IMG/VR virus record: IMGVR_UViG_3300032103_000073
Source of the DNA: a virus
Taxonomy: Duplodnaviria; Heunggongvirae; Uroviricota; Caudoviricetes
DNA: 64,000 nucleotides
Strand: one strand, 5' to 3'
Shown: positions 1 to 64,000 of the stretch, one piece after another
Layout of the letters: every line of letters begins with the position of its first letter
Position numbering within the stretch: the stretch's first letter is position 1
Notes under the pieces: model-generated
Database searches by the model: none
The model's input: only the letters and a program-made list of their open reading frames with translations
What the model was told of the DNA's origin: nothing
Translations under genes and position numbers: made by a program

Positions 1-100
1 TTACTACATAACGCCTCCTACTATATTTTTACCAGAAGAAGGCATTAGGATTACTGTAATAGGTACCGATGAAGATTGGACAGAACAGTTAAGCGATGAT

Positions 101-406
101 TTGGAAAATACCTTCCCAACCGTACCAATGACTTTTTATCATTTGGATGACAGAACAAGCGACAATTGGCAATGGCTTTATCATATGGTTGACTCTAGTG
201 ATTTGATCATGGTAAATGTGGGACGTTGCACACCGTTGGAAGTAAACTTATCCTTGCTAACAGCAAACGGAAGTAAAGTTTGGTTTTATGTGGACAAAGA
301 GCTGGTTGACAAAGACCTTAGAATATTGTTAAATAGCATAAATGCAAATGTGTTTAACAACAGCGAACAACTTCACGCAATGCTTAGAAATTTTGTCGGC
401 GAATGA
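101..406 (+). CDS. hypothetical protein
   Basis: ORF whose stop overlaps the clpX start (ATGA). Confidence 0.4.
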   Translation: MENTFPTVPMTFYHLDDRTSDNWQWLYHMVDSSDLIMVNVGRCTPLEVNLSLLTANGSKVWFYVDKELVDKDLRILLNSINANVFNNSEQLHAMLRNFVGE

Positions 407-1641
407 CTGAAAAGACTAAACCTTTAATGTGTTGCAGTTTTTGCGACAAAAATCAAAACGAAGTTAAAAAATTAGTTGCAGGTAGCAAAGGTTATATCTG
501 CGATGAGTGTATTGTCTTATGCAACGAGGCAATTAAAGATGATATTGTAAAAACTTCTACTACCGGCGAACTGCCAAGTCCTCGAGAAATTTATCAACAT
601 TTAGATCAATATGTTATCAGCCAGGACATGCCTAAACTGTCACTAAGTGTTGCAGTTTACAATCATTACAAACGTTTACAAAATACCAGCGACATTGAAA
701 TTGAAAAAAGCAACGTGCTGTTTATTGGTCCCACTGGATCCGGCAAAACACTGCTGGCAAAAACAATTGCCAAGTTTCTTAATGTTCCTTTTGCTATCAC
801 CGATGCTACAAGTTTAACTGAAGCAGGCTATGTTGGCGAAGATGTTGAAAACGTTATACATAAACTTTATCAAGCAGCAGACAATAATATTGAACGTTGC
901 GAGCAGGGCATTATCTACATCGACGAAATAGACAAGAAGGGTCGCAAAAGCGAAGGTGCTAGCATTACACGCGATGTATCCGGTGAAGGTGTACAACAGG
1001 CCCTGCTAAAGATTATCGAAGGTACTGAATGTCGCGTTCCGCAAACAGGCGGACGAAAGCATCCAGGGCACGAGATGCTGACTATCAATACAAAAAATAT
1101 TTTGTTTATATTAGGCGGTGCATTTGTTGGTCTAGAAGAAGTTATCAATAAGAGAATCAACACTGGTTCTACTATTGGCTTTGGACCGGCAGACTCTAGA
1201 AAGAAACCTAACCTAAATCAAGTAATACACGAAGATGTGATCAAATGGGGAATTATTCCCGAGCTTGCTGGACGCATGCCAAAGATCGCAGTGTTAGAAG
1301 AACTAACAGAAGAACAATTGGTTCGCTCTATGAAGGAACCAAAAAACAGTATCATAAGTCAATATCAAGAGCTATTCCGCATGGACGGGGTTGAGTTGAT
1401 AATAGATGATAGTGCATGCCGCGCTATTGCTAGAAAATGCTTGACTATGAAATTAGGCGCCCGTGGCCTTAGAGCAGAATTGGAATCTGTACTCTTAAAA
1501 ACACAATTTGTCTTGCCTGATTTAGCCAACGAAAATGTTGCTAAAGTCACAATAACCGAGGAAACAGTCAACCAAGGCAAGGAACCACTACTAGTATATG
1601 GCAACAAACGTAAAAAGACAAGAGAACAGAGTTCTCAGTAA
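403..1641 (+). CDS. clpX: ClpX-like AAA+ unfoldase
   Basis: N-terminal C4 zinc finger (CxxC...CxxC), Walker A GPTGSGKT, overall ClpX-like architecture. Confidence 0.9.
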   Translation: MTEKTKPLMCCSFCDKNQNEVKKLVAGSKGYICDECIVLCNEAIKDDIVKTSTTGELPSPREIYQHLDQYVISQDMPKLSLSVAVYNHYKRLQNTSDIEIEKSNVLFIGPTGSGKTLLAKTIAKFLNVPFAITDATSLTEAGYVGEDVENVIHKLYQAADNNIERCEQGIIYIDEIDKKGRKSEGASITRDVSGEGVQQALLKIIEGTECRVPQTGGRKHPGHEMLTINTKNILFILGGAFVGLEEVINKRINTGSTIGFGPADSRKKPNLNQVIHEDVIKWGIIPELAGRMPKIAVLEELTEEQLVRSMKEPKNSIISQYQELFRMDGVELIIDDSACRAIARKCLTMKLGARGLRAELESVLLKTQFVLPDLANENVAKVTITEETVNQGKEPLLVYGNKRKKTREQSSQ

Positions 1642-2137
1642 TAGAGAAATTCGCGCTCGCGAAGTTCGCTTGATCGATGCCGATGGCAGCAACGTCGGAG
1701 TTGTTGCTTACTTTAAAGCATTAAACTCTGCACAGGACCAAGGGCTTGACCTTATCCTAATCAACGGTGCTACAAATCCACCTGTTTGCAAAATAGGTGA
1801 CGTGGGCAAGTACAAATACGAAATGCAAAAGCGCCAAAAAGAACAGGATCGTAAAAATAGAGAAAATCGAGTTGAACTAAAAGAAGTGCAACTACGACCT
1901 GGTATCGGCGAGCACGACCTTGAAGTTAAAATGAAACACATCAAGGAATGGCTAACCGAAGGCGACAAGGTTAAGATTGTTATTAAATTCCGTGGTCGCG
2001 AAATGGCTAATACCGGTCAAGGTACCACAATTATAAATAATATTTTAGAACAAGTGCCCGCAGCTAAACTAGAAGGAACTAGCGAACTGCAAGGCAATAG
2101 AATGATAGCAACATTATTTCAAGGTAAAACAAAATGA
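1598..2137 (+). CDS. infC: translation initiation factor IF-3
   Basis: REIRAREVRL...PPVCKI...KFRGRE motifs typical of IF3; start overlaps the clpX 3' end by 44 nt in another frame. Confidence 0.85.
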   Translation: MATNVKRQENRVLSNREIRAREVRLIDADGSNVGVVAYFKALNSAQDQGLDLILINGATNPPVCKIGDVGKYKYEMQKRQKEQDRKNRENRVELKEVQLRPGIGEHDLEVKMKHIKEWLTEGDKVKIVIKFRGREMANTGQGTTIINNILEQVPAAKLEGTSELQGNRMIATLFQGKTK

Positions 2138-2370
2138 GTAAAAAACAAGGACCATTGATGGGTAGTACAGTTATTGTACAAAATGATAACTGGGAAAAAG
2201 CTCTGCGCATCTTTAAAAAGAAGATTACAGAAAGCGGCAAACTGATTGAACTTAAAGAAAAAGAGTTCTACGAAAAGCCCAGCGTGACCAAGCGCAAGAC
2301 AAAAAATCAACAGGCACGTAGAGCACAGAAGAAGCGTGAAGCTGACGCACTACCAAAGAAACTTTACTAA
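2134..2370 (+). CDS. rpsU: ribosomal protein S21
   Basis: ALRIFKKK...GKL.ELKEKEFYEKPS..KRK...ARRRAQKK signature; ATGA overlap with the infC stop. Confidence 0.85.
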   Translation: MSKKQGPLMGSTVIVQNDNWEKALRIFKKKITESGKLIELKEKEFYEKPSVTKRKTKNQQARRAQKKREADALPKKLY

Positions 2371-2675
2371 TGAGTAATACCATAGACTTGTCTAGCATTG
2401 AACCTGTTGCATTTGAATGGGATGACACTGCTACTACAATTGGAGTTGTAGCACAGGATATTTCTACTATAGCAGGAGTAGGGTCTGCTATTACTGTTTC
2501 TGCTAACAATTGGAATTCTTCTATTAGCTACACTGATCCATACGAAGCAATTGAAAAGAGATTAGCAGCAGTTGAATCGGTTTTGGCAGAAGAAAAAGCC
2601 ATTAGAGATAACTGTCCAGCAGTCAAACAGGCCTATGATGAATACCGACTTTTGCTTGAATTGGCAAAAGGATAA
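2370..2675 (+). CDS. hypothetical protein
   Basis: ORF coupled to the rpsU stop. Confidence 0.4.
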   Translation: MSNTIDLSSIEPVAFEWDDTATTIGVVAQDISTIAGVGSAITVSANNWNSSISYTDPYEAIEKRLAAVESVLAEEKAIRDNCPAVKQAYDEYRLLLELAKG

Positions 2676-2704
2676 TTGACAGGCTTACGAAATCAGCGTA
2701 TAAA
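2676..2704 (+). promoter_or_regulatory. sigma70-like promoter (TTGACA-N17-TATAAA) upstream of hsp20
   Basis: ttgaca 2676-2681, 17-nt spacer, tataaa 2699-2704. Confidence 0.6.
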
Positions 2705-2709
2705 TATAC

Positions 2710-2736
2710 TTGTACAACGCCATTAGGGTTGTACAA
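2710..2736. promoter_or_regulatory. perfect inverted repeat TTGTACAAC-N9-GTTGTACAA (CIRCE-like operator architecture)
   Basis: 9-nt arms with a 9-nt spacer immediately downstream of the -10 box and upstream of hsp20. Confidence 0.55.
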
Positions 2737-2780
2737 TGGGCACATTGCCCAAAACGTTCTTGCTTATTAAAGGAGAAAAT

Positions 2781-3218
2781 ATGAACGCACTTACACGATT
2801 TGACACTACAGCTCTTAACCAATTAAACAGAGCACTGGTTGGATTTGATCGCATGTTTAATGAACGAATCAATTCTAACCAATCTTACCCTCCCTACAAC
2901 ATCATCAAGAAAGATGACAACAACTATGAAATTGAAATCGCAGTTGCTGGCTTTACACTTGGAGAAATTGATGTTGAAGTGAATCAAAACATGCTAACAA
3001 TTTCCGGACAGCGTGATAGAGAAGAAGAAGAAGCAGATGTAGAATATCTACACCGCGGTCTTGCTTATCGTAGCTTTGAAAAGACACTAACTCTTGCAGA
3101 GCATATGGAAGTTGGAACTGCAAGTATTAAAGATGGCGTTCTACGAATTGCTATTACTAGGATCGTTCCTGAAGCACTAAAGCCCCGCAAGGTTGAAGTT
3201 ATCAGCTACGACAAGTAA
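2781..3218 (+). CDS. small heat-shock protein (Hsp20/alpha-crystallin family)
   Basis: alpha-crystallin-like core (IAVAGF...L.I); SD AAAGGAG before ATG 2781 (track ORF begins at 2736). Confidence 0.75.
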   Translation: MNALTRFDTTALNQLNRALVGFDRMFNERINSNQSYPPYNIIKKDDNNYEIEIAVAGFTLGEIDVEVNQNMLTISGQRDREEEEADVEYLHRGLAYRSFEKTLTLAEHMEVGTASIKDGVLRIAITRIVPEALKPRKVEVISYDK

Positions 3219-3228
3219 GCACTAAAAC

Positions 3229-3245
3229 GGGGGCACTGTGCCCCC
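3229..3245 (+). terminator. GC hairpin gggggcactgtgccccc (weak terminator)
   Basis: perfect stem after the hsp20 stop; no strong T-run. Confidence 0.35.
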
Positions 3246-3273
3246 AATTGATAAATACTTTTGAAAGTTAAAA

Positions 3274-3579
3274 ATGAGCGTAATGGCAGAAACAAGTCAA
3301 TCAACTAAACAAGACGTTGTTATCAAGCAACCTAGCATGTATAAAGTCGTGTTTAATAACGACGATGCAACTCCGATGGATTTTGTTATTGATTTACTCA
3401 AGGCAGTTTTTCATCAAGACGAAGACCGTGCTACCCAAACTACAATGGAAATTCACGAAAAAGGTCGTGGCATTGCAGGTGTTTATACTTTTGAAGTAGC
3501 AGAACAAAAGCACAGCGAAGCAACGTATATCGCCCGAAATAATGGGCATCCACTTAACATTAACCTAGAGTCTGAATAA
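3274..3579 (+). CDS. clpS: ClpS-like adaptor
   Basis: PSMYKVVFNNDDATPMDFVIDLL...ATQ...H..G.....FEVAE matches the ClpS core. Confidence 0.8.
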   Translation: MSVMAETSQSTKQDVVIKQPSMYKVVFNNDDATPMDFVIDLLKAVFHQDEDRATQTTMEIHEKGRGIAGVYTFEVAEQKHSEATYIARNNGHPLNINLESE

Positions 3580-3857
3580 TGGACGCAAAAACAAAAGAAA
3601 TCCTGGACATCACCCAAGAGGAATGTGCAGAAGTAGTAGTAGCCGTGAGCAAAATTAGCCGCTTTGGCATAGACAACGTTAAACCCGGTAAGCCTAAAAC
3701 AAACAGGGAACACTTGGAAGAAGAAGTAGGTGACTTGTTAGCTATGGTGGACTTGATGATTGAACATAAAGTTATTGACGTTAATAGCGTTAATCTAGCT
3801 CGTGCCGCCAAAAAAGACAAGCTAAAGCTGTGGAGTAATATCTACTCCGAAAATTGA
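3579..3857 (+). CDS. MazG-like nucleotide pyrophosphohydrolase domain protein
   Basis: EEVGDLLAMV-type MazG motif, small all-alpha protein. Confidence 0.5.
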   Translation: MDAKTKEILDITQEECAEVVVAVSKISRFGIDNVKPGKPKTNREHLEEEVGDLLAMVDLMIEHKVIDVNSVNLARAAKKDKLKLWSNIYSEN

Positions 3858-4267
3858 TAATATCAGTAGAAACCATGATATAATGTTGCGGTGCCAGATA
3901 AATAAGTAGAAACACTGAGTTTTTATTTAAGAAAGGCACCACAACATGCTATCACTTATTGCATACTTAATCAAACCGCTGATTAACGAACAGCAAAATC
4001 AACAAAATGATTTAGATCGTTATATAACCAGCAAACAGCCTACTACAACAGCAGAAGTAGAATACTGGCAACGAGAATATGATAAAAAACAATCTGTAGG
4101 AGGTTGGTTATCATGAAACATATTAAACAAATCTTTTGGGAATTTATATTAGAATATGCAGAGTATCGCCGAGCTCAAATTGAGCGCCGCGGTTATGCAA
4201 ACTGGTATTAATGCGTAGTTAATATTCTGCTGATACTGCTAAATATTTTATATAGGGGGTATTTGCA

Positions 4268-4696
4268 GTGCCAAGAAAACCAAACGTAACCCAAACTAAA
4301 CTGTTCAAAATGGTGCAACAGTTCGACGAATTTGACTGCAAATTTAGACCTACTATACAGGATTGTCGTAGCGTATTTCGTCAGATAAACAAGCAGGTAT
4401 TTAATAATGAATTAAAAATGCCAGCATTTAGATTAGTTTATTCTAGTGCATTTTGGGGTGAATGCACAGGCGATCAATATGACCAAACTAAATGCACTAT
4501 TAAAATGAACAAAAGCTTCTTATCTAAGAGGCTTTTTGTTTATACATTAGCACATGAAATGGTGCATCAATGGGAATGGTTAACCTATGAGAATATGACA
4601 CATGGCCCGAGATTCTTTATATGGCGAGAAGAATTAAGTAAATTCGGTATTATATTAAGTAGAAAATATCGAATAAAGCATTATAAGCTAAAGTAA
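4268..4696 (+). CDS. HExxH zinc-metallopeptidase-like protein (SprT-like)
   Basis: TLAHEMVHQWEW motif. Confidence 0.5.
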   Translation: MPRKPNVTQTKLFKMVQQFDEFDCKFRPTIQDCRSVFRQINKQVFNNELKMPAFRLVYSSAFWGECTGDQYDQTKCTIKMNKSFLSKRLFVYTLAHEMVHQWEWLTYENMTHGPRFFIWREELSKFGIILSRKYRIKHYKLK

Positions 4697-4719
4697 TACT
4701 CGAGTATTATCTAAATAAA

Positions 4720-4748
4720 TTGGCACAAATTGGGCTCCATGTTATAAT
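4720..4748 (+). promoter_or_regulatory. conserved early promoter (TTGGCA-N17-TATAAT)
   Basis: member of the repeated promoter family. Confidence 0.7.
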
Positions 4749-4754
4749 ACATAC

Positions 4755-5069
4755 ATGATGAAGCGCAAAACACGTTCCGACCGCAAGCATGCAATCTACG
4801 TTATTACTAACGTAGTTACTAAAGACCAATACATTGGTGTTACAGTTTGCTCAGGCAACCTTCGCAAAGCACTAAAAGTTCGCATGCAAAAGCACATCCG
4901 CCGCGCACTTACAGAAAACAAAGACTGGGCACTGTGCCGCAACATCCGTGACTACGGTGTTGAAGCATTTGAGTATGGTGTTGTTGAAACTGTGCGCGGC
5001 AAAGCGGCAGCTCACGCACGTGAGCGCGAGCTTACTCGCGTACATGCTCCTGTTTTGAACACACTGTAA
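4755..5069 (+). CDS. small GIY-YIG-domain protein
   Basis: IYVITN...YIGVT...R..E motif spacing. Confidence 0.5.
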   Translation: MMKRKTRSDRKHAIYVITNVVTKDQYIGVTVCSGNLRKALKVRMQKHIRRALTENKDWALCRNIRDYGVEAFEYGVVETVRGKAAAHARERELTRVHAPVLNTL

Positions 5070-5083
5070 AAGAAAGTATTACA

Positions 5084-5269
5084 ATGAGCTATTTGCGTTT
5101 TATTTGGTTTGTTGTTGAACGTGACGGCGTTCGTGAAGCTATTCGCTGGGCTGAAAACGCTAGCCCTATGCCCGGACGCCAAACCCTGCCTGAATACTGT
5201 GCAGATCAGGGTTATGCTATCATGTCAGGTCCTTACAAAACTCGCAAAAAGGCTCTTGAAAACTTATAA
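5084..5269 (+). CDS. hypothetical protein
   Basis: ORF. Confidence 0.35.
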   Translation: MSYLRFIWFVVERDGVREAIRWAENASPMPGRQTLPEYCADQGYAIMSGPYKTRKKALENL

Positions 5270-5271
5270 AT

Positions 5272-5300
5272 TGGCACAAATTGGTTTTGGCGCTATAATA
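5272..5300 (+). promoter_or_regulatory. conserved early promoter plus UTR cassette
   Basis: TTGGCA-N17-TATAAT followed by ACATACATAGCGTAACAAAACAGGAG and ATG 5332. Confidence 0.75.
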
Positions 5301-5331
5301 CATACATAGCGTAACAAAACAGGAGTTAAAG

Positions 5332-5544
5332 ATGTCGGCAAATCCAGGAGCTTTTATGACTTATGCAGGCTTGAAGAAGATGTTGGAGCAGATGACACCT
5401 GAGCAGTTGCAACAGAATGTAGTAGTCTATGCAGGAGACATCGACGAAACTATGCCTGTCTTTGGTACTTGTACAAATACTGAAGAAGAAATGGGCGAGG
5501 TGTTGGACACTGATCCCGAAGGTGCGTTCTTCCTGTTGGTTTAA
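5332..5544 (+). CDS. hypothetical protein
   Basis: ORF downstream of the UTR cassette. Confidence 0.5.
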   Translation: MSANPGAFMTYAGLKKMLEQMTPEQLQQNVVVYAGDIDETMPVFGTCTNTEEEMGEVLDTDPEGAFFLLV

Positions 5545-5639
5545 GGAGTAGAAAATGACCGCTATTACTAATCTCATTATCGTACTCATGCCGGTTATCA
5601 TCATGGGCCTATCAATCATTGTCAAGGATGGATTCTAAA

Positions 5640-5849
5640 ATGAACGAACGAATTTTATCACCACAACTACTCAAGTTAGTTCAAGATGCTGGCCCCGGGT
5701 ATTCGTTAGCCGATCCTAAATGGGTTAAAAAGTTCGCCGAGTTGATTGTCAGAGAATGTGCTATAATTGCTAATCGTGCTGAGAATACTGAAACCGAGAT
5801 ACGGTGTATGTATGATGTGATTACTGAACATTTCGGAGTTGAAGAATGA
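5640..5849 (+). CDS. FAELIVREC-family small protein
   Basis: KFAELIVRECA...EHFGVEE; paralogs at 5846, 33366, 60368 and 63139. Confidence 0.6.
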   Translation: MNERILSPQLLKLVQDAGPGYSLADPKWVKKFAELIVRECAIIANRAENTETEIRCMYDVITEHFGVEE

Positions 5850-6037
5850 ACGAACGAATTCAAGAACTCGCTGAACAGGCCAGCGACACTAGCGATTACG
5901 GACTTGAGTGTGTGACTGACAAATTTCTAGAACACTTTGCTGAGTTGATTGTTCGGGAGTGTGCTGATTTTGCGGCAAGTCAAGGATCCGGTTGGGAAGC
6001 AAGAAAATCAATTGAAAAACATTTCGGAGTTGAATGA
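5846..6037 (+). CDS. FAELIVREC-family small protein
   Basis: HFAELIVRECADF...KHFGVE; ATGA overlap with the upstream paralog. Confidence 0.6.
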   Translation: MNERIQELAEQASDTSDYGLECVTDKFLEHFAELIVRECADFAASQGSGWEARKSIEKHFGVE

Positions 6038-6206
6038 TGAAAACAATGTATGAAGTGATTATGATTGACGGGCACTGCCCGAGCGAAACCTGCTCCCTGG
6101 GCTTGTACTCGACTCGAGAGTCTGCTGAAATAACCATTGAGAAAGAGGCTCCTCAATATTCTGATCATATGATTTTTGAAATCGAAGAAAAGTATGTTGG
6201 CGAGTG
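6036..6206 (+). CDS. hypothetical small protein (56 aa)
   Basis: ATGA-coupled ORF not present in the track. Confidence 0.35.
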
Positions 6207-6219
6207 AATAGCAAATAAA

Positions 6220-6248
6220 TTGACACAAATTGATGTCTGCGTTATAAT
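6220..6248 (+). promoter_or_regulatory. conserved early promoter plus UTR cassette
   Basis: TTGACA-N17-TATAAT and GATACATAGCGTAAACAAACAGGAGTTAAAG before ATG 6281. Confidence 0.75.
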
Positions 6249-6280
6249 TGATACATAGCGTAAACAAACAGGAGTTAAAG

Positions 6281-6733
6281 ATGGGTACACGTTCGATTAT
6301 TGGTGTTATGCATGGTGATGTTTGCAAAAGCGTTTATTGCCATTGGGATGGCTATTTGGCTCACAACGGCAAAATCTTGCTGGACAACTACGACAGTGCT
6401 AAAGCCAATCACTTGGTTGCTTTGGGCGACATCAGCTCGCTTGCCGCCAAAATCGAAGTGCCTGATTTAGTTGAGCACACCTTTGACAAGCCCGCAGAAG
6501 GTATCACAGTGTTCTACGGTCGTGACCGTGGCGCGACCGGCACCGAGTTTCGTGTGTCACACACCTTCCAAGACTTCCTGGAACGTGCTGATAGTTGCGG
6601 CGCAGAGTATTACTATATTATGAAAGACGGTGTTTGGTACTGCGGTACTACTTACGCCTCGGGCGTTCTGGCTAACAAGTTGACTAGTTTGGCAGAAGCA
6701 ATTGCCCAAGAAGAATCTATGGCTACTATCTAA
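6281..6733 (+). CDS. hypothetical protein
   Basis: ORF; the track N-terminus MIHSVNKQELK is the translated UTR. Confidence 0.55.
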   Translation: MGTRSIIGVMHGDVCKSVYCHWDGYLAHNGKILLDNYDSAKANHLVALGDISSLAAKIEVPDLVEHTFDKPAEGITVFYGRDRGATGTEFRVSHTFQDFLERADSCGAEYYYIMKDGVWYCGTTYASGVLANKLTSLAEAIAQEESMATI

Positions 6734-7050
6734 TGGACTACGAAAAGCGTTATAACGAACAAGGACAAGTTGCAGTTCTAATCAGCCCGGGCTTCGGGGC
6801 TGGTTGGAGCACTTGGTCTGGCGAGCATGCAGAAGCTATGATCTTCGACAGCCGGTTGGTTGACTATGTCTTGCTCAACGATACTATAGGTTTGGGCGAA
6901 TACGCACAATCATTAGGCTACGACAGCTACATGGGCGGCGCCGAAGATGTTGAAGTGATTTGGGTAGATGCAGGTACTAGATTTGTTATTGAAGAATATG
7001 ACGGAAGCGAAAGCATCCTAACGTTTGAAGATTTGTCTTATATTGCATAA
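6733..7050 (+). CDS. hypothetical protein
   Basis: coupled ORF. Confidence 0.5.
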   Translation: MDYEKRYNEQGQVAVLISPGFGAGWSTWSGEHAEAMIFDSRLVDYVLLNDTIGLGEYAQSLGYDSYMGGAEDVEVIWVDAGTRFVIEEYDGSESILTFEDLSYIA

Positions 7051-7059
7051 GGATTAAAC

Positions 7060-7422
7060 ATGGCAGGCTATCAAGCAGTTTTAGAACTTCGTCGCATTGA
7101 AGCAGATCTGGATGCTATGGGTCTTATGCTTTGCAACCCTAAGCACGGTAGCTGGAGCGAAGAAACATATGGCGACCGTGCTGGAGTAAAGCCTAAAGAT
7201 GCAGATGCACTGCCTATCTACAGTCGTGATGCAGAATTGTTTACTGGCACACTAGAACAGATTCGTACTTGGATGATTGGTGTTAAGTGGGCACGTGAAT
7301 ATGACATGATGCTACGACTCTCTGACGACAAGAAGCGAGTAAAGAAAGAAGATGATTATCGCCATCGCGAAATGTTGCGCCGTCTGGCACACGACCACAC
7401 TAAAGTAAAAGAGGACCAATAA
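7060..7422 (+). CDS. hypothetical protein
   Basis: ORF. Confidence 0.5.
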   Translation: MAGYQAVLELRRIEADLDAMGLMLCNPKHGSWSEETYGDRAGVKPKDADALPIYSRDAELFTGTLEQIRTWMIGVKWAREYDMMLRLSDDKKRVKKEDDYRHREMLRRLAHDHTKVKEDQ

Positions 7423-7715
7423 TGACTGATGACAACAACCCAACAAAACCCGAAGACCTTAAAATTGTTTTTGCTGAAGGTTGCTTTGACAACTTCGAAG
7501 GCACACAGGAAGAACTAGACGAGATGATTGCAGAAATCAACCGCATGGTCACTAGCGGCGAAATCTTCGAAAAGAGTCGTCCCGTTGACCTTGACAACAT
7601 GGACGAAGAAGAACTCGTTGCACTTGCACAGGCAATGGGTTTGAATTTTGAGGAACTAGGTATTCCTGAAGAGCTTGCAGACTCGATTGCTAAAAAGCCA
7701 CGGTCACTACAATGA
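7422..7715 (+). CDS. hypothetical acidic protein
   Basis: ORF with ATGA overlap. Confidence 0.5.
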   Translation: MTDDNNPTKPEDLKIVFAEGCFDNFEGTQEELDEMIAEINRMVTSGEIFEKSRPVDLDNMDEEELVALAQAMGLNFEELGIPEELADSIAKKPRSLQ

Positions 7716-8038
7716 GTAGGTTTCTTGCCATGTGGGACTGCCAGGGTCTAGAATGTATGTTTGACATTACAGATCTCGACCACGATGCTATGATTGCAGG
7801 CATAAAAGACGAGCCATTTAAGACTCCTTTTAACTTGACTGCAATGATGCTTCGTGCCCGTTATAATAGTCAACGCAGTTATGAAATCTACACATTTGAA
7901 ACTGAAGACCAAGTCGACCTGCATGAAATGAAAACTATGTTTAATAATAGTCCGCAAGGTTTTGCAGAGCTTATTAGAGAAAAGGGTAATAAGATTTACA
8001 GCGACTATACTCCTAGCAATAAAAAGGTGATTGCATAA
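7712..8038 (+). CDS. hypothetical protein
   Basis: ORF. Confidence 0.5.
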   Translation: MSRFLAMWDCQGLECMFDITDLDHDAMIAGIKDEPFKTPFNLTAMMLRARYNSQRSYEIYTFETEDQVDLHEMKTMFNNSPQGFAELIREKGNKIYSDYTPSNKKVIA

Positions 8039-8259
8039 TGCCGCGAATATATACAGAAGTTGAAGTAGATGTAGACTTGGATGAGTTTGACGAAGAAGAT
8101 CTAATCGAAGAACTTGAACGCCGAGGTAAAGGTTTTGAGATTGCTAGTCGCAACGGAACTGAGATTGTTAGGGCGATACACGAAAAGCGCAGACTTGGGC
8201 AAGATTACCAGCGTGAACTTGACGAACTGATTTATCTTGCTATTGGCAAAGTTATATAA
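8038..8259 (+). CDS. hypothetical acidic protein
   Basis: ORF. Confidence 0.45.
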   Translation: MPRIYTEVEVDVDLDEFDEEDLIEELERRGKGFEIASRNGTEIVRAIHEKRRLGQDYQRELDELIYLAIGKVI

Positions 8260-8477
8260 TGACTTATCAGATTTTCCATCGAATTAAAATCCCATGCGGC
8301 GCCATTGCATCTTATGATGAAGGCTCGGGCTATGGGTATCGTTGCGAAGATTGCATGGCTGTTGTAGGTAGTATAGGGCAACCGCGCGAGTGTAAAGATA
8401 AAGCACTGGAATACAAGCTAATAGAAAAGCTAGGCGGACCCGGCTGGAATTATGCAGAACACGTTGTCAAAGACTAA
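8259..8477 (+). CDS. hypothetical Cys-rich protein
   Basis: ORF. Confidence 0.45.
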   Translation: MTYQIFHRIKIPCGAIASYDEGSGYGYRCEDCMAVVGSIGQPRECKDKALEYKLIEKLGGPGWNYAEHVVKD

Positions 8478-8498
8478 TACTCAAGTATTACCGTTTAA

Positions 8499-8527
8499 TT
8501 GACACAAATTGGCTCCTGCGCTATAAT
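8499..8527 (+). promoter_or_regulatory. conserved early promoter plus UTR cassette
   Basis: TTGACA-N17-TATAAT and the UTR before ATG 8560. Confidence 0.75.
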
Positions 8528-8559
8528 TGATACATAGCGTAAACAAACAGGAGCAATAA

Positions 8560-8925
8560 ATGGCACGTGAAACTAAAACACAACGACAAGCCCGCGAGCA
8601 AGCAGAGCAGTTTGCTCAGTTGTCGGTTGCCAAGTCTACCTATACAGAGCGTATGATGTCTGTGCTGGCCCGTGCTACTAAGTCGAACTTCGAACTGGAA
8701 GTTAAAGAAGCCCTGTTTGTACTAGAGGACCGAGACGACCGCCGTGCTGGGACTTTTACAGTGAATCCCGTGTGGAGTGAAATGGCAGACGTTGATTTGT
8801 ACAGCCTGGAGCAAGAAGTTTCTTGGAAAGAAGAATCCGTAGCAGAACGTGAGCGTGTTGCTAACCTGCGTAAGACTGCACTGTCCAAGCTGACTGCCGA
8901 AGAGCGAGAAGCACTAAGCCTTTAA
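8560..8925 (+). CDS. hypothetical protein
   Basis: ORF. Confidence 0.5.
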   Translation: MARETKTQRQAREQAEQFAQLSVAKSTYTERMMSVLARATKSNFELEVKEALFVLEDRDDRRAGTFTVNPVWSEMADVDLYSLEQEVSWKEESVAERERVANLRKTALSKLTAEEREALSL

Positions 8926-8934
8926 GGAAATAAA

Positions 8935-9180
8935 ATGAAAAATCGTTATGGTGACGAATACAGTTTTGACGCAGTAGATGCAAATACCTACACCATTGTA
9001 GGTGAGCTTGAGTACTGGCGATATGGCGGACGTGAAGGTCAAGAGCGTATGGACTTTACCGACTTGGGCTTTGTTGACCCTAGCGGCGGACCGTTTATTG
9101 AATTGGGCATGAAGATCGAAGGTCGAAAGATTGTCAATATCAGTGCCGTTGAAGATAACATTTATTTTAAGGTAGAATAA
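8935..9180 (+). CDS. hypothetical protein
   Basis: ORF. Confidence 0.45.
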   Translation: MKNRYGDEYSFDAVDANTYTIVGELEYWRYGGREGQERMDFTDLGFVDPSGGPFIELGMKIEGRKIVNISAVEDNIYFKVE

Positions 9181-9181
9181 C

Positions 9182-9931
9182 ATGAGTCAAATTCTAGTTT
9201 GGAAATGTGATCAAACGGGTAAACTGTTTGAGGATAAAAACAAGTACAAGGGTCACCTAAGTAAGCTGGCTCGCGAACGTAATACCAAGCGTAAGCTCAT
9301 GGTCGCAGAAGCTGTTGCTGATCAAAAGTGGAATGAACTCTACGAGTGCGAACAAACCATTGAGCAGTGGCGCGACATGGTTATTGCCAATCAAAACATG
9401 TTCTGGGCAGAAGCCGCAAAGACAGATCCGCATGACTGGAAGTGTGTTGGTAAATTGTCTGGTCGCAAGAATGGTGTTGTTTGCCCTGTCCCTGAACTGC
9501 TAGAGTTTACCACTTTTGATGTTCGCTGGAACCCTCGAGTTAGCAATAGCCACAGTTGTCCACACAATGGTGTGACTAACTGGTCTCCAAGTTGGAACGA
9601 AGACAAAACTGCACCTACTAGCTACCCTGGTTGGAGTGGCCGTGTTGAATGGATTGTTAAGTGGCCTAAAGAATGGGATGGCTGGTATCTGGGCAGTGAT
9701 CTGTTCCGCGACGGCTACAACACTCGCACTCGTGCTTACACCGGCACAGGTGGCGGTGGAGGTATGCGTTATAGCGAAAAGCATGGTTGCCATGTTCAGA
9801 GCTTTGGCTATGACTTCCGCATGTTTGCCGCAGACTGGCCGGGTATGGCTCGCGTTGTTGCTCGGGACCAGCTTGCAGAAGTCCTTAAAGGAAATCGGAC
9901 CAGCATTGATTATGCTCCGGAGCCGGCATGA
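9182..9931 (+). CDS. hypothetical Trp-rich protein (249 aa)
   Basis: ORF. Confidence 0.5.
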   Translation: MSQILVWKCDQTGKLFEDKNKYKGHLSKLARERNTKRKLMVAEAVADQKWNELYECEQTIEQWRDMVIANQNMFWAEAAKTDPHDWKCVGKLSGRKNGVVCPVPELLEFTTFDVRWNPRVSNSHSCPHNGVTNWSPSWNEDKTAPTSYPGWSGRVEWIVKWPKEWDGWYLGSDLFRDGYNTRTRAYTGTGGGGGMRYSEKHGCHVQSFGYDFRMFAADWPGMARVVARDQLAEVLKGNRTSIDYAPEPA

Positions 9932-10158
9932 AAGACTTTCTCGGGCAAGAACTTAACGTAGGTGACTATGTTATGTATATGAAACAACATTATCGTGAAC
10001 TTGGTATGGGAAAGATTACTAAGTTCACGCCCAAGAAGGTTCATGTTAAATGGGGCACAAGCGAGTGGGCAAGCATCCTCCAAACACCTGACCAACTGGT
10101 AAAAGTATCAGGTGAGGAAGTATTTGCCTACGCACTTAAAAATGGAATTGATGTATGA
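9928..10158 (+). CDS. hypothetical small protein (KOW/SH3-like paralog group)
   Basis: similar to 33104, 56634 and 23537 (VGD.V...K..KV...WG). Confidence 0.45.
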   Translation: MKDFLGQELNVGDYVMYMKQHYRELGMGKITKFTPKKVHVKWGTSEWASILQTPDQLVKVSGEEVFAYALKNGIDV

Positions 10159-10520
10159 ACGACACACTACTGCTCATCTTGCTATTGTTTACAAAACATT
10201 TTATTGTAGACTTTCCCTTGCAACATCGCTACCAATGGAGCAATAAAGGCACATACGGACACCCAGGCGGCATCTTGCACTCTTTTTTGCATGGCCTGGG
10301 CACTTATTTTTGTGTTGTTTGGTTCGCTCCTGCGGCAGCGCCATATTTGGCTGCTATTGACTATTTTGCACACTACCACATTGACTGGGCCAAAATGAAT
10401 ATCAACAAGCGATTGGGCTGGACGCCTGCTACACATGAACAGTTTTGGTGGTTGTTGGGCTTGGACCAATTTCTCCATGTATTGACATATATTGGCCTAG
10501 TTGCTATAATTACACCATGA
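10155..10520 (+). CDS. hypothetical membrane protein
   Basis: hydrophobic segments, His-rich. Confidence 0.4.
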   Translation: MNDTLLLILLLFTKHFIVDFPLQHRYQWSNKGTYGHPGGILHSFLHGLGTYFCVVWFAPAAAPYLAAIDYFAHYHIDWAKMNINKRLGWTPATHEQFWWLLGLDQFLHVLTYIGLVAIITP

Positions 10521-10786
10521 GCTTAACTTATTACAAAATTCGCAGTAAAAAGAATCCTGAAATGTTCCGCAAGGCCGATGGCACATGGAACGGCTCTGGC
10601 AAAGTCTACGACACTCTGGGCAAACTTCGTAGCACAATTACTCTTAATATGAACAGCTACAACGATTATACTCGCAAGCAAGTTCAAGACTGGGAAATTG
10701 TAGAGTACGAAGTTCGCGTCAAAGAAGTCAAACATCTAGCAGATGTTATTGATCCAAAGAAACTTTTTGAATTGTTAGGCAAATGA
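10517..10786 (+). CDS. hypothetical protein
   Basis: ATG 10517 overlaps the previous stop. Confidence 0.45.
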   Translation: MSLTYYKIRSKKNPEMFRKADGTWNGSGKVYDTLGKLRSTITLNMNSYNDYTRKQVQDWEIVEYEVRVKEVKHLADVIDPKKLFELLGK

Positions 10787-11073
10787 TTTTTTTAAAACTT
10801 AATCTCACAAACCCCTTATGGAATAATCGCTGGGCAAATATTCGAAATTGGTCCGGCAAAACTCCATGGAAGCACAAGTATTTCGAGTTCCAAATTATGA
10901 AGGACTCCTGTCTTGTAAATATCGAGTTTAACTGCAACTTTAGAACAGATCACGCAGGTTTTGGTCTAGGCCTCGGTCTTCTTGGCTATAGTGCAGACTT
11001 TACGTTTTATGATAGCCGTCATTGGGATGACGATTCTAACACATGGACTGAATATGAAAAAGATTTTCTATGA
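10783..11073 (+). CDS. hypothetical protein
   Basis: ORF. Confidence 0.4.
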   Translation: MIFLKLNLTNPLWNNRWANIRNWSGKTPWKHKYFEFQIMKDSCLVNIEFNCNFRTDHAGFGLGLGLLGYSADFTFYDSRHWDDDSNTWTEYEKDFL

Positions 11074-11515
11074 GAAAAAAGGCCGCCGATATGTTCCTGT
11101 CGCTGAGTACGACAATGATTTTCTCGATAGTTTTACAAAGGGTAATCACCTCGTTATGTGTTATCCTGGGGGCACTAGTCGTAGGTTTAATATTGAACCT
11201 GCTCTTGCACCTATGATTGCCGCTGGGCGTCTTGCAGAAGATGCTATGTGTACAGCTATGAACAAGGCCAGCGAGCTAAAGCCCAGCAAGAAACCTATCA
11301 CCGAAGAACAGCGAGCAGCTTGGCAACATCTTGCACAAACATTTGGTGACGACATGTATACACTGCATGGTGTTAGTGTTCGCGACATTGTTGAAGCAGG
11401 CATCCAAGCACAAATAGCGGAAACTGAAAAGTTGATGAAGCATCCAGCAGTTAAAGAAGCCTACGACCATTTTATGTTTGTTGCAAAACTGGCCTATGAA
11501 GATCCGGCCAAATAA
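11054..11515 (+). CDS. hypothetical protein
   Basis: probable start at ATG 11054 (track ORF from 10982). Confidence 0.45.
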   Translation: MKKIFYEKKGRRYVPVAEYDNDFLDSFTKGNHLVMCYPGGTSRRFNIEPALAPMIAAGRLAEDAMCTAMNKASELKPSKKPITEEQRAAWQHLAQTFGDDMYTLHGVSVRDIVEAGIQAQIAETEKLMKHPAVKEAYDHFMFVAKLAYEDPAK

Positions 11516-11747
11516 GAATCCCAAACGAACTAGTGTAGTAGTTGAGTTCGATGAATTCTTTTTCTATACAACTAGCTCGGATGCACTAGCTGGAGATATC
11601 AATCAACTAGCAGAAAGTTTTTCAGCCCGGCGTTTGTCTTACAACATGTGGGAATTTGTCTCGCAAGAAGTTGCAGACAAGTTTGTTTTTATGTATAATT
11701 TAGCTGACTATGAAAATAAACGTAAAGCGAACAGATCGAAGACATAA
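11478..11747 (+). CDS. hypothetical protein
   Basis: ORF. Confidence 0.4.
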   Translation: MLQNWPMKIRPNKNPKRTSVVVEFDEFFFYTTSSDALAGDINQLAESFSARRLSYNMWEFVSQEVADKFVFMYNLADYENKRKANRSKT

Positions 11748-12027
11748 GTGCTCTGATAAGTTTAAGTATTACATTGATGTTGATTACGACACATTTGGAC
11801 AACGAATAAGTAGCCCTGAACTATTATCGGGAAAGTTTTTTGAACTTAGGGTATGGTGCTGGGCTACCTGGGGTCCTAGTAGAGAAGCAGACCAATACGA
11901 TACACGACCGCAGGCATTTGTCCTGGATCAAAACCCTCATTGGTCTTGGTTAAACGATGAGTATAGGCAACGGCTTTACCTTGCAGGCACCGATGAGGCA
12001 GCATTGTTTGCATTGAAGTGGTCATGA
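11710..12027 (+). CDS. MF-x-LRWS-motif family small protein
   Basis: C-terminus ...EAALFALKWS; first member of tandem array 1. Confidence 0.6.
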   Translation: MKINVKRTDRRHKCSDKFKYYIDVDYDTFGQRISSPELLSGKFFELRVWCWATWGPSREADQYDTRPQAFVLDQNPHWSWLNDEYRQRLYLAGTDEAALFALKWS

Positions 12028-12221
12028 CACGCATTGAATACTGGACTGTCTTGAGAAATTTAAAGACAGAATGGTCGCGTCAAAAGCCTGGCAATGATTT
12101 TGATGATTACGTTTTAGAAAAAACGGGTATTGTAATTTGTTATACAGAAGGCCATATTAGTAGCGAATATAAAGTTGCAAACAAAGAACAATATCTGATG
12201 TTTACATTAAAGCACACATGA
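12024..12221 (+). CDS. MF-x-LRWS-motif family small protein
   Basis: C-terminus ..YLMFTLKHT; TGGTCATGA stop-start overlap. Confidence 0.6.
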   Translation: MTRIEYWTVLRNLKTEWSRQKPGNDFDDYVLEKTGIVICYTEGHISSEYKVANKEQYLMFTLKHT

Positions 12222-12475
12222 CACGAGTTTACCATTGGTCGTTCCACAACGGCGTAGATTCTATCAATCCCGGTAGCAATTTTCCTATGGTGCCACCGCG
12301 CAGTTGGACCTGTTGGGTCTACCCTGAAGACGATCGAGAGTTTGAACAATGGATGGAAACCAACTGCCCAACAGCAGAATGTATCCATCGTTTTAATAGC
12401 GGTGATCCTATGTACACTGTGTCAATTACCAGTGATGAAGAATGTATGATGTTTAAACTTAGGTGGCAAGTATGA
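12218..12475 (+). CDS. MF-x-LRWS-motif family small protein
   Basis: C-terminus ..ECMMFKLRWQV. Confidence 0.6.
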   Translation: MTRVYHWSFHNGVDSINPGSNFPMVPPRSWTCWVYPEDDREFEQWMETNCPTAECIHRFNSGDPMYTVSITSDEECMMFKLRWQV

Positions 12476-12684
12476 GAGTTTTAAAGAAAGAGTTATGGCC
12501 GCATTGTGTGACATTAGACGGTGTAGACGATACTAGGCTGAAAATAGACGATGTCGAGATTTGGTTAGCAGATAGACTGGGTGCCTTTAAATCTAATTGG
12601 AATGCTGTCTATCATTACAATCGCACAGATTTTTATTTTAAGTCGGGCGACGACGCATTGATGTTTAAATTAAAGTGGTCATGA
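12463..12684 (+). CDS. MF-x-LRWS-motif family small protein
   Basis: C-terminus ..DALMFKLKWS. Confidence 0.6.
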   Translation: MASMRVLKKELWPHCVTLDGVDDTRLKIDDVEIWLADRLGAFKSNWNAVYHYNRTDFYFKSGDDALMFKLKWS

Positions 12685-13043
12685 GAACAAGTATTTGGTT
12701 TAGAACAGAAGAACGTCAGCCTGATAAGTCTGGGTCTTATCTCACTTATCGTGGATTCGGCATGGGCGGTATGGCTGATGGCGATCATCACAATGGCTAC
12801 TTGTATTACCACAAGAAAACCAATCAGTGGTATGAGTATGAAAGTGAAGTGAGGTCATCATTTCCTAGAACTTGTATTGTCTATTATTGGACTGATGCGG
12901 ATCCTGATGGCTGGACTGATCAAGATCCCCCTAGTATCCATATTAAGTCCTTAAAATCTATCAACCCTGCACTAGAGTCTGCTTGGCGAGATGTAGAAGA
13001 AGCTGTTAAGAAATATGAGTTTTTGAAAAAGTTAGTAGAATGA
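12681..13043 (+). CDS. hypothetical protein inside the array (no C-terminal motif)
   Basis: ATGA-coupled. Confidence 0.5.
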   Translation: MRTSIWFRTEERQPDKSGSYLTYRGFGMGGMADGDHHNGYLYYHKKTNQWYEYESEVRSSFPRTCIVYYWTDADPDGWTDQDPPSIHIKSLKSINPALESAWRDVEEAVKKYEFLKKLVE

Positions 13044-13324
13044 AAAAACGTCTAATACCAAATGATATTAGTATCTACGAACAATTCAGAATCAGAGAAG
13101 ATTTTCTAAAGCAAGTAGACACTTGGTCTAAACAAAAAAGATTTAGTCAGTATGTTGGTTATACTCCTGATCAATATCGATATATTGATCTAAACGATCT
13201 AGAACAAGCAAGCGGCGTTAGGTGTTTTTGGAGAAAATATATTGGCGAAAATCAACAGATGCTGGCAGGTTTTGAGTTAGTCAATATTGAAGCATATACC
13301 ATGTTTGTGTTAAAATACAGCTAA
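13040..13324 (+). CDS. MF-x-LRWS-motif family small protein
   Basis: C-terminus ..AYTMFVLKYS. Confidence 0.6.
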   Translation: MKKRLIPNDISIYEQFRIREDFLKQVDTWSKQKRFSQYVGYTPDQYRYIDLNDLEQASGVRCFWRKYIGENQQMLAGFELVNIEAYTMFVLKYS

Positions 13325-13554
13325 TGCCCTACGAAGTTAAAACAAATGGATTTCACGACGAAGTTGTAGAATGGCTACAGGAAAATGTAGGCGACTTACT
13401 TTGGAGTAGACCTATCGTTGAATGGAAGGGACAAGGCTGGACAATGAATCATTTTGGATCATTAGTCAATGAATCAAACCCTGGCAGATATAGGTATCTT
13501 ATTAGGATAAACGATGCTGAGTTAGCAACTATGTGTGCATTAAGGTGGTCATGA
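13324..13554 (+). CDS. MF-x-LRWS-motif family small protein
   Basis: C-terminus ..LATMCALRWS. Confidence 0.6.
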   Translation: MPYEVKTNGFHDEVVEWLQENVGDLLWSRPIVEWKGQGWTMNHFGSLVNESNPGRYRYLIRINDAELATMCALRWS

Positions 13555-13802
13555 AAACATACGACGGACATTTATACGAAACTTGCGAAGATTGGCATCC
13601 GGTTGTTATACGCAACACCGGCGTCTTTATGCAGGATCAAATTCTCCGCGGCCAGTGGTTAAGTGAAAACTGTCCTGACGGGAATTATGATTATGACGCT
13701 TGGTGCTATCCCGGCGACAATCTAACAGATCCTGATCATCGCACAATTTACTTTTTTAGAGACCAAGAAGTTGCTTTTAGATTCTCATTGAGGTGGTCAT
13801 GA
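13533..13802 (+). CDS. MF-x-LRWS-motif family small protein
   Basis: C-terminus ..VAFRFSLRWS. Confidence 0.6.
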   Translation: MCIKVVMKTYDGHLYETCEDWHPVVIRNTGVFMQDQILRGQWLSENCPDGNYDYDAWCYPGDNLTDPDHRTIYFFRDQEVAFRFSLRWS

Positions 13803-13963
13803 GAAACCCGTTGTACTGGCAGTATAATGGTGTAGCACCAATAACAGAACTCGTAGCCTGGTGCGAGCAACAGATCCCTGATGAGTATGTCTATCACGGC
13901 TGGGAGAGTATTTTATTTCTAACTAAAGGTGCAAAGATGTTATTTTTGTTGAGGTGGTCGTGA
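13799..13963 (+). CDS. MF-x-LRWS-motif family small protein (54 aa, not in the track)
   Basis: C-terminus ..AKMLFLLRWS. Confidence 0.5.
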   Translation: MRNPLYWQYNGVAPITELVAWCEQQIPDEYVYHGWESILFLTKGAKMLFLLRWS

Positions 13964-14160
13964 AGTTCTGGAACAAAAATAAAGAGCACAGATCCTGGAC
14001 TAAGGTTAGCGTGGCCGGCACCGACCTCAAGAAAGAGAAATTTTTGTGGTGTAAAAGGCAACCCAGCACAGGTAGATTTTATCGGTTTTACGGTGCTCCA
14101 TCTTGGTGGTTTGAATACCCCGAAGACGCTGTTATGTTTAGTTTAAGGTGGGGGCAATGA
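13960..14160 (+). CDS. MF-x-LRWS-motif family small protein
   Basis: C-terminus ..DAVMFSLRWGQ; GTGA start overlap. Confidence 0.55.
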   Translation: MKFWNKNKEHRSWTKVSVAGTDLKKEKFLWCKRQPSTGRFYRFYGAPSWWFEYPEDAVMFSLRWGQ

Positions 14161-14429
14161 GACCAGAATATAAAGTAGATGTCCCTCACACATACGAAGA
14201 AGATGCATTAGACGCTATGACTGAATGGTTGCAGTCTAATGTCGGTAAGCCCTATCCTTGGGACGATGAAGAAACAAGTTATAAACGATTTGACTGGGAA
14301 GCTGATGGTAAATGGTGTTGTGTTGCCGGATCAAACAAGTATAATAGACAGCCCGGCGACACTCTTTTGGATACATGGTGGTTCGCCGCCAAGGACGATG
14401 CTATGATGTTTTCGCTGAGGTTTGCATGA
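14148..14429 (+). CDS. MF-x-LRWS-motif family small protein
   Basis: C-terminus ..DAMMFSLRFA. Confidence 0.6.
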   Translation: MGAMRPEYKVDVPHTYEEDALDAMTEWLQSNVGKPYPWDDEETSYKRFDWEADGKWCCVAGSNKYNRQPGDTLLDTWWFAAKDDAMMFSLRFA

Positions 14430-14647
14430 TAGACAATAAACTAATCAAAGTCCCTGTTAAAGTAAGAAACTGGTGGGACTTGGAAAATCGTTTAATTGAA
14501 ATCAACCAACTGAGAGCATGGCTTGACGAAATTACAGATTGGCAACCGGATATGTATGAGCTGCGGTTTCACGGCATGGGACGCTATTGTAATGCATGGT
14601 TTGCAAACGAAGAACATGCCATGCTTTGTGCGTTAAAGTATTCATAA
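14375..14647 (+). CDS. MF-x-LRWS-motif family small protein
   Basis: C-terminus ..HAMLCALKYS. Confidence 0.55.
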   Translation: MVVRRQGRCYDVFAEVCMIDNKLIKVPVKVRNWWDLENRLIEINQLRAWLDEITDWQPDMYELRFHGMGRYCNAWFANEEHAMLCALKYS

Positions 14648-14895
14648 TGTTTATTCATACATATACACAAAAGAACTACGATGCACAAGAGCCGGAAATA
14701 GCAAGATGGTATGTGGCAGCATTTACTACTCCGAAAAACTATTATGATATTGCCAAGTGGTGCTACAATACATTCGGAGAACCTGGATTTATTCACAATA
14801 CGCAAAGAACTAGGTGGGCCGATGATATTCATTATGGTGAAATATATTTTAGTAATGAAGAAGACCTTTTGATGTTTATATTGAGGTGGTCGTGA
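14646..14895 (+). CDS. MF-x-LRWS-motif family small protein
   Basis: C-terminus ..DLLMFILRWS; WCYNTFGEPG motif. Confidence 0.6.
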
Positions 14896-15272
14896 AGTTT
14901 TATCAGGCACCTTGGATAACAGAAAAAACACAAAGACAAATGGCACGTTGGGAAATACACAAACGATTTGGTATAAAGCAAGCCTTATGGTGGCAGTTTA
15001 TGCCCGGCACTATCATAGAAGTAAAATGGCCTAGAGGTTGGGCTGTGCTGGATGAAGACCCAGACGGCGGCCAGACTGCCGTGGAATCCTCAGACCCAAA
15101 CGACCATTATAGACCTTGGCTGGAACAGAATGTCGGCAAGCAGGGCTGGGATTGGGATTGGCGTGTTGGGCAAGTCACATTATATGATGATCACCAAAGT
15201 GATACTTTGCTAATTAAAATTAGACACAAATATCGAAATACTGCTATAATAGCTAAACTAAAATGGTCATAG
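14892..15272 (+). CDS. MF-x-LRWS-motif family small protein
   Basis: C-terminus ..AIIAKLKWS. Confidence 0.55.
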   Translation: MKFYQAPWITEKTQRQMARWEIHKRFGIKQALWWQFMPGTIIEVKWPRGWAVLDEDPDGGQTAVESSDPNDHYRPWLEQNVGKQGWDWDWRVGQVTLYDDHQSDTLLIKIRHKYRNTAIIAKLKWS

Positions 15273-15274
15273 CT

Positions 15275-15574
15275 ATGAATATACGTGAGTTTATCAATAA
15301 AACACAAGAAGAACACGATCGTAGGTATCGAAATCAGTCTGCTGCTGAAGTTTTAATGGGCTGGGTTCACCGAGAGATTAAAGACTGGGGATCGGTGTTC
15401 GCAGAGGGAGGATATTATAGTGTCGTCCCTGCAAGCATTTCGCAATGGCAAGAACTGCACGAATGGTGTAATCAAACTTTTGGTCGAGAACACTATGCAT
15501 GGTCGGGCAATAACTTTTGGTTCGAAACTCCCGAAGACGCTACTATGTTTGCCTTACGTTGGGGGTCGCTATGA
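15275..15574 (+). CDS. MF-x-LRWS-motif family small protein
   Basis: C-terminus ..DATMFALRWGSL; WCNQTFG motif. Confidence 0.6.
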   Translation: MNIREFINKTQEEHDRRYRNQSAAEVLMGWVHREIKDWGSVFAEGGYYSVVPASISQWQELHEWCNQTFGREHYAWSGNNFWFETPEDATMFALRWGSL

Positions 15575-15810
15575 AACCAGAATATGATGAATACTGGTAC
15601 GAGCACAATGTCTTTTATTTTAAGATAGCAACGTGGAGTCGCCGATTTTGTTTTATCCCTCGCAAGTGTTGGTTATCTCAGTCGTGGATGTGGCTGCGCC
15701 CTGCTATGCGAGGCGTTAGGATTATTAAAGGCCCAGGATCCGATGTTGTTGAAATATACTGGGTCAATGAAAACGAGTATTTATTTCATAAGTTAAGGTA
15801 CGGATACTAA
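15573..15810 (+). CDS. MF-x-LRWS-motif family small protein
   Basis: C-terminus ..EYLFHKLRYGY. Confidence 0.5.
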
Positions 15811-16049
15811 TGGAATACTTTTGGAGTGATGGCGGCAATAATAGACCTTACTTTAGATATAGGGTTAAGGTAGCCAAATGCACTGAAGAAATGTATAAAT
15901 GGTGCGAAGCATTTGACGACGAAGGAGCGTACTTTCGTCGTTTTCATGTTGAGTGGAAAACCGTACATGCTGGTAAAGAATACGAAGTTGTTCAGTTTGA
16001 ATGGGATAAGGCTGCGCTAATGTTTAAGCTAACTTGGGGCGGCGAATGA
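15810..16049 (+). CDS. MF-x-LRWS-motif family small protein
   Basis: C-terminus ..AALMFKLTWGGE. Confidence 0.55.
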   Translation: MEYFWSDGGNNRPYFRYRVKVAKCTEEMYKWCEAFDDEGAYFRRFHVEWKTVHAGKEYEVVQFEWDKAALMFKLTWGGE

Positions 16050-16456
16050 TGCAGTTTATCAAAGTCATTAAAGAACGATATCAAGCGTGGCAAGATCAAC
16101 GTTTCCTAAAGAAACACTGCTGTAATAATTGGGAACAATATCTCCGTCAAACAGATCCTGACGTATTTTATCCTGCTACAAGAATCCGAGATTTTTATCA
16201 CGGCTACCCGTATGTTTATTGTTTTGAAAATCGCAGTCATCAAATATATCAGTGGGACTTGGGATTTGACGGTTCTGCCGAAATAGTTGATTGGGCAAAA
16301 TTCTACTGCGAAAGTAAAGTTAGGTTTGATGGTTTTCGCTGTGTCAAAGACAGCCAAGGAGATTGGTGTACAAACGAATTGGGCGGCGGCGACTATTATT
16401 TTGCCGCTTTTAAAAATGAACTCGATATGTTTAATTTTATATTGAGGTGGGCCTAA
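16034..16456 (+). CDS. MF-x-LRWS-motif family small protein
   Basis: C-terminus ..LDMFNFILRWA. Confidence 0.55.
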   Translation: MGRRMMQFIKVIKERYQAWQDQRFLKKHCCNNWEQYLRQTDPDVFYPATRIRDFYHGYPYVYCFENRSHQIYQWDLGFDGSAEIVDWAKFYCESKVRFDGFRCVKDSQGDWCTNELGGGDYYFAAFKNELDMFNFILRWA

Positions 16457-16701
16457 TGGCTCAAAAAACATTCATCGAAACTAACGGCTTAAAACTTATA
16501 AGCGATGAGCGCGACATTATGGTTCCTTCTCGACTCTTTGACGATGTAGTTGCATGGTGCAATATAAATCATATTGATGTCACTGTGCCGCAAGGTACTT
16601 ATAGTCATAGCACTGCTGCTAGCATATTTAAGGTACATCTTTGGCGTGTAAAAGATCAAGAACAGCGAATGTTGTTTGCACTACGTTGGGATTTGTTTTG
16701 A
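16447..16701 (+). CDS. MF-x-LRWS-motif family small protein
   Basis: C-terminus ..QRMLFALRWDLF. Confidence 0.55.
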   Translation: MGLMAQKTFIETNGLKLISDERDIMVPSRLFDDVVAWCNINHIDVTVPQGTYSHSTAASIFKVHLWRVKDQEQRMLFALRWDLF

Positions 16702-16985
16702 GTTATAACGGCATAGCAAAATTTAGACCAACAGGATTAAAGCTAGTGAAAATTTCACAAGTAATAGAAAACGGTGCAGACTGCTATCCTTGGCGTGAAG
16801 TATTTGTTTGGTTTCCCTGGGTCACTACTGTTTCGGGAAAGCGTATTTGGTGGGAGCGAGTATTTAAACGTAGAGTTTGGGTAGTATGGGGAACGGGATT
16901 TCATACGGAGCCCGAAGTGCAGTACGCAACTTTATTTGAACTGTTAGCTTACAAAGACGAAGATTATTTTAATATGGAAAAATAA
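16641..16985 (+). CDS. array member (divergent C-terminus)
   Basis: ..ATLFELLAYKDEDYFNMEK. Confidence 0.45.
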   Translation: MACKRSRTANVVCTTLGFVLSYNGIAKFRPTGLKLVKISQVIENGADCYPWREVFVWFPWVTTVSGKRIWWERVFKRRVWVVWGTGFHTEPEVQYATLFELLAYKDEDYFNMEK

Positions 16986-17290
16986 TGGCAGCACTAGTAA
17001 ACGAAGATTGGATAAGAGCACGTAGCTTACTTGATAAGGGCTGGGTGCATCATTTTATACCACTTAGTAGTTTGATTAGCACACGAGTAGGATGGTTAGT
17101 AGACACGTATGGACCGCCTGCTAACGTTAACCGTCCTATGTACATGGGCTTGGATTTTGACAACTGCTCCTGGATGTTTGTTAAAATGGAAGATGCTTTT
17201 AAAAAAACTTTAGACTTTAAACACGATTGGATGTTATTGTTTGAATCGGAAGAAATGCTGATGATGTATAAATTGAGATTTGGGGAATAA
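16985..17290 (+). CDS. MF-x-LRWS-motif family small protein
   Basis: C-terminus ..EMLMMYKLRFGE. Confidence 0.55.
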   Translation: MAALVNEDWIRARSLLDKGWVHHFIPLSSLISTRVGWLVDTYGPPANVNRPMYMGLDFDNCSWMFVKMEDAFKKTLDFKHDWMLLFESEEMLMMYKLRFGE

Positions 17291-17587
17291 ATGGATATTG
17301 TAATGGCAGGTCGCCGTGTGGGCAAAAGCATTATGTCTCAAATGTGGCGAGAAATAAATGAAATGACAGACAAATTATACAGCGAACTGACCAGTGCAGA
17401 AGTTGATGGCTGCATGTGGTATACTATTAAATGCACCGAGCCTGTTGCAGCATGGATTAGGCAACAGCCAGGTGAACACACTCAATGGGATAATCTTATC
17501 GATAACAAATGGTATGTGCATTTTGATCAATTTGATGTGCATGAGGAATTTTACTTGATGTTAAAATTGCGGTGGGGTGCGCAATGA
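17291..17587 (+). CDS. MF-x-LRWS-motif family small protein
   Basis: C-terminus ..FYLMLKLRWGAQ. Confidence 0.55.
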   Translation: MDIVMAGRRVGKSIMSQMWREINEMTDKLYSELTSAEVDGCMWYTIKCTEPVAAWIRQQPGEHTQWDNLIDNKWYVHFDQFDVHEEFYLMLKLRWGAQ

Positions 17588-17853
17588 ATAAAGCGTTAAA
17601 AGAATACGAAGATATACTTGCAGAAGAGATTCGCAAGGAAATTGATGCTGAAATATTGTTTAGTATGTATAAGACGTTTGGCTGGCATCCCGTTGTGGAT
17701 TGTCGAAATCTCAGTTTTAATCATGCCTTACTAAAACAAGTAGAAGAATGGCTTACTACAATGCCTCGTGGCAAGTATCATATTAAAAGTCATACCGACT
17801 ATATCTTCCAATTACAGGAAGATGCTATGATGTTTAAGCTAAAGTGGTCATAA
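17572..17853 (+). CDS. MF-x-LRWS-motif family small protein
   Basis: C-terminus ..DAMMFKLKWS. Confidence 0.6.
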   Translation: MGCAMNKALKEYEDILAEEIRKEIDAEILFSMYKTFGWHPVVDCRNLSFNHALLKQVEEWLTTMPRGKYHIKSHTDYIFQLQEDAMMFKLKWS

Positions 17854-17854
17854 T

Positions 17855-18028
17855 ATGACAGTAGTAGGTCGTAAAAAAGTCAGTGATGTGTTAAACTGGC
17901 TCAATGAGAAAAAGTTTAAATATACTATCAATACCTTGTTATCAAATTCACTTCACGGCGTTTATTATTTAGAAATGAAAAACAGCGAAGAAGAACTTCT
18001 AACACGACTTACTTGGGGAATCACATGA
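17855..18028 (+). CDS. MF-x-LRWS-motif family small protein (57 aa, not in the track)
   Basis: C-terminus ..EELLTRLTWGIT. Confidence 0.45.
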   Translation: MTVVGRKKVSDVLNWLNEKKFKYTINTLLSNSLHGVYYLEMKNSEEELLTRLTWGIT

Positions 18029-18783
18029 AAAAACTTTTAATAGCTCTTTTGCTCTTGCCTGCACTATCATGGGCTACTGCCAGCTATGGGGTATTTGATT
18101 TTGCCTCAGTAGAATACCAACACAGCAAGAACACAGACGAAGTTCGTAGCATTGCTAGCATTACAAAACTATTCACCGCGCAAACAGTATTAGACAGCGG
18201 CGTTGATTTAAGAGAATTGGTTCAAGTTAGGGGTAAAGCTACAGGCAGATTTGCCCGGGGCACTTTAATATCTCGTTATGAACTACTTCGCGCCATGTTG
18301 ATGAGCAGCGACAACTTGGCGGCAGAAACGCTAGCTCATGCCCATCCTGGTGGTTTTGAACGGTTTATACAAGACGTCAATACACGAGTCGGCGATATGG
18401 CACTTAAGAATACTGTAATTGTAGACAGCACTGGTTTACTACCTGGCAATAAAAGTACAGTTGACGACCTTCGTGATTTCTTGTTCACTTTACGTAAATA
18501 TATGTTGATACAGGCGTTAAGCGTAGAGAAAACTTATAGCACAGAATACCGCAGAGGTGCAAAGATAGTTAAAGTAAATTTAAAAAACACCAACCCGCAG
18601 ATGTGGTCATATGATAATATTGTTCTCACTAAAACGGGATTTACTAATCCAGCAGGTCGGTGTTTGGCTATGCTAGTTGAAAAAGATGGCGGTTTGTTTG
18701 CTGTGGTTAGTCTAGGGAATTTATCGGTGCAAGAACGATCGAAGAATATCGCCAACTTAATGAATGAAATAGGTAGTAAGTAA
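18025..18783 (+). CDS. secreted D-alanyl-D-alanine endopeptidase/PBP-like serine hydrolase
   Basis: signal peptide MKKLLIALLLLPALSWA; SxxK (SITK), SxN (SSDN) and KTG motifs. Confidence 0.65.
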   Translation: MKKLLIALLLLPALSWATASYGVFDFASVEYQHSKNTDEVRSIASITKLFTAQTVLDSGVDLRELVQVRGKATGRFARGTLISRYELLRAMLMSSDNLAAETLAHAHPGGFERFIQDVNTRVGDMALKNTVIVDSTGLLPGNKSTVDDLRDFLFTLRKYMLIQALSVEKTYSTEYRRGAKIVKVNLKNTNPQMWSYDNIVLTKTGFTNPAGRCLAMLVEKDGGLFAVVSLGNLSVQERSKNIANLMNEIGSK

Positions 18784-19301
18784 TGCAATATTATAAAGCA
18801 GTAGAATTTGATAATTTAGAAATTATACAGAAAAAGGTATTTGATCTTTTTCCGAAAGATGACTTTGAAAAGAATAAGTTATTTTATATAGATGATAATT
18901 TAAACAGTTTTCTTTCTATTCCCGAGTTAAAGGATAACTTAATTAGATTAGGATTATTAGACCATGTTATGGGTTTTGGCTTTTATGTGACAACAAAGCC
19001 CAATCCAATTCATACAGATAATACTGCTTATGATTATAGTTTGAATATTCCTATAGTTGGCTGCGAAAATACGTTTGTGGAGTTTTATGAATCTACTAGC
19101 GAGCCGATTAAGCTGCAATTATATACTGGTGTAATTTATTATCATTATAAACAACAATCCTGCACACTAAAAGATAAACTTGAACTAACAAGTCCGCATA
19201 TTATAAAAGTAAATGTGCCGCATGCAGTTATAAACAATAACAGTTCGCAACGAATCACCCTGTTGATCAGACTGAAAAAAACAGTCGGCGAAATATTTTG
19301 A
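18783..19301 (+). CDS. Fe(II)/2OG dioxygenase-like paralog
   Basis: IHTDN...YSLNIPIVGCENTFVEF...VPHAVIN (HxD...H); paralog of the 53041(-) ORF. Confidence 0.45.
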   Translation: MQYYKAVEFDNLEIIQKKVFDLFPKDDFEKNKLFYIDDNLNSFLSIPELKDNLIRLGLLDHVMGFGFYVTTKPNPIHTDNTAYDYSLNIPIVGCENTFVEFYESTSEPIKLQLYTGVIYYHYKQQSCTLKDKLELTSPHIIKVNVPHAVINNNSSQRITLLIRLKKTVGEIF

Positions 19302-19327
19302 CACAAATTGACGTCTACGTTATAATA
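19299..19327 (+). promoter_or_regulatory. conserved early promoter plus UTR cassette
   Basis: TTGACA-N17-TATAAT and the UTR before ATG 19359. Confidence 0.75.
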
Positions 19328-19358
19328 GATACATAGCGTAAACAAACAGGAGCAGACG

Positions 19359-19538
19359 ATGACTGTAGCAGAATTGATTGCTAAACTTCAGCAGTGTGAT
19401 CCTAACTTGCCTGTCAGCGTCAATGACGAAGCCAATGGCAATTTTATCGAAGACATTGATGCCGTATTTTTCTGTCCCGAAGATAAAGAATATGGCGATC
19501 GAGCTTGTGTCACACTAGTAGTCAATGAGGTAAACTAA
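19359..19538 (+). CDS. hypothetical small protein (59 aa)
   Basis: ORF after the UTR cassette, not in the track. Confidence 0.4.
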   Translation: MTVAELIAKLQQCDPNLPVSVNDEANGNFIEDIDAVFFCPEDKEYGDRACVTLVVNEVN

Positions 19539-19539
19539 A

Positions 19540-19737
19540 ATGGGTTATCGTGTTATGAATTCTGTTGACAATATGCGTGAGCGTTTTGGGGCACGGGCAG
19601 GACTCGAAGGTCCTTTTAACTACGATGGTCGCGTTCTTTACTACGATCCAAAAGAAGGTCAGTACTACGATCCTACTACAGACTTCTACATCGAAAACGA
19701 TGAGCTGGCTGTAATTATGAAGATGTCCGATGTCTAA
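19540..19737 (+). CDS. hypothetical protein
   Basis: ORF. Confidence 0.4.
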   Translation: MGYRVMNSVDNMRERFGARAGLEGPFNYDGRVLYYDPKEGQYYDPTTDFYIENDELAVIMKMSDV

Positions 19738-19978
19738 AGAAAACCGCAGTTGGCAATTTAACCTTGCCTTTTGGACTATTACCTTGCCAGTTGTGCCGTT
19801 TGCGGTGCTACTGGTGATTATGGTCATGATCAATCCGTTTTGGTTCAGGGAAGATTTTGCCGGCTGGGCAGAAACAACTGTAAACCGTTTTAGTGAATGG
19901 CGTTTTAAAATCTTAAAACCTTTGTATTACCGAGACAACTTCTTTGACATTCTTAAAAACCCCGAGGATCTAAAATGA
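19730..19978 (+). CDS. hypothetical membrane protein
   Basis: hydrophobic TM segment. Confidence 0.4.
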   Translation: MSKENRSWQFNLAFWTITLPVVPFAVLLVIMVMINPFWFREDFAGWAETTVNRFSEWRFKILKPLYYRDNFFDILKNPEDLK

Positions 19979-20145
19979 GCGTTATGAGTGAACTGCACAT
20001 GGATATCGTTGACATGTTGGCCGCAGGCGACCGGCCGATTAAGATTGCAACCCTGCTGGACATTCCTGTTAGCATTGTTTACGATGTCTTGGAAGATATG
20101 GAAGCTACAGAAGAATACAGCCCGTTTGAAACAGTCAATTCTTAA
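19975..20145 (+). CDS. hypothetical small protein with HTH-like segment
   Basis: 56-aa ORF, ATGA-coupled. Confidence 0.3.
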   Translation: MSVMSELHMDIVDMLAAGDRPIKIATLLDIPVSIVYDVLEDMEATEEYSPFETVNS

Positions 20146-20146
20146 A

Positions 20147-20175
20147 TTGGCACAAATTGGTTTTGGTGCTATAAT
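20147..20175 (+). promoter_or_regulatory. conserved early promoter plus UTR cassette
   Basis: TTGGCA-N17-TATAAT and the UTR before ATG 20208. Confidence 0.75.
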
Positions 20176-20207
20176 TGATACATAGCGTAAACAAACAGGA
20201 GTTAAAG

Positions 20208-20546
20208 ATGACTGCAAAACTGCTCAAGCGTTTCCAAAACCAAGCGGAATCTTGCCAAGCCAGCTTGGATAAGTTTGCCGCAGAATTTGCCAAGGATCCT
20301 GCTTATGCATTGAGTTGGGGCACTGGCGCATTTGAAAAGGCTGCTCGTCTGCGAGTGCTCAAGCAAATTGTCGCCGCCCTAGAAGACGGCACTGCTACAG
20401 TAGACAACATTCGTTCTACTATGATGGACCGTGTTCTGCACAAGAGCAAGTATCCTGCACAAAGCACTAGCCCTACGAGCAACCTGATTGAACAGTACGA
20501 ACTGGCAGCTTGCGCCGATATTTTGTCTGATTTGCAATACGTTTAA
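20208..20546 (+). CDS. hypothetical protein
   Basis: ORF. Confidence 0.5.
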   Translation: MTAKLLKRFQNQAESCQASLDKFAAEFAKDPAYALSWGTGAFEKAARLRVLKQIVAALEDGTATVDNIRSTMMDRVLHKSKYPAQSTSPTSNLIEQYELAACADILSDLQYV

Positions 20547-20556
20547 GGAGTCAAGA

Positions 20557-20883
20557 ATGAGCTATTCTAATCTGCCCGCCAGTGTTGTTATCCGTGCCTG
20601 TGAAGGTTACCTGCAAGCTCGCGAGGCTCGCATCCAGCGCGAATGTGAACAGGAAATCGTCCGATGGACAGGCGCTAAACTTTGGCGATGGAGTCGTCCC
20701 ATGACCCGTGAGCAGGCCCAAGACTTCTGTTCAGAAGAATTGAGCATAATCCGGATCGCCGGCGGGCGATGGGCTCGTGATATTGCAGACCTGTTGAGCT
20801 TGGCAAGGTTGTCACAAAAACGCAACGCCTTGGTCGCAGTTAAGGCAGACCTTGCCCCCTTGTTGGAACCGCACTTTAACTGA
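20557..20883 (+). CDS. hypothetical protein
   Basis: SD GGAG before ATG 20557. Confidence 0.5.
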   Translation: MSYSNLPASVVIRACEGYLQAREARIQRECEQEIVRWTGAKLWRWSRPMTREQAQDFCSEELSIIRIAGGRWARDIADLLSLARLSQKRNALVAVKADLAPLLEPHFN

Positions 20884-20905
20884 TTATTAACTAACTGGTA
20901 TTAAA

Positions 20906-21115
20906 ATGAAACAAGCATTAACAAAAGAACAAATCATTGCTTTATTTTGCAAGGATATGGAACAGCCAATTATCCAAATGGCATTGTATCGATCTTTTAA
21001 AAGATATGCCGAATTGAGAGACAAATTAGCATCGGACTACGAGTCTATTACAAAAATTCCTGCCAATGAATTTACAAGTGCCTATGCATTGTATTCCTTT
21101 AATAAGGTTAATTGA
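20906..21115 (+). CDS. hypothetical protein
   Basis: ORF. Confidence 0.4.
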   Translation: MKQALTKEQIIALFCKDMEQPIIQMALYRSFKRYAELRDKLASDYESITKIPANEFTSAYALYSFNKVN

Positions 21116-21140
21116 CACAAATTGGTTTTGGTAATATAAT
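21112..21140 (+). promoter_or_regulatory. conserved early promoter
   Basis: TTGACA-N17-TATAAT and a UTR variant before ATG 21171. Confidence 0.7.
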
Positions 21141-21170
21141 ACTTGTATCGTAAACAAAACGGAGCAGAAA

Positions 21171-21446
21171 ATGGCTACTATTCAAGAAATCAATTCCTTG
21201 ATTATGTTTGGTGATTTTAATAACGAACAGTTGACGTCGATTATTGATGCAATCAAATTTCGTCGCGCACAGATGACCCGGGATGCTAAACGTTCGTTTA
21301 CAGTTGGTAGTGATGTTAAGTTTTTTAGTACCAAACGCGGTATCACAGTGTCGGGTCGAGTGACAAAGGTAGCTATTAAATATATTACTGTTAGCACCGC
21401 ACAGGGCCTGTGGCGAGTTCCTGCTAACATGCTCGAAGCCGCTTAA
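21171..21446 (+). CDS. hypothetical protein
   Basis: ORF. Confidence 0.5.
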   Translation: MATIQEINSLIMFGDFNNEQLTSIIDAIKFRRAQMTRDAKRSFTVGSDVKFFSTKRGITVSGRVTKVAIKYITVSTAQGLWRVPANMLEAA

Positions 21447-21475
21447 TTGACACGAATTGGTTTTGGCGTTATAAT
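21447..21475 (+). promoter_or_regulatory. conserved early promoter plus UTR cassette
   Basis: TTGACA-N17-TATAAT and the UTR before ATG 21508. Confidence 0.75.
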
Positions 21476-21507
21476 TGATACATAGCGTAAACAAACAGGA
21501 GTTAGAA

Positions 21508-21795
21508 ATGAGCAAGAAAGATTGGACCGTTGCAGTTTACAAAGCTGACAAGCGTTGCAAAGCTGGCGAGCGTTTTGTTGCTAAGTATCCTTTTAACGGT
21601 ATGGACCGTGAGGCTGTTGAGCGCGAACTGCGCGAACTCACTGCTCAACTGTATCCTAAAAAGGACGGCTGGCGATTTGATGTGCAAGAGCGTTATATGA
21701 CGGTCAAGAACCTGATGATTGGCAAGGATGTGCAGATTGAAGCCGACACTCCTTGGTGTTGCAATCCTGCTAGCGAAACCTACTGGTCAATGTGA
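21508..21795 (+). CDS. hypothetical protein
   Basis: ORF. Confidence 0.5.
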   Translation: MSKKDWTVAVYKADKRCKAGERFVAKYPFNGMDREAVERELRELTAQLYPKKDGWRFDVQERYMTVKNLMIGKDVQIEADTPWCCNPASETYWSM

Positions 21796-22011
21796 TGCAT
21801 ACGTTTGTTTTTACCTATAAACAAGTAGTGCAAATCACAGTGCAAGCAGATGATGAACCGTCTGCACGCCAGGAATTACAAAACAAAATAGATGCTGCCG
21901 AAACCTGGGGCATCCAAGTCCCGCGCAGTCATATCATATACGAACTGTTTACGTCCTATTGAATTGACTTGTTATTTTTAATCTGTTAAACTAATTTTTT
22001 AAGGAGACCTT

Positions 22012-23046
22012 ATGAAGGCATCTAAATTTATTTCTGCTGTTGTAGTTGCATCCGCATTGGTTGCCGCAGTAGCTGAAGCTGGTAGTATCGGACGAAGCGG
22101 CAGCGGGTCTAGTTCAAGCTCAAGCTCAAGCCGTTCTAGTTCTAGTGTAAGCAAACCGTCTTACTCTGCTCCATCAAAGCAGGCAGTGGCTCCTGCTCCG
22201 AGCCATCCTGGCGGTATCGGTGGCACAACATCTAGCGTAGGTGTTCGTAAAAGCGAAGTGACTAACGGCGTCCGAAACGATGTAGCTGTTAGCAAAGGTG
22301 CAACTACTGGCACCTCAGGCACACATTCTACGCCTAGCACTAGTCCGCAGTATGCACCTGCACCGCAATACGGTTATCAACAGCCGCCAGCGCCTACAGT
22401 AGGCGGTGGATGGGCTGCTCCGTTCCTAGGCGCTATGGGCGGCACACTAGTAGGTAATGCACTGTTTGGCAATCACGGACACAGTGGCGGTACTACAGTA
22501 ATCAATAACGGCACTCCTGGAAGTTCGTCCGGTGGTGTTGTGGCAAGTGGTCCTGGTGCAGTTGCCGGTGATGCACAATTTAACCCGGGCGGCGTAGCTG
22601 CTCAACCTAAAAAGGAGTATACCGTGTGGAGTTTTATCGCTGATGTATTTGGTTTCGTAATTGTAGTTGCCCTGCTTCTTGGTGTTGCTTGGCTGTTCTA
22701 CAAAGGCTTTCAACTGGTTCGCAATTTTATCAACAAGGAGCGCGGCGTGAGTTCACAACCTTTTAACCCTACCCAACAATTTTGGCGTATTCAACGAGCA
22801 TTTGCAGAAGCAGATGTGACTGAACTTAAGGTACTGCTGGGTCCGGATGTTGTATATGAACTGACTAATGGCTTGACTCCTAGCACCATTACATTGTCTA
22901 ATGTAAGTCACGAAGTGCGGCTTGCTAACAACACTGAGTTCAGTATTTGGTACAAGTTCGAAGACAACGAATCTGAGATCAACCAAGTGTGGCATTTCGA
23001 GAAGTTCGGCAAAGATTGGAAGCTGAACGGTATCGAAAACGTGTAA
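22012..23046 (+). CDS. secreted/membrane protein with Ser/Gly-rich low-complexity region and a C-terminal globular domain
   Basis: signal peptide, poly-S tract, one TM helix (FVIVVALLLGVAWLF). Confidence 0.6.
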   Translation: MKASKFISAVVVASALVAAVAEAGSIGRSGSGSSSSSSSSRSSSSVSKPSYSAPSKQAVAPAPSHPGGIGGTTSSVGVRKSEVTNGVRNDVAVSKGATTGTSGTHSTPSTSPQYAPAPQYGYQQPPAPTVGGGWAAPFLGAMGGTLVGNALFGNHGHSGGTTVINNGTPGSSSGGVVASGPGAVAGDAQFNPGGVAAQPKKEYTVWSFIADVFGFVIVVALLLGVAWLFYKGFQLVRNFINKERGVSSQPFNPTQQFWRIQRAFAEADVTELKVLLGPDVVYELTNGLTPSTITLSNVSHEVRLANNTEFSIWYKFEDNESEINQVWHFEKFGKDWKLNGIENV

Positions 23047-23062
23047 TACACTAGTATTAAAA

Positions 23063-23086
23063 CCCGCCCAGGCGGGTTTTTTGTTT
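23063..23086 (+). terminator. rho-independent terminator
   Basis: cccgcccaggcggg stem followed by a T6 run. Confidence 0.8.
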
Positions 23087-23088
23087 AG

Positions 23089-23117
23089 TTGACACAAATT
23101 GGTGCTTGCGTTATAAT
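23089..23117 (+). promoter_or_regulatory. conserved early promoter plus UTR cassette
   Basis: TTGACA-N17-TATAAT and the UTR before ATG 23149. Confidence 0.75.
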
Positions 23118-23148
23118 ACATACATAGCGTAAACAAACAGGAGTTGAT

Positions 23149-23475
23149 ATGCGTACAGTAAATCTGGATACTAAAGAAGCTACTAACAAGTGGTGGGCAG
23201 TGCAGGATCGCCGTATGCGCAATATTGCAAACCAAAGTTTGTATACGCAGGCTCAACAAGTGCGAATGGACCGTATTAAACTAGCACTCGAGTTAGTTGT
23301 TTCAGGCCAAGTATTTGAAGTAAATTATGGCAAACGCGGTGCTAGCGTTAAGATTGCAGTAGGGTTTAACATTAAGGATCGTAAAGGTCTACGCCAACTG
23401 GAAAATGATTGGGCACAAGAAGGCATTTTTCGTAAAGAAACAGCACAAGGCACCCTTTACTTCATGCCCCGATAA
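23149..23475 (+). CDS. hypothetical protein
   Basis: ORF. Confidence 0.5.
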   Translation: MRTVNLDTKEATNKWWAVQDRRMRNIANQSLYTQAQQVRMDRIKLALELVVSGQVFEVNYGKRGASVKIAVGFNIKDRKGLRQLENDWAQEGIFRKETAQGTLYFMPR

Positions 23476-23504
23476 TTGACACAAAATCCAATCTGCGTTA
23501 TAAT
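23476..23504 (+). promoter_or_regulatory. conserved early promoter plus UTR cassette
   Basis: TTGACA-N17-TATAAT and the UTR before ATG 23537. Confidence 0.75.
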
Positions 23505-23536
23505 ACATACATAGCGTAAACAAACAGGAGTTAGAG

Positions 23537-23782
23537 ATGACTACACTTAAAGTTGGCGATTTCGTTAAATCCCTGGATTTCAATGGCATTGACGATTGCT
23601 ATATGGAAGGCCAAGTTGTTAGCATTTCCCAGCAGTTTGGTGACTTCCGAGCTCGTTTTACTCGCCGTGTTTGGCAAGGTAAAGTCGACAAGAAGTTCAA
23701 GACAGATTTCTTCACTGCTCCTATGCAAGGCAACATGTTTATGGATCGCGCTGATTCTCCTCGTGTTATTGTTGTCGCTTAA
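23537..23782 (+). CDS. hypothetical small protein (KOW/SH3-like paralog group)
   Basis: ORF. Confidence 0.45.
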   Translation: MTTLKVGDFVKSLDFNGIDDCYMEGQVVSISQQFGDFRARFTRRVWQGKVDKKFKTDFFTAPMQGNMFMDRADSPRVIVVA

Positions 23783-23791
23783 GGACTCGAT

Positions 23792-24284
23792 CATGCAAAA
23801 TAATGTTATCGTGACAGCTGAAGAATTTAAGAGCATTCACAATGCTGTCTGTGATATTGACAACGTTGTCTGTCGCTTGGAAGGTGTCTTAAACCCAGAA
23901 TTGTTTTCTACTCTGTCTAAAGCTCGTGACAGTATTCGACTTGGCTTGCAAGGTGCGTATAAACAAGAAGACAATGATTTGGAAGCAAAAAGCGAACACT
24001 ACAGCCAAGTGCAATACGATTTGTTGCTGGCTGCCATCTGGAGTATCTACGAAGTAAAGAACCTCAGTGCTCGTCATCCTTTCCTTGGTGCCACTAAAGT
24101 GCATTACAAAGATCACTGGGGCAAGCCTGTCACTAAAGACATTGTTGGTGCAACCTGGGCCGCTTTGTATGTTGCAGGCGATGCATGCATTAGAGCTAGC
24201 GGTGACAATCATCACGTTTTTATCGAGCAGTTTGAACCTAGTAAAGAAGACGCTAGTGTGTTGATCATGCAAACAGGAAGTTGA
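23792..24284 (+). CDS. hypothetical protein
   Basis: probable start at ATG 23792 (track frame begins at 23553 and overlaps the previous gene). Confidence 0.45.
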
Positions 24285-24285
24285 T

Positions 24286-24990
24286 ATGGATAGTAATGAC
24301 AAAGGCTTTTTCGGAACAGTGTTGGCTATGTTGGCATTGTTTATGGGCTACCCTGTAGCGGCATTTTTTATTTTTCTAGTTGCAGTCTATTAAGGAGACA
24401 TTATGTTTGAAGTTTGGGATGGAGATTTGTTTCTGTTTACGTGTGAAGCATGTGAAGCAGACCTTTATGAAGAACAAGGCTTTACTGTTCGGATGCAGGA
24501 GGCAGCATAATGTCTACACTGCGAGAATTGATGATCGAGTATATTCTGTTTGCCTTTAGCGACGAAGAACTCATGGAAAAGTTTATGATTGCAGAACACG
24601 AGCTGAAAGAGATTTCGGACGAAGATTTGCTAGAAGTTTATGATCAAACCCTACTCACTCCCATAAAGGAATAATCATGGAAAGTAAATGGTTGGCTATT
24701 ATGATGATTGGCACTATGGCTGCGGGCATGACAGCCGTTGCAGTTGAATCGTATAACGAGAGTCAATGTAAATTGGCCTATGTGCAGTCTACAAAGACTG
24801 CTGAAGAAATCAACAAAATTTGTAAGTGAGAAATAATATGGACAAGTACGAACAAATCACCAAGCTGGCGGAAGCCGCCGCATTGATTCAAGAAGTTATC
24901 AATTCAGGCGACTGCCCGCTTACTTTTGAGCTTGAAGAAGTCAACGTAACAATTGCCGATTTGGCAGACGAAATTGAAGGAGTAGAATAA
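24286..24990 (+). other. cluster of five micro-ORFs (about 35-54 aa each), ATGA-coupled
   Basis: ATG ORFs at 24286, 24403, 24510, 24677 and 24838, all below the track cutoff. Confidence 0.35.
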
Positions 24991-25427
24991 TGGGACTGGA
25001 TATGTATCTGAATGCCAAGCGTCACCTTTGGTATAATGAAACGGACTTGGCAGAAAAAATTGGCAAAGAGTTCCCCGAGATCGGTGCCGCCAAAATTAAG
25101 TCAATTACCGCAGAAGCCATCTACTGGCGCAAGTCAAACGCAATCCATAAATGGTTCGTAGACAATGTACAAGGTGGTAACGACGACTGTGGTTATTACG
25201 ATGTTAGCCGGGAAGATCTAGAAAAGCTTCTGGCTGTAATCGAAGAAGTGTTGGAGGATCATACAAAAGCTGCAACATTGCTTTGTCCACAAGCAGGCTT
25301 CTTCTTTGGTAGCAAAGACATCGACGAATGGTATTGGCAAGATCTCGAGAATACTCGAGATCGGCTCACTAAACTGCTAGCACAAGAAATGCCTAATTGG
25401 TGGTTTGAATATCATTCTAGCTGGTAA
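24990..25427 (+). CDS. hypothetical protein
   Basis: ORF. Confidence 0.5.
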   Translation: MGLDMYLNAKRHLWYNETDLAEKIGKEFPEIGAAKIKSITAEAIYWRKSNAIHKWFVDNVQGGNDDCGYYDVSREDLEKLLAVIEEVLEDHTKAATLLCPQAGFFFGSKDIDEWYWQDLENTRDRLTKLLAQEMPNWWFEYHSSW

Positions 25428-25623
25428 CCAAATTATGACAACCAAAATTAAATACAGCTATCATGCTCAAATTCTTTTTTCCAAAACAACCGGTCCAAGC
25501 CGATACACCTCATACTGAATATCAGGACCCTTATCTTGAGCAAGTTGCTGATCAACTTCGCTTGCTCGTAGAACAAAACACTGTTAAAATTACACAATCA
25601 CAACAAACTGAAAAGGAAGTAGA

Positions 25624-26241
25624 ATGAGTTTAGTCCCAATGGTGCTCGAGCGTACAGGCAACAGCGAACGAGCAATGGATTTGTATAGCCGATTGATGCG
25701 TGACCGCATTATCTTGCTAGAAGGCGAAGTAGAAGATCGCATGGCTAACCTAATCGTAGCCCAGCTACTGTTTTTGGAAAGCGAAGATCCTGACCGCGAT
25801 ATCACTATGTTTATCAACAGCCCAGGTGGCAGTGTAAGTGCAGGACTTGCAATCTACGACACTATGAACTTTATCCGCCCCGATGTTGCAACTTATGTAG
25901 TTGGGCAAGCATGTAGCATGGGTTCGTTCCTTGCGCAAGCAGGAGCCAAAGGCAAGCGTTTTGTTCTACCCGAAGCTCGTACAATGATTCACCGGGTTAG
26001 TTCGGGCACTCGTGGTACCAGCGGAAGTGTGCATGTCCAGGACTTGCAGTTTGAAGATGCTCGTCGAAGCTTCGAGGAAAGTAAACGCATCAATGAACGT
26101 CTAACTCAACTTTACGTTAAACATAACACTGCTGGAAAAGGCTACGATGAATTGTTTAACGACATGAAGTTTGACACCTTCTTGAGCAGTCGAGAAGCAG
26201 TGGCATATGGTTTGGCTGATCAAGTTATTGAAAAACGATGA
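25624..26241 (+). CDS. clpP: ClpP-like serine protease subunit
   Basis: [15 protein letters not shown]......[10 protein letters not shown]...[10 protein letters not shown] matches the ClpP core with a Ser/His/Asp triad. Confidence 0.85.
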
Positions 26242-26567
26242 ACGAACTACTTAGCCTTCTTTGGGGTTTTATTGTTGGTGCAGCTATTGCATGGCTGATC
26301 CTAAAACTGGTTGCTGGATACCTTCGTGCAAAAAACGAAGTACTAAAAAAGGAACTTGAAGTTCTAAACAAGAACCTCAAAGAAAAGTTTATCTCCTGCG
26401 ACATTGAAAAGCACGGTGAAGTATTTTACCTTTTTGAAAAAGAAACCGACAGGTTTATTGCACAAGGTCGTAATATGGATGAACTAAAACAACACTGCGA
26501 TTCTCGTTTTAAAACACAGATCATTGTTGCAGATAACGAGCAATTGGAAAAGTTTGGTTTGAAGTAA
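26238..26567 (+). CDS. hypothetical membrane/coiled-coil protein
   Basis: N-terminal TM helix. Confidence 0.4.
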
Positions 26568-26575
26568 TTTGAGTG

Positions 26576-26605
26576 TTGACAGCCCACTTGAATCTTTGTT
26601 ATAAT
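26576..26605 (+). promoter_or_regulatory. sigma70-like promoter (TTGACA-N18-TATAAT)
   Basis: consensus hexamers. Confidence 0.55.
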
Positions 26606-26639
26606 AGGCTGTTGTTTTTAACTTTTAAGGTAAATTAAA

Positions 26640-26816
26640 ATGAGTGGTATGACTTGGACTGTGACTTGCGGCAAATTCCGTAAAACTTTTGTAGATTTCC
26701 AAAGCGCAAAAGCTGAAGCGGAAAAGGAAAGCTGGCTGCAAGATCGAGCTGCTGAGATTAAAACTAATCAAGGCAACGTTAAACGAGTTCGTGTTCGCCA
26801 GCCCTTTAACGTATAA
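26640..26816 (+). CDS. hypothetical small protein (58 aa)
   Basis: ORF not in the track. Confidence 0.35.
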   Translation: MSGMTWTVTCGKFRKTFVDFQSAKAEAEKESWLQDRAAEIKTNQGNVKRVRVRQPFNV

Positions 26817-27037
26817 TGGGCTTTAACAAGCGATGGGACTCGGGCGAAGTTATTCGCCAATTGCGAGCCATGGCATATGAGTGTAGCCATCCAGGAACAG
26901 ATGGCTACACTGGATTTTACATCAAGCAGGATCTATTAAAAATAAAATTCCTGCTTGATGATTTGCTTGAACAGTGCCCGAAGTTTGAGGGCGAAGAAGA
27001 AATTTATCATGCCCGTTTAGTAGACAAATTAAAATGA
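26816..27037 (+). CDS. hypothetical protein
   Basis: ORF. Confidence 0.45.
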   Translation: MGFNKRWDSGEVIRQLRAMAYECSHPGTDGYTGFYIKQDLLKIKFLLDDLLEQCPKFEGEEEIYHARLVDKLK

Positions 27038-27501
27038 CCTATACTGAAAAAGATTACGATGCATTTGTTAAGGATATCGAAACACAGTATCCTGCAATGT
27101 TTTCGCAACGATATGGCGGCATTGCAGTGGGTGCCGGCTGGTGGCCTATTGTTAAGTTGCTATGTGCAAACATCCAAGGCCATATTGATTGGATGAATGA
27201 ACGTCGGGCACTACTACAAAAAGAAAACCCGCATAATCTTGTAATTCCTGAACAAGTGGAGCAGGTAGTAGTTTCGCAAATTAAAGAAAAGTTTGGTGGA
27301 CTGCGTTTCTATTACGATGGCGGCGACACTTATATTCGCGGGTTGGTAACTATGGCGGAAGCCTGGGCTAGCATCGCTTGCGAAGAATGTGGCGCACCTG
27401 GACGAACTCGTGGTGATGGTTGGGTAAAAGTTCTATGCGACGAACATGAAGCTGAACGCACAGCCCGAAGAAACATTGACATAAAATACAATCCTGTATA
27501 A
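27034..27501 (+). CDS. hypothetical protein
   Basis: ORF. Confidence 0.5.
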   Translation: MTYTEKDYDAFVKDIETQYPAMFSQRYGGIAVGAGWWPIVKLLCANIQGHIDWMNERRALLQKENPHNLVIPEQVEQVVVSQIKEKFGGLRFYYDGGDTYIRGLVTMAEAWASIACEECGAPGRTRGDGWVKVLCDEHEAERTARRNIDIKYNPV

Positions 27502-27510
27502 AATAGTAAA

Positions 27511-28362
27511 ATGAAAATTAAAGTTGTATCAGATCTACATTTGGAATTTGGTGACGTCAACATCAAGAATGATGAAAATTGTGACGTGCTGATTCTCTCG
27601 GGTGACATTCTTGTTGCTGAGGATCTCTACGACTATCCCAGTCCTGATCCTTACACACCTGGCGGTATGGCTAACTATGGTCGCCGTATGCAAGCCAGTG
27701 GTCGCTACAATGATTTCTTCAAGCGTGTAAGTTTCCAATTCCCTCACGTGATCTACGTAGCAGGCAATCACGAACTGTATCACGGCAAGTGGGTCAAAAG
27801 CATCAACTATCTGCGTGAGTTTTTTGCACAGCGATTTAGTAATGTTTACTTTCTAGAACGGGACATTAAGACTATCGGTGATGTGACTTTTATTGGCAGT
27901 ACCTTGTGGACTGACATGAACAAGCATGATCCTATTACCTTGCATGCAGTTCGAGACATGATGAACGACTATAGACTTATTCGCAACGACGACAAAGGCT
28001 ACACTGCTCTTAAACCGGCAGACACTGTTATTCGTCATCGCGAAAGTCTTGGCTACATCAAATCAATTGTAGAAGGCATGCACGACGAAAAGTTTGTGGT
28101 TGTAGGACATCACAGCCCAAGTTTCCAAAGTGTACATGAACAGTACAAGAGCCAATACTTGATGAACGGCGCTTATCACAGTAGCTTGGAAGACTTTATC
28201 ATGGATCATCCGCAGATCAAACTGTGGACACATGGACATACCCATCATGTATTTGACTACATGATTGGCGGCACTCGTGTTGTTTGCAACCCTCGTGGTT
28301 ATTGCAACGCAGACTACGTGGAAGAAACCGGTTTCGACCCTAACATGTTTATTGAAATTTAA
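27511..28362 (+). CDS. calcineurin-like metallophosphoesterase
   Basis: DLHLE, GDIL, GNHE and GHTH metal-ligand motifs. Confidence 0.65.
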   Translation: MKIKVVSDLHLEFGDVNIKNDENCDVLILSGDILVAEDLYDYPSPDPYTPGGMANYGRRMQASGRYNDFFKRVSFQFPHVIYVAGNHELYHGKWVKSINYLREFFAQRFSNVYFLERDIKTIGDVTFIGSTLWTDMNKHDPITLHAVRDMMNDYRLIRNDDKGYTALKPADTVIRHRESLGYIKSIVEGMHDEKFVVVGHHSPSFQSVHEQYKSQYLMNGAYHSSLEDFIMDHPQIKLWTHGHTHHVFDYMIGGTRVVCNPRGYCNADYVEETGFDPNMFIEI

Positions 28363-28371
28363 GGAAACAAA

Positions 28372-28935
28372 ATGATCAGTCTAAAAGATTTTTTGGAAGT
28401 TATCGACTACAGTATTACCGAAGGCTGGACCTACTGCTGGCAGTGTTTTGGTGATAATGCCTATGCACTGGATCATCACGATCCTGATCGTAGCAAGAAC
28501 AGCTTTACTATTGTTTTTGATAAAAAAGACCGAACCGTATATTGTGTAGAAGCACACGACTACGAAAACAATCGTAGCTATCGTTTGCTACATCCTGCGC
28601 ATGCCCAGGCCTACCAAGATGAATGCACAGCTAAAGGTATTAAGGACATGGCCTGGGACGATGTTGCCTACACTGATTTGGAAACAGATGAGGATTGGCT
28701 TGAGAAAGCTCGTGCAATCTTTGCTGGTGAACCTTACGATACTCGTGTTAGTGTTCCTGTAAATTTTACAGATGAAGAACTGCTCAAGTATATGGTTGCT
28801 GCTCATGAACGTGACATGACCTTTAATCAGTTTGTTGAAGCTGCTTTGCGAGAAGCTATCAATGAACATCAACGTGACCCCGAAGCTTTTAAGGCAAGAG
28901 CAGACCAGTGGAAAGCTGAACATGCTGGCGATTGA
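28372..28935 (+). CDS. hypothetical protein
   Basis: ORF. Confidence 0.5.
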   Translation: MISLKDFLEVIDYSITEGWTYCWQCFGDNAYALDHHDPDRSKNSFTIVFDKKDRTVYCVEAHDYENNRSYRLLHPAHAQAYQDECTAKGIKDMAWDDVAYTDLETDEDWLEKARAIFAGEPYDTRVSVPVNFTDEELLKYMVAAHERDMTFNQFVEAALREAINEHQRDPEAFKARADQWKAEHAGD

Positions 28936-29488
28936 AACAATCACAAGAGATCAGCTTGAGCAGCACCTGCTTGAGCTTGATCAGGACAGTTGTGTTTGCC
29001 GTTTTGGCTATGCTGCTAACCCTACTACAATTAAAATGTATGTGGACAGTATTCCAGAAGGAGACATGCTATTTGGTATTCGTCCCAGCTTGATCAATGA
29101 CCGTGTAGCTGCCGCAGTGCATCTTGCTATAAGTCCCGATGGCTCAACCGCAGAGCTTGGTATTAGCACCTTGCCTGAATTTAAGCGTAGAGGCATGGGC
29201 GAACGTGTCCTACGTTATGCAGTTGATATTTTACGCAACAGAGGTATTAAGCAGATCTACAGTGTTTGTATGCCTGATAATAGTCCCTTGATGAATCTTA
29301 TTCGCAAGCTAAACATTACTTCTATTACCAGCAGTCCGGGACAGCGCGAAGCAACTATCAACATTCCTATGGCGGGGATTGACAGTGTTTTGGCAGAGTT
29401 GCGAAATGATCGTATGATTATTGTTGACAGTGCTATGAAGCCTTGGGCAGAGCTTTGGGGCAAAATGCTCAATATTGACACAAAATAA
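28922..29488 (+). CDS. GNAT-family acetyltransferase-like protein
   Basis: R-R-G-M-G acetyl-CoA-binding motif; probable start at 28922 (track from 28832). Confidence 0.5.
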   Translation: MLAIETITRDQLEQHLLELDQDSCVCRFGYAANPTTIKMYVDSIPEGDMLFGIRPSLINDRVAAAVHLAISPDGSTAELGISTLPEFKRRGMGERVLRYAVDILRNRGIKQIYSVCMPDNSPLMNLIRKLNITSITSSPGQREATINIPMAGIDSVLAELRNDRMIIVDSAMKPWAELWGKMLNIDTK

Positions 29489-29509
29489 CTTTGGCAGTAT
29501 ACTGCTAAT

Positions 29510-29872
29510 ATGAAGATTCGAGTTAAAAATCCAGAGTTTAATCGCCCGGGCGTTTGGTATTTTGAGCAGCCCGAGTATTTTGAATACGAGGGTGATGAAG
29601 TCCAAGTTAAATGGCTCAAGCCCGACGAAATAGCCTTGTCTACAGGAAACCCAGAGTTTCCTTTTCGTGTGATCAAACGAGCAAAGATTTTGCTCATTGA
29701 CGATAAGCCTGTAGAGCAAGAAAAAGACAATACTGTTAAGACCTTTACGGTTAAAGGCAGCAAAGGTGATTCTTATACAGTGACCGTTGCACCGGGTAAA
29801 TATCACTGTACCTGTAGCGGCTTTCAGTTTAGGCGTTCATGTAAACATATCACGGAGTTTGCCCATGCGTAA
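29510..29872 (+). CDS. SWIM zinc-finger-like small protein
   Basis: CTCSGFQFRRSCKH (CxC...CxH). Confidence 0.4.
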   Translation: MKIRVKNPEFNRPGVWYFEQPEYFEYEGDEVQVKWLKPDEIALSTGNPEFPFRVIKRAKILLIDDKPVEQEKDNTVKTFTVKGSKGDSYTVTVAPGKYHCTCSGFQFRRSCKHITEFAHA

Positions 29873-30227
29873 AGTTTTATCAGTAGTTCTATTAAGTACA
29901 GTTTTAATGGGCTGTGCTACACATCATCAAGCTAACCAAACTACCGGAGCGGTGATCGGTGGAGTTGTTGGCAAACAAATAGGTGGAACTCCTGGAGCAA
30001 TTCTTGGCGCTGGCATGGGCGCAGTTATAGGCGGACAGCAGCCTGTAGAACAACCCCGATATTATCCTCCTGTTTATCAGCAAGAATATAGATACTACGA
30101 CAGGTCTGCTCAGTGCGAAATTTATCGCCGTAGAGAGCACGCCTGCTATCAATATCATTATCGCGATACTCGTGCCATGTGTTTAGAAGATGCACGTAGC
30201 AGGCATTTTTATTGTATGACTCGATAA
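29865..30227 (+). CDS. glycine-zipper lipoprotein
   Basis: lipobox LMGC; GxxxG repeats GAVIGGVVGKQIGG... Confidence 0.5.
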   Translation: MRKVLSVVLLSTVLMGCATHHQANQTTGAVIGGVVGKQIGGTPGAILGAGMGAVIGGQQPVEQPRYYPPVYQQEYRYYDRSAQCEIYRRREHACYQYHYRDTRAMCLEDARSRHFYCMTR

Positions 30228-30254
30228 ATAACTATAACAAACTTAGGAGTTATT

Positions 30255-30557
30255 ATGATTAGAATTACATTTTCTATGATCAGACCAAATACTAATGTCG
30301 ATTGGTGGTTCAATACCCCCGATGGCGCAGTATATAGCAATTACAGAGCAAGCAATTATAGCGATAAAATTAGCAACCCAGAGGTAATTTTAAGCGATGA
30401 TGGTCTTGCTTGGACTTACAGTGTCACTTGGGCAACTAGAGAAGACTACGAAGCAAGATTAGCCGACGACAAATATAGTCTAGCACTAGAAGCAAGAGCC
30501 GCGTACAATCTCGAAAACGGCATTACTGAAACTAAACACCAAATTGTCAATCTTTAA
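30255..30557 (+). CDS. hypothetical protein
   Basis: ORF. Confidence 0.45.
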   Translation: MIRITFSMIRPNTNVDWWFNTPDGAVYSNYRASNYSDKISNPEVILSDDGLAWTYSVTWATREDYEARLADDKYSLALEARAAYNLENGITETKHQIVNL

Positions 30558-30567
30558 TCTAGTTTAA

Positions 30568-30596
30568 TTGACACAAAATCCTCGTTATGCTATAAT
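30568..30596 (+). promoter_or_regulatory. conserved early promoter
   Basis: TTGACA-N17-TATAAT. Confidence 0.7.
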
Positions 30597-30626
30597 ACAT
30601 TTATAGTTAGATAACGGGGATTTTTT

Positions 30627-31355
30627 ATGTTTAATCAACCGCGCAGAAAACCTAAATCTCAACCAAAAAAGCCCTACACCATTCCCGACGCATGGGTAGC
30701 AGTTGCCTACGCAGATCGTATCAATCAAGGTCAGTATGTAAACGACCGTACTGTCTTTGGTCCAGAAGATACCAAAAAGAACACCAATCGGGCGTTAGCT
30801 ATTGCAGTGCTAGATAATATTGTCACTGCCGATCAAATTCAACTAGTTGATCGCGAATTTGCTTCTACCCTTGCTGCCCACTTTTCGGGCTTGATGTTTC
30901 ACACTCTCAAGCAGGCGAGCGAAACTCAACTGCATCCATCGCGCGGAACTTTTACGGATACCATTGCTTCTATTATTGGCATGAGCGAAGTAGGTGTTTA
31001 TGAAGTTGCTTGCATGGTTTGCTTGCCTTCCACTTACCGTAAAGACTTGAAAAAAGAAGCAAGGGCAGAAACAATGTTTGCCCTGAACGCTACAAGCGAA
31101 TATGTTGGTATGCCGGGCAGTAAGCACGAATTGCCTGTTGATGTTATCAGTACTGTCTACAGTCAAAAATACGAAGCATTGATTGTCACTGCAAAAAGCG
31201 GAGGTAATATTGTAAAATTTTTTACAAGTAAGGATCGTGGAGAATTTCCCGATAACACTACGGTTAAAATTAAAGGAACCGTAAAGCACGCTAGTGTAAA
31301 CGAGCGCACCGGCGGCAAAGAAACTTGGTTGACTCGTGTAAAGGTTATTGTATGA
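30627..31355 (+). CDS. hypothetical protein (242 aa)
   Basis: ORF. Confidence 0.5.
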   Translation: MFNQPRRKPKSQPKKPYTIPDAWVAVAYADRINQGQYVNDRTVFGPEDTKKNTNRALAIAVLDNIVTADQIQLVDREFASTLAAHFSGLMFHTLKQASETQLHPSRGTFTDTIASIIGMSEVGVYEVACMVCLPSTYRKDLKKEARAETMFALNATSEYVGMPGSKHELPVDVISTVYSQKYEALIVTAKSGGNIVKFFTSKDRGEFPDNTTVKIKGTVKHASVNERTGGKETWLTRVKVIV

Positions 31356-31528
31356 TTAGAGTGGTTTTTCTGTTTTTGGTTTTAAGTGTGCTGGCCTATT
31401 TGGCAATCAAGGCTACAGAAATGATGACAGGTCAGCAGTTGATTAAATTGACAAAAATTGCAGGCTATGTTATAATCAGTTCTATGTTAGCAATCATGCT
31501 AATGTTTGGACTAGTAATGTTCTTTTAA
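31352..31528 (+). CDS. small membrane protein
   Basis: two TM helices; ATGA overlap. Confidence 0.4.
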   Translation: MIRVVFLFLVLSVLAYLAIKATEMMTGQQLIKLTKIAGYVIISSMLAIMLMFGLVMFF

Positions 31529-31621
31529 GGATTTTATGATTAGTAATATTTGGGTTCGCCCTTTGTATTTTGTTTTGGGTTTTAGTGTTTCTTTCTTTCT
31601 TTTTTCTACAGGAGTTCTTTA

Positions 31622-32419
31622 ATGAAAAGCGTTTTTAAATTTGGTTTTGTTGTTGCCGCAGTTGCTCTGGCTACTGGTTGTACTCGTATCGAGACTGGTG
31701 AAGTTGGCGTACGGGTTGGGTTTGATAAACAGGTTAAACCGGGTGAACTCGAGCCAGGTAGTTTCAATCAGGTATTGATTGGTGATGTGCTGACTTTCCC
31801 TTACAAGGATGTTAACGTGGTTCTAGAGAATATGACCCCAGTGGCTAAAGACAACAGCACTATGAAAGATTTAGATGCTGTAGTTGTTTATAACCTCAAT
31901 AAGAATCAAGCAGCAGAACTGTATAGTTCTAAGAACCGCAGCTTCCACGCAGAGTTTAAAGGCGATACTTACTTAATGTATAACTACATCGTCCAAAATG
32001 CTCGTAATGCTATCTACAAAGCGGCACGAAAGCATGAAGCCTTGGACATGGCAGACAATCGTGATGCTATGGAAAACTTTATCAAGGAAGAAATCACTCG
32101 GAATCTTGCTGAGGAAAAACTGGATGGTGCTATCACTATTAGCCAGGTCATGATTCGTAACGTAACTCCTGCTGACAGTGTTGTTCAGAGTGCTAACGAA
32201 TTGGTTCGTAGTAAGAACGAACTCAAGCAAAAAGAAATTGAAGTTAAGACTGCCGAAGCAGAAGCACGTCGAATGGCTGCTCTAGCTAACAACAGCTCTA
32301 GCTCGATTGCTTTTATGAATGCCCAAGCTGCTCTTAATATCTCTGAAGGTATCAAGAACGGCAAGGTGCAGACTATTGTTGTTCCTAGCAACATGACCAG
32401 CTTGATGCTGCCTAAGTAA
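31622..32419 (+). CDS. SPFH/Band-7-like lipoprotein
   Basis: lipobox ATGC; TGEVGVRVGFDK prohibitin-like start; coiled-coil C-terminus. Confidence 0.5.
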   Translation: MKSVFKFGFVVAAVALATGCTRIETGEVGVRVGFDKQVKPGELEPGSFNQVLIGDVLTFPYKDVNVVLENMTPVAKDNSTMKDLDAVVVYNLNKNQAAELYSSKNRSFHAEFKGDTYLMYNYIVQNARNAIYKAARKHEALDMADNRDAMENFIKEEITRNLAEEKLDGAITISQVMIRNVTPADSVVQSANELVRSKNELKQKEIEVKTAEAEARRMAALANNSSSSIAFMNAQAALNISEGIKNGKVQTIVVPSNMTSLMLPK

Positions 32420-32420
32420 T

Positions 32421-32618
32421 ATGAAACTACCGATGAGTCCCGGCGAGTACATGTTCTGGACGGGACTCGTCTATTTTGTTGTAGGAATGTATGCGATCTT
32501 TGTTGATAGGTTTGTAGAACCCGAATACATTCAAATGGTGTGGATACTAGTGCTACTGATTCCCGTACTATTCCCCGTCCGTTGGTTAGTTCGTGGCACA
32601 CCTTTTTGGAAAAGCTAA
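32421..32618 (+). CDS. small membrane protein
   Basis: TM helices. Confidence 0.4.
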   Translation: MKLPMSPGEYMFWTGLVYFVVGMYAIFVDRFVEPEYIQMVWILVLLIPVLFPVRWLVRGTPFWKS

Positions 32619-32956
32619 TGAAAAACTTTGTTTACTTTATCGGTTGGTTGCTTAAACGAATGTTTGGGGGCGTAATCGACATATACTACAAATATGATAA
32701 ACTTGTAGTTAAAGAGCCCTGGCTCGGCCTGCTGCCTACACTAATGATTAGTGTAGTCGTATTGTTTGTCGCTATGCTAGTATTCGTTTCAATAGACTTT
32801 ATTAGCCACGCTTCACTAAAGCTGTCTTTTGGTATTGCTGGCTTAGTATATGTAAACTACTTTCGTATTTTACTTCGCGAGCAATATGGCAAGTATATGC
32901 AAGAGCGAGACAAGTTTGTTGACACGCTAAAAGGTTCAAATGATTCCCCACACTAA
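32618..32956 (+). CDS. membrane protein
   Basis: TM helices; probable start at 32618. Confidence 0.4.
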   Translation: MKNFVYFIGWLLKRMFGGVIDIYYKYDKLVVKEPWLGLLPTLMISVVVLFVAMLVFVSIDFISHASLKLSFGIAGLVYVNYFRILLREQYGKYMQERDKFVDTLKGSNDSPH

Positions 32957-33103
32957 ATGGGAGCGACTAATCCTGCTTGAAGAAATTGAGCGCGGTGAGA
33001 AAATTGTAATTCCTACCAGCATCGAGCATGCCGAGAACATGATACGTGTAGCACAATTTTATATCAATCAACATCACGAAGAAATGGTCGAGGTATTATC
33101 AAA

Positions 33104-33364
33104 GTGACCGAAGAACTTAATCCGCACCTAGACATTCTAGGACGTGAACTTAAAGTAGGTATGCCTGTGGCAGTGAGTGCAGGGCAAACAGGTCTAAAGA
33201 TCTGCACAGTTAAAGCACTTACACCTAAAATGGTGCGTGTGGAACCCGTTAAAAAGCAAACAAGTTGGGGAGGTAAAGTAAAGACATATCTCGAGTACGG
33301 TAATCAAATGGTTATTATTGGTGGGGAAGATGTTCTCATGTATGTATTAAAACACGGTGGTTAA
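33104..33364 (+). CDS. hypothetical small protein (KOW/SH3-like paralog group)
   Basis: paralog of 9928. Confidence 0.45.
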   Translation: MTEELNPHLDILGRELKVGMPVAVSAGQTGLKICTVKALTPKMVRVEPVKKQTSWGGKVKTYLEYGNQMVIIGGEDVLMYVLKHGG

Positions 33365-33365
33365 A

Positions 33366-33581
33366 ATGAATGAACTAATTGCACAACTAGCAGAACAAGC
33401 GGCACAGGCTACAGCCGCAGAACCTAACGAAGTAAACTTGGAAGTAGAAGTCGATGACACCAAGTTCCAAATCCCTGGCAACTTTATTGAGAAGTTTGCA
33501 GAGTTGATTGTTCGGGAATGTTCTACACTAGCGTATGACGGTCCCGGAGGTATCTTGGAACATTTTGGAGTTGAAGAATGA
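33366..33581 (+). CDS. FAELIVREC-family small protein
   Basis: KFAELIVRECSTL...EHFGVEE. Confidence 0.6.
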   Translation: MNELIAQLAEQAAQATAAEPNEVNLEVEVDDTKFQIPGNFIEKFAELIVRECSTLAYDGPGGILEHFGVEE

Positions 33582-33702
33582 AAACAATACTAGCAGTCGT
33601 CGGCGGCTTTGTTCTTGCACTAGCTATTTTAGGTACGTTTAATATCGGCAATTTTGTTTTAATGTATAGCCCTGATAAAATCTCTTGCGTTAAGGAACAA
33701 CA

Positions 33703-34089
33703 ATGAAAATCGGAACAAGTCTCGGGAAGTGTGTTAAGAGTCTGCTTGACGGTGATGTTGCCTACGAGGATGTGTTGTTCGTTGTAAGCAACACTTTGGG
33801 TCCTGATGAGGAAAAGCTCAAGGACATCATGCAACAATATTATTACGGATACGCAGATAACCCTGCATATGATCTTTCTGAGCATACTCTTGAAGAAGCC
33901 CAGGATATGGCAGTACGATTGTTTAGAAACGGCAAGTTGTTCCAACCCCGTATCCATATTAAAGACCTATGGGGTAATGCCCATGGCCTAAAGGACACTT
34001 GGTATGATATCGTCCCCAGCCTTGGTAGTAGCGAAAGCGCCAAGAATGCATGGGATGCTTATGTTATGATGAGCAAGTTGAGCCAATGA
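33703..34089 (+). CDS. hypothetical protein
   Basis: ORF. Confidence 0.5.
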   Translation: MKIGTSLGKCVKSLLDGDVAYEDVLFVVSNTLGPDEEKLKDIMQQYYYGYADNPAYDLSEHTLEEAQDMAVRLFRNGKLFQPRIHIKDLWGNAHGLKDTWYDIVPSLGSSESAKNAWDAYVMMSKLSQ

Positions 34090-34090
34090 T

Positions 34091-34288
34091 ATGCCGCAGT
34101 ATAGAAACATTGTTGTCCGGGTCCCGCGTGGCAATGCAGGCTGGCAATGGGGTCGCAATCAATGGCAAGAGTGGTGTGCATTAAATTGCCGGGGCGATTA
34201 TCAAGTGGTTGCATATAACAATCGTGAAATTACAGGCGGCTTCGATTTAGAGTCGGATGCAATGATGTTTATGTTGAGATGGTCATGA
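34091..34288 (+). CDS. MF-x-LRWS-motif family small protein
   Basis: C-terminus ..DAMMFMLRWS; start of array 2. Confidence 0.6.
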   Translation: MPQYRNIVVRVPRGNAGWQWGRNQWQEWCALNCRGDYQVVAYNNREITGGFDLESDAMMFMLRWS

Positions 34289-34740
34289 ATTATAATTCTC
34301 TATCGGATAAAGAACTATTAAACTATTTAGATCTATACAACGATGATCCTTTGGTTCGTCGCTTGTTAAAGATATTAGAAGAAGGAAGTATTGTACAAGA
34401 GCTGGTCGATGCAGGCATGGATCCTACTGACAGGACCTTTGAACATGATTGGCAGAATTTGAGTCCTGGTGATTACATCGAGCAACTTCGTAGAGACATG
34501 GAATACCATATCGAAGAACGTGACGAGATTGAACAAGAAAAAGAACACCTTGAGCGTGAAGTGACCCGTTTGTCTACTATGAGTCTTGTTAAATTTATCG
34601 CTGATGTTAGCGAGAAATTGGATGTTGCAAAATCAGAGATGCATCGTGCTCAACGTATTGCAGACAACGAAAAGAAGCTACGACAAGAATCTGAACAGAA
34701 ATTTGAGTTCTGGGAAAAACTAAATCACGGCATTAAATGA
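34285..34740 (+). CDS. hypothetical coiled-coil protein
   Basis: ATGA-coupled. Confidence 0.5.
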   Translation: MNYNSLSDKELLNYLDLYNDDPLVRRLLKILEEGSIVQELVDAGMDPTDRTFEHDWQNLSPGDYIEQLRRDMEYHIEERDEIEQEKEHLEREVTRLSTMSLVKFIADVSEKLDVAKSEMHRAQRIADNEKKLRQESEQKFEFWEKLNHGIK

Positions 34741-34940
34741 CAATCACAGACCTGCACGTACACAATGACGATAGGTATCCTTACAAGTATCGTTTAGATG
34801 TTCACATAGGTAACTTGAATCGTTATGAAGATGTACGGGACTGGATCGACCAACAAGGGATACCGGCCGTTATCGGACCGGGGTTTGGTTATTTTCGAAC
34901 CAAAGAAGATGCCTTGTTAGTAGCTTTACGATGGTCCTAA
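34737..34940 (+). CDS. MF-x-LRWS-motif family small protein
   Basis: C-terminus ..DALLVALRWS. Confidence 0.6.
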   Translation: MTITDLHVHNDDRYPYKYRLDVHIGNLNRYEDVRDWIDQQGIPAVIGPGFGYFRTKEDALLVALRWS

Positions 34941-34947
34941 CCAAATA

Positions 34948-34976
34948 TTGACACAAAATAATCATAGTGCTATAAT
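34948..34976 (+). promoter_or_regulatory. conserved early promoter
   Basis: TTGACA-N17-TATAAT. Confidence 0.7.
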
Positions 34977-34981
34977 AAGCT

Positions 34982-35230
34982 ATGATGAAGCTGGAAACTA
35001 CAACGTCAACATGGCACGGTGCAAAGTATACGTGCATCCGTCCTCGTCTTTCCAGCTGGAGTGTTAGTGCCAATCAAGCTACATGGACTGCTATTTCACA
35101 GTGGTGCTATGACTCGTTTGGCGAGCCTGGAGACCTGTTTGATTCTACTTGTGCTCGATGGTATATTAGCAATGGCTATTTGTTCCGACAGCCCGAAGAT
35201 GCAATGATGTTTATGTTGAGGTGGTCATGA
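34982..35230 (+). CDS. MF-x-LRWS-motif family small protein
   Basis: C-terminus ..DAMMFMLRWS; WCYDSFGEPG motif. Confidence 0.6.
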   Translation: MMKLETTTSTWHGAKYTCIRPRLSSWSVSANQATWTAISQWCYDSFGEPGDLFDSTCARWYISNGYLFRQPEDAMMFMLRWS

Positions 35231-35496
35231 GTATTACTAAACCCGAATGCTATTTAGAGCCCGAGTTTTTAAACAAACTTTGGTGCAATTATGTTGAGAT
35301 TAATCACCTTGGCAAAGGCAAGTTTTATTACCTGGAGACGGAGTATTGTAGGGTAAGCCGCCGTGGGTATCTATCACAACAATTTGAATTGTGGTTGTGG
35401 AAAGAAGGTGCAAGTGTTCGACAAATCAACGGCAAGTGTTATTTAGAATTTATCGATGCAGAAGATGCAATGATGTTCAGATTGAGGTTTAGTTGA
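35227..35496 (+). CDS. MF-x-LRWS-motif family small protein
   Basis: C-terminus ..DAMMFRLRFS. Confidence 0.6.
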   Translation: MSITKPECYLEPEFLNKLWCNYVEINHLGKGKFYYLETEYCRVSRRGYLSQQFELWLWKEGASVRQINGKCYLEFIDAEDAMMFRLRFS

Positions 35497-35497
35497 T

Positions 35498-35761
35498 ATG
35501 TTTGAGTTTGCATCAATGACTACAAAGTACGAAAATTTCACTGGAAAGAAGTGGAATTACAGTGGCAACAATGACACTAACTACCTAAGGAAGAACTTTC
35601 CGATGGTAAGTCTCGAAGGCAATAAACAACTGCTAGACGAAATGCATTTAGTACGAGACTGGTGTCAAGAACAGTTTGGAGACTATTGGATCTACGATTG
35701 GAATGACTTTTACTTTAAGAATAAAGATGATGCAGTTTTGTTTGCGTTGAGGTGGCTATGA
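35498..35761 (+). CDS. MF-x-LRWS-motif family small protein
   Basis: C-terminus ..DAVLFALRWL. Confidence 0.6.
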   Translation: MFEFASMTTKYENFTGKKWNYSGNNDTNYLRKNFPMVSLEGNKQLLDEMHLVRDWCQEQFGDYWIYDWNDFYFKNKDDAVLFALRWL

Positions 35762-36033
35762 ACTTTGAGTTGCAAGAAGGATATAACAAGCGAGTTGAGT
35801 TTAGTCCGGCTGTTGTATACCGCATTATGTCCACTTGGACTGAAGTTAAAGTCACTAGAGCAATGGCCGAACAACTGGTATCAGTACCTGTAAAATATCC
35901 AGCATCAAAGGGATACCCTCGTATCAGAAAATGGGTCGACGATAACATCGAAGGCCGCTGGGCAAGTCATATTCATTTGTTTTATTTTGAAGAACCAACA
36001 GATGCGTTCCTTTTTAGATTGAGGTTTGGTTGA
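35752..36033 (+). CDS. MF-x-LRWS-motif family small protein
   Basis: C-terminus ..DAFLFRLRFG. Confidence 0.6.
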   Translation: MAMNFELQEGYNKRVEFSPAVVYRIMSTWTEVKVTRAMAEQLVSVPVKYPASKGYPRIRKWVDDNIEGRWASHIHLFYFEEPTDAFLFRLRFG

Positions 36034-36293
36034 TGGCAATAACTTATACAATGTCCGAAAAATGGCCTACTATAAAGTTCCCGAAATTACATAAGGTTGT
36101 TTATGATCAGCGATCAGATGAACAAGTATTAGCCGGATATCAACGAAGCTATAAGGATCATTTAGTAGATACATGGCTCGAAACAAACTGTAAGCATCCT
36201 TACTATCACAGTCCTGGGTATCAACGCGAAAAGTATATTCAATTTGAATGCGACGAAGAAGCATTTATGTTTGCACTACAGTGGAGCAACTAA
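36030..36293 (+). CDS. MF-x-LRWS-motif family small protein
   Basis: C-terminus ..EAFMFALQWSN. Confidence 0.6.
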   Translation: MMAITYTMSEKWPTIKFPKLHKVVYDQRSDEQVLAGYQRSYKDHLVDTWLETNCKHPYYHSPGYQREKYIQFECDEEAFMFALQWSN

Positions 36294-36517
36294 TGTTTTT
36301 CCATTGGTTTAAGTATAAAGTTCCAGTTGAAAGACATTCGAGTGAGATAATCATTAAAATGACATCAGAAGGCATCGTACCTTTAGCGAGAACAAATTTC
36401 TGGGACTATCTTAAACGAGAGTTTGGTGTCAAGCAATACTTTAACTGGCGCAACTGTACTAACTATATGGTGTTCAACAATGAAGAACACTACCTAATGT
36501 TTTTGTTAAAATTATGA
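36293..36517 (+). CDS. MF-x-LRWS-motif family small protein
   Basis: C-terminus ..HYLMFLLKL. Confidence 0.5.
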   Translation: MFFHWFKYKVPVERHSSEIIIKMTSEGIVPLARTNFWDYLKREFGVKQYFNWRNCTNYMVFNNEEHYLMFLLKL

Positions 36518-36819
36518 AACGAGATGATCTAATTAATATGATTGATAGCCTGTCACGAGGCATAGCAATACATCGACATCACGAAAAACGAGCCACCATG
36601 GCAAAAGATTCATTCAAGTTCAGCCGTAAATGGTATCAAGCACATTTCGATGTCGAGCAATATTTTGAAGTAGATGCATGGTGCGAAGAACAGTTCGGTC
36701 CACATCCTCGTCAACCCGATGCATGGAGCCGTTGGTGGCACAAGTTCGAGGACAGCATCTTGTTCCGTGACCAAGATGATTACATGATGTTTGTTTTACG
36801 ATGGGGCAAGCATGATTAA
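36514..36819 (+). CDS. MF-x-LRWS-motif family small protein
   Basis: C-terminus ..DYMMFVLRWGKHD; WCEEQFGPHP motif. Confidence 0.6.
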   Translation: MKRDDLINMIDSLSRGIAIHRHHEKRATMAKDSFKFSRKWYQAHFDVEQYFEVDAWCEEQFGPHPRQPDAWSRWWHKFEDSILFRDQDDYMMFVLRWGKHD

Positions 36820-37003
36820 AGTAAGTAAGAACCCGTTAGAAAGAAACAGCTATATTATTAGCAAAGGTCTCGATTATAAAACCGAAGACTGGTTAGAACT
36901 AAAAGAATGGCTCGAGCAACAAGACCACTTTTATCTCAACGGCGGAGTGCTGCATTTTAAAAGCGACGAAGTCAGTATGATGTTTGCATTAAAATACCTA
37001 TGA
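36812..37003 (+). CDS. MF-x-LRWS-motif family small protein
   Basis: C-terminus ..VSMMFALKYL. Confidence 0.55.
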   Translation: MIKVSKNPLERNSYIISKGLDYKTEDWLELKEWLEQQDHFYLNGGVLHFKSDEVSMMFALKYL

Positions 37004-37617
37004 TTAAACTACTTGGAAAACTCCCTTTAAATCCTGTTATCGCTCTTAGTGGCGGTGTGGATAGTATGGCTGTGGCTGATTTTGTTAGTCGTAGCAGAAG
37101 TGTGCAATGTGCATTTTTCCATCATGGCACCGGGGTTAGTGATATTGCAGCCCAAGTTGTCAAGGACTATTGCCTCAAACGAGGTTGGCATTTGTTTATG
37201 GGTCATATCGTCAATGAACGACCTGAGGACATTAGCCCCGAAGAACACTGGCGTAATGAACGTTATGCGTTCTTAGATAACCTACAGCGTGATGTGATTA
37301 CAGGTCATCATCTTGACGACAGTGTAGAAACTTACCTATGGAGCACCTTGCACGGCACTGCTAAGGTTATCCCGTATCAACGCAATCGTGTAATTCGCCC
37401 GTTCTCTTTGGCAAAGAAAGAGGACCTAGAAGCATGGGCTGAACGAAACAACGTGCCTTGGGTTGAAGATTACACTAACGGTGATACTAAGTATATGCGA
37501 AACTATGTGCGACACAATATTGTTCCGCATGCTCTAGCAGTGAATCCTGGCTTGCACAAAGTGGTAGCACGTAAAGTTGAAGAACAATATCACAAAACAC
37601 TTGACACAAATTATTAA
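37000..37617 (+). CDS. tilS: tRNA(Ile)-lysidine synthetase-like PP-loop domain (TilS N-terminal catalytic domain)
   Basis: SGGVDS PP-loop; TGHHLDDSVETYLW and VIRPF...WVEDYTNGD..Y.RN motifs match the TilS core; 205 aa, catalytic domain only. Confidence 0.75.
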   Translation: MIKLLGKLPLNPVIALSGGVDSMAVADFVSRSRSVQCAFFHHGTGVSDIAAQVVKDYCLKRGWHLFMGHIVNERPEDISPEEHWRNERYAFLDNLQRDVITGHHLDDSVETYLWSTLHGTAKVIPYQRNRVIRPFSLAKKEDLEAWAERNNVPWVEDYTNGDTKYMRNYVRHNIVPHALAVNPGLHKVVARKVEEQYHKTLDTNY

Positions 37618-37630
37618 ATACTGCTATAAT
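37601..37630 (+). promoter_or_regulatory. conserved promoter driving the tRNA pair
   Basis: TTGACA-N18-TATAAT overlapping the tilS stop. Confidence 0.65.
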
Positions 37631-37650
37631 AGATACAATAAATAAAACAC

Positions 37651-37728
37651 TGCTCCTATAGCACAATTGGTTAGTGCAATCGACTCATAATCGATAGGTT
37701 ACTGGTTCGAGTCCAGTTGGGAGCACCA
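37651..37728 (+). tRNA. tRNA-Ile2 (anticodon CAT, lysidine type) or Met
   Basis: cloverleaf; anticodon arm ..TCGACTCATAATCGAT.. as in E. coli tRNA-Ile2; encoded CCA; adjacent to tilS. Confidence 0.8.
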
Positions 37729-37733
37729 AGATT

Positions 37734-37809
37734 TCTGGCGTTCGTTCAATGGATAGGACAAGATTCTTCTAAAGTCTTTATGGGGGTTCGATTCCCTCAC
37801 GCCGGACCA
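37734..37809 (+). tRNA. tRNA-Arg (TCT)
   Basis: cloverleaf; anticodon loop CTTCTAA. Confidence 0.75.
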
Positions 37810-37810
37810 A

Positions 37811-37850
37811 ACAAAAACAAAAACCCGCATAATGCGGGTTTTTGTTTTAT
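37811..37850. terminator. bidirectional rho-independent terminator
   Basis: A-run, cccgcataatgcggg stem, T-run. Confidence 0.8.
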
Positions 37851-38725
37851 CCATTATAGTTAAACGTCGAACGAACTAAAACACGCTCTCTTAATATATT
37901 AGGGTCGTCTTGATCTCGTTTGTGTATGGTCAAGATTTGATCCATCAGAATAATATCACCGGGCTCCCATGGGTGCGAATAGATAAACTTATCCTGAAGA
38001 CAGTGTTCTTTTAAATCTTCTAACAAGCATGGATCTTGCGGAAATGAGCACTTGTTATGAAAGTGAAAATATAATCCTTTTTTTCCTCTAAAGCTATCGT
38101 TGATCAACGGCATTTGATAAGGAACTTTATTTTTTGCCATAGCGTTATATTGATCTGCTGGTAATCCTTCTGCCCATATTTCGGGAGCATACTCAAAATT
38201 GCCCACTATGCCCTGGCAACGCTCTTTGAGGTCTGCAGGCATAGCTTCGTAAGCTAGTGTAGTATCCATGAAACTAGTGCTGGTCCCCTTAATGCCTTCG
38301 CTTACACCCTGCAAGGCAACACCGTTAGCCCTACCCGGTCCGTTGTAGTTGCTATGCCAGTCTAGTGTGCCGGTTCCGAATATACCACTGCGTTTGCCAT
38401 TTTTTATTTGTCCGGTTACTCGCTGCACAGGATACAGATCATCTATGCCTTCATAATTAAATGGATCGATAACTTCTTTGGCTTTGTTAAACAAGACATT
38501 ACCGTGAATGTCCCACGTGCATTGGTCCCAGTTAGCAACATTGCCTTGACCCATGCGATAAATTAGTTTCATATAAGGAACGGTTAGCCTGGGTTGATTT
38601 TTAAATACAACAACTAAATCGCGCAGCAGTGACTCTTTAATATCTACATAATCTTGTTCTGTTAGTTCTCGTATGTCGCAGTCGGAAATTTCTACGGCAC
38701 AATTGTTTAATGGTGTAATCTTCAT
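37847..38725 (-). CDS. TauD/TfdA-like Fe(II)/alpha-ketoglutarate dioxygenase (putative)
   Basis: WEPGDIILMDQILTIHKR C-terminal motif; 292 aa. Confidence 0.45.
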   Translation of the reverse strand: MKITPLNNCAVEISDCDIRELTEQDYVDIKESLLRDLVVVFKNQPRLTVPYMKLIYRMGQGNVANWDQCTWDIHGNVLFNKAKEVIDPFNYEGIDDLYPVQRVTGQIKNGKRSGIFGTGTLDWHSNYNGPGRANGVALQGVSEGIKGTSTSFMDTTLAYEAMPADLKERCQGIVGNFEYAPEIWAEGLPADQYNAMAKNKVPYQMPLINDSFRGKKGLYFHFHNKCSFPQDPCLLEDLKEHCLQDKFIYSHPWEPGDIILMDQILTIHKRDQDDPNILRERVLVRSTFNYNG

Positions 38726-38779
38726 ATGTTTATTTAATCAATAGAGCCTGTAAGCTAGAAAAGTCTAATAAATATTTGC

Positions 38780-39568
38780 ATGTCATATTCTAAAATCATA
38801 ACAAACAAACTAGCTTCTAATACAGAATTTTTACCTTACATTCAATTGGCAGCAACTGCACTGGTTGCAGCATTTGTTATATTTTATCCCCAGTCTCATG
38901 CAGGATGGCTAACAGCAGTTCTTATGTATGCGGCGATTGGCTGTTTTGGCATTAGCATTGGTTATCATAGACTACTAACGCATAAGAGTTTTAAGACTAC
39001 AAAATTTTGGGAATATTTTTGTGCCTTGTGGGGAACATTGGCATTTACTGGCAGTGCGATAGGTTGGGTAGGCATGCACAGAGACCATCACAAATACAGC
39101 GACAAGCCGGGTGACCCGCATAGTCCAGTAGTTCGCAGCTGGCGCATGCTAGTAGCAGCTTACGATTATGCCCCGGATAAATGGAAGATTCGCCATTTAA
39201 TCTTTGATAAATTTCACGTCTTTATTCACACTTGGTATTTTGGTTTATTGTTAGCATGGACAGCTTTTTGGTTTTCACTTGGTGGAATAGCATTAGCTAT
39301 GTATGTGGTTATTATCCCTGCGGTAATTAGCGTTTGGGTTAGCACTACTAGCAACTATATGAACCACAAATGGGGATATAGGAATTTTGAAACAACAGAT
39401 AACAGCCGCAACCTTTGGTTTAATGCAGTCTTTACATTTGGAGAAGGATGGCATAACAACCATCACGCTCGCCCGGGTAATTATGACTTTGGATCTGGTA
39501 CTAGTGGCAAGTGGTGGGAATTTGATCCCGGTGCTAGAATTATAGAATTGATACGATCTTGCAAATAA
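38780..39568 (+). CDS. membrane fatty-acid desaturase/hydroxylase family protein
   Basis: three His boxes HRLLTH, HRDHH and HNNHH; four TM helices. Confidence 0.7.
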   Translation: MSYSKIITNKLASNTEFLPYIQLAATALVAAFVIFYPQSHAGWLTAVLMYAAIGCFGISIGYHRLLTHKSFKTTKFWEYFCALWGTLAFTGSAIGWVGMHRDHHKYSDKPGDPHSPVVRSWRMLVAAYDYAPDKWKIRHLIFDKFHVFIHTWYFGLLLAWTAFWFSLGGIALAMYVVIIPAVISVWVSTTSNYMNHKWGYRNFETTDNSRNLWFNAVFTFGEGWHNNHHARPGNYDFGSGTSGKWWEFDPGARIIELIRSCK

Positions 39569-40077
39569 TTATAAGTTGCACTTGAATCTAGTAAAATTTG
39601 CAAAAAAGAAAAATCGCTGTCGCTATTATTTACAAACATCCCTTTTAATGAGCGGTCTATAATAAAAGGTAGTGGCTGAAGATTATGTTTCTCTGCTTTA
39701 CTTTTATCGTTATTGGCACTAAAATAATTAACGTCAATAGTTCCCGGCGTTAGTGGGATATATAACTCAACTGAAGTTTTGACATCATTGACATACAAAT
39801 CGATAAATCCTTTGCGCTTTTTCGGGTGCATATTATAAAGCATTATTCTTGAAATATTTAAATTGCAATTACTTATGAAATTAAAAATCTCGTAAGTGTG
39901 TAATCGATCATATTGGATGAATTTATTTTTAATATTTTTTGAATGGGACCCCCAGTCGAATTGACAAGAAGATCGGTCTTTTATGACCTCTATATCCGAT
40001 TGCAGCAATTGATAAAAATCAACCGAAGCTTTATGGTCTTGAAAAAAAGTTATTGACATTATTCTAAAAAATAACAA
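39481..40077 (-). CDS. hypothetical protein
   Basis: minus-strand ORF in the island. Confidence 0.4.
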   Translation of the reverse strand: MLFFRIMSITFFQDHKASVDFYQLLQSDIEVIKDRSSCQFDWGSHSKNIKNKFIQYDRLHTYEIFNFISNCNLNISRIMLYNMHPKKRKGFIDLYVNDVKTSVELYIPLTPGTIDVNYFSANNDKSKAEKHNLQPLPFIIDRSLKGMFVNNSDSDFSFLQILLDSSATYNYLQDRINSIILAPGSNSHHLPLVPDPKS

Positions 40078-41240
40078 TGGCTAGTAGATCGAACTAGGCC
40101 GTATTTTATACCCTTCATGCTTGTCCATTCGGGTCCTGCAATTTGTTGCAATTTTTTAATCCCGTTTGTATATATTCTCCTCTGCTCGCTATGTTCGTCT
40201 TTTAAAAACCAAGCGTCACGAGGACTCCACATTAACAAAAAATCATCTTTACCGCTACTATAAGTGTCAGTATTCCAATCTGGATATACAATACGATGTA
40301 ATCCGTTGTTTGTTAGATAAATGAATGTATTGTTATATTTGGCTTTTCCTAACACATTATATTCCGGCGTTAGCCAACCAGCCTTGACATCGTATTCTGG
40401 CACATTTTTTAAATAGTTCATGACTAAATGGCCCTGCTTACATAGTATGTCACATGCATCTGGACTCCAGTAAAAAAACTCATCATTTTCCCAACTTCTG
40501 TTTAGTTCCTGAGTTAAAGGGTTAACGGCATTATCTACAATGTCTATGAAGTTAATTGCATATTTGTTGTTTATTAAATTAACACGCGGTTTATCAATAC
40601 CCCAAACAAAGCAAACAGATTTTCCTTTCGAGTACAAGTCTAAATAATCTTTTTCTTGTTCCCTGATATATCGTCTTGCTTGTTGATTTGGACTAAAAAC
40701 AGCATTTGATTTATACAAGAAATCAAATTTATTGTTATCTTTTGAAAACAAGTCTTTTTGATAGTCTAAATGATCTACTAACCGGAATTTGGTCAATGGG
40801 CTATGTTCTAGCAATTGTTTTGCTACCGGCATTGCAACTCTACTAACTTCACTATTTAAATAAGTGTCCCAACTTCCATCACCGCCGAAATTATGAAAGG
40901 TTGCAATTTCATCTACAAACAGACCTTGATCAACAAATGCTCGTAGCATTGTATAACTGTCTGCTCCACCGGACCACCAAAGCACTATGTAATCATAACG
41001 TTCTCTAATTTGCCTTGCTCGTTTTTGATAAAGAGTTCTTAAGTCCTCGGTTGGTTCGATTTTCCAATTATATGATGCAAATTCATAGTCATTGAAATTC
41101 CAATGTATCTTGTCTACATTATTTTTTTTAGCTGCTTCTATAGCAGATACTTTGCTATAGAATTTCAAATCATTGACTTGATAAAAGCCAAATTTATCTT
41201 TAGACAAATAAGGCTTTGAAATAAGCGAATCGTAGGTCAT
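40059..41240 (-). CDS. PP-loop (SGGxDS) ATP-pyrophosphatase-like protein
   Basis: IVLWWSGGADSYTML motif; 393 aa. Confidence 0.5.
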   Translation of the reverse strand: MTYDSLISKPYLSKDKFGFYQVNDLKFYSKVSAIEAAKKNNVDKIHWNFNDYEFASYNWKIEPTEDLRTLYQKRARQIRERYDYIVLWWSGGADSYTMLRAFVDQGLFVDEIATFHNFGGDGSWDTYLNSEVSRVAMPVAKQLLEHSPLTKFRLVDHLDYQKDLFSKDNNKFDFLYKSNAVFSPNQQARRYIREQEKDYLDLYSKGKSVCFVWGIDKPRVNLINNKYAINFIDIVDNAVNPLTQELNRSWENDEFFYWSPDACDILCKQGHLVMNYLKNVPEYDVKAGWLTPEYNVLGKAKYNNTFIYLTNNGLHRIVYPDWNTDTYSSGKDDFLLMWSPRDAWFLKDEHSEQRRIYTNGIKKLQQIAGPEWTSMKGIKYGLVRSTSHCYFLE

Positions 41241-41269
41241 AAGTAAGTGTATAATTAACTTTATTTATT

Positions 41270-42196
41270 ATGAACAAAACATTTTTAACACTACTGGGAT
41301 CTCTAATGATTTCCACTTCTCTTTTTGCAAAAGAAAAGATTTCGATTTATTTTCCATATGCAGCCAGCGCAAGTCCGACACCTAGCGTCATACGTATGGT
41401 AGATGAAGCAAATAACTTGCAAGAAAAATATAATTTCCAACTGGTATTTAAACCAGGTGGCAATCAGGGTATTGCAGTGAATTCGATGGATCGAGAACCT
41501 AACAACTCGTTGTCTGTTATTGCGCCTGCTTATGTAGAAAATTACAAAACTAACATGTTTGACAAAAACAATCACGTACCGATATGGTCGATGGGTAATG
41601 CTTGTTGGTTGGTTATTTCTAATTTAGGAGACGAAAAAACAGGATTATCAAGTTTAAAACACGAAAAAGAAATAAATGTCGGCGGGGTCGGCTTTGGTAA
41701 TGCTACACACCTGACTGCACTTGCGTTGGGAGAGAAATATAACATAAAAATAAATTATATTGTTTTCAAATCAAACACAGATGCTCTGATGAATATGGTC
41801 GGAAAAAACGGTATTAACATGGTTATAGATAAAGCAGATAACTATATTAATTTTAAAGAAAAAGGTAATCTTCGTGCATTAGCAGTGAGCTGCAATAAAA
41901 AAATAGGGAAATTGAATTTCGTTAAAACATTAGAAGAACAAAAAATAACAGCGCCTTCAGTTTTTAATATTATTATTGCAAACAAAAATATGCCGATAGA
42001 CTTGCAGCAAGACATCAAGTCTATTTTACAAAAAAGTGCAGAAAACATTGGACAAGATTTTTTCTTAGAACATAGTGGTTTTAGACCTAGTCAATTTGAT
42101 AAAATATCAGAAGACATGTTTTACAACAAATCGTTGCTTTTGTTAGAAGAATTGCTTGCAAAGCATAAATATGCTATAGAACTAAGTAAAAAATAA
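41270..42196 (+). CDS. secreted periplasmic solute-binding-like protein
   Basis: signal peptide plus about 290-aa mature domain. Confidence 0.35.
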   Translation: MNKTFLTLLGSLMISTSLFAKEKISIYFPYAASASPTPSVIRMVDEANNLQEKYNFQLVFKPGGNQGIAVNSMDREPNNSLSVIAPAYVENYKTNMFDKNNHVPIWSMGNACWLVISNLGDEKTGLSSLKHEKEINVGGVGFGNATHLTALALGEKYNIKINYIVFKSNTDALMNMVGKNGINMVIDKADNYINFKEKGNLRALAVSCNKKIGKLNFVKTLEEQKITAPSVFNIIIANKNMPIDLQQDIKSILQKSAENIGQDFFLEHSGFRPSQFDKISEDMFYNKSLLLLEELLAKHKYAIELSKK

Positions 42197-42205
42197 GGAG
42201 ATACT

Positions 42206-42565
42206 ATGTTTACTTTAACGATTACAACAACAAGACCTGATACTTCTGCACCGTTTTTTCCGCATTCGCCGGCTGGGCGTTTATACGAAGAAACTTCGCA
42301 AGAACTAATGTTAGAAAGAAATAGTAGCATGCACAATAAACTCGTAGAGTTTACAAGGGTAGAATCGACTGACCATTTAACATTAATAACGACTCTTGTG
42401 TTTGAAAACGTCGAAGGTAGGAAAATATACGGAGATACGCTACTAAGTAGATTATTAGAAAAAAATCTATTAGCAATAGCATCCGCCAGGGAATTATACA
42501 ATCAAACAGTAAATCACGTCAGTACTGTAGAGGTTAAAAACGAAGGTTCTAATACACCGAATTGA
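42206..42565 (+). CDS. hypothetical protein
   Basis: ORF. Confidence 0.4.
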   Translation: MFTLTITTTRPDTSAPFFPHSPAGRLYEETSQELMLERNSSMHNKLVEFTRVESTDHLTLITTLVFENVEGRKIYGDTLLSRLLEKNLLAIASARELYNQTVNHVSTVEVKNEGSNTPN

Positions 42566-42645
42566 CCCTTATTTGTAAAATAGAGTAAACGACTAAGTCG
42601 TTTACTCAGTAGGCAAGCATAAAATAAAAGATTGCAATGTAGACT

Positions 42646-43389
42646 ATGAGCACACGCTTACCTGTATACGCCCCTTTAAATAATAGATTTACGTTTGATG
42701 CTGCTCGTTTAATTGCAGAAATTAACAGTCTAATTGCAAATCAAGCAGAAGAAAGAACATTACCTTTTGAAAACGGTCGTAGCGTATATGACCCTGCTGG
42801 CCGGCTGCAAATCGCAAGCGATGCCGACTTAAACAACACTACGAAATATGAAATAAACGAACACAGACAACGAGTTAAAATCCCTGGCAAGATTAAAACT
42901 TACCATGTTTTTAACTTAACCTATTTGCCTGAAGAACAAGACAGTCTAATAGATATATATCGAAATAACGATCCTGAGAAAAAGATTTTTTGGCATACTT
43001 ATAAAAAGCCCTTTACGTGGCGTAAAGAATTAGAAAATACTTACATTAAACAGTGCGTGGAACAATTTCCGTGGGAGTATATACAAGGTGTTAGACTAAT
43101 ACATATGTCACCGCCTAGTATTGGACAAATTCATAGAGATAGTCACCCCAGAGATAATCTACGCTATTTTAGAGAAGGTTTTGCCAGTATCAGTTTTAAC
43201 ATAGACTCGGGCAATGGAGTTCTTAAGTATTTAGACGCAGGCGAAGAAAAGCAAGTTAATAATAATGTTAAAATATTTCACTTTGATGACAGTGTTGCCC
43301 ATGGTGTCACTGCAATTTCATCTCCACGCTACCAACTGAGAATGTGGGGGAAATTATCTGTTCCGTATTTGGATTTATTAAATGTTTAA
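42646..43389 (+). CDS. Fe(II)/2OG dioxygenase-like paralog
   Basis: QIHRDSHP ... VAHGVTA (HxD...H). Confidence 0.4.
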   Translation: MSTRLPVYAPLNNRFTFDAARLIAEINSLIANQAEERTLPFENGRSVYDPAGRLQIASDADLNNTTKYEINEHRQRVKIPGKIKTYHVFNLTYLPEEQDSLIDIYRNNDPEKKIFWHTYKKPFTWRKELENTYIKQCVEQFPWEYIQGVRLIHMSPPSIGQIHRDSHPRDNLRYFREGFASISFNIDSGNGVLKYLDAGEEKQVNNNVKIFHFDDSVAHGVTAISSPRYQLRMWGKLSVPYLDLLNV

Positions 43390-43933
43390 AAAACTTGATA
43401 ATTCTTTTTTAAATTTAGAACTAGATTGGAAGTCGTTTATAACAGATGATATATTTACAGAATATTATTCTAAAAAACGCGGCGGCGGTAGCTTCTTTTA
43501 TACCCTGCCTTGTAGTAAGAAAGACTTCTTAAATCTGCAAAAAAAGAATATTTTTACTATCGAACCAACTTTTATCCAGTACTGCGAATTTACCGGTCCC
43601 GGTTTGGTTACTCCGCATATTGACCGAGGGTCAACTGTTGCATTGAACTTTTACCTGGAACCGCAAGGTGATCGCACAATTTTTTATGAAACTACTTTAG
43701 ACTGTGACAGTGGTACCGGGTACCACGGGGATAAATCAAAGTTGTCATATGTAACAGACTTGAGCACCTTAAAAGAAATAGGATCTTTTGTTGCTGCACC
43801 ACTTGACGTTTATTTGCTAGACGTTAACAAATTGCACGGGATAGAAAAAGTAAACGACCTGCCGCGAACAATGATTACCTTCAGGTGGTTTAAACATTCG
43901 TATGAAGAAGTGTTATCAAGCCTGTCCTTATAA
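43382..43933 (+). CDS. Fe(II)/2OG dioxygenase-like paralog
   Basis: TPHIDRGSTVALNFYL ... KLHGIEK (HxD...H). Confidence 0.4.
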   Translation: MFKKLDNSFLNLELDWKSFITDDIFTEYYSKKRGGGSFFYTLPCSKKDFLNLQKKNIFTIEPTFIQYCEFTGPGLVTPHIDRGSTVALNFYLEPQGDRTIFYETTLDCDSGTGYHGDKSKLSYVTDLSTLKEIGSFVAAPLDVYLLDVNKLHGIEKVNDLPRTMITFRWFKHSYEEVLSSLSL

Positions 43934-43938
43934 AATAA

Positions 43939-43967
43939 TTGACACAAAGGCTAAATAGAAGTACAAT
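43939..43967 (+). promoter_or_regulatory. promoter (TTGACA-N17-TACAAT)
   Basis: upstream of tRNA-Thr. Confidence 0.6.
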
Positions 43968-43975
43968 AACAACAT

Positions 43976-44052
43976 TGCTGGATTAGCTCAGTTGGTAGAG
44001 CACTCGCCTTGTAAGCGAAAGGTCGTCAGTTCGAACCCGACATCCAGCACCA
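43976..44052 (+). tRNA. tRNA-Thr (TGT)
   Basis: cloverleaf; loop CTTGTAA; CCA encoded. Confidence 0.8.
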
Positions 44053-44086
44053 AAGTTAAATTTTTTATCTATTTTGCCAAAAGATA

Positions 44087-44115
44087 TTGACACAAGAGAT
44101 AAATAAACTTATAAT
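44087..44115 (+). promoter_or_regulatory. promoter (TTGACA-N17-TATAAT)
   Basis: consensus hexamers. Confidence 0.6.
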
Positions 44116-44164
44116 AGAAGCTTACGTTAACAAAGTTAGCGTAGAAATTTTTAGGAATAACCAA

Positions 44165-44314
44165 ATGCAAACGATTGCGAAACATTTTAGTCAGTTTAGT
44201 TCACAAGCCAAACAGGTGGCAATGCCCACCTATTGGTGTGCTCTAGGCTCTGGCTCTAATGATCGCACACCGGAGATTAGGTCAGGGTTCCATGAAGGAT
44301 CAGGTTACGCATAA
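44165..44314 (+). CDS. hypothetical small protein
   Basis: ATG 44165 after the promoter (track ORF begins at 44087). Confidence 0.35.
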   Translation: MQTIAKHFSQFSSQAKQVAMPTYWCALGSGSNDRTPEIRSGFHEGSGYA

Positions 44315-44337
44315 GTAATCAAAGAATTCAAAAGGAA

Positions 44338-44370
44338 CCCTGGAACTAAAAACTCCAGGGTTTTTGTTTG
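44338..44370 (+). terminator. rho-independent terminator
   Basis: ccctggaactaaaaactccaggg stem plus T-run. Confidence 0.8.
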
Positions 44371-44379
44371 CTGAAAAGG

Positions 44380-44760
44380 AAAAATGATAGACACCGAGAC
44401 AAGAATTAAACAGCAAGCAGAATGGTTGAAGTTGCATACTTTAACTCAGGAGCAAACGAAAGTTTTGATCCAGAACAAGTTAAGGCGTGCAACAGAGATG
44501 CATACTGCTTTAAACAAGCGAGAGGTGCTTTGTAAGCTCCGTTAAAATCGCAAACGTGGGATAGGGAACGCGACCCTGCAGACACGCAAAACACTGCTAG
44601 TAATGTGGGCGGCCTACCCGATGGTAAGTCTATGGTGAGAACGTAGATGTGTAAAACGGTAGAGTATTAAAGTGTATTAGGTCCCACACCAGGCAATTGG
44701 AGCCGAAATGTCGTCTAGTATACTTTAATACACACATTCGAAAGAGTGTGTTAACAAATA
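44380..44760. other. ORF-free structured region (candidate ncRNA)
   Basis: no ORF of 60 aa or more; multiple inverted repeats (e.g. acacacattcgaaagagtgtgt). Confidence 0.35.
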
Positions 44761-44761
44761 T

Positions 44762-44839
44762 GTACGGGTGGCAGAGAGGCCCAATGCAACGGTCTGCAAA
44801 ATCGTAAAACCGTCGGTTCAAATCCGACCCCGTACTCCA
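44762..44839 (+). tRNA. tRNA-Cys (GCA)
   Basis: cloverleaf; loop CTGCAAA. Confidence 0.65.
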
Positions 44840-44845
44840 AATTTA

Positions 44846-44923
44846 GCGTGGTTAGTGTTTAACGGCCTAGCACGACTGGCTTCCACCCAGTAAGAAAGAG
44901 TTCGAATCTCTTACCCCGCACCA
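44846..44923 (+). tRNA. tRNA-Gly (TCC)
   Basis: loop CTTCCAC; one acceptor mismatch. Confidence 0.6.
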
Positions 44924-44928
44924 AATTT

Positions 44929-45004
44929 ATCCTGTTAGTTTATCGGTTTAGAACAGTGGCCTTTCAAGTCGCAGAGACGGGTTCGATTCCCGTACAGGAT
45001 GCCA
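44929..45004 (+). tRNA. tRNA-Glu (TTC)
   Basis: loop CTTTCAA. Confidence 0.7.
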
Positions 45005-45011
45005 AGTTAGT

Positions 45012-45085
45012 AGGGGTATAGTGTAATGGTAGCACAACACACTTTGACTGTGTCGGTCTAGGTTCAAATCCTGGTACCCCCGCCA
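45012..45085 (+). tRNA. tRNA-Gln (TTG)
   Basis: strong similarity to the E. coli tRNA-Gln scaffold; loop CTTTGAC. Confidence 0.75.
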
Positions 45086-45092
45086 ATTTTAT

Positions 45093-45170
45093 CTCTGCGT
45101 AATGTCAATCTGGTAGACGGCCTGATCTGGAGTCAGGAGGCTGTAGGTTCGAATCCTACCGTGGAGACCA
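45093..45170 (+). tRNA. tRNA-Pro (TGG)-like, atypical (C33)
   Basis: anticodon arm CCTGA-TCTGGAG-TCAGG with C at position 33. Confidence 0.5.
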
Positions 45171-45177
45171 ATTTTAT

Positions 45178-45216
45178 ATCTCCGTAGCTCAATCAGGCAG
45201 AACACCGGTTTTGTAT
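45178..45216 (+). pseudogene. truncated tRNA 5' fragment (acceptor, D-arm and anticodon 5' half)
   Basis: ATCTCCGTAGCTCAATCAGGCAGAACACCGGTTTTGTA; no matching 3' half; resembles the 5' half of the tRNA at 49363. Confidence 0.55.
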
Positions 45217-45225
45217 AAATAAGCT

Positions 45226-45855
45226 ATGAACTATATAATTTACAAGACTACAAATCTGCTAAACGGTATGTACTACATTGGTTCTCATCAAACCAATGAC
45301 TTAAATGACGGATACTTAGGTTCGGGTAAACATTTAAAAAGAGCCATTACTAAGTACGGCAGAGAAAATTTTAAATTTGAAATTCTTTACTTTCTTCCCT
45401 CAAAAGAGGAAATGTTTAAAGTAGAACGAGAAATCGTAAATGAATCTTTTGTGCAAGATCCGCTAACGTATAATTTAAAAATCGGTGGTAGCGGAGGGAA
45501 TCCTGGTATTATCGGAGCTTTTTCTGGAAGAAGGCATACCGAAGAAACTAGAGAAAAAATGAGAGTTTCGAGGTCGAAACAAGCGCCCATGTCAGAAACA
45601 AGTAGACAAAAACTTTCAGAAAATAACTGGTCTAAAAGAGATCCCGGCGCGCATAGAGAACACATGCGTAAGATAGCATCTATGCCACGGTCGGAAGAAC
45701 ATAACAAAAAAGTCGCCGAAGCAAACATAGGCAAAACAATAGTTAATAATGGTATTATTGCTAAAAGAATAGATAAGAAAGATTTGAGCTACTATGAAGA
45801 TAGTGTTGGAAAAGAGGCGCAATGCCTCGTAAGAAATAATATGCCCTTAAGATAA
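45226..45855 (+). CDS. GIY-YIG homing endonuclease (Seg-like)
   Basis: IIYKTTNLLNGMYYIGSH...KRAITKYG GIY-YIG module plus basic C-terminal DNA-binding region. Confidence 0.75.
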   Translation: MNYIIYKTTNLLNGMYYIGSHQTNDLNDGYLGSGKHLKRAITKYGRENFKFEILYFLPSKEEMFKVEREIVNESFVQDPLTYNLKIGGSGGNPGIIGAFSGRRHTEETREKMRVSRSKQAPMSETSRQKLSENNWSKRDPGAHREHMRKIASMPRSEEHNKKVAEANIGKTIVNNGIIAKRIDKKDLSYYEDSVGKEAQCLVRNNMPLR

Positions 45856-45915
45856 CGGCAGTCGTCAGGTCTCCAAAACCTTGAAGTCGCGGTTCGAATC
45901 CGTGAGGGTATGCCA
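45841..45915 (+). tRNA. tRNA-Trp (CCA)
   Basis: acceptor ATGCCCT/AGGGTAT; loop CTCCAAA; overlaps the last 15 nt of the endonuclease ORF. Confidence 0.65.
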
Positions 45916-45922
45916 ATTTAAT

Positions 45923-46014
45923 GGAAAGTAATGCAGCGGGGATGGTCCTGCGACTGGCCTTGAAAACCAGGTTCTCAGAAATGGGATGGGGTTCGACTCC
46001 TCTGCTTTCCGCCA
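45923..46014 (+). tRNA. tRNA-Ser (TGA)
   Basis: type II; loop CTTGAAA; resembles E. coli tRNA-Ser. Confidence 0.75.
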
Positions 46015-46184
46015 ATTTTGAGACTGCTCTACGGGCACTGCAATGAACGTAGACAGGTTGTGTGGTGTGTTGGCAGCACAGCGGAAGCGAGTACCTAACA
46101 GAAAAGTTTGCAGACCGAGTAAGTTAGCGAAAGGGGAGCAGGGTTAGGTTCGAATCCTATCACATTTACTCAAATCTAATATAT
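46015..46184 (+). other. unassigned tRNA-like/structured RNA with a T-arm (GGTTCGAATCC)
   Basis: no ORF; T-arm motif at 46143-46159; no consistent acceptor pairing found. Confidence 0.3.
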
Positions 46185-46278
46185 AGTGAGTTGACAGAGT
46201 CTGGCTAATTGTGCCTCCCTGCTAAGGAGTGCGTCCTTGAAAGAGGGCACAAGGGTTCGAATCCCTTGCTCACTGCCA
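46185..46278 (+). tRNA. tRNA-Ser (GCT)
   Basis: type II; loop CTGCTAA; long variable arm. Confidence 0.75.
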
Positions 46279-46310
46279 AGTTGTCGAATGTTAAGATAAA
46301 TAAATTCATG

Positions 46311-46335
46311 CGGCTGTAGCTCAGTTGGTAGATTT
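46311..46335 (+). pseudogene. truncated tRNA 5' fragment (acceptor plus D-arm)
   Basis: GCGGCTGTAGCTCAGTTGGTAGA followed by unrelated sequence and the HNH gene. Confidence 0.5.
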
Positions 46336-46376
46336 ATGCGATAGAGTATAAATACAGTATAGGAGATACTCTACCA

Positions 46377-46763
46377 ATGAAAGCAATTTGCTTACAATGT
46401 AATAAAGATTTTGAATACGGGCATAGTTCCACTGGGAAGTTTTGTAGCAACCAGTGTAGCGGCTTATATAAGAAAACAGAACATAAACAAAAGTTCTTTT
46501 CAGGTTTGTTAAAACGAATTGAACGACCTACAGCAAGGAAATATCTTGCTGAGGAAAGAGGATATAAATGTGAAGTATGTAGCGTAAGTGATTGGCAAGG
46601 CAAGCCAATCACTTTACATGTAGATCATATAAATGGCGATCCGTCAAACGATCACCCAGGTAACTTAAGGTTAATTTGCCCTAACTGCCATAGTCAAACA
46701 GAGTTTTTGGGTGCGGCAAATAAAGGTAGAGGACGCGGTTCATTAGGAATCGCAAAGTATTAA
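46377..46763 (+). CDS. HNH homing endonuclease
   Basis: CxxC ... HVDHINGDPSNDHPGNLRLICPNCH (HNH with zinc ligands). Confidence 0.75.
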   Translation: MKAICLQCNKDFEYGHSSTGKFCSNQCSGLYKKTEHKQKFFSGLLKRIERPTARKYLAEERGYKCEVCSVSDWQGKPITLHVDHINGDPSNDHPGNLRLICPNCHSQTEFLGAANKGRGRGSLGIAKY

Positions 46764-46838
46764 GCAGGATTAATTCAGTGGTAGAATGTCTCGTTGCCAA
46801 CGAGAATGTCGTCGGTTCGAACCCGACATCCTGCTCCA
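46764..46838 (+). tRNA. tRNA-Gly (GCC)
   Basis: loop TTGCCAA; begins one nt after the HNH stop. Confidence 0.8.
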
Positions 46839-47061
46839 AATAACACGGCTCCTATCATTTGCTCATTGAGGAATGCTTGGGAGTTCTTTTATAAACTTCT
46901 AATGAACGCTCTTGCAGATGCCATGCTGGTAAAAAACTTCATGTCAAACTTTAGCGTATACAAATCGAGAACAAAGATATAGCAAACATCATTAGTCTCT
47001 GTCATAGACAAGTGGATTAATAACCCGCCTTTAGTTATAGAGTCGTATGTTTGCATTAAAA

Positions 47062-47138
47062 TATTTATCATGGGTCTTTAACTCAGTTGGATAGAGTGCC
47101 AGTCTTCGAAACTGGAAGTCGTGGGTTCGAATCCTGCA
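47062..47138 (+). tRNA. tRNA-Arg (TCG)
   Basis: loop CTTCGAA. Confidence 0.7.
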
Positions 47139-47163
47139 AGACCCGCCAATTATAAATATTAAC

Positions 47164-47760
47164 ATGATACTAAAGTACAGAGATCCAAGATTTTATTCTG
47201 TAGATTCGTTGAAGTGCTGGAAAAATGTCAACGTTCCTTTAAATGTTGTTCATCCCGATGCAACTATAGACATTAGATCAAATAGTTTGAAAGAAATATT
47301 GCTTCCATTATCTGCAATAGATCCCAATTTTAAATTATGGTTAGCAGAACTAGGATTAGAAATTTCCCTAGTAAGATTGTTTATTGCTAGTGCAAATTAC
47401 GAGTATACAAAACATGTAGATCGTCAAACATTTAACGACCAGTCAGTGGCGTTAAATTTTGCCTTCGATGACACTGGCACTGTTTTTTCATGGCATAATT
47501 TAAATAAAGATGGCAGGATCGAAGTTACAAAAAATAAAAACAATATCCCGATTTGGAATTTTTCCAACTGTGCTACTGTTTTGGCAGAAGAAATTAAACA
47601 TCGAGAAAATCAGCCGTTTTTAGTCAACACTGGATATATTCATTCTTTAAAAGTTGGCAATCAGGACAGACATTGTTATAGTTATTTCCTGCGGAAAGCC
47701 GGTACAGCCGTTCCGTTGCAATGGGATGATGCAATAATAGCATTTGACAGATTTATATAA
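47164..47760 (+). CDS. Fe(II)/2OG dioxygenase-like paralog
   Basis: KHVDRQ...LNFAFDD...NTGYIHSL; paralog of 52449. Confidence 0.45.
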   Translation: MILKYRDPRFYSVDSLKCWKNVNVPLNVVHPDATIDIRSNSLKEILLPLSAIDPNFKLWLAELGLEISLVRLFIASANYEYTKHVDRQTFNDQSVALNFAFDDTGTVFSWHNLNKDGRIEVTKNKNNIPIWNFSNCATVLAEEIKHRENQPFLVNTGYIHSLKVGNQDRHCYSYFLRKAGTAVPLQWDDAIIAFDRFI

Positions 47761-47764
47761 TTAA

Positions 47765-47839
47765 CTCGCTGTAGTTCAATGGATAGAACAGTTCTCTCCT
47801 AAAGAATAGATCCAAGAATCGAACTTGGTGGCGAGACCA
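47765..47839 (+). tRNA. tRNA-Arg (CCT)
   Basis: loop CTCCTAA; unusual T-loop AATCGAA. Confidence 0.6.
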
Positions 47840-47853
47840 TAAAGGAGATCGTA

Positions 47854-48027
47854 TGAAAACACTTTACTTTGAAAATATTCGCAACCGCGAACGCTTTTAT
47901 TGTAAAAACGCTCGAGACATACATATGATCGACGGCATTGAATACATGAAAGTTTTTAGACTGGGAACGCAACGCGAAGTTCTTGTTAAACGAGAATCTC
48001 TCAAGAAAGTTGCAGAGCCCAAGTAAG
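47854..48027 (+). CDS. hypothetical small protein (57 aa)
   Basis: SD AAAGGAG plus ATG. Confidence 0.35.
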
Positions 48028-48101
48028 GCTGCTATAGTATAATGGTATTACATACCCTTGGTAAGGGTAAAACACAAGTTCAATTCTTGTTAGCAGCACC
48101 A
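48028..48101 (+). tRNA. tRNA-Thr (GGT)
   Basis: loop TTGGTAA. Confidence 0.8.
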
Positions 48102-48105
48102 TTAA

Positions 48106-48134
48106 TTGACACAAAATAGAGAACATGCTACAAT
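48106..48134 (+). promoter_or_regulatory. promoter (TTGACA-N17-TACAAT)
   Basis: drives leader A and the tRNA-like at 48347. Confidence 0.6.
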
Positions 48135-48139
48135 AGATA

Positions 48140-48346
48140 CAAGTTAAGAAATTAACTGTTTTGATAGATGTTGTTGGGAGCGATCCCCCACAACAGAGAT
48201 GTAAGGTCCTCAACTGCGAGGCGTTAGCAACATTTATCATCTTGTTCTTTAAAAATTTGCAGTGTTGTTTAGGCTGATTGACGGCAATCGAAAAGCAGTC
48301 TGAGTCTTGTCCCCGGCGCACCGCTTTGCCGAGCGTACCGCAGGGA
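48140..48346 (+). other. structured leader A (candidate small RNA), homologous to leader B
   Basis: shared 5' box AGAT(A/G)(C/T)AAGTTAAG(A/C)AATTAACT and a GGGA(A)GCGATC hairpin. Confidence 0.4.
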
Positions 48347-48420
48347 GTCTCTATAGTGTAAGGGTAGCACGCCAGCTTGTAAGAGTTGGAGGATTGGGTT
48401 CGAATCCCAATAGAGTTTAA
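48347..48420 (+). tRNA. tRNA-Gln-scaffold paralog with an 8-nt anticodon loop (TTGTAAGA); no CCA
   Basis: D-arm and T-arm nearly identical to the tRNA-Gln at 45012; stem CCAGC/GTTGG encloses 8 nt. Confidence 0.4.
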
Positions 48421-48453
48421 CAAGACATCAGCCTAAACAACATTGCAAATAAG

Positions 48454-48482
48454 TAGACACAAATTCTTGTGTTTGCTATAAT
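48454..48482 (+). promoter_or_regulatory. promoter (TAGACA-N17-TATAAT)
   Basis: drives leader B and tRNA-Glu. Confidence 0.5.
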
Positions 48483-48489
48483 AGATGTA

Positions 48490-48641
48490 AGTTAAGCAAT
48501 TAACTTACTTGCTCTTTAAAAAGTTCATCCAACATATAAGTCGCTGGGAAGCGATCATTATATGCAAACACATTAGATCAGCTACCGGCGAAGGGAGTAA
48601 CCGGCGATTGTTAAAGTGAGTGTGTTTACATATAATGTTTT
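48490..48641 (+). other. structured leader B (candidate small RNA)
   Basis: homologous to leader A. Confidence 0.4.
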
Positions 48642-48716
48642 ACTCGGTTCGTCTATCGGTTAGGACGACAGCCTTTCAAGTTGTAAAGACGGGTTCGATT
48701 CCCGTACCGAGTACCA
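48642..48716 (+). tRNA. tRNA-Glu (TTC), second copy
   Basis: loop CTTTCAA; T-arm identical to the copy at 44929. Confidence 0.7.
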
Positions 48717-49362
48717 AAAATAATCGTAGCGGTTGATGAGACTGATTAAACAAGTCAACTGAATAATCTCCCACAGATCAGTTGTAAAGGAGAACGTCTA
48801 AACACTAAGGCAATGCTTAGTACTATAGTAGATGGAAACCGACCCCTGTCAGAGCGCGGGGGCTTTTACAGTGTTTATAGTAGAGTAGGAAGTATCCGAA
48901 GCGACTTAGTTAGGATGCAGCCAACAGACCAACATTGACCGCGTAGATAGTCCGGACTATCGCTTGAAACGGAAGATGCGTCCACCCCCTGCCCTGCTTT
49001 ACTATAAACACTGTGAACGATGCGAAAGTAAGTCGGTCCAGTAGGGTAAGGAAAAGTATTGCTAGCGGAAAGAGCTGCCGAAGGACAGAAGTTAGTCCCG
49101 CATGGCAATGACTAATGCGGATAGGCTAACGCCGTGTAATCCTTCAAGAATTTGCTAACACAGGGTGGATTTACATGCCGATGTGTTTAATGTTGTTTAA
49201 AACCGAGCAGTGTGCCTTATCAGCGCAATAGTTAGACTCTACCTGGCAACAGCAAACCAAATGTAAGATAGTTGCTATCGCGTCCTGCAGGTAAGTTAGC
49301 AACCGTAACATCACGGACGGGCGTATTTTATGCCGTGTAATCAAATGCGACTCAGTAATTTA
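48717..49362 (+). other. about 640-nt ORF-free structured region (candidate ribozyme or ncRNA; group-I-intron-like P7 elements)
   Basis: AGATAGTCCGGACTA (48947-48961) and GTTAGTCCCGCATGG / GACTAATGCGGATA about 140 nt downstream; G/C-rich helices. Confidence 0.35.
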
Positions 49363-49437
49363 GCTCTGTTATTTCATGTGGTAGAATACCGGTTTTGTAG
49401 TCCGGAGAGGGCAGTTCAAGTCTGTCACGGAGCACCA
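49363..49437 (+). tRNA. tRNA with anticodon arm CCGGT-TTTGTAG-TCCGG (TGT, Thr-like; U:U closing pair)
   Basis: cloverleaf with CCA; anticodon assignment uncertain. Confidence 0.5.
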
Positions 49438-49503
49438 TATTAAAACACATTACTAAGAGTCCAGGTTCATAGCGTGGCCTAGTGTGTTTTAATATGTTTA
49501 TGT

Positions 49504-49581
49504 CCGGGTGTAGCGCAGTCTGGTTAGCGCATCTGCTTTGGGAGCAGAGGGTCGTGAGTTCGAATCCCACCACCCGGACCA
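49504..49581 (+). tRNA. tRNA-Pro (TGG)
   Basis: loop TTTGGGA. Confidence 0.75.
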
Positions 49582-49590
49582 AGTTTATGT

Positions 49591-49668
49591 TGGGGTATAG
49601 CTTAGTTTGGCCTAAAGCAACGGTCTTTGAAATCGTGATCACTGGTTCGAATCCAGTTACCTCTGCCA
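49591..49668 (+). tRNA. tRNA-Gln (TTG), second copy
   Basis: loop CTTTGAA; U1:U72. Confidence 0.6.
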
Positions 49669-49724
49669 AGTTTTAGGAGAATCGCGTAAGCGTATTCTTA
49701 ATCGACCCAGTATCAGGGCGTCCT

Positions 49725-49752
49725 GACATTAGTATTTTTTGGGGGCAGCAGC
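49725..49752 (+). terminator. hairpin plus T-run (weak terminator)
   Basis: tcagggcgtcctga ... tttttt. Confidence 0.35.
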
Positions 49753-49827
49753 GGGCTGCGGTGATCCCTTGCAAGGATCATGACTAGAAGGGTTCAACTC
49801 CCTCGGCCTCCACCAAACAATGCCCGG
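49753..49827 (+). tRNA. tRNA-Ala (TGC)-like
   Basis: G3:U70; loop CTTGCAA; atypical D region and 8-nt variable loop; T-loop TTCAACT. Confidence 0.5.
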
Positions 49828-49833
49828 TTAATT

Positions 49834-49907
49834 AAATGGTATAATACACCCCTGATAAGGGTGAATCACTGGATCGTAACCAGTACTGGGTACCAATGTT
49901 AGTTAGA
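49834..49907 (+). tRNA. tRNA-Ile (GAT)
   Basis: loop CTGATAA. Confidence 0.7.
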
Positions 49908-49948
49908 GCATTCTGTTGATCTATGATAAATAATATTATGGAGACAAT

Positions 49949-50542
49949 ATGTTTTGTAAATTTTGCAACAAAGAATGTAAGAATAAGAATAGTCTAGTAA
50001 ACCATGAGCGTTTATGTCCAGCGAACCCTGACAGAAAATATGTGTCACACACGCTAGGTAAAAACGGTCATGTCGCTTGGAATAAAGGACTGTCCAAAGA
50101 AACTTCTAGATCTTTGGCACAGTTAAGTGAAACACATAAGCGAAACGGTCACGGTGGCTGGTCTAAGAAAGCTAGTTCCAACGGAGGCAAAGCAGGTGGC
50201 GGATATCGTGAAAATGCAGGAAGAAGTAAGAAATTCAAAGTAGTCGATTCTTTCGACAAAACGGTGTGCTTGCAAAGCACATACGAACTTAGATGCAGTC
50301 GACTATTGAATGAGTTGGGCATTAAGTGGATAAGACCATCAGCATTAAAGTATGATAGTAAAAATTATTTTGCTGATTTTTATTTACCGGAGTATGATTT
50401 GTATCTAGATCCAAAGAATAATTATAAAGCAAAATTGGATACTGACAAAATCAATAAAGTAAAAGAACAAAATAATGTAAGAGTTGTGATTCTCACTGAG
50501 GATCAGTTGACTCAAGATTATATAAAAAGCCTTTGTAGTTAA
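49949..50542 (+). CDS. zinc-finger protein, possible homing-endonuclease-like
   Basis: N-terminal CKFC...HERLC zinc finger; basic middle region; inserted between tRNAs. Confidence 0.35.
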   Translation: MFCKFCNKECKNKNSLVNHERLCPANPDRKYVSHTLGKNGHVAWNKGLSKETSRSLAQLSETHKRNGHGGWSKKASSNGGKAGGGYRENAGRSKKFKVVDSFDKTVCLQSTYELRCSRLLNELGIKWIRPSALKYDSKNYFADFYLPEYDLYLDPKNNYKAKLDTDKINKVKEQNNVRVVILTEDQLTQDYIKSLCS

Positions 50543-50602
50543 ATGGTATAACGGTCGCTTGATAAGCGATTATTACAAGTTCAATTCTTGTCGAAGGCAC
50601 CA
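50529..50602 (+). tRNA. tRNA-Ile (GAT)-like, second copy
   Basis: loop TTGATAA; overlaps the preceding ORF's 3' end. Confidence 0.55.
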
Positions 50603-50841
50603 AGTTTTGTAGCGTTAGCAAGAGAAAAGTACCAATTCGTGTAGCTGGCCAGCGAAAGAGGAGGTAAAACAGGAGGGGGTTCAACTCCCCACCGCGGGTA
50701 GCCATGCGGTAGCTGGAATGGAGCATCTGACCAAGTATCCCAAGTAACAAGTCCTGGAAGAACTCGACGTAAGGAAGTCCGGCTCTGTACGTCTAAACAC
50801 TAGTGATAAACCTGAGGACGCTAGGCTACAAATTAATTTAT
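50603..50841 (+). other. ORF-free structured region with a tmRNA-type T-arm motif (GGGGGTTCAACTCCCC)
   Basis: motif at 50667-50682; no CCA end. Confidence 0.3.
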
Positions 50842-50917
50842 TCCCCAGTAGCACAGCGGTAGTTGCGCCTGACTGTTAATCAGGATGTCCGTGGTTCGAT
50901 CCCACGCTGGGGAGCCA
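50842..50917 (+). tRNA. tRNA-Asn (GTT)
   Basis: loop CTGTTAA. Confidence 0.75.
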
Positions 50918-50971
50918 ATTAATAAACACATTGCCGAGCGACGAAGGAAATGAGTAGTGTGTTTTTTAATT

Positions 50972-51061
50972 GGAGAGTGTTCCCGTCAGCGGCCTGTAAA
51001 GTCGTTGTCCTTAATTTGGCGGGTGGCTGGACAGATGGTTCGATTCCTTCACTCTTCACCA
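50972..51061 (+). tRNA. tRNA-Tyr (GTA)-like, atypical (reduced D-arm, about 28-nt variable arm)
   Basis: acceptor GGAGAGT/ACTCTTC; anticodon arm GCGGC-CTGTAAA-GTCGT as in E. coli tRNA-Tyr. Confidence 0.45.
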
Positions 51062-51066
51062 ATTTT

Positions 51067-51141
51067 GGCCTTGTCATATAGTGGTTATTATACCGGTCTG
51101 TCTAATCGGATATCGGGGTTCGATTCCCCGCAAGGTCGCCA
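51067..51141 (+). tRNA. tRNA-Asp (GTC)
   Basis: loop CTGTCTA (U37). Confidence 0.6.
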
Positions 51142-51148
51142 GTTTAAT

Positions 51149-51225
51149 GCGTCTGTAGCTCAGTTGGATAGAGTACTTGGCTACGAACCAAGGGGTCGTG
51201 GGTTCGAATCCTGCCAGACGCGCCA
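51149..51225 (+). tRNA. tRNA-Arg (ACG)
   Basis: loop CTACGAA. Confidence 0.8.
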
Positions 51226-51230
51226 AATAT

Positions 51231-51307
51231 GCCAATGTAGCTCAGACGGTAGTAGCAGCGGATTGAAAATCCGCGTGTCGGTGGTTCGATTCCACTCGTT
51301 GGCACCA
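51231..51307 (+). tRNA. tRNA-Phe (GAA)
   Basis: loop TTGAAAA. Confidence 0.8.
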
Positions 51308-51453
51308 GTTAAGGGATAGACGGTACGATGAGTCCCACACAACCTAGCATTGGGTCTAGCAATGCGAAACGGCAGATCGGTTGAAGTGGTTGTATAAACT
51401 CTTGTATGCGAGACAATCCGGTAAGGTCTGCGGGAACAGACGAGCTGGGCTCC
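51308..51453 (+). other. ORF-free structured spacer (candidate ncRNA)
   Basis: no ORF; G/C-rich hairpins. Confidence 0.3.
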
Positions 51454-51530
51454 CAATCTATATGCCTTGGTGACGGAATTGGTATACGTGCTTGACTCAA
51501 AATCAAGATTCTGTGGGTTCGAGTCCCACC
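51454..51530 (+). tRNA. class-I (short variable arm) tRNA with Leu anticodon CAA
   Basis: arm CTTGA-CTCAAAA-TCAAG; 4-nt variable loop. Confidence 0.55.
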
Positions 51531-51531
51531 C

Positions 51532-51560
51532 AAGGTACCAGTTGACACAAAATAGCAGAT
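51532..51560 (+). promoter_or_regulatory. promoter (TTGACA-N17-TATAAT) plus SD and 7-codon mini-ORF (MKRSGKR)
   Basis: AACAGGAG then ATG 51585 and stop 51606. Confidence 0.55.
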
Positions 51561-51681
51561 GCTATATAATTTAATTTTAAACAGGAGTATGATATGAAAC
51601 GTTCAGGTAAACGATAGTGTCATCCTAGACCCCGTAATTGGTCTGGGTTGGCACGTAAAAGAAAATGTAATTTACGACTAA

Positions 51682-51755
51682 CCCTTCGAGATGTTATGGT
51701 TGCATAGCGGACTCTTAATCCGACAAGTGACGGTTCAAATCCGTCCGGAGGGACC
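51682..51755 (+). tRNA. tRNA-Lys (CTT)
   Basis: loop CTCTTAA; 4-bp anticodon stem. Confidence 0.6.
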
Positions 51756-51761
51756 AATTAT

Positions 51762-51835
51762 GGGATTGAAGCTTTAAGGTGAAGCAACGGACTTTTAATC
51801 CGTAGATCTGGGATCGTTGGCCCAGCAGTCCTACC
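51762..51835 (+). tRNA. tRNA-Lys (TTT)
   Basis: loop CTTTTAA; atypical T-loop. Confidence 0.65.
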
Positions 51836-51956
51836 ATATAAAAACACATTATTAGTTCAGTAGAGAACGATAACAGGCCATCTTTTGGTAGATCAGTATG
51901 TTATAGGACAACAGATGAAATTTCTGTTATAGTGTGTTTCTATATGGTATTTTTAT
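51836..51956 (+). other. spacer with hairpin and T-runs (terminator-like)
   Basis: aacagatgaaatttctgtt hairpin. Confidence 0.3.
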
Positions 51957-52032
51957 GCAGCGTTTAGTGGAGTGGTTACCATACTTGTCTGTGAAACAAG
52001 TGAGAACGGTTCGAATCCGTAACGTCTGCCCA
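51957..52032 (+). tRNA. tRNA-His (GTG) with G-1 and a bulged U in the acceptor 3' strand
   Basis: loop CTGTGAA; G-1:C73. Confidence 0.55.
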
Positions 52033-52227
52033 AACAATATTTTTTGTTAAGCTGTAGTTTAAATGAAAGCCTGAGTGTTTCCCGACGGGGATTAGCAAGG
52101 GACGCGGTAAGTTAGTAGACAAAAACGACAATGGGCCCTGCGTTGTTGGCGGCTACTGATGATGACAATAGAATAACGTCCGCGGAGGACGAGGTGCTCA
52201 GAGTTGAGCCAGCTTTACAAAGAATAT
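52033..52227 (+). other. ORF-free structured region (candidate ncRNA)
   Basis: 195 nt, no ORF. Confidence 0.3.
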
Positions 52228-52303
52228 GGTGATGTAGCTCAGTTGGTAGAGTACCTCCTTCATACGGAGAGTGTCGGCGGTTCAAGTCCGTCCATCACCA
52301 CCA
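52228..52303 (+). tRNA. tRNA-Met (CAT), elongator-like
   Basis: loop TTCATAC. Confidence 0.7.
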
Positions 52304-52310
52304 AATATAA

Positions 52311-52437
52311 TCTGTAGGTGCTGAAACGGTAGACAGCAGACGGCAGTCTGTGTAAAGGGTTCGAATCCCTTGGAAGTCCGCAAGACTTTTAGTATGGTAC
52401 TATTGGTGGTTCGAGTCCATCCCTGCAGACCAAATAA
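52311..52437 (+). ncRNA. about 125-nt tRNA-like element (acceptor CTGTAGG/CCTGCAG, CCA, two T-arm-like hairpins)
   Basis: 7-bp terminal pairing, D-arm-like helix, internal AAGGGTTCGAATCCCTT and GGTGGTTCGAGTCCATC. Confidence 0.4.
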
Positions 52438-52448
52438 ATAAATAGTCA

Positions 52449-53051
52449 ATGGAACAAAAATTTTTATTTGCAGAAAAGTCAAAATGTTTTAGACACATCA
52501 CTATGCCGTTTACCTTTATTCAACCGCATGTTCCTATCGATCTGACTAGCATTACTTCTCCTAAGGAAATACACATTAATATCAATTCAGTAGACGCCTG
52601 TTTTATAACATGGTTGCATAATCTAGGTTTGTATTCACTCCATCCTAGGTTATTTGTTACTCCGCCTGGGACAAAATACAATATCCATGTTGATATTTTG
52701 TTCCCGCGAGAAAATACTGCTACTTATTTAAATTTTCCGTTTAATGACGCTGGTTCATTTATGAGGTGGTTTAATTTAAAAAACGAAAAAAATGCTTATA
52801 TAACAACTACTAGTGTAGAAGACAAAAAATTTCAAGTTATTAATGCAAACGAAGATGATTGCTCTGTTATCGAAATTATGCACGCGCCCGGCAATTCTCC
52901 TATATTAGTTAATGCCGGTTACTTACATGATTTAACGAATCCGAGTAATTTCAGACATTGTTGGAGTTTCCCTTTGCTAAAATTAATCGACAACACACGA
53001 ATAAATTGGGACGAAGCAGTGGAGATTTTTTCCTCTTACATTAAAAATTAA
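52449..53051 (+). CDS. Fe(II)/2OG dioxygenase-like paralog
   Basis: IHVDIL...LNFPFNDAG...NAGYLHDL. Confidence 0.45.
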   Translation: MEQKFLFAEKSKCFRHITMPFTFIQPHVPIDLTSITSPKEIHININSVDACFITWLHNLGLYSLHPRLFVTPPGTKYNIHVDILFPRENTATYLNFPFNDAGSFMRWFNLKNEKNAYITTTSVEDKKFQVINANEDDCSVIEIMHAPGNSPILVNAGYLHDLTNPSNFRHCWSFPLLKLIDNTRINWDEAVEIFSSYIKN

Positions 53052-53574
53052 CAGGTAAGTCAAATATTCGAATCAGTAGCATCACTCGCATATTTGGAGA
53101 TTTGTTTTCTACTCTATGCGGAACTTTAACCGATAGCAAATAAGGCACAGAAGTTTCGTGAGATTCTATTAACTTACAATCATCCGGGTAGTACCTGAAA
53201 AAATGATGAGTTTTTCCTTTATTTTCTACTGTTACTACGTGCGGGTTTGCTAGCGTGTTATAAAAATTTATCCAAGTATTTTCGCACCCAGAAATGGGAA
53301 TGTTTAAACTATATCGGTAAGGACCGCTGTCCATATGATAATTTCCGTTGTCATATCCCATTGTTACATTTATTGCAACCTGGCCTACGCAATGGTTGGG
53401 TAATTTTAGATCATTAATTACTTTTTTGATAGACGGAAGTGTTAAAAAAACATCTTTGTTATTTTCTATATAAGTTAAATTAGTAGAAAGCAAAAGGTGT
53501 TTGGGTATAGACATCAATACTTCGTTTTGTATGTCTGTGAGATTTTCTATATGTATTTCTCTAAAAGGAGCCAT
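53041..53574 (-). CDS. Fe(II)/2OG dioxygenase-like paralog
   Basis: YHMDSGPYRYSLNIPISGCENTWINF...VPHRVEN; paralog of 18783. Confidence 0.45.
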   Translation of the reverse strand: MAPFREIHIENLTDIQNEVLMSIPKHLLLSTNLTYIENNKDVFLTLPSIKKVINDLKLPNHCVGQVAINVTMGYDNGNYHMDSGPYRYSLNIPISGCENTWINFYNTLANPHVVTVENKGKTHHFFRYYPDDCKLIESHETSVPYLLSVKVPHRVENKSPNMRVMLLIRIFDLPVNF

Positions 53575-54195
53575 ACTAGTATTTATAAAATATCTCGCAG
53601 ATCAAGTTTATGTGGCGTGTATAGGTCATACACGATTTCTGGCAGTTGAAGTGACAGGAGTAATTATCCTGAGAACGATACTGGTGCTGGGAGGTAACGT
53701 TGCCCGGCGAGAAATCCGAGATTGTTTGCGTTCGAGTCGCAAACGCTACACACAAAGTTTCTTGCAAGAAGAACAGAGGTACGGTGGTCCTACTTGAGTG
53801 GGGACTATAAAAGCCGACAAACGCCTGGGGTACAACTCCATACGCTCAGCCAAATAAGGCGGATTCTGTTTCTCCGTAACAGCCCTAGCAGGCACCTGAA
53901 AAGGACTTGGGACAGCGTATTGCTACATCGACGACGAAATGTCGAGCTGGAGAATGTAACCAGCATCCATAGTCAATAACATTCATCATTGGTAGATAGC
54001 CTTAAGCGGTTGGCAAACCGGGACTACACTACGAAGCAGCTTAGCCAGCGCGATGAAAAGACCCTTTACGTCGAGAGTGTTATTGACTATGGTCCACAAG
54101 GGTGGTATGTAGGCAACGTGGATTTGCCGAGGACCGGGATTCCTTAACTAGCCAACAACTAGTGCCATATAGTATATTGGTATTACATTTATAAT
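53575..54195 (+). other. about 620-nt ORF-free structured region (candidate ncRNA or ribozyme)
   Basis: no ORF of 100 aa or more; AGGTAACGTTGCCCGG; AACCGGGACTAC / CATAGTC elements. Confidence 0.35.
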
Positions 54196-54270
54196 GTCCG
54201 GTTATTTCAGCGGTAGAATACTTCCATGACACGGAAGAGGTCACTGGTTCGATCCCAGTACCGGACACCA
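54196..54270 (+). tRNA. tRNA-Val (GAC)
   Basis: loop ATGACAC. Confidence 0.7.
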
Positions 54271-54271
54271 A

Positions 54272-54300
54272 TTGACACAAAATCACAGAACAACTATAAT
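54272..54300 (+). promoter_or_regulatory. promoter (TTGACA-N17-TATAAT)
   Basis: upstream of the tRNA at 54304. Confidence 0.6.
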
Positions 54301-54303
54301 AAC

Positions 54304-54380
54304 AACTAATAATGCCCCGGTGGTGGAATTGGTAGACACGCTACGTTGAGGTCGTAGCATTTGCAGGTTCGAGTCCTGTC
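54304..54380 (+). tRNA. class-I tRNA with Leu anticodon GAG (G37)
   Basis: 5' half resembles E. coli tRNA-Leu (TGGTGGAATTGGTAGACAC) but the variable loop is only 4-5 nt. Confidence 0.55.
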
Positions 54381-54432
54381 CAGGGTACCATTGAATGTAA
54401 AGTTAAATACATATGTAAACAAAGGAGTAATC

Positions 54433-54993
54433 ATGTCTGTACTAGCACTCGACATTTCTGGAATCCCACGTCAGTGGATTTCCTTTGATGACGCTATCAC
54501 TTACCACGCCAAAGATGCAGTAGCATGGAGCATGGGAGAAGTAGTAGCGAAGTATCGCGGTGGCTTACAAAATGATGGATCTGAAAGTTACTTGGAAACC
54601 ACTAGCATTATTGCTATTAAGGGTCACGGATTTAATCCCCATAAGCACGGAACTGTGGCGTTGAGCAACCGAACATTGTTTGGTCGTGACCGCAACACTT
54701 GTGCCTACTGCGGGGGTCATTTCCCTAACTATCACCTGTTGAGTAGGGATCATATTGTTCCTAAATATCACGGCGGTGAAAATACTTGGATGAACTGTGT
54801 TACGGCTTGCAAGGAATGTAACAGCAAAAAAGGACATAAGACTTTGAAAGAAGCTCGTATGGAATTGCTCTACGTGCCATATGCACCTAACCACTTTGAA
54901 AATATGATTTTGCAAAACCGAAGCATCATGGCGGATCAGATGGAATATTTGATCCAAGGTGTGCCTAAGCACAGCAGGATCCTGCTTTCATAG
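54433..54993 (+). CDS. HNH endonuclease
   Basis: CAYCGGHF...DHIVPKYHGGENTWMNCVTACKECNSKK; SD GGAG before ATG 54433. Confidence 0.75.
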   Translation: MSVLALDISGIPRQWISFDDAITYHAKDAVAWSMGEVVAKYRGGLQNDGSESYLETTSIIAIKGHGFNPHKHGTVALSNRTLFGRDRNTCAYCGGHFPNYHLLSRDHIVPKYHGGENTWMNCVTACKECNSKKGHKTLKEARMELLYVPYAPNHFENMILQNRSIMADQMEYLIQGVPKHSRILLS

Positions 54994-55005
54994 ATTGAGG
55001 GTGAT

Positions 55006-55218
55006 TTATTTCCCCCGAAGTTTAGCCCTGGCGTTGACGACTCTTTTAATACGGTTTCTCAAGTTGTTTTCGAGAATCCAATCATTTCTAAGCTCGTCAG
55101 CTAACATACCAAGTAAGAATCCTAACTCCCATATTAGGCGTTCTTGCTTGGTTTTCTCGCCGTGATCAACTAGGGCCAGTTGCTCTTGTATAAGTTTAAC
55201 TGCTTGTTCTAGTTTCAT
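55006..55218 (-). CDS. hypothetical small protein
   Basis: minus-strand 70-aa ORF. Confidence 0.35.
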   Translation of the reverse strand: MKLEQAVKLIQEQLALVDHGEKTKQERLIWELGFLLGMLADELRNDWILENNLRNRIKRVVNARAKLRGK

Positions 55219-55280
55219 ATTAAATATTTACCAAAATTTAGTAGGTAAGCGTCAATAAATATCAACACAAGGAGAATACC

Positions 55281-55952
55281 ATGAAACGTATCATCGAAAT
55301 CAGAGCCGCCGAGGGCGGAGAAGATAGTAAACTATTTGTTAAAGATTTGGCACAAGCATATATTAAGTTCGCACAAAGCAAGGGCTGAGCTACCCGCCTG
55401 ATAGGTGAGTATCAAGGCGAACTTCATATTGAAGTCCAGGGTACTGATTTATCCGGCTTGTATAACGAAAGCGGAGGACATCGCATACAGCGAATTCCGC
55501 CCACAGAACGAAAAGGCCGAGTGCATACCAGCACAGTCACAGTTGCCATCGTAGATCCCGCAGAAGTTGCTTTAGAATTAAAGGACTCTGATTTACGAAT
55601 AGAATGGTACAGTGGTACAGGCGCCGGCGGGCAGCACAGGAACAAGCACCAAAACTCGTGCCGCATTACACACATTCCTTCTGGCATAGTTGCAACAGCA
55701 CAATGTCGCTCAAGGGAAAACAGTTTAGCGGAAGCACGAAGCGCGATTGTTGCCCGTGTAAACGAACAAGTTAAAAAACAGTTTACAGATGGGCTAGCAC
55801 AAAATAGGCGTGAGCAAGTGGGCTCTGGCATGCGAGGAGACAAAATTCGCACTTACAGATTCCAAGACGACAGGGTGCAGGACCATGTAACAAGCAAAAC
55901 AGCCAGTACTAAAAAAGTATTACAAGGCAACTTTGACTTGCTGTGGGCTTAA
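55281..55952 (+). CDS. RF1-like peptide chain release factor (domains 2-4) interrupted by an in-frame TGA at 55386-55388
   Basis: strong SD; GGQ motif SGTGAGGQHRNK; PxT-type tripeptide (PPT); ESGGHRIQRIP; a single reading frame across the TGA. Confidence 0.65.
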
Positions 55953-55953
55953 A

Positions 55954-55982
55954 TTGGCACAAATTGGCTTTGGTGCTATAAT
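55954..55982 (+). promoter_or_regulatory. conserved early promoter plus UTR cassette
   Basis: before ATG 56015. Confidence 0.75.
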
Positions 55983-56014
55983 ACATACATAGCAAAACAA
56001 AACAGGAGTTAGAG

Positions 56015-56245
56015 ATGGACCGCACACTGTACCGCATTTATGCTCGCAATGAGGATTCTGATCGTGTTGTTATGTACGAAACAGATATGAACGGTATGTA
56101 TATGGACCGCTTTTACGACTTCGGTGCTATGAGCGTGTTTGATGTTAAGCGAGTCCTTAACACCTACGATGGCATCGACCCCAAAATTGAAAGTGTTTCT
56201 AAAACTGAATTCACTAAAAAGTTCGGTAAAGCATTCGCACTGTAA
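56015..56245 (+). CDS. hypothetical protein
   Basis: ORF. Confidence 0.5.
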   Translation: MDRTLYRIYARNEDSDRVVMYETDMNGMYMDRFYDFGAMSVFDVKRVLNTYDGIDPKIESVSKTEFTKKFGKAFAL

Positions 56246-56256
56246 GGAACTGACAA

Positions 56257-56627
56257 TGGCAAGCCTGTTCGTTATCCGCGAAAAGAACACTAACACCTAC
56301 TGCACTGGTAGCAATCGTTGCACTTTTAATGCCGACCTGCAAAGTGCGGCTATGTTTAACAAGCGTGAAAACGCAGAGAAAGCGGCTCGTACGATGTTTG
56401 CCAAGGCTGACAAAGGTGAGGTAAACCGCTACGGTGGATGGACTTGGGAAGTCTACAACGAAGATGGCACTGTTCAACACTTCCATCACGCACACCTAAA
56501 GGCCTACATCGAACTCCTGCGGAACAGCACAAACGATCACACTGACCGTATCAAATGGATCGAAGAAGAAGTTAAAGAACAACGATGCGAAATGGAAGTC
56601 CTGGAAGTAAAGTTATCTTTGATTTAA
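56257..56627 (+). CDS. hypothetical protein
   Basis: ATG 56257 after SD AAGGAA. Confidence 0.5.
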
Positions 56628-56633
56628 TAATAT

Positions 56634-56885
56634 ATGAAAGACATTGTTAAGCAAGAACTGGCGGTTGGGAATATGGTTGTTTTTAACCCGCCAAAATACA
56701 AAGGCTTGGTCACAGGCACGGTTGTCGGCTTCACTCCCAAAATGATTAAAGTGAAATACTCAGCCGCTTGGGTTAGCAATTGGGTCGATGGTCAACGAGT
56801 CAATTGGGATATTACTAATGTTTACCCTACAGATGTTATGAAAGTTGACGAACAATTGGCATTTATTCATACATTGAGTGTTTAA
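56634..56885 (+). CDS. hypothetical small protein (KOW/SH3-like paralog group)
   Basis: paralog of 9928. Confidence 0.45.
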   Translation: MKDIVKQELAVGNMVVFNPPKYKGLVTGTVVGFTPKMIKVKYSAAWVSNWVDGQRVNWDITNVYPTDVMKVDEQLAFIHTLSV

Positions 56886-56914
56886 TTGGCACAAATTGGT
56901 TTTGGTGCTATAAT
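56886..56914 (+). promoter_or_regulatory. conserved early promoter
   Basis: before ATG 56946. Confidence 0.7.
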
Positions 56915-56945
56915 ACTTGTATAGTAAGAAGCAAAGGATAACACA

Positions 56946-57152
56946 ATGGGTTTTGAAACAGTGGTTCTGGACAAGGTTGCACGAGTTCTTAAAAACGACA
57001 ACTCTGCAAGTTTCTTCTGCGGTACGCTGAGTGTTATTTGTACACGAGCAGAAGCCCGCACAGTCCTGCATCAGCTGAACAAGGACTACAACAACAAGGT
57101 AGAGATGAGCAAAGATGGCTCGTATGGCTACCTATTTGATTTTACTGCATAA
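56946..57152 (+). CDS. hypothetical protein
   Basis: ORF. Confidence 0.45.
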   Translation: MGFETVVLDKVARVLKNDNSASFFCGTLSVICTRAEARTVLHQLNKDYNNKVEMSKDGSYGYLFDFTA

Positions 57153-57161
57153 GGAATAAAA

Positions 57162-57725
57162 ATGCCCTGGATACAAAATGTCAGCATGAGCGATGTCAAG
57201 CGCGGCTTGCATTTCGAGGCCGGCGAAAATAGCATGCTGATTCAGATTGTTGACCCAGCATATGAGTTTCCTGCACCGTTGAAGCAGTTTAAAGAAGTTC
57301 ATCAGTTTGAATTTCTCGATGTAGAAGCAACTGACTTGGAGTTTGCAGAGTTTGCCTGCACACAAGAGCAAGCAGACCGCTTGGTGGAACTGCTAACTCA
57401 TGCTATGGACAAACGCATGAACGTTCTCGTGCATTGCCATGCAGGTGTTTGCCGCAGTGGTGCAGTCTGCGAAGTAGGTGTTATGATGGGATTTAGCGAC
57501 ACAGAAGTGTTTCGCAGTCCTAACCTGCTGGTCAAGCACTTAATGATGAAGCGACTTGGATGGACCTATGATGCCGATGAAAAGCATAGCACAAACGGCT
57601 ATACTACTCCCAGCGGCATTATTGTTCCCAAGCAAGAATTAGATTGGACAAACGATAACGAAAAGGTGTTTACACTGGCTGATGCCCGGCGCAAGTATCG
57701 TTTTAACACCGGAGAAGATGTATGA
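57162..57725 (+). CDS. protein tyrosine/dual-specificity phosphatase
   Basis: CX5R P-loop VHCHAGVCRSG. Confidence 0.65.
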   Translation: MPWIQNVSMSDVKRGLHFEAGENSMLIQIVDPAYEFPAPLKQFKEVHQFEFLDVEATDLEFAEFACTQEQADRLVELLTHAMDKRMNVLVHCHAGVCRSGAVCEVGVMMGFSDTEVFRSPNLLVKHLMMKRLGWTYDADEKHSTNGYTTPSGIIVPKQELDWTNDNEKVFTLADARRKYRFNTGEDV

Positions 57726-58057
57726 GCAAGCGACTGATTTTAGATTGCAAAGCAAAGTATTACGTTGACTTTGATGATTTTGACGGCAAGACTCCCGAGG
57801 AGATCATCGAGACTATGCAAGCACTCCGTGCAGAAGTAGGCACCGATGATGTGTACTACTCCATCGAAAGCTATGGATACGATGGCGGCAAGGAACTGAC
57901 TTTGCGCGAACGCCGCGAGGAAACTGACAAGGAATACAACAAGCGCATCGCAGAAGAAAAGAAAGTTAAGGCCAAAGCAAAAGAAGCCAAGGCTACAAAG
58001 GAAGCTAAAGAGCTAGCTGAGTTTTTGCGTTTGAAGAAGAAGTTCGAAAAGGCTTAA
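57722..58057 (+). CDS. hypothetical Lys/Glu-rich protein
   Basis: ORF. Confidence 0.45.
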   Translation: MSKRLILDCKAKYYVDFDDFDGKTPEEIIETMQALRAEVGTDDVYYSIESYGYDGGKELTLRERREETDKEYNKRIAEEKKVKAKAKEAKATKEAKELAEFLRLKKKFEKA

Positions 58058-58058
58058 T

Positions 58059-58289
58059 ATGGATAAACTAGAAAAAATTCTCAGCAAGTCACCTGAAGAA
58101 AAGAAAATTCATCGGCTGGAGCGAGAAATCGAAAAGTATAAAGATCAAATTAAAGATTTGGAAAAAGAAAACGCTCTGTTAGAAAAAAGTGTTGCTTCGG
58201 AACGAGAATGGCGCAGGGATTTCCAACGCCTAATGAAGGCAGCAGTGCATGAAGATAATTTAACAGACTATGAACGGAGATATTGGTAA
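58059..58289 (+). CDS. hypothetical coiled-coil protein
   Basis: ORF. Confidence 0.4.
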   Translation: MDKLEKILSKSPEEKKIHRLEREIEKYKDQIKDLEKENALLEKSVASEREWRRDFQRLMKAAVHEDNLTDYERRYW

Positions 58290-58520
58290 TTGTTTAAGGT
58301 AATTTACAATAACGTCGAGCAAGAGTTCGACACATTAGATTTGGCAATGAGGCATGCAAAACTGCTCAATGCCTTTGTCACAATTAAAAGCGACACGTTT
58401 GAAATTGTAGGCAAGTTTGGAGTAGATAGTGTCCGAGACGGACGATGTCCCGACGGCGTTGTCTACGACTGGAATAAAGCAAGTCGTATCGGTCGTGTTA
58501 AGAAAGAACGGGTAGTATAA
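58290..58520 (+). CDS. hypothetical protein
   Basis: ORF. Confidence 0.4.
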   Translation: MFKVIYNNVEQEFDTLDLAMRHAKLLNAFVTIKSDTFEIVGKFGVDSVRDGRCPDGVVYDWNKASRIGRVKKERVV

Positions 58521-58536
58521 AGTACTACCTTTTTAT

Positions 58537-58565
58537 TTGACACTAATTGGTTTTGGACATATAAT
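58537..58565 (+). promoter_or_regulatory. conserved early promoter
   Basis: before ATG 58594. Confidence 0.7.
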
Positions 58566-58593
58566 AACTGTATTAAACAGAAAGGAGCACGAT

Positions 58594-58806
58594 ATGACTA
58601 GATTCTTCTGGCAAGATGCCAAAGGTCTCAAAGCCGATGTTGAACGTCATCGTGCTAAAGAGGCTGAACTGGATGCTCGTATCGCAGAACTCGAAGGCAA
58701 AGATGATCCTATGAGCATCGCAGCCATGCGAGTGTATCGCAGATTTCGTGCGCAACTGCAACAAAGCAAGGCTGATGTTGTAAGCAAGATTGGAAAAAGA
58801 AAATGA
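58594..58806 (+). CDS. hypothetical protein
   Basis: ORF. Confidence 0.45.
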   Translation: MTRFFWQDAKGLKADVERHRAKEAELDARIAELEGKDDPMSIAAMRVYRRFRAQLQQSKADVVSKIGKRK

Positions 58807-59345
58807 AAAAATGGATCACCTCGGATTTACATTTCGGGCATGCCAATATTATGAAGTTCTGCCCGGTGACCCGTGTGGGATTCACCGATGTGACAGACAT
58901 GCGAGAACAGATGATCGCAGAATGGAATGCAAGTGTTGCACCAGAAGATGAAACATTTATCTTGGGCGACTTTGCATTTTTGCCTGCGAAAGATGCGGTT
59001 GCTATTCTGCGTAGACTAAATGGCACAAAGATTTTGATTGAAGGCAATCACGACCGCAAACTGTTGAACGACCCGAGCTTCCGCGGGGAGTTTAAAGAAG
59101 TACATCAGTACTTGCGTTATAATCATGAAGGTACTACTGTGATTATGTTGCACTACCCTATCTGGGAGTGGGATCAAATGCATCGCGGTAGTGTGCATTT
59201 TTATGGGCATGTGCATGGCGCAAAGACTGGCATGGAAAAGTATCGTGCCCGTGATGTAGCGTTTGACGCTACGGGACGAGTCGTTAGTAACTTGGATGCT
59301 ATGATTGCAGATGCATTAAAGGGCGAAATTCGCAGTCATCACTAA
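58803..59345 (+). CDS. metallophosphoesterase (Ser/Thr phosphatase-like)
   Basis: SDLHFGH, GDFAF, GNHDRK and GHVHG motifs. Confidence 0.65.
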   Translation: MKKWITSDLHFGHANIMKFCPVTRVGFTDVTDMREQMIAEWNASVAPEDETFILGDFAFLPAKDAVAILRRLNGTKILIEGNHDRKLLNDPSFRGEFKEVHQYLRYNHEGTTVIMLHYPIWEWDQMHRGSVHFYGHVHGAKTGMEKYRARDVAFDATGRVVSNLDAMIADALKGEIRSHH

Positions 59346-59362
59346 ACAATTTCGGAGCATAC

Positions 59363-59770
59363 ATGGTGCTTTCTAAAAACAGCTTAAACAAACTAAAGTC
59401 CAGTATGATGTCATCGGATTCGAGTGCAGATTATGCTGGACCTGTTTATAACTATTTGGTCTACGGTTTCCATCCGGGTAGCTTTTTTCGAGCACTGTTA
59501 GCTAACGATTTTATGAGTGCAATTGCTCACAGTCATCCTGCTAACAGCGTATATGAGCTTAAAAAGCTAGTAGGATGGCTATGTCAAACTTTCCCACCCG
59601 ATGTTGTTTATGGTAATTATGAAGTAGTAGAAGGTTGGTGCAAGAAAACTGACGAAGAACGGTATCAAGTATTACTAGATGCTAAACTTGTATACGATAA
59701 AGAAACTGAAATGATGCTAATCCTACAGGGAAAACTGCAAGCAGATGTACGGGAAATCGAATTTGTTTAA
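59363..59770 (+). CDS. hypothetical protein
   Basis: ORF. Confidence 0.45.
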   Translation: MVLSKNSLNKLKSSMMSSDSSADYAGPVYNYLVYGFHPGSFFRALLANDFMSAIAHSHPANSVYELKKLVGWLCQTFPPDVVYGNYEVVEGWCKKTDEERYQVLLDAKLVYDKETEMMLILQGKLQADVREIEFV

Positions 59771-59799
59771 TTGACACAAATTCGGTTTGGCGTTATAAT
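59771..59799 (+). promoter_or_regulatory. conserved early promoter
   Basis: before ATG 59830. Confidence 0.7.
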
Positions 59800-59829
59800 A
59801 CTTGTATAGTAAGAAACAAGGAGTCAGTC

Positions 59830-60366
59830 ATGGAAGATTTTACCATGGATCAAAGCGGTATGGATATCGTGCGTAAGGCACAAGTCTATGCCATGGCTGC
59901 TCATGCGGCTGTTGGACAAAAGCGTAAGTACACCAACGAACCCTACATTGTTCACCCTGCAGAAGTTGCCAGCATCGTTGCCAGTGTTCCCGGTAGTACT
60001 CCTGACATGGTTGCGGCCGCGTGGCTTCATGACGTTATCGAGGATACTGGTTGCACATTTACTGATGTGCATATGGCTTTTGGTATCGACATTGCTACTC
60101 TCGTTGGCTGGTTGACTGATGTGAGCCGGCCCGAAGATGGCAATCGTGCCCACCGCAAGGCTATGGACCGTGAGCATACTGCACAAGCACCTGCTGAGGC
60201 ACAGACCATCAAGTTGGCTGACCTTATCAGCAACAGCCGTAGCATCATGCAACATGACCCGGAGTTTGCAAAGACTTACCTCGAAGAAAAGCGTCAGCTT
60301 CTTGCAGTTATGACCAAGGGTGACCGCAGTCTTCATGCAGAAGCTAGCAAGTTTGTTGGAGTTTGA
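59830..60366 (+). CDS. HD-domain phosphohydrolase
   Basis: H..H...HPAEV and WLHDVIEDT (H-HD-D metal ligands). Confidence 0.6.
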   Translation: MEDFTMDQSGMDIVRKAQVYAMAAHAAVGQKRKYTNEPYIVHPAEVASIVASVPGSTPDMVAAAWLHDVIEDTGCTFTDVHMAFGIDIATLVGWLTDVSRPEDGNRAHRKAMDREHTAQAPAEAQTIKLADLISNSRSIMQHDPEFAKTYLEEKRQLLAVMTKGDRSLHAEASKFVGV

Positions 60367-60367
60367 A

Positions 60368-60634
60368 ATGAACGAACAAATGCTGGAACTTTATAGACGG
60401 GCTCAAGTGCCGTATACTGCTATTGACCCGTCTAATAATATGCCTTATGAGACAACTACTTTTAGTGCGGAAAAGTTCGCCGAGTTGATTGTTCGGGAAT
60501 GTTTGAACCAATTACAAGAATTAACGCCACTGAAAATTTCCAATGAAGAACACCAGAAATTAGTTGATGCTACACATATAGCGGCAGTGAGTATCGGTGT
60601 TGCTAAGATTAAACATCATTTCGGAGTTGAATAA
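60368..60634 (+). CDS. FAELIVREC-family small protein
   Basis: KFAELIVRECLNQ...HHFGVE. Confidence 0.55.
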   Translation: MNEQMLELYRRAQVPYTAIDPSNNMPYETTTFSAEKFAELIVRECLNQLQELTPLKISNEEHQKLVDATHIAAVSIGVAKIKHHFGVE

Positions 60635-61179
60635 TGAAGTTAGTTTTAATTCGAGGATTGCCCGGTTCGGGTAAAAGCACAATGGCACAAACTTTGTGCT
60701 ATAGCCCAGACTGGGTACATCAAGAAGCAGATCAGTTTTGGATGCATAACGGAGAGTACCGTTTTGATGCCGCTCGGTTGCGCGAAGCTCACGAATGGTG
60801 TCAATCTAAGACTCGCGAAGCATTGGCCGCAGGCTGTGATGTTGTGGTCTCTAACACCTTTACTACCATCAAAGAACTGCGTCCTTACTTTGACATTGCA
60901 AAAGAATTTAACATTGTGCCCAATGTATTTGTAGCACAAAACGACTTTGGTAGTGTTCACAATGTTCCTGCTGAGACTTTGGCTAAGATGCGTGAGCGTT
61001 TTCAGTTCAATATTGACAGCCTGTTTGCAGAGTACCGGCCTGCAAAGGTTATCCCTATTGCTGTAGACGGGGAAGATGGATGGCACACTTGTCCCTACAA
61101 GATGGAAATCCACGACGACTTCGAGTCGCTGTGTCAATGTTCAGATGAACAAGAGCACGAATGTGCTATGGATGTTTAA
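60634..61179 (+). CDS. P-loop polynucleotide-kinase-like protein
   Basis: Walker A GLPGSGKST; PNK/zeta-toxin-type kinase fold size. Confidence 0.55.
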   Translation: MKLVLIRGLPGSGKSTMAQTLCYSPDWVHQEADQFWMHNGEYRFDAARLREAHEWCQSKTREALAAGCDVVVSNTFTTIKELRPYFDIAKEFNIVPNVFVAQNDFGSVHNVPAETLAKMRERFQFNIDSLFAEYRPAKVIPIAVDGEDGWHTCPYKMEIHDDFESLCQCSDEQEHECAMDV

Positions 61180-61180
61180 T

Positions 61181-61429
61181 ATGGGCTGGGTAGTTTATGC
61201 TAAAGGCGATGGAGAAATTCTTCGCTATTACAAGTCGGAGAAGGCAGCACAGAGCCAAGTCACAGGACACAATAAAAAACTGTTTCTGGACATCCTGCAT
61301 AACGGCCATAGTCGTTATGAAAGTCGCAAGGAGTGGGCATACTGCAACTGGCACGACTTTGAAGAAGTTTATAAAAAGTATTATGAACATAACAAGCACC
61401 ATATGCTGGTTATGAGCTCATTTCGCTAG
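61181..61429 (+). CDS. hypothetical protein
   Basis: probable ATG 61181 (track from 61076). Confidence 0.4.
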   Translation: MGWVVYAKGDGEILRYYKSEKAAQSQVTGHNKKLFLDILHNGHSRYESRKEWAYCNWHDFEEVYKKYYEHNKHHMLVMSSFR

Positions 61430-61439
61430 AGTCGAAAAA

Positions 61440-61468
61440 TAGACATAAATCGGTTTGAGTGTTATAAT
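61440..61468 (+). promoter_or_regulatory. promoter (TAGACA-N17-TATAAT)
   Basis: before ATG 61497. Confidence 0.55.
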
Positions 61469-61496
61469 ACTTTTTTGCATAAAATAGAGTTATATA

Positions 61497-62396
61497 ATGT
61501 TTAAAGACGAATTGAAAAAGTATGTAGAGACTTCGGGCTTAGTGAACATGAAGCCCGCTGGGGACGGAATCTTTGTTCTCAAGTATCGCAAAAAAGTTTT
61601 TTATGACAATCTTTGGGACGAGTATCTGGAACACTGCCGCGGGTCAGTGATTGATAAAGACTTTAATCTAATCTCTTATCCGTTTCAGAAAATCTACAAC
61701 TATGGTATCGAAAAGGAAGCACCTGTGCTAGCGGACGACACTGAAGTTTTAGCATATCGCAAAGTCAATGGCTTTATGGTAGCCATGACTTGGTACAATG
61801 GCGACATCTTAGTTTCAACTACAGGTTCTACAGACAGTCCTTATGTTACTATGGCAAAAGAAATGATGTTGACTCATCAATCTTGGGCAGACTGGCAGTT
61901 GGCACTTAACCGTTCAGACATGGATGGCATGACCGTTATGTTTGAGTGTGTTCATCATAACGACCCGCACATCATTCCAGAAAAGCCAGGTATGTATGTA
62001 TTAGGCTATCGTAACAACCAGTTTGGTTCTAAAGTGGGGCACGATCCTTGCGTATTGCAAGACTTGGCGATTGCATTTAACTGCCACAAGCCAGAAAGCG
62101 TAACAGCGTCCATGACGGCAATAAAGAACTTGGCCAAGGAATGCAAGCACGAAGGGTTTGTATTCTATACCGCTGATGGTGTAAGTGCTAAGATCAAGTC
62201 GCCATACTACTTGACTTCAAAGTGGGTTGCTCGCAATCCACGTACAGATAAGTTAGTAGACTTGAACAAGGACATCAAGCACAATATCGACGAGGAGTAT
62301 TATGGGCTCATCGACGCAATCCGATTAAACATCGCGGCTTACACCGCGATGAATGAACAGGAAAGATTAGAGTGGGTTCGTAAGTTCCTCGGATAA
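61497..62396 (+). CDS. ATP-dependent RNA ligase-like nucleotidyltransferase
   Basis: motif I KVNGF; EGFVFY (motif IV); K-x-K (motif V). Confidence 0.6.
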   Translation: MFKDELKKYVETSGLVNMKPAGDGIFVLKYRKKVFYDNLWDEYLEHCRGSVIDKDFNLISYPFQKIYNYGIEKEAPVLADDTEVLAYRKVNGFMVAMTWYNGDILVSTTGSTDSPYVTMAKEMMLTHQSWADWQLALNRSDMDGMTVMFECVHHNDPHIIPEKPGMYVLGYRNNQFGSKVGHDPCVLQDLAIAFNCHKPESVTASMTAIKNLAKECKHEGFVFYTADGVSAKIKSPYYLTSKWVARNPRTDKLVDLNKDIKHNIDEEYYGLIDAIRLNIAAYTAMNEQERLEWVRKFLG

Positions 62397-63083
62397 CTTA
62401 CAGTTATCACCGTGCCATCGTTTAAGATTGCTCGCACTTACTTCTTTAGAACAGTGAGGGCATCTTAACCTTGGACGGTTTGCGTGATAGGGATTTTCTT
62501 TAATCTTGTTGATATGTTCTGTTGATTTGGGCTTGCTCTGCTTTGCCTTTATTTCTGCCGCATACTCAACACCAAATCGTTCCTCGTAAGTTTTTCCAGC
62601 ATAGTGTTCTCGCATAGTTTGCTTGAACTCATCTGTTTTGGGCTGCGAATGTTTGCCCTTGCCGTTGGCACTCATTTTCTTTCTTGTGCTCTCTTTGTGA
62701 GTTTTGCTATACATAGGATTAAGTTCGCCTCTACGAGATTTACCATACCAAGGATTTTTCTTTCCGCGAATGTCTGCGTGAAAAGTCCCAGCACCGGTTG
62801 CTTGGTTTATGTATAACGGATTCTTGTGTACCTGGTGCTTTTTATGAAAGTATTCTTCTTGTTCTGCCGCTTCTTTTTTAGTAGCATGAACAGTAAGTAT
62901 TTTGGTTTCGAAAAGGTGTGGATTTTGTTCAAGTTCCTCTAACCAAATCTGTTTGTAAAGTTTGCTGGAAACGGAACCGTGATATCCGTTTTGAACATTT
63001 TTTACATTGGAACGCCCAATGTAAAACATAGGCATTTTGGTCCCTTTGTAAATGGTTAGATAGGTACAGTATTCCATTGACAT
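62367..63083 (-). CDS. GIY-YIG homing endonuclease (Seg-like)
   Basis: YLTIYKGTKMPMFYIGRS GIY-YIG; basic C-terminal region; only large minus-strand gene in this block. Confidence 0.7.
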   Translation of the reverse strand: MSMEYCTYLTIYKGTKMPMFYIGRSNVKNVQNGYHGSVSSKLYKQIWLEELEQNPHLFETKILTVHATKKEAAEQEEYFHKKHQVHKNPLYINQATGAGTFHADIRGKKNPWYGKSRRGELNPMYSKTHKESTRKKMSANGKGKHSQPKTDEFKQTMREHYAGKTYEERFGVEYAAEIKAKQSKPKSTEHINKIKENPYHANRPRLRCPHCSKEVSASNLKRWHGDNCKLSEELTNPL

Positions 63084-63138
63084 TTTTCCTTTTCGGTGCT
63101 ATACTTATTTATATGAATACTATCCTTTTGTTGATAAA

Positions 63139-63351
63139 ATGAATAAACTAATCAAAGAACTTAAACACCAAGCAACAGACTATGTTGATAGTATTGATGA
63201 TGGGCTTGGTATAGAACATTATAGAGAATTTGTGGATCTAAAGTTCGCTGAGTTGATTGTAGGGGAATGTGCTAAAGTTGCTTTGTGGGAGCAAGGCAAG
63301 GGATATGATGTTGGTGAAATTATCCTAAAACATTTTGGAGTAAAAGAATGA
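63139..63351 (+). CDS. FAELIVREC-family small protein
   Basis: KFAELIVGECAKV...KHFGVKE. Confidence 0.55.
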   Translation: MNKLIKELKHQATDYVDSIDDGLGIEHYREFVDLKFAELIVGECAKVALWEQGKGYDVGEIILKHFGVKE

Positions 63352-63449
63352 CGCTAGTAGATGCTATTCGTGCTAACATTGTAGAATACACTGCCATGGA
63401 CGAGCAAGCTCGTCTTGCATGGGTACGCAACTATATGGAGGCGGCCTAA
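63348..63449 (+). CDS. duplicated C-terminal fragment of the RNA ligase (33 aa)
   Basis: MTLVDAIRANIVEYTAMDEQARLAWVRNYM versus ligase C-terminus LIDAIRLNIAAYTAMNEQERLEWVRKFL. Confidence 0.5.
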   Translation: MTLVDAIRANIVEYTAMDEQARLAWVRNYMEAA

Positions 63450-63672
63450 GGATGAAATGTTTAATGGAACATGGGGTACAACCTATGTTCCAAGAAAGCG
63501 AACAGTAAGTCCTTGGGTTAAATGGTTTGCTTGGCGGCCTGTTACAACAGTAGGAGGCCATCGTATGTGGCTTAAATCTGTATATCGACGATGCATAAAC
63601 ACTTATGTTGATATGGACAACTGGCGCAGGTATGAATATGCTACTTTATTTGATGTGCTGAAAGGTAACTGA
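63415..63672 (+). CDS. hypothetical protein
   Basis: ORF. Confidence 0.45.
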   Translation: MHGYATIWRRPKDEMFNGTWGTTYVPRKRTVSPWVKWFAWRPVTTVGGHRMWLKSVYRRCINTYVDMDNWRRYEYATLFDVLKGN

Positions 63673-64000
63673 TGAGACTAATGTTAGGTACTAAAGAACG
63701 ACCAAGTTTGTTAGTTGACGTTGAGCAGGAATACAGTCCTACTCACTTTGAGTTTTGGGTAGTCAACGGGGCATGGGAAGGTACTTACACTAACGGGCAT
63801 GTCACTGTTTGGCATCCCTGTGAGCCGTGGTCTGAACTAGGCAAAACTGAAATCTTGTGCGATAATCAAGACAGGTTGCGTAGTTTGCCTAGTTATGATT
63901 ATCAGACCGTGTTTGACAACTTTCACGATCCTGATTATGTTGCACCCAAGCCCGAGAAGGTTGTACTGCCTGCTGACTGGGACGATGATATACCATTTTA
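63672..64000 (+). CDS. hypothetical protein (3' partial at the window edge)
   Basis: ATGA-coupled ORF running off the end. Confidence 0.4.
   Translation, partial: MRLMLGTKERPSLLVDVEQEYSPTHFEFWVVNGAWEGTYTNGHVTVWHPCEPWSELGKTEILCDNQDRLRSLPSYDYQTVFDNFHDPDYVAPKPEKVVLPADWDDDIPF

Follow-up and report, generated by a model that had tools for sequence, protein, structure and literature searches.

The 64,000-nucleotide stretch of viral DNA analysed here (the window) opens with a series of plus-strand genes in which the sequence-only reading had recognized ClpX, IF3, S21, Hsp20, ClpS and MazG, with a ClpP encoded further downstream. All of these identifications hold, and each ORF is found on the plus strand at the coordinates given. 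In HMM searches, ClpX, IF3 and bS21 score above the NCBI equivalog cut-offs, while ClpS, Hsp20 and the MazG-like protein pass those of Pfam, and a PHROG family exists for every cassette member except orf101. The putatively coupled chain begins upstream of the window with a 388-aa ORF, followed by orfA (2-406, plus strand), which encodes a 140-aa protein whose first ~6 codons also lie upstream. The clpX gene (403-1641, plus strand) encodes a full-length, cellular-type AAA+ unfoldase of 412 aa (NF003745, 551 bits, cut-off 359; TIGR00382, 523 bits). It exhibits the zf-C4_ClpX domain (a C4 zinc finger), Walker A (GPTGSGKT) and Walker B (YIDEIDK) motifs, the GYVG pore loop, the RKH loop, the IGF ClpP-docking loop and the GARGLR sensor-2. 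The next gene, infC (1598-2137, plus strand), starts with ATG and encodes a two-domain IF3 (TIGR00168, 167 bits, cut-off 60; IF3_N, 96.5 bits; IF3_C, 90 bits in the profile search). This protein aligns to residues 13-175 of the 180-aa chain 8jsg_A, which we take to be E. coli IF3, and conserves the FRGRE motif.

Downstream of infC, rpsU (2134-2370, plus strand) encodes ribosomal protein bS21 (TIGR00030, 56.9 bits, cut-off 28.95), with a basic N-terminal extension of eight residues, MSKKQGPL; bS21 chains of known structure match it from residue 9 onward. Phage bS21 copies generally carry such N-terminal extensions, 8-25 residues in length, and many keep the C-terminal KKLY/RMY. Between rpsU and hsp20 lies orf101 (2370-2675, plus strand), a conserved but fast-evolving ORF with no match in Pfam, NCBIfam or PHROG; it has only four homologues among 5.8 billion proteins, and its positional counterpart in the close clade displays 37-51% identity. 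The hsp20 gene (2781-3218, plus strand) encodes an IbpA/IbpB-like small heat-shock protein (PF00011, 68.8 bits, cut-off 20.8; PHROG 432, 138.7 bits), scoring 116 bits with the IbpA model, under its equivalog cut-off of 212. Its start is most likely ATG 2781 and not 2736, where the ORF opens, since AAAGGAG lies 7 nt upstream of the former and provides a Shine-Dalgarno (SD) site of its own. A G+C-rich hairpin 3' of hsp20 (3228-3246, no strand assigned; 8-bp stem, six G-C pairs) is likely a terminator or a transcript-end stabiliser; because the T-run is found on its minus-strand side, termination on the plus strand is only inferred. The clpS gene (3274-3579, plus strand) encodes an N-degron adaptor (PF02617, 99.6 bits, cut-off 23), which scores at most 102 bits with the NCBIfam ClpS models, under their cut-offs. 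It is followed by the mazG-like gene (3579-3857, plus strand), encoding a nucleoside triphosphate pyrophosphohydrolase (PF03819, 27.7 bits, cut-off 22; PHROG 4856, 82.4 bits). Further 3', a gene for a SprT-like metallopeptidase (4268-4696, plus strand; PF10263, 46.7 bits) follows the cassette here and in many relatives, with 68-82% identity in the close clade.

As the sequence-only reading described, clpX, infC and rpsU are chained through overlapping stops and starts. The orfA/clpX and infC/rpsU junctions are both ATGA (403-406 and 2134-2137), and the rpsU/orf101 and clpS/mazG junctions are both TAATG (2368-2372 and 3577-3581). The infC start lies 44 nt inside the 3' end of clpX (overlap 1598-1641, plus strand), whose TAA stop occupies 1639-1641, the infC reading frame being +1 with respect to clpX. 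The alternative of an AUU start, as in bacterial infC, had been raised, but ATG 1598 is upheld: an in-frame TAG at 1592-1594, two codons upstream, makes it the only canonical start, and the next in-frame ATT (1649) falls within IF3_N.

Overlaps of 1 or 4 nt are found at 26 of ~113 same-strand junctions of the window in a crude gene call, and are thus not statistically unusual in themselves; the notable feature is their conservation across relatives. The 12 closest relatives all keep a clpX/infC overlap, 32-50 nt long, which is conserved on both sides (ClpX tail YGNKRKKTREQ.., IF3 N-terminus MA.NE.R.ENR), the end of the ClpX tail varying in length. In 53 of 58 loci tallied, infC has a canonical start that either overlaps the 3' end of clpX by 0-50 nt or directly abuts its stop, and in the relatives' loci the overlap of rpsU with infC is usually 4 or 8 nt. 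Of the window ORFs, 25% have an SD core ahead of them, versus 8% in the background. Such cores stand ahead of operon-first genes such as hsp20, clpP and an RF1-like gene, while they are missing or misplaced before clpX, infC, orf101 and mazG, and most internal chain members lack a well-placed site. From this arrangement we infer that orfA-clpX-infC-rpsU-orf101 may be translated by coupling. For termination-reinitiation, stepping back by 44 nt is a long way, which counts against it. Moreover, infC of phages Atu_ph07 and Phosso begins with GTG ~60 nt past clpX, without overlap and behind its own AAGGAG, which indicates that coupling is not obligatory. A different use of the overlap, as a programmed frameshift or transcriptional-slippage site yielding a ClpX-IF3 fusion, would fit the +1 frame of infC and the A-rich runs inside the overlap (CGTAAAAAGAC; A7-A8 in relatives L004 and L005). 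However, the A-run is replaced by AAGAAG in relatives L003, L010 and L013, the right frame offers no canonical slippery heptamer, a stimulatory structure is lacking (the overlap RNA folds no more strongly than shuffled sequences, z -0.15), and infC has its own conserved ATG straight after an in-frame stop. Together with overlaps of 0-17 nt in more distant relatives and the ~60-nt spacers of the cultured ones, this makes a fusion product extremely improbable.

The start codon also distinguishes phage infC from its bacterial counterparts. Phage infC genes start with ATG at ~42 of the tallied loci, TTG at 12 and GTG at 3, whereas the conserved N-terminal Ile of the 79 nearest bacterial loci is encoded by ATA (67), ATT (3) or ATC (2), and a canonical start is altogether absent from 40 of them. 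ATA and ATT belong to the codon class underlying IF3 autoregulation in E. coli, where infC starts with AUU. Beginning with AUG where its cellular relatives have AUA or AUU, the phage gene should be exempt from the autorepression by IF3 to which E. coli infC is subject. The proteins themselves are alike, both having two domains and aligning over their whole length to the solved E. coli and Thermus IF3s, but the neighbourhoods differ: bacterial infC sits in thrS-infC-rpmI-rplT, with thrS and rpmI as neighbours, and phage infC between clpX and rpsU. No clpX, rpsU, hsp20 or clpS was found within 6 kb of infC in 80 bacterial loci. Among 185,579 species-representative genomes, the closest cellular IF3s reach at most 49% identity and are nearly all alphaproteobacterial. 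In a neighbour-joining tree, 76 bacterial IF3s form one clade, with all phage IF3s outside it.

None of the 80 IMG/VR ClpX loci examined departs from the gene order clpX>(infC)>(rpsU)>hsp20>clpS (36 complete, 16 without rpsU, 13 without infC, 6 without both), and the comparison with other jumbo-phage modules suggested by the sequence-only reading recovers the same order in the cultured phages Atu_ph07, Phosso and PA5oct. The loss of infC or rpsU in many relatives implies that neither is essential to the cassette. This loss, and the frequency of short overlaps across the window, would suit neutral passengers, i.e., host-derived morons without a role in infection whose overlaps reflect mere genome compaction. 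This reading is very unlikely: colinearity holds down to ~42-50% ClpX identity, in phages of Alphaproteobacteria and of Pseudomonas, the catalytic and docking motifs are all intact, the members diverge in step (their identity follows that of ClpX, Spearman 0.63-0.78 in the IMG/VR loci), and the phage IF3s stand apart from the bacterial clade, which together point to long-term purifying selection.

A phage origin of the cassette is supported by its presence in cultured jumbo phages and in 80/80 IMG/VR relatives, and by its absence from the surroundings of infC in the 80 bacterial genomes. No capsid, terminase, portal, tail, packaging or other structural gene was found in the 64-kb window, so that the assignment to a phage depends on relatives and context. 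Megablast of the window against 50,697 phage records gave no match, whereas matches to jumbo phages appear at the protein level, and a 345,731-bp contig bears an IF3 99% identical to that of the window. The missing structural genes and the numerous cellular-type genes could suggest a piece of bacterial chromosome, a megaplasmid piece or part of another element, misread as phage. This is hardly credible given the low identity to any cellular IF3, the bacterial infC neighbourhoods, the cassette in cultured phages, the exclusive provenance of the relatives from IMG/VR, and the content of the window: 32 tRNA genes, homing endonucleases, a T4-type RNA ligase family and small, near-unidirectional ORFs.

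The sequence-only reading held that ClpS and ClpP complete a full phage-borne Clp system. As to ClpP (25624-26241, plus strand), the claim stands: it is of the cellular type, scoring 248.8 bits with NF001368 (cut-off 249) versus only 75.6 bits with the head-maturation-protease model. It can be aligned over its full length to ClpP chains of known structure, and its catalytic triad is intact: Ser (GQACSMG), His (MIHR) and Asp (DTFLS). It differs from bacterial ClpP by an insertion of ~10 residues and a score just under the equivalog cut-offs. The phage ClpX, with all its ClpP-docking motifs, is its presumed partner, and ClpX and ClpP by themselves form a complete protease, although clpP lies 22 kb from clpX, in contrast with the bacterial clpP-clpX operon. 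As to ClpS, the claim fails: ClpS is an N-degron adaptor of ClpA/ClpC, not of ClpX. The window ClpS exhibits NDDATPMDFV, EIHEKG and EVAEQK, motifs that we presume to form the N-degron pocket and the ClpA contact, yet the bacterial partner ClpA is missing from the 64-kb window, where no ORF exceeds the 412 aa of ClpX.

Agrobacterium phage Atu_ph07 and Sinorhizobium phages Phosso and AP-J-162, which are Polybotosvirus-like jumbo phages, hold the closest cultured homologues (ClpX 51-55%, IF3 38-45%, Hsp20 47%). Their clpX-infC(-rpsU)...hsp20...clpS region matches that of the window in gene content, order and single-strand orientation, but extra genes are interspersed (two hypotheticals, a thymidine kinase), and there is no detectable DNA identity to the window. 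The S21 homologue of Atu_ph07 is annotated merely as hypothetical (HMM E 8e-12). The published gene list of this phage includes IF3, ClpX, ClpS and Hsp20 (PMC7824862), and the adjacency of clpX and IF3 has been noted (PMC11242549). In Pseudomonas phages PA5oct and MIJ3 (Arenbergviridae; clpX-rpsU-x-x-hsp20-clpS), clpX and rpsU overlap by 14 nt and are followed by hsp20 and clpS as in the window, but infC is absent, ClpX is just 42% identical and the upstream neighbour of clpX is QueD instead of orfA. This lineage carries TilS (PMC7318152), which the window also encodes; the PA5oct omics paper does not discuss the cassette genes. IF3 and bS21 of huge phages, with a proposed role of redirecting or sustaining initiation, were described by Al-Shayeb et al. 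2020 (PMC7162821); they belong to the same families as those of the window, with basic N-terminal extensions of bS21 in both. Mizuno et al. 2019, as cited there, report phage-encoded translation proteins of these families. Chen et al. 2022 found Hsp20 and Clp genes among the commonest neighbours of phage bS21 (PMC9723584), but in their phages, with predicted Bacteroidetes hosts, bS21 lies amid structural genes and is expressed late, whereas the window copy belongs to a non-structural operon behind clpX and infC. Translation redirection by phage IF3/S21, the clpX-infC adjacency and the S21-Hsp20-Clp neighbourhood are thus already published, and a layout common to many giant phages makes the cassette a new example of a known feature, not a new type of system. 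Neither the coupled clpX-infC-rpsU arrangement nor the start-codon contrast is described in the literature searched, and two modest new points emerge from the sequence comparisons: infC and rpsU are almost always start/stop-coupled to the upstream gene, and phage infC uses ATG, GTG or TTG in place of the ATA/ATT of its nearest cellular relatives. Separately, the RF1-like gene (55281-55952) contains an in-frame TGA at a Trp position that is invariably conserved, a more novel lead than the ClpX-IF3-S21 cassette.

That the cluster serves host takeover, and not just the upkeep of translation and proteostasis, is a reasonable hypothesis, of a type already published for phage IF3/S21 (PMC7162821). 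In its selective form, phage IF3 and N-extended bS21 would build a phage-specialised 30S favouring phage leaders and start codons and disfavouring host mRNAs, with ClpXP removing host factors. The generality of basic N-terminal extensions in phage bS21, for which Al-Shayeb et al. proposed competitive ribosome binding (PMC7162821), the separation of the phage IF3 clade from all cellular IF3s (at most 52% identity) and the lack of SD sites before most coupled genes are in line with it. However, the IF3 core can be aligned over its full length to E. coli IF3 and has an intact FRGRE, and so looks canonical, not changed in specificity or dominant-negative; the operon-first genes still use SD sites; and infC or rpsU is absent in many relatives. 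Selective takeover is rather doubtful.

The reading that we favour, with a probability of roughly 0.6, is that the window carries its own copy of an ancient operon for proteostasis and translation initiation, which is inherited vertically and shared within a large group of T4-like jumbo phages, Atu_ph07, Phosso and PA5oct among them. Coupled translation of orfA-clpX-infC-rpsU-orf101 would tie the output of IF3 and bS21 to that of ClpX, and the AUG start of infC, through escape from autorepression, would let the phage raise the IF3 pool whatever the existing IF3 level. The phage IF3, together with the loosely bound bS21 and its basic N-terminal extension, would top up or replace the two exchangeable components of the 30S platform. 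Ribosomal subunits would in this way stay available and initiation-competent during the collapse of host gene expression or host starvation. ClpXP and Hsp20 would take the folding and degradation load, while ClpS would work via host ClpA or a ClpA from another part of the phage genome.

The genes at the start of the window form an uninterrupted series of ORFs on the plus strand, placed as in the sequence-only reading, and profile searches bear out every gene name proposed there for this cluster; the HMM searches for ClpX, IF3, S21 and ClpS support the IF3 and S21 assignments above curated cut-offs. ClpX (403-1641) matches NF003745 with 551.3 bits (cut-off 359) and carries a C4 zinc-finger domain. 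It is followed by IF3 (infC, 1598-2137; TIGR00168, 167.2 bits, cut-off 60) and bS21 (rpsU, 2134-2370; TIGR00030, 56.9 bits, cut-off 28.95; PF01165, 48 bits, cut-off 27). Downstream of orf101 (2370-2675), which matches no family and has only 4 homologues, are encoded Hsp20 (2781-3218; PF00011, 68.8 bits, cut-off 20.8; PHROG 432), ClpS (3274-3579; PF02617, 99.6 bits, cut-off 23) and a MazG-like NTP pyrophosphohydrolase (3579-3857; PF03819, 27.7 bits, cut-off 22; PHROG 4856). A PHROGs family exists for each member of the cassette, by which is meant the gene order clpX-(infC)-(rpsU)-hsp20-clpS, the genes in brackets being absent from some phages.

The motifs expected of cellular proteins are found in these products. 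ClpX possesses the N-terminal C4 zinc finger, the Walker A motif, a Walker B motif that reads YIDEIDK in translation, the GYVG pore loop, the RKH loop, the IGF ClpP-docking loop and the sensor-2 arginine. IF3 is made of two domains, both scoring above curated cut-offs (IF3_N, PF05198, 96.5 bits, cut-off 26.9; IF3_C, PF00707, 90 bits, cut-off 34.8); it can be aligned to residues 13-175 of the 180-residue solved chain 8jsg_A, which we take to be E. coli IF3, and it conserves the FRGRE motif. Binding to the 30S platform, 70S splitting and start-codon proofreading are predicted for this protein only from sequence conservation. Residues 9-66 of bS21 correspond to residues 1-57 of the solved bS21 chains 7qv1_b, 5nd8_u and 5myj_AU, of 57-58 residues (E about 1e-10). 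The phage bS21 copies in general have a basic N-terminal extension, and the copy of the window aligns to the solved chains from its ninth residue.

A ClpP, called cellular-type, is encoded at 25624-26241. Its scores against NF001368 (248.8 bits, cut-off 249) and TIGR00493 (239 bits, cut-off 308.6) are both just under threshold, while it reaches 75.6 bits against the ClpP-related head-maturation model, far below its NF001368 score. It aligns end-to-end to solved ClpP chains, with the Ser-His-Asp triad and an insertion of ~10 residues. ClpS harbors the N-degron pocket motif NDDATPMDFV and the His motifs, and falls short of the NCBIfam equivalog models (102 bits vs 143). The proposal that ClpS completes a full phage-borne Clp system proved wrong. 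ClpS serves ClpA/ClpC, and no ORF longer than 412 amino acids, hence no ClpA or ClpC, is present within the 64-kb window; ClpS would therefore act via the host ClpA or via one encoded elsewhere in the phage. The 140-residue ORF upstream of clpX (orfA) was considered as a response-regulator-type ClpX adaptor resembling RssB or CpdR. This assignment is unsupported: the predicted fold is flavodoxin-like, the best match is a nucleoside-deoxyribosyltransferase-like protein, an Asn occupies the position of the phospho-acceptor Asp, and orfA is absent from the cultured phages.

Direct reading of the junctions confirms the chain of overlapping stops and starts described from clpX to rpsU. OrfA and clpX share an ATGA at 403-406; the clpX stop (TAA, 1639-1641) lies downstream of the infC ATG at 1598, so that infC, read in the +1 frame, overlaps clpX by 44 nt; infC and rpsU share an ATGA at 2134-2137; and a TAATG is common to the rpsU/orf101 and to the clpS/mazG junctions. 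The coupled chain begins upstream of the window, as an identical contig extending further 5' (L001) shows a 388-residue ORF of no assigned function overlapping orfA. Three radical-SAM/SPASM proteins and a fragment of an AAA/nSTAND-like NTPase are encoded within positions 1-7160 of this contig, 5' of the window, along with GDSL lipase-like and phosphoribosyltransferase-like proteins (precomputed Pfam only). Shine-Dalgarno cores precede 25% of the ORFs of the window vs 8% of random positions, and are missing or misplaced before clpX, infC, orf101 and mazG. Hsp20 is separated by a gap of 105 nt, possesses its own AAAGGAG before the ATG at 2781 and is followed by a G+C-rich hairpin. Just 5' of it, a TTGACA-17 nt-TATAAA element (2677-2705) can be seen by eye; it is not in the list of the promoter scan because its last base is not T. 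This sigma-70 scan of positions 1-6000 was uninformative (16 sites vs 15.8 expected). Similar TTGACA elements are found 5' of infC in phages Atu_ph07 and Phosso.

The question whether infC starts at ATG 1598 or at a downstream AUU, as in bacterial infC, can be answered in favor of the former. An in-frame TAG is located two codons upstream of this ATG, the only canonical start of infC. ATT occurs in frame only once, at 1649, within the conserved IF3_N domain. A ClpX-IF3 fusion produced by frameshift or slippage was also rejected: the A-run is not conserved, the overlap shows no structure, and infC has its own conserved ATG. The RNA structure around the clpX/infC overlap is not significant (z = -0.15).

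An IMG/VR scan with ClpX returned 145 relatives, of which the best 80, on contigs of up to 518 kb, were fetched and searched by tblastn with the proteins of the window. The order clpX, (infC), (rpsU), hsp20, clpS is colinear and on one strand in all 80 of these loci. The cassette is complete in 36 of them, lacks rpsU in 16, infC in 13 and both in 6, and is cut by contig ends in the remainder. The identity of each member tracks that of ClpX (Spearman 0.63-0.78 in the same set), which fits inheritance as a block. The comparison with other jumbo-phage modules extends this order to the cultured phages Atu_ph07 of Agrobacterium, Phosso of Sinorhizobium and PA5oct of Pseudomonas. Atu_ph07, with a ClpX 55% identical to that of the window, encodes successively clpX, infC, an S21 homologue, two hypothetical proteins, hsp20, tdk and clpS; the S21 homologue is annotated only as "hypothetical" and was recognized by HMM (E 8e-12). 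Phosso exhibits clpX-infC (ClpX 51% identical). PA5oct, which belongs to a different family, exhibits clpX and rpsU overlapping by 14 nt, two further genes, hsp20 and clpS (ClpX 42% identical).

Start/stop coupling is the rule across these phage loci and not a local accident. In 53 of 58 tallied loci, a canonical infC start is found 0-50 nt inside the clpX stop or directly abutting it. The clpX/infC overlap amounts to 32-50 nt in the closest clade and elsewhere mostly to 4, 8 or 17 nt; the start of rpsU is usually located 4 or 8 nt inside infC and, in loci without infC, rpsU follows directly behind clpX instead. The coupling is not universal, however, since in Atu_ph07 and Phosso infC has a ~60-nt spacer, an AAGGAG and a GTG start.

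Bacterial loci present a different picture. In a scan of one genome per species, covering 185,579 species, the closest bacterial IF3 is at most 49% identical, and the best matches come nearly all from Alphaproteobacteria, e.g., Paracoccus, Rhodobacteraceae, Acetobacter and Micavibrio. In none of the 80 nearest bacterial infC loci are clpX, rpsU, hsp20 or clpS found within 6 kb of infC. Within a collection of 5.8 billion proteins, the IF3 of the window has relatives in ~95 metagenomic clusters at 59-99% identity, after which identity drops to 52% or less; a 99%-identical copy lies on a metagenomic contig of 345,731 bp. In a neighbour-joining tree, built without bootstrap, the 76 bacterial IF3s group together in a clade to which none of the 48 phage IF3s belongs. 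Together with this tree, the absence of the cassette genes around bacterial infC indicates that the cassette is specific to phages and joins genes that are not linked in bacteria. A single ancient acquisition from an alphaproteobacterium-like source probably gave rise to the phage IF3.

The start codons differ as well. Phage infC starts with ATG in ~42 loci, TTG in 12 and GTG in 3, whereas in the 79 nearest bacterial infC loci a conserved N-terminal isoleucine codon is ATA in 67, ATT in 3 and ATC in 2, and a canonical start is unavailable in 40 of the 79. The infC of the window does not display the AUU/AUA start that is a hallmark of cellular infC, a feature that bears on regulation and not on membership of the IF3 family. 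In E. coli, IF3 represses its own synthesis by virtue of the AUU start of infC. Having a canonical start, phage infC would be freed from such AUU/AUA-based autorepression and slaved to the translation of clpX instead.

Towards the other end of the window, an RF1-like gene (55281-55952, plus strand) lacks domain 1 and matches the RF1 model with 205 bits over positions 107-333 of 347, vs 122 bits for RF2 and 48.6 bits for PrfH. It keeps the PxT (PPT) and GGQ motifs. Its codon 36 is an in-frame TGA (55386-55388) that falls in exact register with the conserved Trp of "YAERKGW" in T. maritima RF1. All the related IMG/VR loci examined (L086-L165), whose RF1-like proteins diverge by 17-34%, conserve this TGA: each of 78 alignments shows TGA opposite TGA, and neither TGG nor another codon occurs at this position. 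A general recoding of TGA to Trp (code 4) was rejected for this window, where TGA otherwise acts as an ordinary stop: it ends 17 of 67 long plus-strand ORFs, including infC, and ORFs split by TGA are no commoner on the coding than on the other strand. A search of 60 relatives within 1.5 kb of the RF1-like gene revealed no tRNA(UCA). The gene looks like a case of programmed read-through of UGA, kept by selection, in a release factor whose motif predicts no recognition of this codon. A second domain-1-less RF1-like gene, ~42% identical, is located at about 690-1400 of LR756502.1 (L247), a 642-kb uncultured huge phage; the gene terminates with TAA and contains an in-frame TGA at codon 52, a position other than that seen in the window, which suggests that in-frame TGAs recur in the RF1-like genes of huge phages. 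In three relatives, a permuted tmRNA of the two-piece type is encoded 3' of the RF1-like gene and, in two of them, immediately adjoins it (L136, 1993-2315; L137, 2594-2963; L141, 1983-2446). This neighborhood links the RF1-like gene to ribosome rescue; as permuted tmRNAs are typical of Alphaproteobacteria, it also gives a hint of the host range. Literature searches did not find an RF1-like gene with a conserved in-frame TGA described, and this feature may be more novel than the cassette itself.

Translation and stress remain the theme in the rest of the window. The window encodes 32 tRNAs (37652-54390), interspersed with small ORFs and homing endonucleases, and ~114 of 140 crude ORFs lie on one strand. 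The homing endonucleases of the window include GIY-YIG (4755-5069 and 45226-45855) and HNH members. The longest ORF of an HNH endonuclease (54361-54993, TTG start) overlaps the 3' end of tRNA-Leu(gag) (54314-54390); its true start may be downstream of this tRNA, as the HNH domain begins at residue 114. The tRNA at 48346-48419 is called with a four-base anticodon, "gtaa", and may be an odd tRNA-Tyr, since no other tRNA-Tyr is present. A protein with the N-terminal domain of TilS, the tRNA lysidine synthetase (37000-37728; TIGR02432, 111.8 bits, cut-off 93.6), is encoded directly 5' of a tRNA(CAT), and the pair may represent a tRNA-Ile2 carried with its modifying enzyme; TilS has been reported in PA5oct and MIJ3 (PMC7318152). 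A dual-specificity-phosphatase-like protein (57162-57725), a SpoT/RelA-type HD hydrolase domain protein (59830-60366) that is a small alarmone hydrolase candidate, a P-loop kinase AAA_33 (60634-61179) and a T4 Rnl-type RNA ligase family protein (61497-62396) make up a possible RNA-repair and alarmone cluster (57162-62396). A TauD-like Fe(II)/2-oxoglutarate dioxygenase-like gene (37847-38725, minus strand) and a divergent DesA-family fatty-acid-desaturase-like gene (38780-39568), both scoring far below the equivalog cut-offs, are auxiliary genes of a kind unusual in phages.

No capsid, portal, terminase or tail gene is found within the 64-kb window, these structural genes being present in the cultured relatives, and megablast of positions 1-6000 against 50,697 phage records yields no match at the DNA level; the phage identity therefore rests on the relatives. 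A scan with the PA5oct major capsid protein gave, among its top 80, no contigs in common with the cassette list.

What can be read from the DNA is a set of intact cellular-type genes, an operon architecture and deep conservation. The phage would supply IF3 and a bS21 with a basic N-terminal extension, the two components of the 30S platform that are exchangeable, together with a ClpXP protease, a holdase and an N-degron adaptor. Jointly, these products would sustain proteostasis and the capacity for initiation in the course of infection, and such a maintenance role is the reading that we favor, with a probability of roughly 0.6. IF3 and S21 have been listed among the huge-phage genes proposed to redirect translation, and N-terminal extensions of S21 have been described (Al-Shayeb et al. 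2020, PMC7162821). A selective takeover of host translation, in the sense of the host-takeover cluster named by the sequence-only reading, is conceivable and would be the less probable role. Still more speculative, and improbable as a whole, is a mechanistic hand-off in which the linkage and coupling of clpX, infC and rpsU would go beyond mere co-expression. The phage ClpX(P) would strip or degrade host factors on the 30S platform (hibernation factors, host bS21 or IF3), the AUG-driven, non-autoregulated phage IF3 and the N-extended bS21 would refit the freed subunits, and the RF1-like gene and its programmed UGA would form part of this scheme. If true, jumbo phages would own a "ribosome re-awakening and refitting" module for infecting slow-growing cells.

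Few viral genes concern the ribosome itself; to our knowledge, the phage-encoded IF3 and bS21 belong to this small set, and their roles are so far putative. Several elements of the cassette have been reported separately. The IF3, ClpX, ClpS and Hsp20 of Atu_ph07 have been listed (Iyer et al. 2021, PMC7824862), clpX directly adjoins IF-3 in the Sinorhizobium phage AP-J-162 (PMC11242549), and the commonest neighbors of phage bS21 include Hsp20 (n = 127) and Clp genes (n = 50 and 47) (Chen et al. 2022, PMC9723584). A full-text literature search retrieved no paper treating phage ClpX, IF3 and S21 together, and the PA5oct omics paper does not mention the expression of Clp or S21. The cassette taken as a whole, its coupling and the contrast in start codons seem not to have been described and are increments on known ground: no new system is revealed, and scattered annotations become a defined, deeply conserved operon. 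This operon is available in two culturable, genetically tractable models, PA5oct for Pseudomonas and Atu_ph07 for Agrobacterium. Should the escape of phage infC from autorepression be confirmed, it would explain how jumbo phages sustain initiation capacity after host shut-off or in starved hosts.

Follow-up and report, generated by a model that had tools for sequence, protein, structure and literature searches.

The question raised by this locus is whether a perfect inverted repeat that lies directly behind a promoter and in front of a small heat-shock gene is a repressor site on DNA or the DNA image of a structure formed by the transcript. The window analysed here is a stretch of 64,000 nucleotides of viral DNA (IMGVR_UViG_3300032103_000073). 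The repeat, TTGTACAAC-N9-GTTGTACAA, occupies positions 2710–2718 and 2728–2736, with the spacer GCCATTAGG at 2719–2727, behind a TTGACA-N17-TATAAA promoter at 2676–2704; these positions, taken from the initial annotation, were confirmed. The same annotation described the repeat as CIRCE-like and as overlapping the hsp20 promoter, read it as a sign of repressor-controlled or stress-responsive expression of the chaperone, and named an RNA thermosensor as an alternative. The reading favoured here, to which we give a probability of roughly 0.7, is that the repeat is the DNA image of the first hairpin (hairpin I) of a structured hsp20 5′ leader of about 70 nt that works as a ROSE-like thermometer, hsp20 probably being controlled by RNA folding and not by a DNA-binding repressor.

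The gene behind the repeat encodes a true Hsp20 (Pfam HSP20, PF00011, 4e-19), as had been stated; it is an IbpA-like small heat-shock protein of 145 aa, located on the + strand at 2781–3218 and sharing 44 % identity with E. coli IbpA. Its start was placed at ATG 2781, following a Shine–Dalgarno (SD) sequence, AAGGAGA, at 2770–2776, and the N terminus read from this ATG (MNALTRFD) is kept in relatives. The start given by the ORF finder, ATG 2736, was rejected, as it is not conserved, sits at the 3′ border of hairpin I and runs into the following hairpin (hairpin II). A GC-rich, terminator-like palindrome, GGGGGCACTGTGCCCCC, is found at 3228–3246; it is listed for the − strand in the terminator scan and on the + strand lies directly 3′ of the hsp20 stop codon, where this putative terminator probably ends the hsp20 transcript. 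The hsp20 cluster also contains genes for ClpX, IF-3, S21, ClpS and MazG. The phage region around this cluster carries 32 tRNA genes.

The promoter comprises a sigma-70-type −35 hexamer, TTGACA (2676–2681, + strand), a 17-nt spacer (2682–2698) and the −10 hexamer TATAAA (2699–2704), the last forming part of TATAAATA (2699–2706, + strand), which doubles as a T4-type late-promoter motif, NATAAATA. TTGACA-N17-TATAAW was found 17 times in the window, always on the + strand, compared with 0.04 occurrences expected; it is clearly the standard sigma-70-type promoter of this phage, which makes the promoter call for hsp20 credible. Among the 17 copies, only that of hsp20 has TATAAA. The repeat starts 5 nt 3′ of the end of TATAAA, about at the predicted +1, and overlaps neither the −35 nor the −10 element, contrary to the original description.

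A CIRCE-like operator extending from +1 to +27, at which a host or phage repressor would block the hsp20 promoter, is favoured by two features of the DNA: the 9-N9-9 palindrome is perfect, and it lies directly 3′ of a strong promoter, where operators can act. At CIRCE sites the DNA sequence itself is conserved (TTAGCACTC-N9-GAGTGCTAA), and the likeness of the window repeat to the CIRCE/HrcA system is confined to the 9-N9-9 geometry and the place before a heat-shock gene. The sequence of the repeat is different, as had been recognized, and no match to the CIRCE consensus within three mismatches was detected in the window. Further copies of the repeat, which the initial annotation had proposed to look for, were not found in the 64-kb window either: the 9-N9-9 repeat occurs there once, even with up to three mismatches allowed, whilst shuffled sequences gave 0.03 occurrences. 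The 8-mer TTGTACAA is a palindrome by itself, so that the inverted repeat is also a direct repeat; it occurs five times in the window (2.3 expected), and its three sites beyond the repeat are near the chance expectation.

Pairing in the transcript runs on beyond the arms. The nominal spacer is 9 nt long, as reported, but C2720 pairs with G2727 and C2721 with G2726 inside it, leaving G2719 bulged and AUUA (2722–2725) as the true loop. Hairpin I (2710–2736, + strand; lower stem 2710–2718/2728–2736) was supported by RNAalifold and by pair counts. Since it is a stable stem-loop of about −12 kcal/mol that begins 35 nt past the stop codon of the upstream ORF (2370–2675), it could be taken for a terminator or attenuator of that gene. 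This is extremely unlikely, and so is a chance palindrome. The stem is followed by UGGGCAC instead of a U-tract, the site is absent from the list produced by the terminator scan and lies downstream, not upstream, of the promoter, and hairpin I stays with hsp20 when the upstream gene changes (S21, groEL-like and others). Chance, with an expectation of 0.03, is excluded by conservation of the hairpin across 31 distinct variants.

No close DNA relative of positions 1–8000 of the window was found by megablast among 50,697 phage records. Relatives were identified via the Hsp20 protein in IMG/VR, which gave 43 loci with 37–83 % identity, and the same leader was present 5′ of hsp20 in 42 of these 43 viral contigs. 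The shared upstream plan consists of NATAAATA, a stem-loop at the position of the repeat, in most cases another stem-loop that is short and GC-rich, and (A)CGTTCTTGCTT-N4–6-AAGGAGA-N5-ATG. The arms of the repeat diverge yet pair, TTGTACAAC/GTTGTACAA being replaced by TTGTAAGAC/GTTTTACA, CTATGCAAC/GTTGCATA or TGTGGTAGA/TTTACCACA, and further by CACAGCAGA/UUUGCUGUG (also given as CACAGCAGA/TTTGCTGTG).

Covariation was examined in a set of 24 non-identical three-hairpin leaders. RNAalifold returned hairpin I with its bulged G, hairpin II and a third stem, CGUUC/GAACG. When the three-hairpin structure was imposed explicitly on the 24 leaders, 96.5 % of cells were paired, compared with 35–52 % when the 3′ partners were slid along the alignment; 11 pairs were changed on both sides (≤3 in the slid controls), as were 51 cells (≤7 in the slid controls), and the covariation score was reached by none of 500 shuffles. 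Sequence comparison thus establishes the three-helix fold, together with covariation in hairpins I and II. Hairpin II (UGGGCA-CAU-UGCCCA, 2737–2751, + strand) showed GC to AU exchanges in 10 sequences and CG to GC exchanges in five; it is missing in a group of two-hairpin relatives (L016, L019, L023, L024 and L032–L039).

For hairpin I alone, 97 % of cells were paired and six of the 11 pairs showed changes on both sides. Across 31 distinct leaders there were 31 different hairpin I sequences with one fold, including 39 G·U pairs, and the sense strand folded better than the antisense strand (mean −12.65 versus −9.05 kcal/mol; Wilcoxon p = 5e-6, the sequences being related and not independent). 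Because of the compensatory changes, the G·U pairs and the better folding of the sense strand, hairpin I is considered to be under selection as a sense-strand RNA helix, which is the opposite of the pattern left by a protein–DNA operator. The half-sites that a repressor would contact are not conserved among the orthologous leaders, where the arms vary freely and only the RNA pairing is kept. Each G·U pair would be an A·C mismatch in a symmetric duplex site, and the folding is strand-asymmetric. The invariant part of the hairpin is not the arms but the asymmetric apex, (A/G)(C/U)-G-CC-N4-GG-G, and two further RNA helices are conserved along with the repeat. Whereas CIRCE is defined by conserved half-sites and several copies, the repeat is single in the 64-kb window. 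The operator reading is thus largely refuted by covariation and we regard it as very improbable; what stands of the CIRCE comparison is the geometry, and not the operator mechanism. The proposition that a unique, unconserved repeat would count against a regulatory role applies by half, as the repeat is indeed unique in the window, yet its structure is very well conserved in relatives.

A covariance model built from the 24 three-hairpin leaders found exactly one copy per locus, always 5′ of hsp20, which establishes the association with this gene, and it also recovered the two-hairpin variants that had been excluded from its building. In addition, it matched the hsp20 leaders of cultured phages, with E values of about 1e-6 for Mosig and Melnitz, 0.0045 for P-TIM40 and 0.011 for Atu_ph07. 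The same leader plan was seen 5′ of hsp20 in the T4-like phages Melnitz, Mosig, S-PM2, P-TIM40 and C48C1 and in Atu_ph07, the leaders of S-PM2 and P-TIM40 visibly containing both modules of the two-hairpin form.

The promoter motifs were also compared across these leaders. NATAAATA lies 3–5 nt 5′ of hairpin I in 43 of 44 leaders (42 of the 43 related loci and the window). Among 43 leaders (42 relatives and the window), sigma-70 −35/−10 elements overlapped NATAAATA in 16, including the window, were separate and further upstream in six, and were absent from 21. The motif has been reported as the late promoter in T4-like cyanophages (PMC2984593) and may act as a promoter at the window hsp20 as well, in which case the gene may be transcribed both early and late. 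The transcription start is predicted at about 2710–2713, whether from the sigma-70-type promoter, from the late motif TATAAATA or from both, and hairpin I would then form the extreme 5′ end of the mRNA. In four relatives (L032, L034, L025 and L043) the stem of hairpin I begins right after ATAAATA; this does not fit a start about 6 nt 3′ of the late promoter.

The third helix involves the ribosome-binding site. Hairpin III, the putative thermosensor (2755–2787, + strand), has an outer stem in which CGUUC (2755–2759) pairs with GAACG (2783–2787), the latter being the G of the AUG (2781–2783) plus codon 2. Its core is formed by an anti-SD sequence, UCUUGCUU (2758–2765), a loop AUUA (2766–2769) and the SD AAGGAGA (2770–2776). 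The outer stem shows one compensatory change, CAUUC/GAAUG in L011. UCUUGCUU is invariant in all 24 three-hairpin leaders, and the two-hairpin relatives have either CUCGCUU or UCUUGCUU. As the anti-SD and SD columns never vary, covariation cannot judge that helix, and the variation counted for helix 4 in the pair counts is due to alignment slippage. No second copy of the anti-SD/SD pattern was found within the window.

ROSE-like thermometers are defined by a U(U/C)GCU motif that is imperfectly paired to the SD, with a predicted bulged G (PMC3669281, PMC11342760), and their hairpins number two to four, the 3′-proximal of them containing the SD (PMC3669281). The window leader has the motif as UUGCU at 2760–2764, 5–6 nt 5′ of AAGGAGA and opposite the SD. 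UCGCU takes its place in L016, L019, L023, L024, S-PM2 and P-TIM40, and in the predicted folds of all leaders compared UUGCU or UCGCU lies opposite AAGGAG, the G being bulged or mismatched. The two-hairpin relatives have CUC-G-CUU/AAGGAG or UCUU-G-CUU/AAGGAGA as their minimum-energy fold, with the G bulged. For the full window leader, the minimum-energy fold places G2762 opposite G2773 as a G·G mismatch, whilst the isolated hairpin III reaches its lowest predicted energy with the G bulged (−7.9 kcal/mol at 5 °C, rising to −1.2 kcal/mol at 45 °C). The number of hairpins likewise agrees, with three predicted in the window, of which I and II are backed by covariation, and two in the shorter versions of the relatives; the element (2710–2780) also has the 5′ UTR location expected, as the promoter motifs precede it and the ATG that follows it, at 2781, opens the gene for a Pfam HSP20 protein.

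No match of the window leader to the Rfam ROSE models was obtained even at E ≤ 10, and neither the window nor its relatives reached the gathering scores of ROSE (RF00435), ROSE_2 (RF01832) or ROSE_3 (RF02523). Relatives and cultured phages reached 24.6–34.1 bits on ROSE_3, for which the gathering score is 43, in searches run on short segments: Melnitz-3 34.1 bits (E 3.5e-4), Atu_ph07 28 bits (E 0.012), C48C1 26.8 bits (E 0.025) and L034 24.6 bits (E 0.0025). These alignments extend over the ROSE hairpin of the two-hairpin phage leaders as well as over their hairpin I, which reads AUGCC...GGGU and includes the bulged G, so that such leaders align end to end with the model. One two-hairpin relative, L016, had no ROSE match in Rfam. 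As positive controls, the E. coli ibpA leader scored 100 bits on ROSE_2 with the settings used for the window, and a Pseudomonas-type ibpA leader, taken from an unverified ‘phage’ record, scored 69 bits on ROSE_3. Rfam matches to freshwater-2 (17 bits) and preQ1-II (16 bits) were rejected, as they reflect mainly the shared SD stretch AAAGGAGAAAA.

The closest known system is the short ROSE-like element of Pseudomonas ibpA, which is likewise located in the 5′ UTR of an ibpA/hsp20 gene (PMC3669281). Hairpin I of the Pseudomonas-type leader, UGCGGGAU-G-CCG-AAGA-CGG-GUUCCGCA, and that of the window, UUGUACAAC-G-CC-AUUA-GG-GUUGUACAA, both rise from a long stem through a bulged G to a CC(G)/(C)GG clamp closed by a tetraloop, and the ROSE_3 consensus, ugCGgGAU-G-CCG-AAgU-CGG-GUCcCGca, has the same stem, bulged G, CC/GG clamp and tetraloop as the reported repeat. 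The 3′ hairpin of the Pseudomonas-type leader also carries U(U/C)GCU, with the bulged G opposite GGAG. By comparison with Pseudomonas and ROSE_3, the window leader has hairpin II inserted between the two ROSE_3 hairpins. It also has the closing stem CGUUC/GAACG, which pairs the start codon, whereas the Pseudomonas AUG is unpaired (PMC3669281). Furthermore, its stems are AU-rich where those of Pseudomonas are GC-rich, and it is borne by a phage and not by a bacterial chromosome.

Similarity to E. coli ibpA, the ROSE_2 system (RF01832), is evident in the number of hairpins, three in both, and in the core of the ROSE hairpin, where UUCUCGCUGAUUUCAGGAG of E. coli and UUCUUGCUUAUUAAAGGAG of the window are identical at 15 of 19 positions and share a predicted layout of 3 bp, a bulged G, 3 bp and a tetraloop (pairing in E. 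coli: CUC-G-CUG/CAGGAG). Hairpins I and II of E. coli ibpA, on the other hand, are unrelated in sequence to those of the window, and the ROSE_2 model finds nothing there. E. coli ibpA depends on sigma-32 (PMC10474464), in contrast to the sigma-70-like and T4-late-like motifs of the phage hsp20.

ROSE1 of Bradyrhizobium japonicum hspA (RF00435) also has several hairpins, with the SD and the AUG both in the last one; it has four hairpins and a longer UTR, and is without detectable sequence similarity to the window leader. In the NMR structure of ROSE1, as summarized in PMC11342760, the G opposite the SD takes part in a G·G pair, and G2762 opposite G2773 in the minimum-energy fold of the window occupies the equivalent place. 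Taking these comparisons together, we place the element with the ROSE-like thermometers, closest to ROSE_3, as a divergent phage-borne form into which hairpin II has been inserted and to which a stem occluding the start codon has been added. The RNA thermosensor that the initial annotation had mentioned as an alternative fits the evidence. The function most likely served is to make chaperone expression responsive to stress or temperature, whilst control by a repressor is unsupported.

The energetics of folding were assessed separately. Hairpins I and II were predicted to be stable, with pairing probabilities above 0.88 up to 60 °C, whereas that of the outer stem of hairpin III fell from 0.96 to 0.31 on warming, so that hairpin III is the sole helix of the leader that melts in silico. 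The predicted probability of an open SD-to-AUG stretch rose from <1e-4 at 10 °C to 5e-3 at 42 °C, and the anti-SD/SD pairing probability was only 0.1–0.27 in the full-length fold. The notion that the hsp20 ribosome-binding region is unusually occluded was rejected: its opening energy at 20 °C, 5.5 kcal/mol, ranked 31st among 37 genes of the window and was below the 9.4 kcal/mol of the E. coli ibpA control. All RNA melts with temperature, and known ROSE elements, dependent as they are on non-canonical pairs, come out too weak in nearest-neighbour models. Because the opening energy is unremarkable and the models have this bias, the modelled folding energetics are neutral with respect to thermosensing and were not used as evidence for it.

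Since the SD is predicted to be only weakly occluded, a protein cofactor might take part, and a structured leader that is no thermometer should be considered here. Hairpins I and II would then stabilize the 5′ end of the mRNA or bind a protein, notably phage Hsp20 or host IbpA in autorepression: by analogy with E. coli IbpA, the bound protein would block translation until titrated away by aggregated protein. The apex of hairpin I, with its bulged G and CC/GG clamp, never varies, in contrast to the freely covarying stem beneath it, which suggests specific recognition, and the same apex is found in the ROSE_3 consensus and the Pseudomonas-type ibpA leader. A role as mRNA stabilizer was proposed for the 5′-terminal hairpin I of Pseudomonas ibpA, which showed no temperature response and whose disruption derepressed the thermometer (PMC3669281, Krajewski et al. 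2013). E. coli IbpA represses its own translation via the ibpA 5′ UTR, for which R93 and an aromatic residue at position 34 are required (PMC10474464), and the equivalents of R93 and Y34 are conserved in the window Hsp20 and in aligned phage homologues. This conservation is weak evidence, however, since an arginine equivalent to R93 is apparently widespread, to judge from a comparison with human small heat-shock proteins (PMC10474464), and the K98 equivalent is T in the window Hsp20, whereas K98A abolished repression in E. coli (PMC10474464). Autorepression is moreover compatible with thermosensing, as both act on one leader in E. coli. A leader that acts without any thermosensing is thus conceivable but unlikely.

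The ROSE-like thermometer remains the preferred reading, and the following course of events can be proposed for it. By analogy with hairpin I of Pseudomonas ibpA, hairpins I and II, which have no predicted temperature response, would serve as a folding scaffold and as protection of the 5′ end. Hairpin III would hide the ribosome-binding site through imperfect pairing of UCUUGCUU with AAGGAGA, G2762 being bulged or in a G·G mismatch, and the start codon would be occluded by pairing of CGUUC with codon 2 and the preceding G. In the cold, this weak helix would limit 30S binding; on warming or heat stress, hairpin III would melt and hsp20 would be translated. A tentative extension, which we think improbable though not far-fetched, is a combined thermometer and aggregation sensor, with the invariant apex of hairpin I as a candidate binding site for the encoded small heat-shock protein itself.

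hsp20 was detected by tblastn in 508 phage records, mostly of cyanophages, and few host-like genes are more widespread among the T4-like phages of the sea and of fresh water. When 185,579 species genomes were searched with the exact pattern CGTTCTTGCTT-N2–8-AAGGAGA-N3–9-ATGAA, a search that would miss divergent copies, the three-hairpin leader was not found in any cellular genome. Two exact-pattern matches in cellular genomes were dismissed as chance, both lying before unrelated genes and lacking hairpin I. In a full-text literature search, neither an RNA thermometer belonging to a phage hsp20 nor any description of hsp20 control in phages was found. Phage-associated thermometers that have been named are a fourU element in prophage SPbeta (blyA) and another fourU upstream of a sigma-70 gene that is also present in a Caudoviricetes phage genome (PMC11342760), and a 2024 review merely speculates that viral RNAs might sense conditions.

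For annotation, the locus shows that a perfect palindrome right after a promoter is not necessarily an operator. If the leader is a thermometer as proposed, the bulged-G hairpin I of short ROSE elements would be conserved between the Pseudomonas-type leader and distant phages, which bears on what this hairpin does in short ROSE elements. At about 70 nt the leader is portable to E. coli reporters, and the proposal is thus simple to test experimentally. If its action resembles that of the Pseudomonas and E. coli ibpA thermometers, these phages would carry a cis-acting sensor of temperature or stress. Should the combined sensor also prove true, hairpin II and the start-codon stem would adjust the switch to suit an aquatic host living at lower temperature, a habitat that is assumed here, and T4-like and related jumbo phages would tune chaperone synthesis to the proteostasis of the infected cell and not to temperature alone.

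On the + strand of the window, 17 perfect TTGACA-N17-TATAAW sites were found between 2676 and 59799, compared with 0.04 expected. All of these sites end in TATAAT at the -10 position except that of hsp20, the small heat-shock gene, and an extended -35 element (TTGACACAAAWT) is common to most of the 17. The set looks like a phage-specific early-promoter consensus.

Hairpin I, the inverted repeat in the hsp20 leader, was also compared among related loci. In L025, L030, L032, L034 and L043 its stem (14-16 bp) follows directly on ATAAATA of the T4-type late-promoter motif, and this arrangement does not fit transcription starting approximately 6 nt downstream of such a promoter. In these five loci ATAAATA may lie within the RNA, or transcription may start nearer to the motif than in T4.

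The window carries 32 tRNA genes between 37652 and 54390, all on the + strand, including one with a four-base anticodon call (gtaa; 48346-48419, +), which may act as a frameshift suppressor or may instead be degenerate. Near the ATGs of ORFs embedded in this region, TATAAATA occurs at 45214-45221, 47151-47158 and 53580-53587 (- strand); the N-terminus encoded by the 45226 ORF resembles that of a GIY-YIG homing endonuclease. Because TATAAATA lies just 4-5 nt 5' of the ATG, leaderless late transcripts are suggested for these ORFs.

The hsp20 gene lies in a cluster of host-like genes for proteostasis and translation (403-4696), encoding ClpX, IF-3, ribosomal protein S21, Hsp20, ClpS, MazG and a SprT-like protease. 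Read from its ATG, the IF-3 ORF shares 44 nt with the ClpX ORF; IF-3 translation may therefore really begin at a non-ATG codon 3' of that ATG. Directly 3' of the hsp20 stop codon is a GC-rich palindrome, GGGGGCACTGTGCCCCC (3228-3246), which is terminator-like on both strands.

Among the Rfam matches, L053 (OQ572409.1, 'UNVERIFIED Pseudomonas phage Y7') contains at 225-291 a bona fide ROSE_3 RNA thermometer (69 bits) on an ibpA gene; this record is probably Pseudomonas chromosomal DNA and not phage DNA. The freshwater-2 RNA matched the window weakly at 2736-2787 (17 bits, against a gathering score of 49.9). The 3' end of its consensus has the same Shine-Dalgarno context, AAAGGAGAAAA, as the window leader, and the freshwater-2 motif may originate from related phages.

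Upstream of the hsp20 leader in L032-L039, at a distance of approximately 110 nt, is an ORF that terminates in GGM repeats (...PPMGGGGMGGMPGMGM*), resembling the GGM-repeat C-terminal end of GroEL. In these phages groEL seems to adjoin hsp20.

Follow-up and report, generated by a model that had tools for sequence, protein, structure and literature searches.

The closest known counterparts of the repeated element analysed here are the PeSL cassettes of T4-type phages and the early promoters of phage T5. The PeSL (promoter-early stem-loop) elements of RB49/phi1 and KVP40/nt-1 (PMC2839356, PMC4122927) are compact intergenic modules of composite build, present in many copies among variable early genes of small size, with crossovers mapped to the stretch that separates the -10 from the ATG (PMC2839356). 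T5 early promoters such as PN25 are very strong promoters for host polymerase, and the transcribed part, or ‘downstream sequence region’, contributes to promoter strength (PMC12464699). The N25 promoter is limited by escape: its first 20 transcribed bases alter output up to 25-fold, and AT-rich sequence is favourable in this initial region (PMC12464699; PMC5961368). Cluster K mycobacteriophages carry start-associated sequences (SAS, PMC3203893), conserved RBS-containing short repeats immediately 5' of many start codons in one genome. For huge phages, preferential initiation on phage mRNAs through a phage S21 has been proposed in studies that name no cis element (PMC7162821; PMC9723584).

A repeated cassette is an ordinary phage strategy, but its uniformity in the DNA studied here is unusual. 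We examined a 64-kb stretch (the window) of an uncultured giant phage that belongs to a large, uncultured jumbo-phage clade without an isolate relative. The same promoter, mostly with a short A-rich leader, precedes about 30 genes and tRNA clusters in it. Relatives in IMG/VR, on contigs of up to 355 kb, share this layout, in which a consensus promoter and a start at CATA or CTTA are followed by an A-rich, G-poor leader of ~24 nt without structure and by GGAG-N5-7-ATG. Like PeSLs, the window cassettes are short repeated intergenic modules with an A/T-rich 5' part, sigma-70 -35 and -10 hexamers, and an SD and start codon at the 3' end, and the surrounding gene content is highly plastic. Unlike PeSLs, they lack the defining stem-loop/terminator (promoter fold z about 0), have nearly perfect consensus hexamers and include a leaderless subclass; cassette-mediated exchange is not demonstrable in the window, where the adjacency comparison is saturated. 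PN25 in its native sequence has ~20 AT-rich first transcribed bases, an AUA start, and an SD and ATG ~26 nt downstream, and the window cassettes likewise have an AT-rich transcribed region, predicted to start with AUA, that runs directly into SD and ATG. T5 promoters differ from them in having a non-consensus -35 and in not being near-identical to one another, and no homology between the window and T5 was found. SAS are not known to be coupled to a promoter and come from a temperate actinobacteriophage, whereas the conserved stretch in the window is the complete predicted 5'UTR of a primary transcript.

We counted as near-consensus any sigma-70 promoter matching at least 11 of the 12 hexamer positions, and found 32 on the + strand of the window compared to one on the - strand. 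Eighteen are perfect (12/12, TTGACA-N17/18-TATAAT) and lie on the + strand only, where our own estimate of the chance expectation is ~0.1; the remaining 14 are near-perfect. The sequence TTGRCACAAATTGG, with up to two mismatches, occurs 18 times, again only on the + strand, against 1.8 (maximum 6) in dinucleotide shuffles. A preliminary description had listed 23 promoter-like elements, and all 23 are present, three of them at shifted coordinates (5272 to 5271, 19299 to 19298, and 51532 to 51542). Sites at 2676, 10482, 15221, 26576, 27476, 29475, 31448, 48454 and 63077 were absent from that list. The -35 is TAGACA at 61440 and 48454. The conserved block spans about -40 to the ATG, with sharp edges on both sides and variable columns inside. 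Consensus hexamers, strand bias, a fixed distance to start codons and recurrence at hundreds of related phage loci support the view that the elements ahead of these genes are very probably real and strong promoters of host sigma-70 type.

All 32 sites are on the + strand. Perfect promoters with a type-1 leader occur at 6220..6280 (ATG 6281), 8499..8559 (ATG 8560), 19298..19358 (ATG 19359; the -35 contains the upstream gene’s TGA stop), 21447..21507 (ATG 21508), 23089..23148 (ATG 23149; strong terminator at 23059-23080 on the 5' side) and 23476..23536 (ATG 23537; spacer caaaatcc). A TTGGCA promoter with this leader lies at 20147..20207 (ATG 20208), and leader variants follow the promoters at 5271..5331 (the two-mismatch type-1 form AACAAAAC, ATG 5332), 21112..21170 (perfect promoter, GTATCGTAAACAAAACGGAG, ATG 21171) and 55954..56014 (TTGGCA, type-1 variant CATAGCAAAACAAAACAGGAG, ATG 56015). 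The second leader variant claimed earlier is indeed present at 56886..56945 (TATAGTAAGAAGCAAAGGA, ATG 56946), behind a TTGGCA promoter identical to that at 20147, and at 59771..59829 (perfect promoter, TATAGTAAGAAACAAGGAG, ATG 59830). Related to it is the short leader TGTATTAAACAGAAAGGAG of the perfect promoter at 58537..58593 (ATG 58594), which has a terminator-like hairpin on its 5' side (58510-58530). Other leaders follow the perfect promoters at 30568..30626 (short, TTATAGTTAGATAACGGGGA, ATG 30627) and 26576..26639 (18-nt spacer, ATG 26640) and the weaker TAGACA-17-TATAAT promoter at 61440..61496 (ATG 61497), while TTGACA-17-TATAAA at 2676..2780 has a 70-nt structured 5'UTR before an Hsp20 gene (ATG 2781).

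We assign four sites to a predicted leaderless class: 4720..4754 (TTGGCA-17-TATAAT; ATG 4755, 7th nt past the -10), 27476..27510 (TTGACA-17-TAAAAT; ATG 27511, the start of a 283-aa phosphoesterase gene), 29475..29509 (TTGACA-17-TATACT; ATG 29510, layout kept in two relatives) and 34948..34981 (perfect; ATG 34982, 6th nt past the -10). The perfect promoter at 10482..10516, with a TG-extended -10, lies within the upstream gene’s 3' end and places ATG 10517 at the predicted +1; this start either lacks a leader or relies on coupling via an ATGA overlap. At 15221..15262 (TAGACA-18-TATAAT), ATG 15263 stands 12 nt past the -10 without an SD. tRNA genes follow the promoters at 37601..37630 (perfect, 18-nt spacer; tRNA-Met at 37652, then tRNA-Arg), 43939..43967 (TTGACA-17-TACAAT; tRNA-Thr at 43977) and 54272..54300 (perfect; tRNA-Leu at 54314). 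The perfect promoter at 51542..51570 adjoins the 3' side of a tRNA-Leu and precedes an SD, a 7-codon ORF and tRNA-Lys genes. Two further promoters in the tRNA region, at 48106..48134 (TACAAT) and 48454..48482 (TAGACA), precede the similar hairpins AGTTAAGAAATTAACT and AGTTAAGCAATTAACT, respectively. A perfect promoter at 44087..44164 is followed by a hairpin (44122-44144), a T run and a small ORF (ATG 44165); another at 31448..31476 precedes an ATG (31484) that opens only ~14 codons, and TTGACA-17-TATACT occurs at 63077..63105. The earlier picture of a cassette for small early genes is therefore too narrow, since the same core serves tRNA clusters (37601, 43939, 54272) and leaderless genes as well. 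The genes may be early ones, to judge by what they encode and by the example of other phages.

To compare relatives, we used 109 loci retrieved by protein homology, which contain 377 unique near-consensus promoters, with 494 occurrences on the gene strand and 14 on the other. An SD leader follows 73% of these promoters (median UTR 24 nt), and leader composition is 51% A and 7% G against a background of 30% A and 24% G. In 46 of 346 promoters the ATG is exactly the 7th nt past the -10, compared to 0-7 at each of the 4th-6th and 8th-10th positions, and 28 of these 46 ATGs open ORFs of at least 50 aa. Orthologues of gene 4755-5069 retain its leaderless layout at 37 to 82% amino-acid identity. A second, leaderless cassette class thus has its ATG right at the predicted start of transcription, and the conservation of this layout in orthologues fixes the start site, which would be the A of CATA, 7th nt past the -10.

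The 24-mer ATACATAGCGTAAACAAACAGGAG occurs in seven exact copies and one with two mismatches in the window, and in none of the shuffles. The near-identical leader set is thus real, although it comprises ~10 copies including the variants at 55954 and 21112, not the ~12 reported before. Type-1, type-2 and related leaders have predicted UTRs of 22-26 nt, and the cassettes end at start codons. The leader is unstructured (MFE -0.1 kcal/mol); accessibility of the initiation region showed no significant gain in cassette genes over other window genes (p = 0.11). Leader and spacer sequences are lineage-specific: identity within versus between loci is 0.45 versus 0.32 for the spacer and 0.51 versus 0.44 for the leader, and 0 of 300 permutations reached the within-locus values. 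The closest relatives share the promoter spacer and have assorted leaders; across the clade the exact leader varies, and all that persists is its length and a composition rich in A and poor in G. Therefore, we attribute the identity of leaders in the window to within-genome homogenisation, on top of general selection that keeps the initiation region strong and open.

We consider it probable that the repeats are this phage’s standard expression cassette for genes read by unmodified host RNA polymerase. An A/T block (TTAA or TAAA) just 5' of the -35, often containing the preceding gene’s stop codon, would lead into the core of TTGACA or TTGGCA, a 17-nt spacer beginning CAAATTGG, TATAAT and an A/T-rich discriminator. 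The cassette would then take one of three forms: an unstructured, A-rich, G-poor leader of 24-26 nt ending in GGAG-N5-7-ATG, suited to strong unregulated translation initiation; a leaderless form with ATG as the first transcribed triplet; or a tRNA cluster downstream of the start. As the first 20 transcribed bases, the leader probably also helps polymerase to leave a promoter to which it is very tightly bound. Most cassettes occupy the entire intergenic gap without a preceding terminator, and therefore transcripts would be nested, with a separate boost for each gene. The seven identical leaders probably arose as cassettes were copied or converted one another (concerted evolution), in addition to general selection.

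Identical leader copies do not by themselves demonstrate a specific binding site, and the earlier suggestion of a regulator or RNase site is weakened: the long leader is the whole 26-nt unstructured 5'UTR, and relatives’ leaders differ in all but length and composition. It is very improbable that a post-transcriptional regulator of the phage recognises the leader by its sequence and switches off the early set together, be it a nuclease like RegB, with GGAG as cutting site, or a translational repressor like RegA. T4 RegB does cleave GGAG in early leaders, one genome here holds seven identical and several near-identical copies, and a 21-nt leader pattern turns up again in 59 distinct contexts in IMG/VR, behind promoters whose spacers are quite dissimilar, a recurrence that could reflect sequence-specific selection instead of drift and conversion. 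However, leaders are heterogeneous in the closest relatives, the window holds no antisense leader copy, and the Pfam matches listed for 143, 72 and 49 window proteins (64 kb of genome covered; one set gives 25 of 50 families) include neither RegA nor RegB, nor any further RNA-binding regulator. An operator in the spacer, by which a phage DNA-binding protein would shut off or boost all promoters together, is quite unlikely. Few base-specific polymerase contacts fall in that part of the spacer, its motif is CAAATTGG in the window’s lineage and TGGTAAAACC or AAAATnnnnATTTT in others, with the within-locus excess in identity given above, and AAATTGG repeats at a 10-bp period in TTGGCA copies. Yet concerted evolution alone could yield lineage-specific spacers, some lineages (L199) have variable ones, and no candidate regulator was found, the sole DNA-binding match being a weak HTH_23 (E = 0.0034).

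There is a small chance that the leaders, perhaps with the leaderless starts, belong to a phage-specific translation system in which phage IF3 and bS21 would take the place of their host counterparts on the 30S platform, so that initiation on such mRNA 5' ends is favoured. The IF3 gene (1598-2137; infC equivalog, 167 bits) lies immediately 5' of the bS21 gene (2134-2370; 57 bits), this stretch (within window 1-2370) aligns in close relatives, where bS21 itself is present, and the window further carries genes for 32 tRNAs, a TilS domain and an RF1-like protein. With its adjacent IF3 and bS21 genes, numerous tRNAs and uniform type of mRNA 5' end, the phage resembles the huge-phage systems (PMC7162821, PMC9723584), for which no cis element is defined; a leader-ribosome link is conceivable here. 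Next to no occurrences of the leader pattern exist in 596 Gb of bacterial genomes, but close relatives with the same bS21 have many different leaders, and only composition and length are conserved clade-wide. It is unlikely that the chief role of the cassettes is to supply portable homology by which small genes recombine in and out, as with T4-type PeSLs, and that they are kept uniform for this. The region is hyperplastic, window genes 9182-9931 and 19540-19737 have other neighbourhoods in L030, L130 and L106, some breakpoints of replacement (56017 and 6215) coincide with the edge of a cassette, and cassettes are mosaic, since those at 20147 and 56886 combine identical promoters with different leaders; the PeSL crossovers between -10 and ATG (PMC2839356) fit as well. 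Gene adjacency, however, is broken in relatives at 90% of cassette junctions and at 86% of junctions without a cassette (p = 0.14), a saturated test in which cause is not separable from co-location, so the hotspot proposed earlier is not supported, and several breakpoints lie at plain gene boundaries.

Against the expression-cassette reading, a generic cassette, however strong, would need neither the conserved GCG in its otherwise A-rich leader nor the CAAATTGG motif in its spacer.

We read each site in the sequence and found the -35 element, the 17-nt spacer and the -10 element at all 23 coordinates of the preliminary description; three of its positions were slightly off and are corrected from 5272 to 5271, from 19299 to 19298 and from 51532 to 51542. 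The sites are of the sigma-70 type, with a -35 TTGACA and a -10 TATAAT 17 +/- 1 bp apart. Perfect matches to TTGACA-N17/18-TATAAT number 18 on the + strand and 0 on the - strand of the window; one-mismatch sites number 14 on the + strand, and the - strand holds a single site when both kinds are counted. The core TTGRCACAAATTGG, allowing up to two mismatches, occurs 18 times, on the + strand only, compared with 1.8 times (maximum 6) in dinucleotide shuffles. A general scan of the window with one mismatch allowed per hexamer returned 41 promoter-like sites for the + strand compared with 6 for the - strand, and about 12 in shuffles. Nine good sites (2676, 10482, 15221, 26576, 27476, 29475, 31448, 48454 and 63077) had been overlooked before. 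All promoter sites are co-oriented with their targets, lying upstream of + strand ORFs or of tRNAs, and the same core precedes tRNA genes at 37601, 43939 and 54272. Among relatives, 494 promoters lie on the gene strand versus 14 on the opposite strand. The cassette repeat is real and statistically overwhelming.

Alignment of 13 leader-bearing copies delimits a conserved block that runs from about 5 nt before the -35 to the ATG, with no conservation outside it. Amid invariant neighbours, the variable columns are spacer positions 9-13, the first two bases after the -10 and the linker between SD and ATG. In many copies the stop codon of the upstream gene abuts the -35 (TAA) or falls within it (TGA), and the cassette is therefore the whole intergenic region there. 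Since a convincing terminator lies ahead of only two cassettes (23059-23080 and 58510-58530), transcripts must be nested. A small hairpin, TAATAC-NNNN-GTATTA, was also seen just ahead of cassettes at 4694-4709, 8475-8490 and 23044-23059, and also at 58510-58530. It overlaps the TAA stop of the upstream gene (3 copies versus 0.13 expected), and related hairpins (GTAGTAC-loop-GTACTAC, GTAATACTTGAGTATTAC) recur 5' of cassettes in the IMG/VR relatives. The small hairpin may act in weak termination or as a processing site.

The position of the predicted transcription start comes from promoters that run directly into a start codon. The ATGs at 4755, 10517, 27511, 29510 and 34982 of the window occupy the 6th or 7th position after the -10. 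Among orthologues of gene 4755-5069, whose amino-acid identity ranges from 82% to 37%, almost all lineages retain TATAAT-N5-6-ATG. In a set of 346 promoters taken from loci found through protein homology, with leaderless relatives among loci L172-L280, 46 have an ATG precisely at the 7th position after the -10, whereas the 4th-6th and 8th-10th positions hold 0-7; of these 46 ATGs, 28 start ORFs of 50 aa or more. From this peak and the conserved leaderless orthologues, we therefore predict +1 at this 7th position, which has indirect support. For comparison, initiation from sigma-70 promoters requires the holoenzyme and falls 6-8 nt past the -10. A class of putative leaderless mRNAs, with the start codon at the predicted 5' end, has strong support at the level of sequence, and the arrangement is evidently no accident of one genome. 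In the leader class, the predicted +1 is the A of CATAG, and the predicted transcript begins with AUAGCGUAAACAAACAGGAG, followed by 5-7 nt and AUG. The "long conserved leader", which had seemed much longer than an SD needs, would therefore be the entire 5'UTR, at 26 nt.

The leader repeat itself held up on inspection, at a lower count than first reported: the 24-mer ATACATAGCGTAAACAAACAGGAG has 7 exact copies and one with two mismatches (none in shuffles), and the approximately 12 copies originally counted come to about 10 including variants at 55954 and 21112. A second form of the leader, at 56886 and 59771, was borne out by the cassette alignment. Across IMG/VR, the leader pattern occurs in 74 stretches and the promoter pattern in 108; the exact leader pattern is found in 59 distinct contexts, some with quite different promoter spacers, a set that is biased in that it was picked by the leader pattern itself. 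In loci retrieved by protein, the window-type leader pattern accompanies 1 of 377 promoters. Orthologues of gene 21171 carry lineage-specific leaders, for example CATAGTAAGCAACAAAGGAG, CTTACACACTAAGGAG and TATTGTAACGCAAAAAGGAG. An SD leader follows 73% of the promoters from protein-retrieved loci; its median length is 24 nt, and the 10th to 90th percentiles span 19-28. Clade leaders begin with CATA or CTTA and consist of 51% A, 21% C, 7% G and 21% T, against a background of 30% A and 24% G. Judging from these comparisons, it is the architecture that is conserved across the clade, rather than the exact leader. Both leaders and spacers show greater similarity inside a locus than across loci, and 0 of 300 permutations reach the observed values. 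The cassettes are also mosaic, as 20147 and 56886 share an identical promoter and have different leaders. Spacer motifs are lineage-specific as well (CAAATTGG in the window, TGGTAAAACC elsewhere), and could be operators for phage regulators or mere products of concerted evolution.

The cassette is best explained as a standard expression unit, consisting of a host-polymerase promoter and a short leader, that is homogenised within the genome and whose architecture is common to a large uncultured jumbo-phage clade. General selection would favour a leader that is short, open and poor in G and carries a strong SD, and on top of this, one leader variant would be copied or converted among the cassettes of a genome. 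Near-consensus hexamers, the optimal 17-bp spacing, an upstream A/T block and an A/T-rich discriminator are marks of very strong promoters with stable open complexes, and such promoters are limited by escape. The host type of the promoters and the gene content lead us to infer 'early' timing. In the T5 promoter N25, the first 20 transcribed bases alter productive output up to 25-fold, the native AT-rich sequence being favourable (PMC12464699), and transcribed sequence is now counted as part of the promoter (PMC5961368). Because the window leader covers exactly +1 to +20, counted from the predicted start, plus the linker, a dual role is plausible, in which it would ease promoter escape and load ribosomes on an open SD.

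The preliminary description had offered the length of the leader as a sign that it binds a translational regulator or RNase. Neither RegA, RegB nor any other RNA-binding regulator appears among the Pfam matches listed for window proteins, and the leaders of the closest relatives, which have the caaattggttttgg spacer, are mixed; a RegA/RegB-type target is not borne out. A structured cis-regulatory RNA, such as a riboswitch, thermometer or protein-binding hairpin, would have a stable or conserved structure, and the type-1 leader, the form with seven exact copies in the window, has none (MFE -0.1 kcal/mol). An Rfam search of the window returned tRNAs only, and the leader matches no known RNA family. 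We also found no significant gain in accessibility for cassette genes over other genes with a good SD (p = 0.11). Mobile elements such as MITEs or IS-like repeats are recognised by terminal inverted repeats, target duplications and insertion in either orientation; the cassettes occur in a single orientation at a fixed distance to start codons, with no inverted termini seen, which speaks against this origin. Several readings of the leader sequence itself were rejected. An antisense RNA would match a reverse-complement copy, which is absent from the window. Mimicry of host-gene leaders fails because a search of 185,579 bacterial genomes gave only 4 matches to the pattern, 2 by chance and 2 in mis-binned phage fragments. 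The leader has CGUAACAA in common with the 1490s region of 16S rRNA, a likeness that we judged to be at chance level. TAGCGT at +2 to +7 resembles a -10 element (TAnnnT) and might cause a sigma-dependent pause, but the leaders of other lineages (CTTACACAC, CATAGTAAG) lack it, so this is not a general feature.

The phage also encodes translation factors of its own. IF3 (infC equivalog, 1598-2137, 167 bits) and ribosomal protein bS21 (2134-2370, 57 bits) adjoin each other directly after ClpX (403-1641), in a stretch that aligns in close relatives. An RF1-like protein of 164 aa (55458-55952) corresponds to the C-terminal half of release factor 1 with the GGQ intact; it scores far under full-length cut-offs and may be a phage ribosome-rescue or termination factor. 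If phage IF3 and bS21 were to replace the host copies, ribosomes would prefer phage messages, and the two 5'-end forms (the 26-nt A-rich AUAG leader and the conserved leaderless mRNAs) would be the cis half, and IF3 and bS21 the trans half, of a phage-specific translation initiation. Studies of huge phages propose such preferential initiation on phage mRNAs and do not name a cis element (PMC7162821, PMC9723584), which the cassettes would supply to the huge-phage 'ribosome hijack' if the idea were true. Relatives with the same bS21 nevertheless have varied leaders, and we consider the idea very unlikely. The co-occurrence with phage IF3 and bS21 makes 'phage-biased initiation' directly testable with defined leaders.

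The expression unit proposed here is close to T5 early promoters and to the promoter-early stem-loop cassettes (PeSLs) of T4-type phages, the latter being the closest published concept. PeSLs combine an early promoter, a stem-loop, an SD and an ATG, and gene shuffling proceeds through mini-circles (PMC2839356, PMC4122927). Like PeSLs, the 13 aligned window cassettes have a sigma-70 promoter, an A/T-rich upstream part and an SD and ATG at the 3' end (PMC2839356); unlike PeSLs, they lack the defining stem-loop. Promoter folding from -41 to +1 gave a mean z of 0.03 relative to shuffles. The region is highly plastic, and its genes occupy different neighbourhoods in relatives. Gene adjacency is lost at 90% of cassette junctions versus 86% of others (p = 0.14) in a test that is saturated, and some replacement breakpoints fall on cassette edges. 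In two related loci, a tRNA gene (L093 9459-9537, L110 8661-8583) is homologous to the window tRNA-Cys (44767-44845). Its slot lies, in window coordinates, exactly between the gene ending at 4696 and promoter 4720; tRNA genes, too, therefore move between cassette-flanked slots. The cassettes may well serve as homology for exchange, a role that is unneeded to explain them.

Searches of 50,697 isolate phage records with the DNA and with small proteins found no close relative, and isolate matches were limited to ClpX, ClpP and tRNA pieces. The cassette-driven small gene 21171-21446 has 161 relatives on contigs of up to 355 kb, and a 344-aa window protein has exact copies only in two 1.6-kb Logan contigs. 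The window belongs to a large uncultured clade. These results define the host-polymerase regulon of this widespread clade, with about 32 transcription units in 64 kb, and provide a simple rule for recognising such units in relatives, in which a consensus promoter is followed by a start at CATA or CTTA and then by either a G-poor leader of about 24 nt or no leader at all. They also correct gene starts, as several genes begin at a leaderless ATG within or just past the preceding gene, and the cassettes supply natural strong promoter and leader parts. The window is phage-like, with genes nearly all small and on the + strand, and encodes takeover functions (ClpX, ClpP, ClpS, Hsp20, MazG, an HD_4 hydrolase, RNA ligase, a TilS domain, the RF1-like GGQ protein, IF3 and bS21). 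Between 37.6 and 54.4 kb (37600-54400) lie 32 tRNA genes, interspersed with homing-endonuclease ORFs (GIY-YIG at 45226-45855; HNH/NUMOD-type ORFs of about 200 aa); one tRNA, at 48346-48419, was called with a 4-base anticodon. A low-GC island at 37847-42196 (0.34-0.36), with genes on both strands, encodes a TauD-like dioxygenase, a fatty-acid desaturase and a TctC-family solute receptor, and resembles an acquired set of host-type metabolic genes. The TctC (Bug) family has its greatest expansion in Betaproteobacteria, and the receptor is a weak hint at a host in that class. The cassettes point to sigma-70- and SD-dependent expression in the host, which is then not of Bacteroidota type.

Structured RNAs lie beside some cassettes. 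The Hsp20 gene (2781-3218) has a 70-nt structured 5'UTR within 2676-2780 that is kept in 10 relatives, with compensatory changes in 6 pairs of the first hairpin and others together. In the predicted fold, the final hairpin (UUCUUGCUU-AUUA-AAGGAGAA), which contains a bulged G, masks the SD in the manner of the ROSE-type RNA thermometers found with small heat-shock genes; no Rfam ROSE model matched this 5'UTR, the best hit being freshwater-2 (E = 1.5). Similar hairpins stand directly 3' of promoters 48106 (48135-48165, AGTTAAGAAATTAACT) and 48454 (48483-48515, AGTTAAGCAATTAACT), and promoter 44087 is followed by a hairpin (44122-44144) and a T run within 44116-44155. The hairpins after these three promoters may be short non-coding transcripts or attenuators in the tRNA region.
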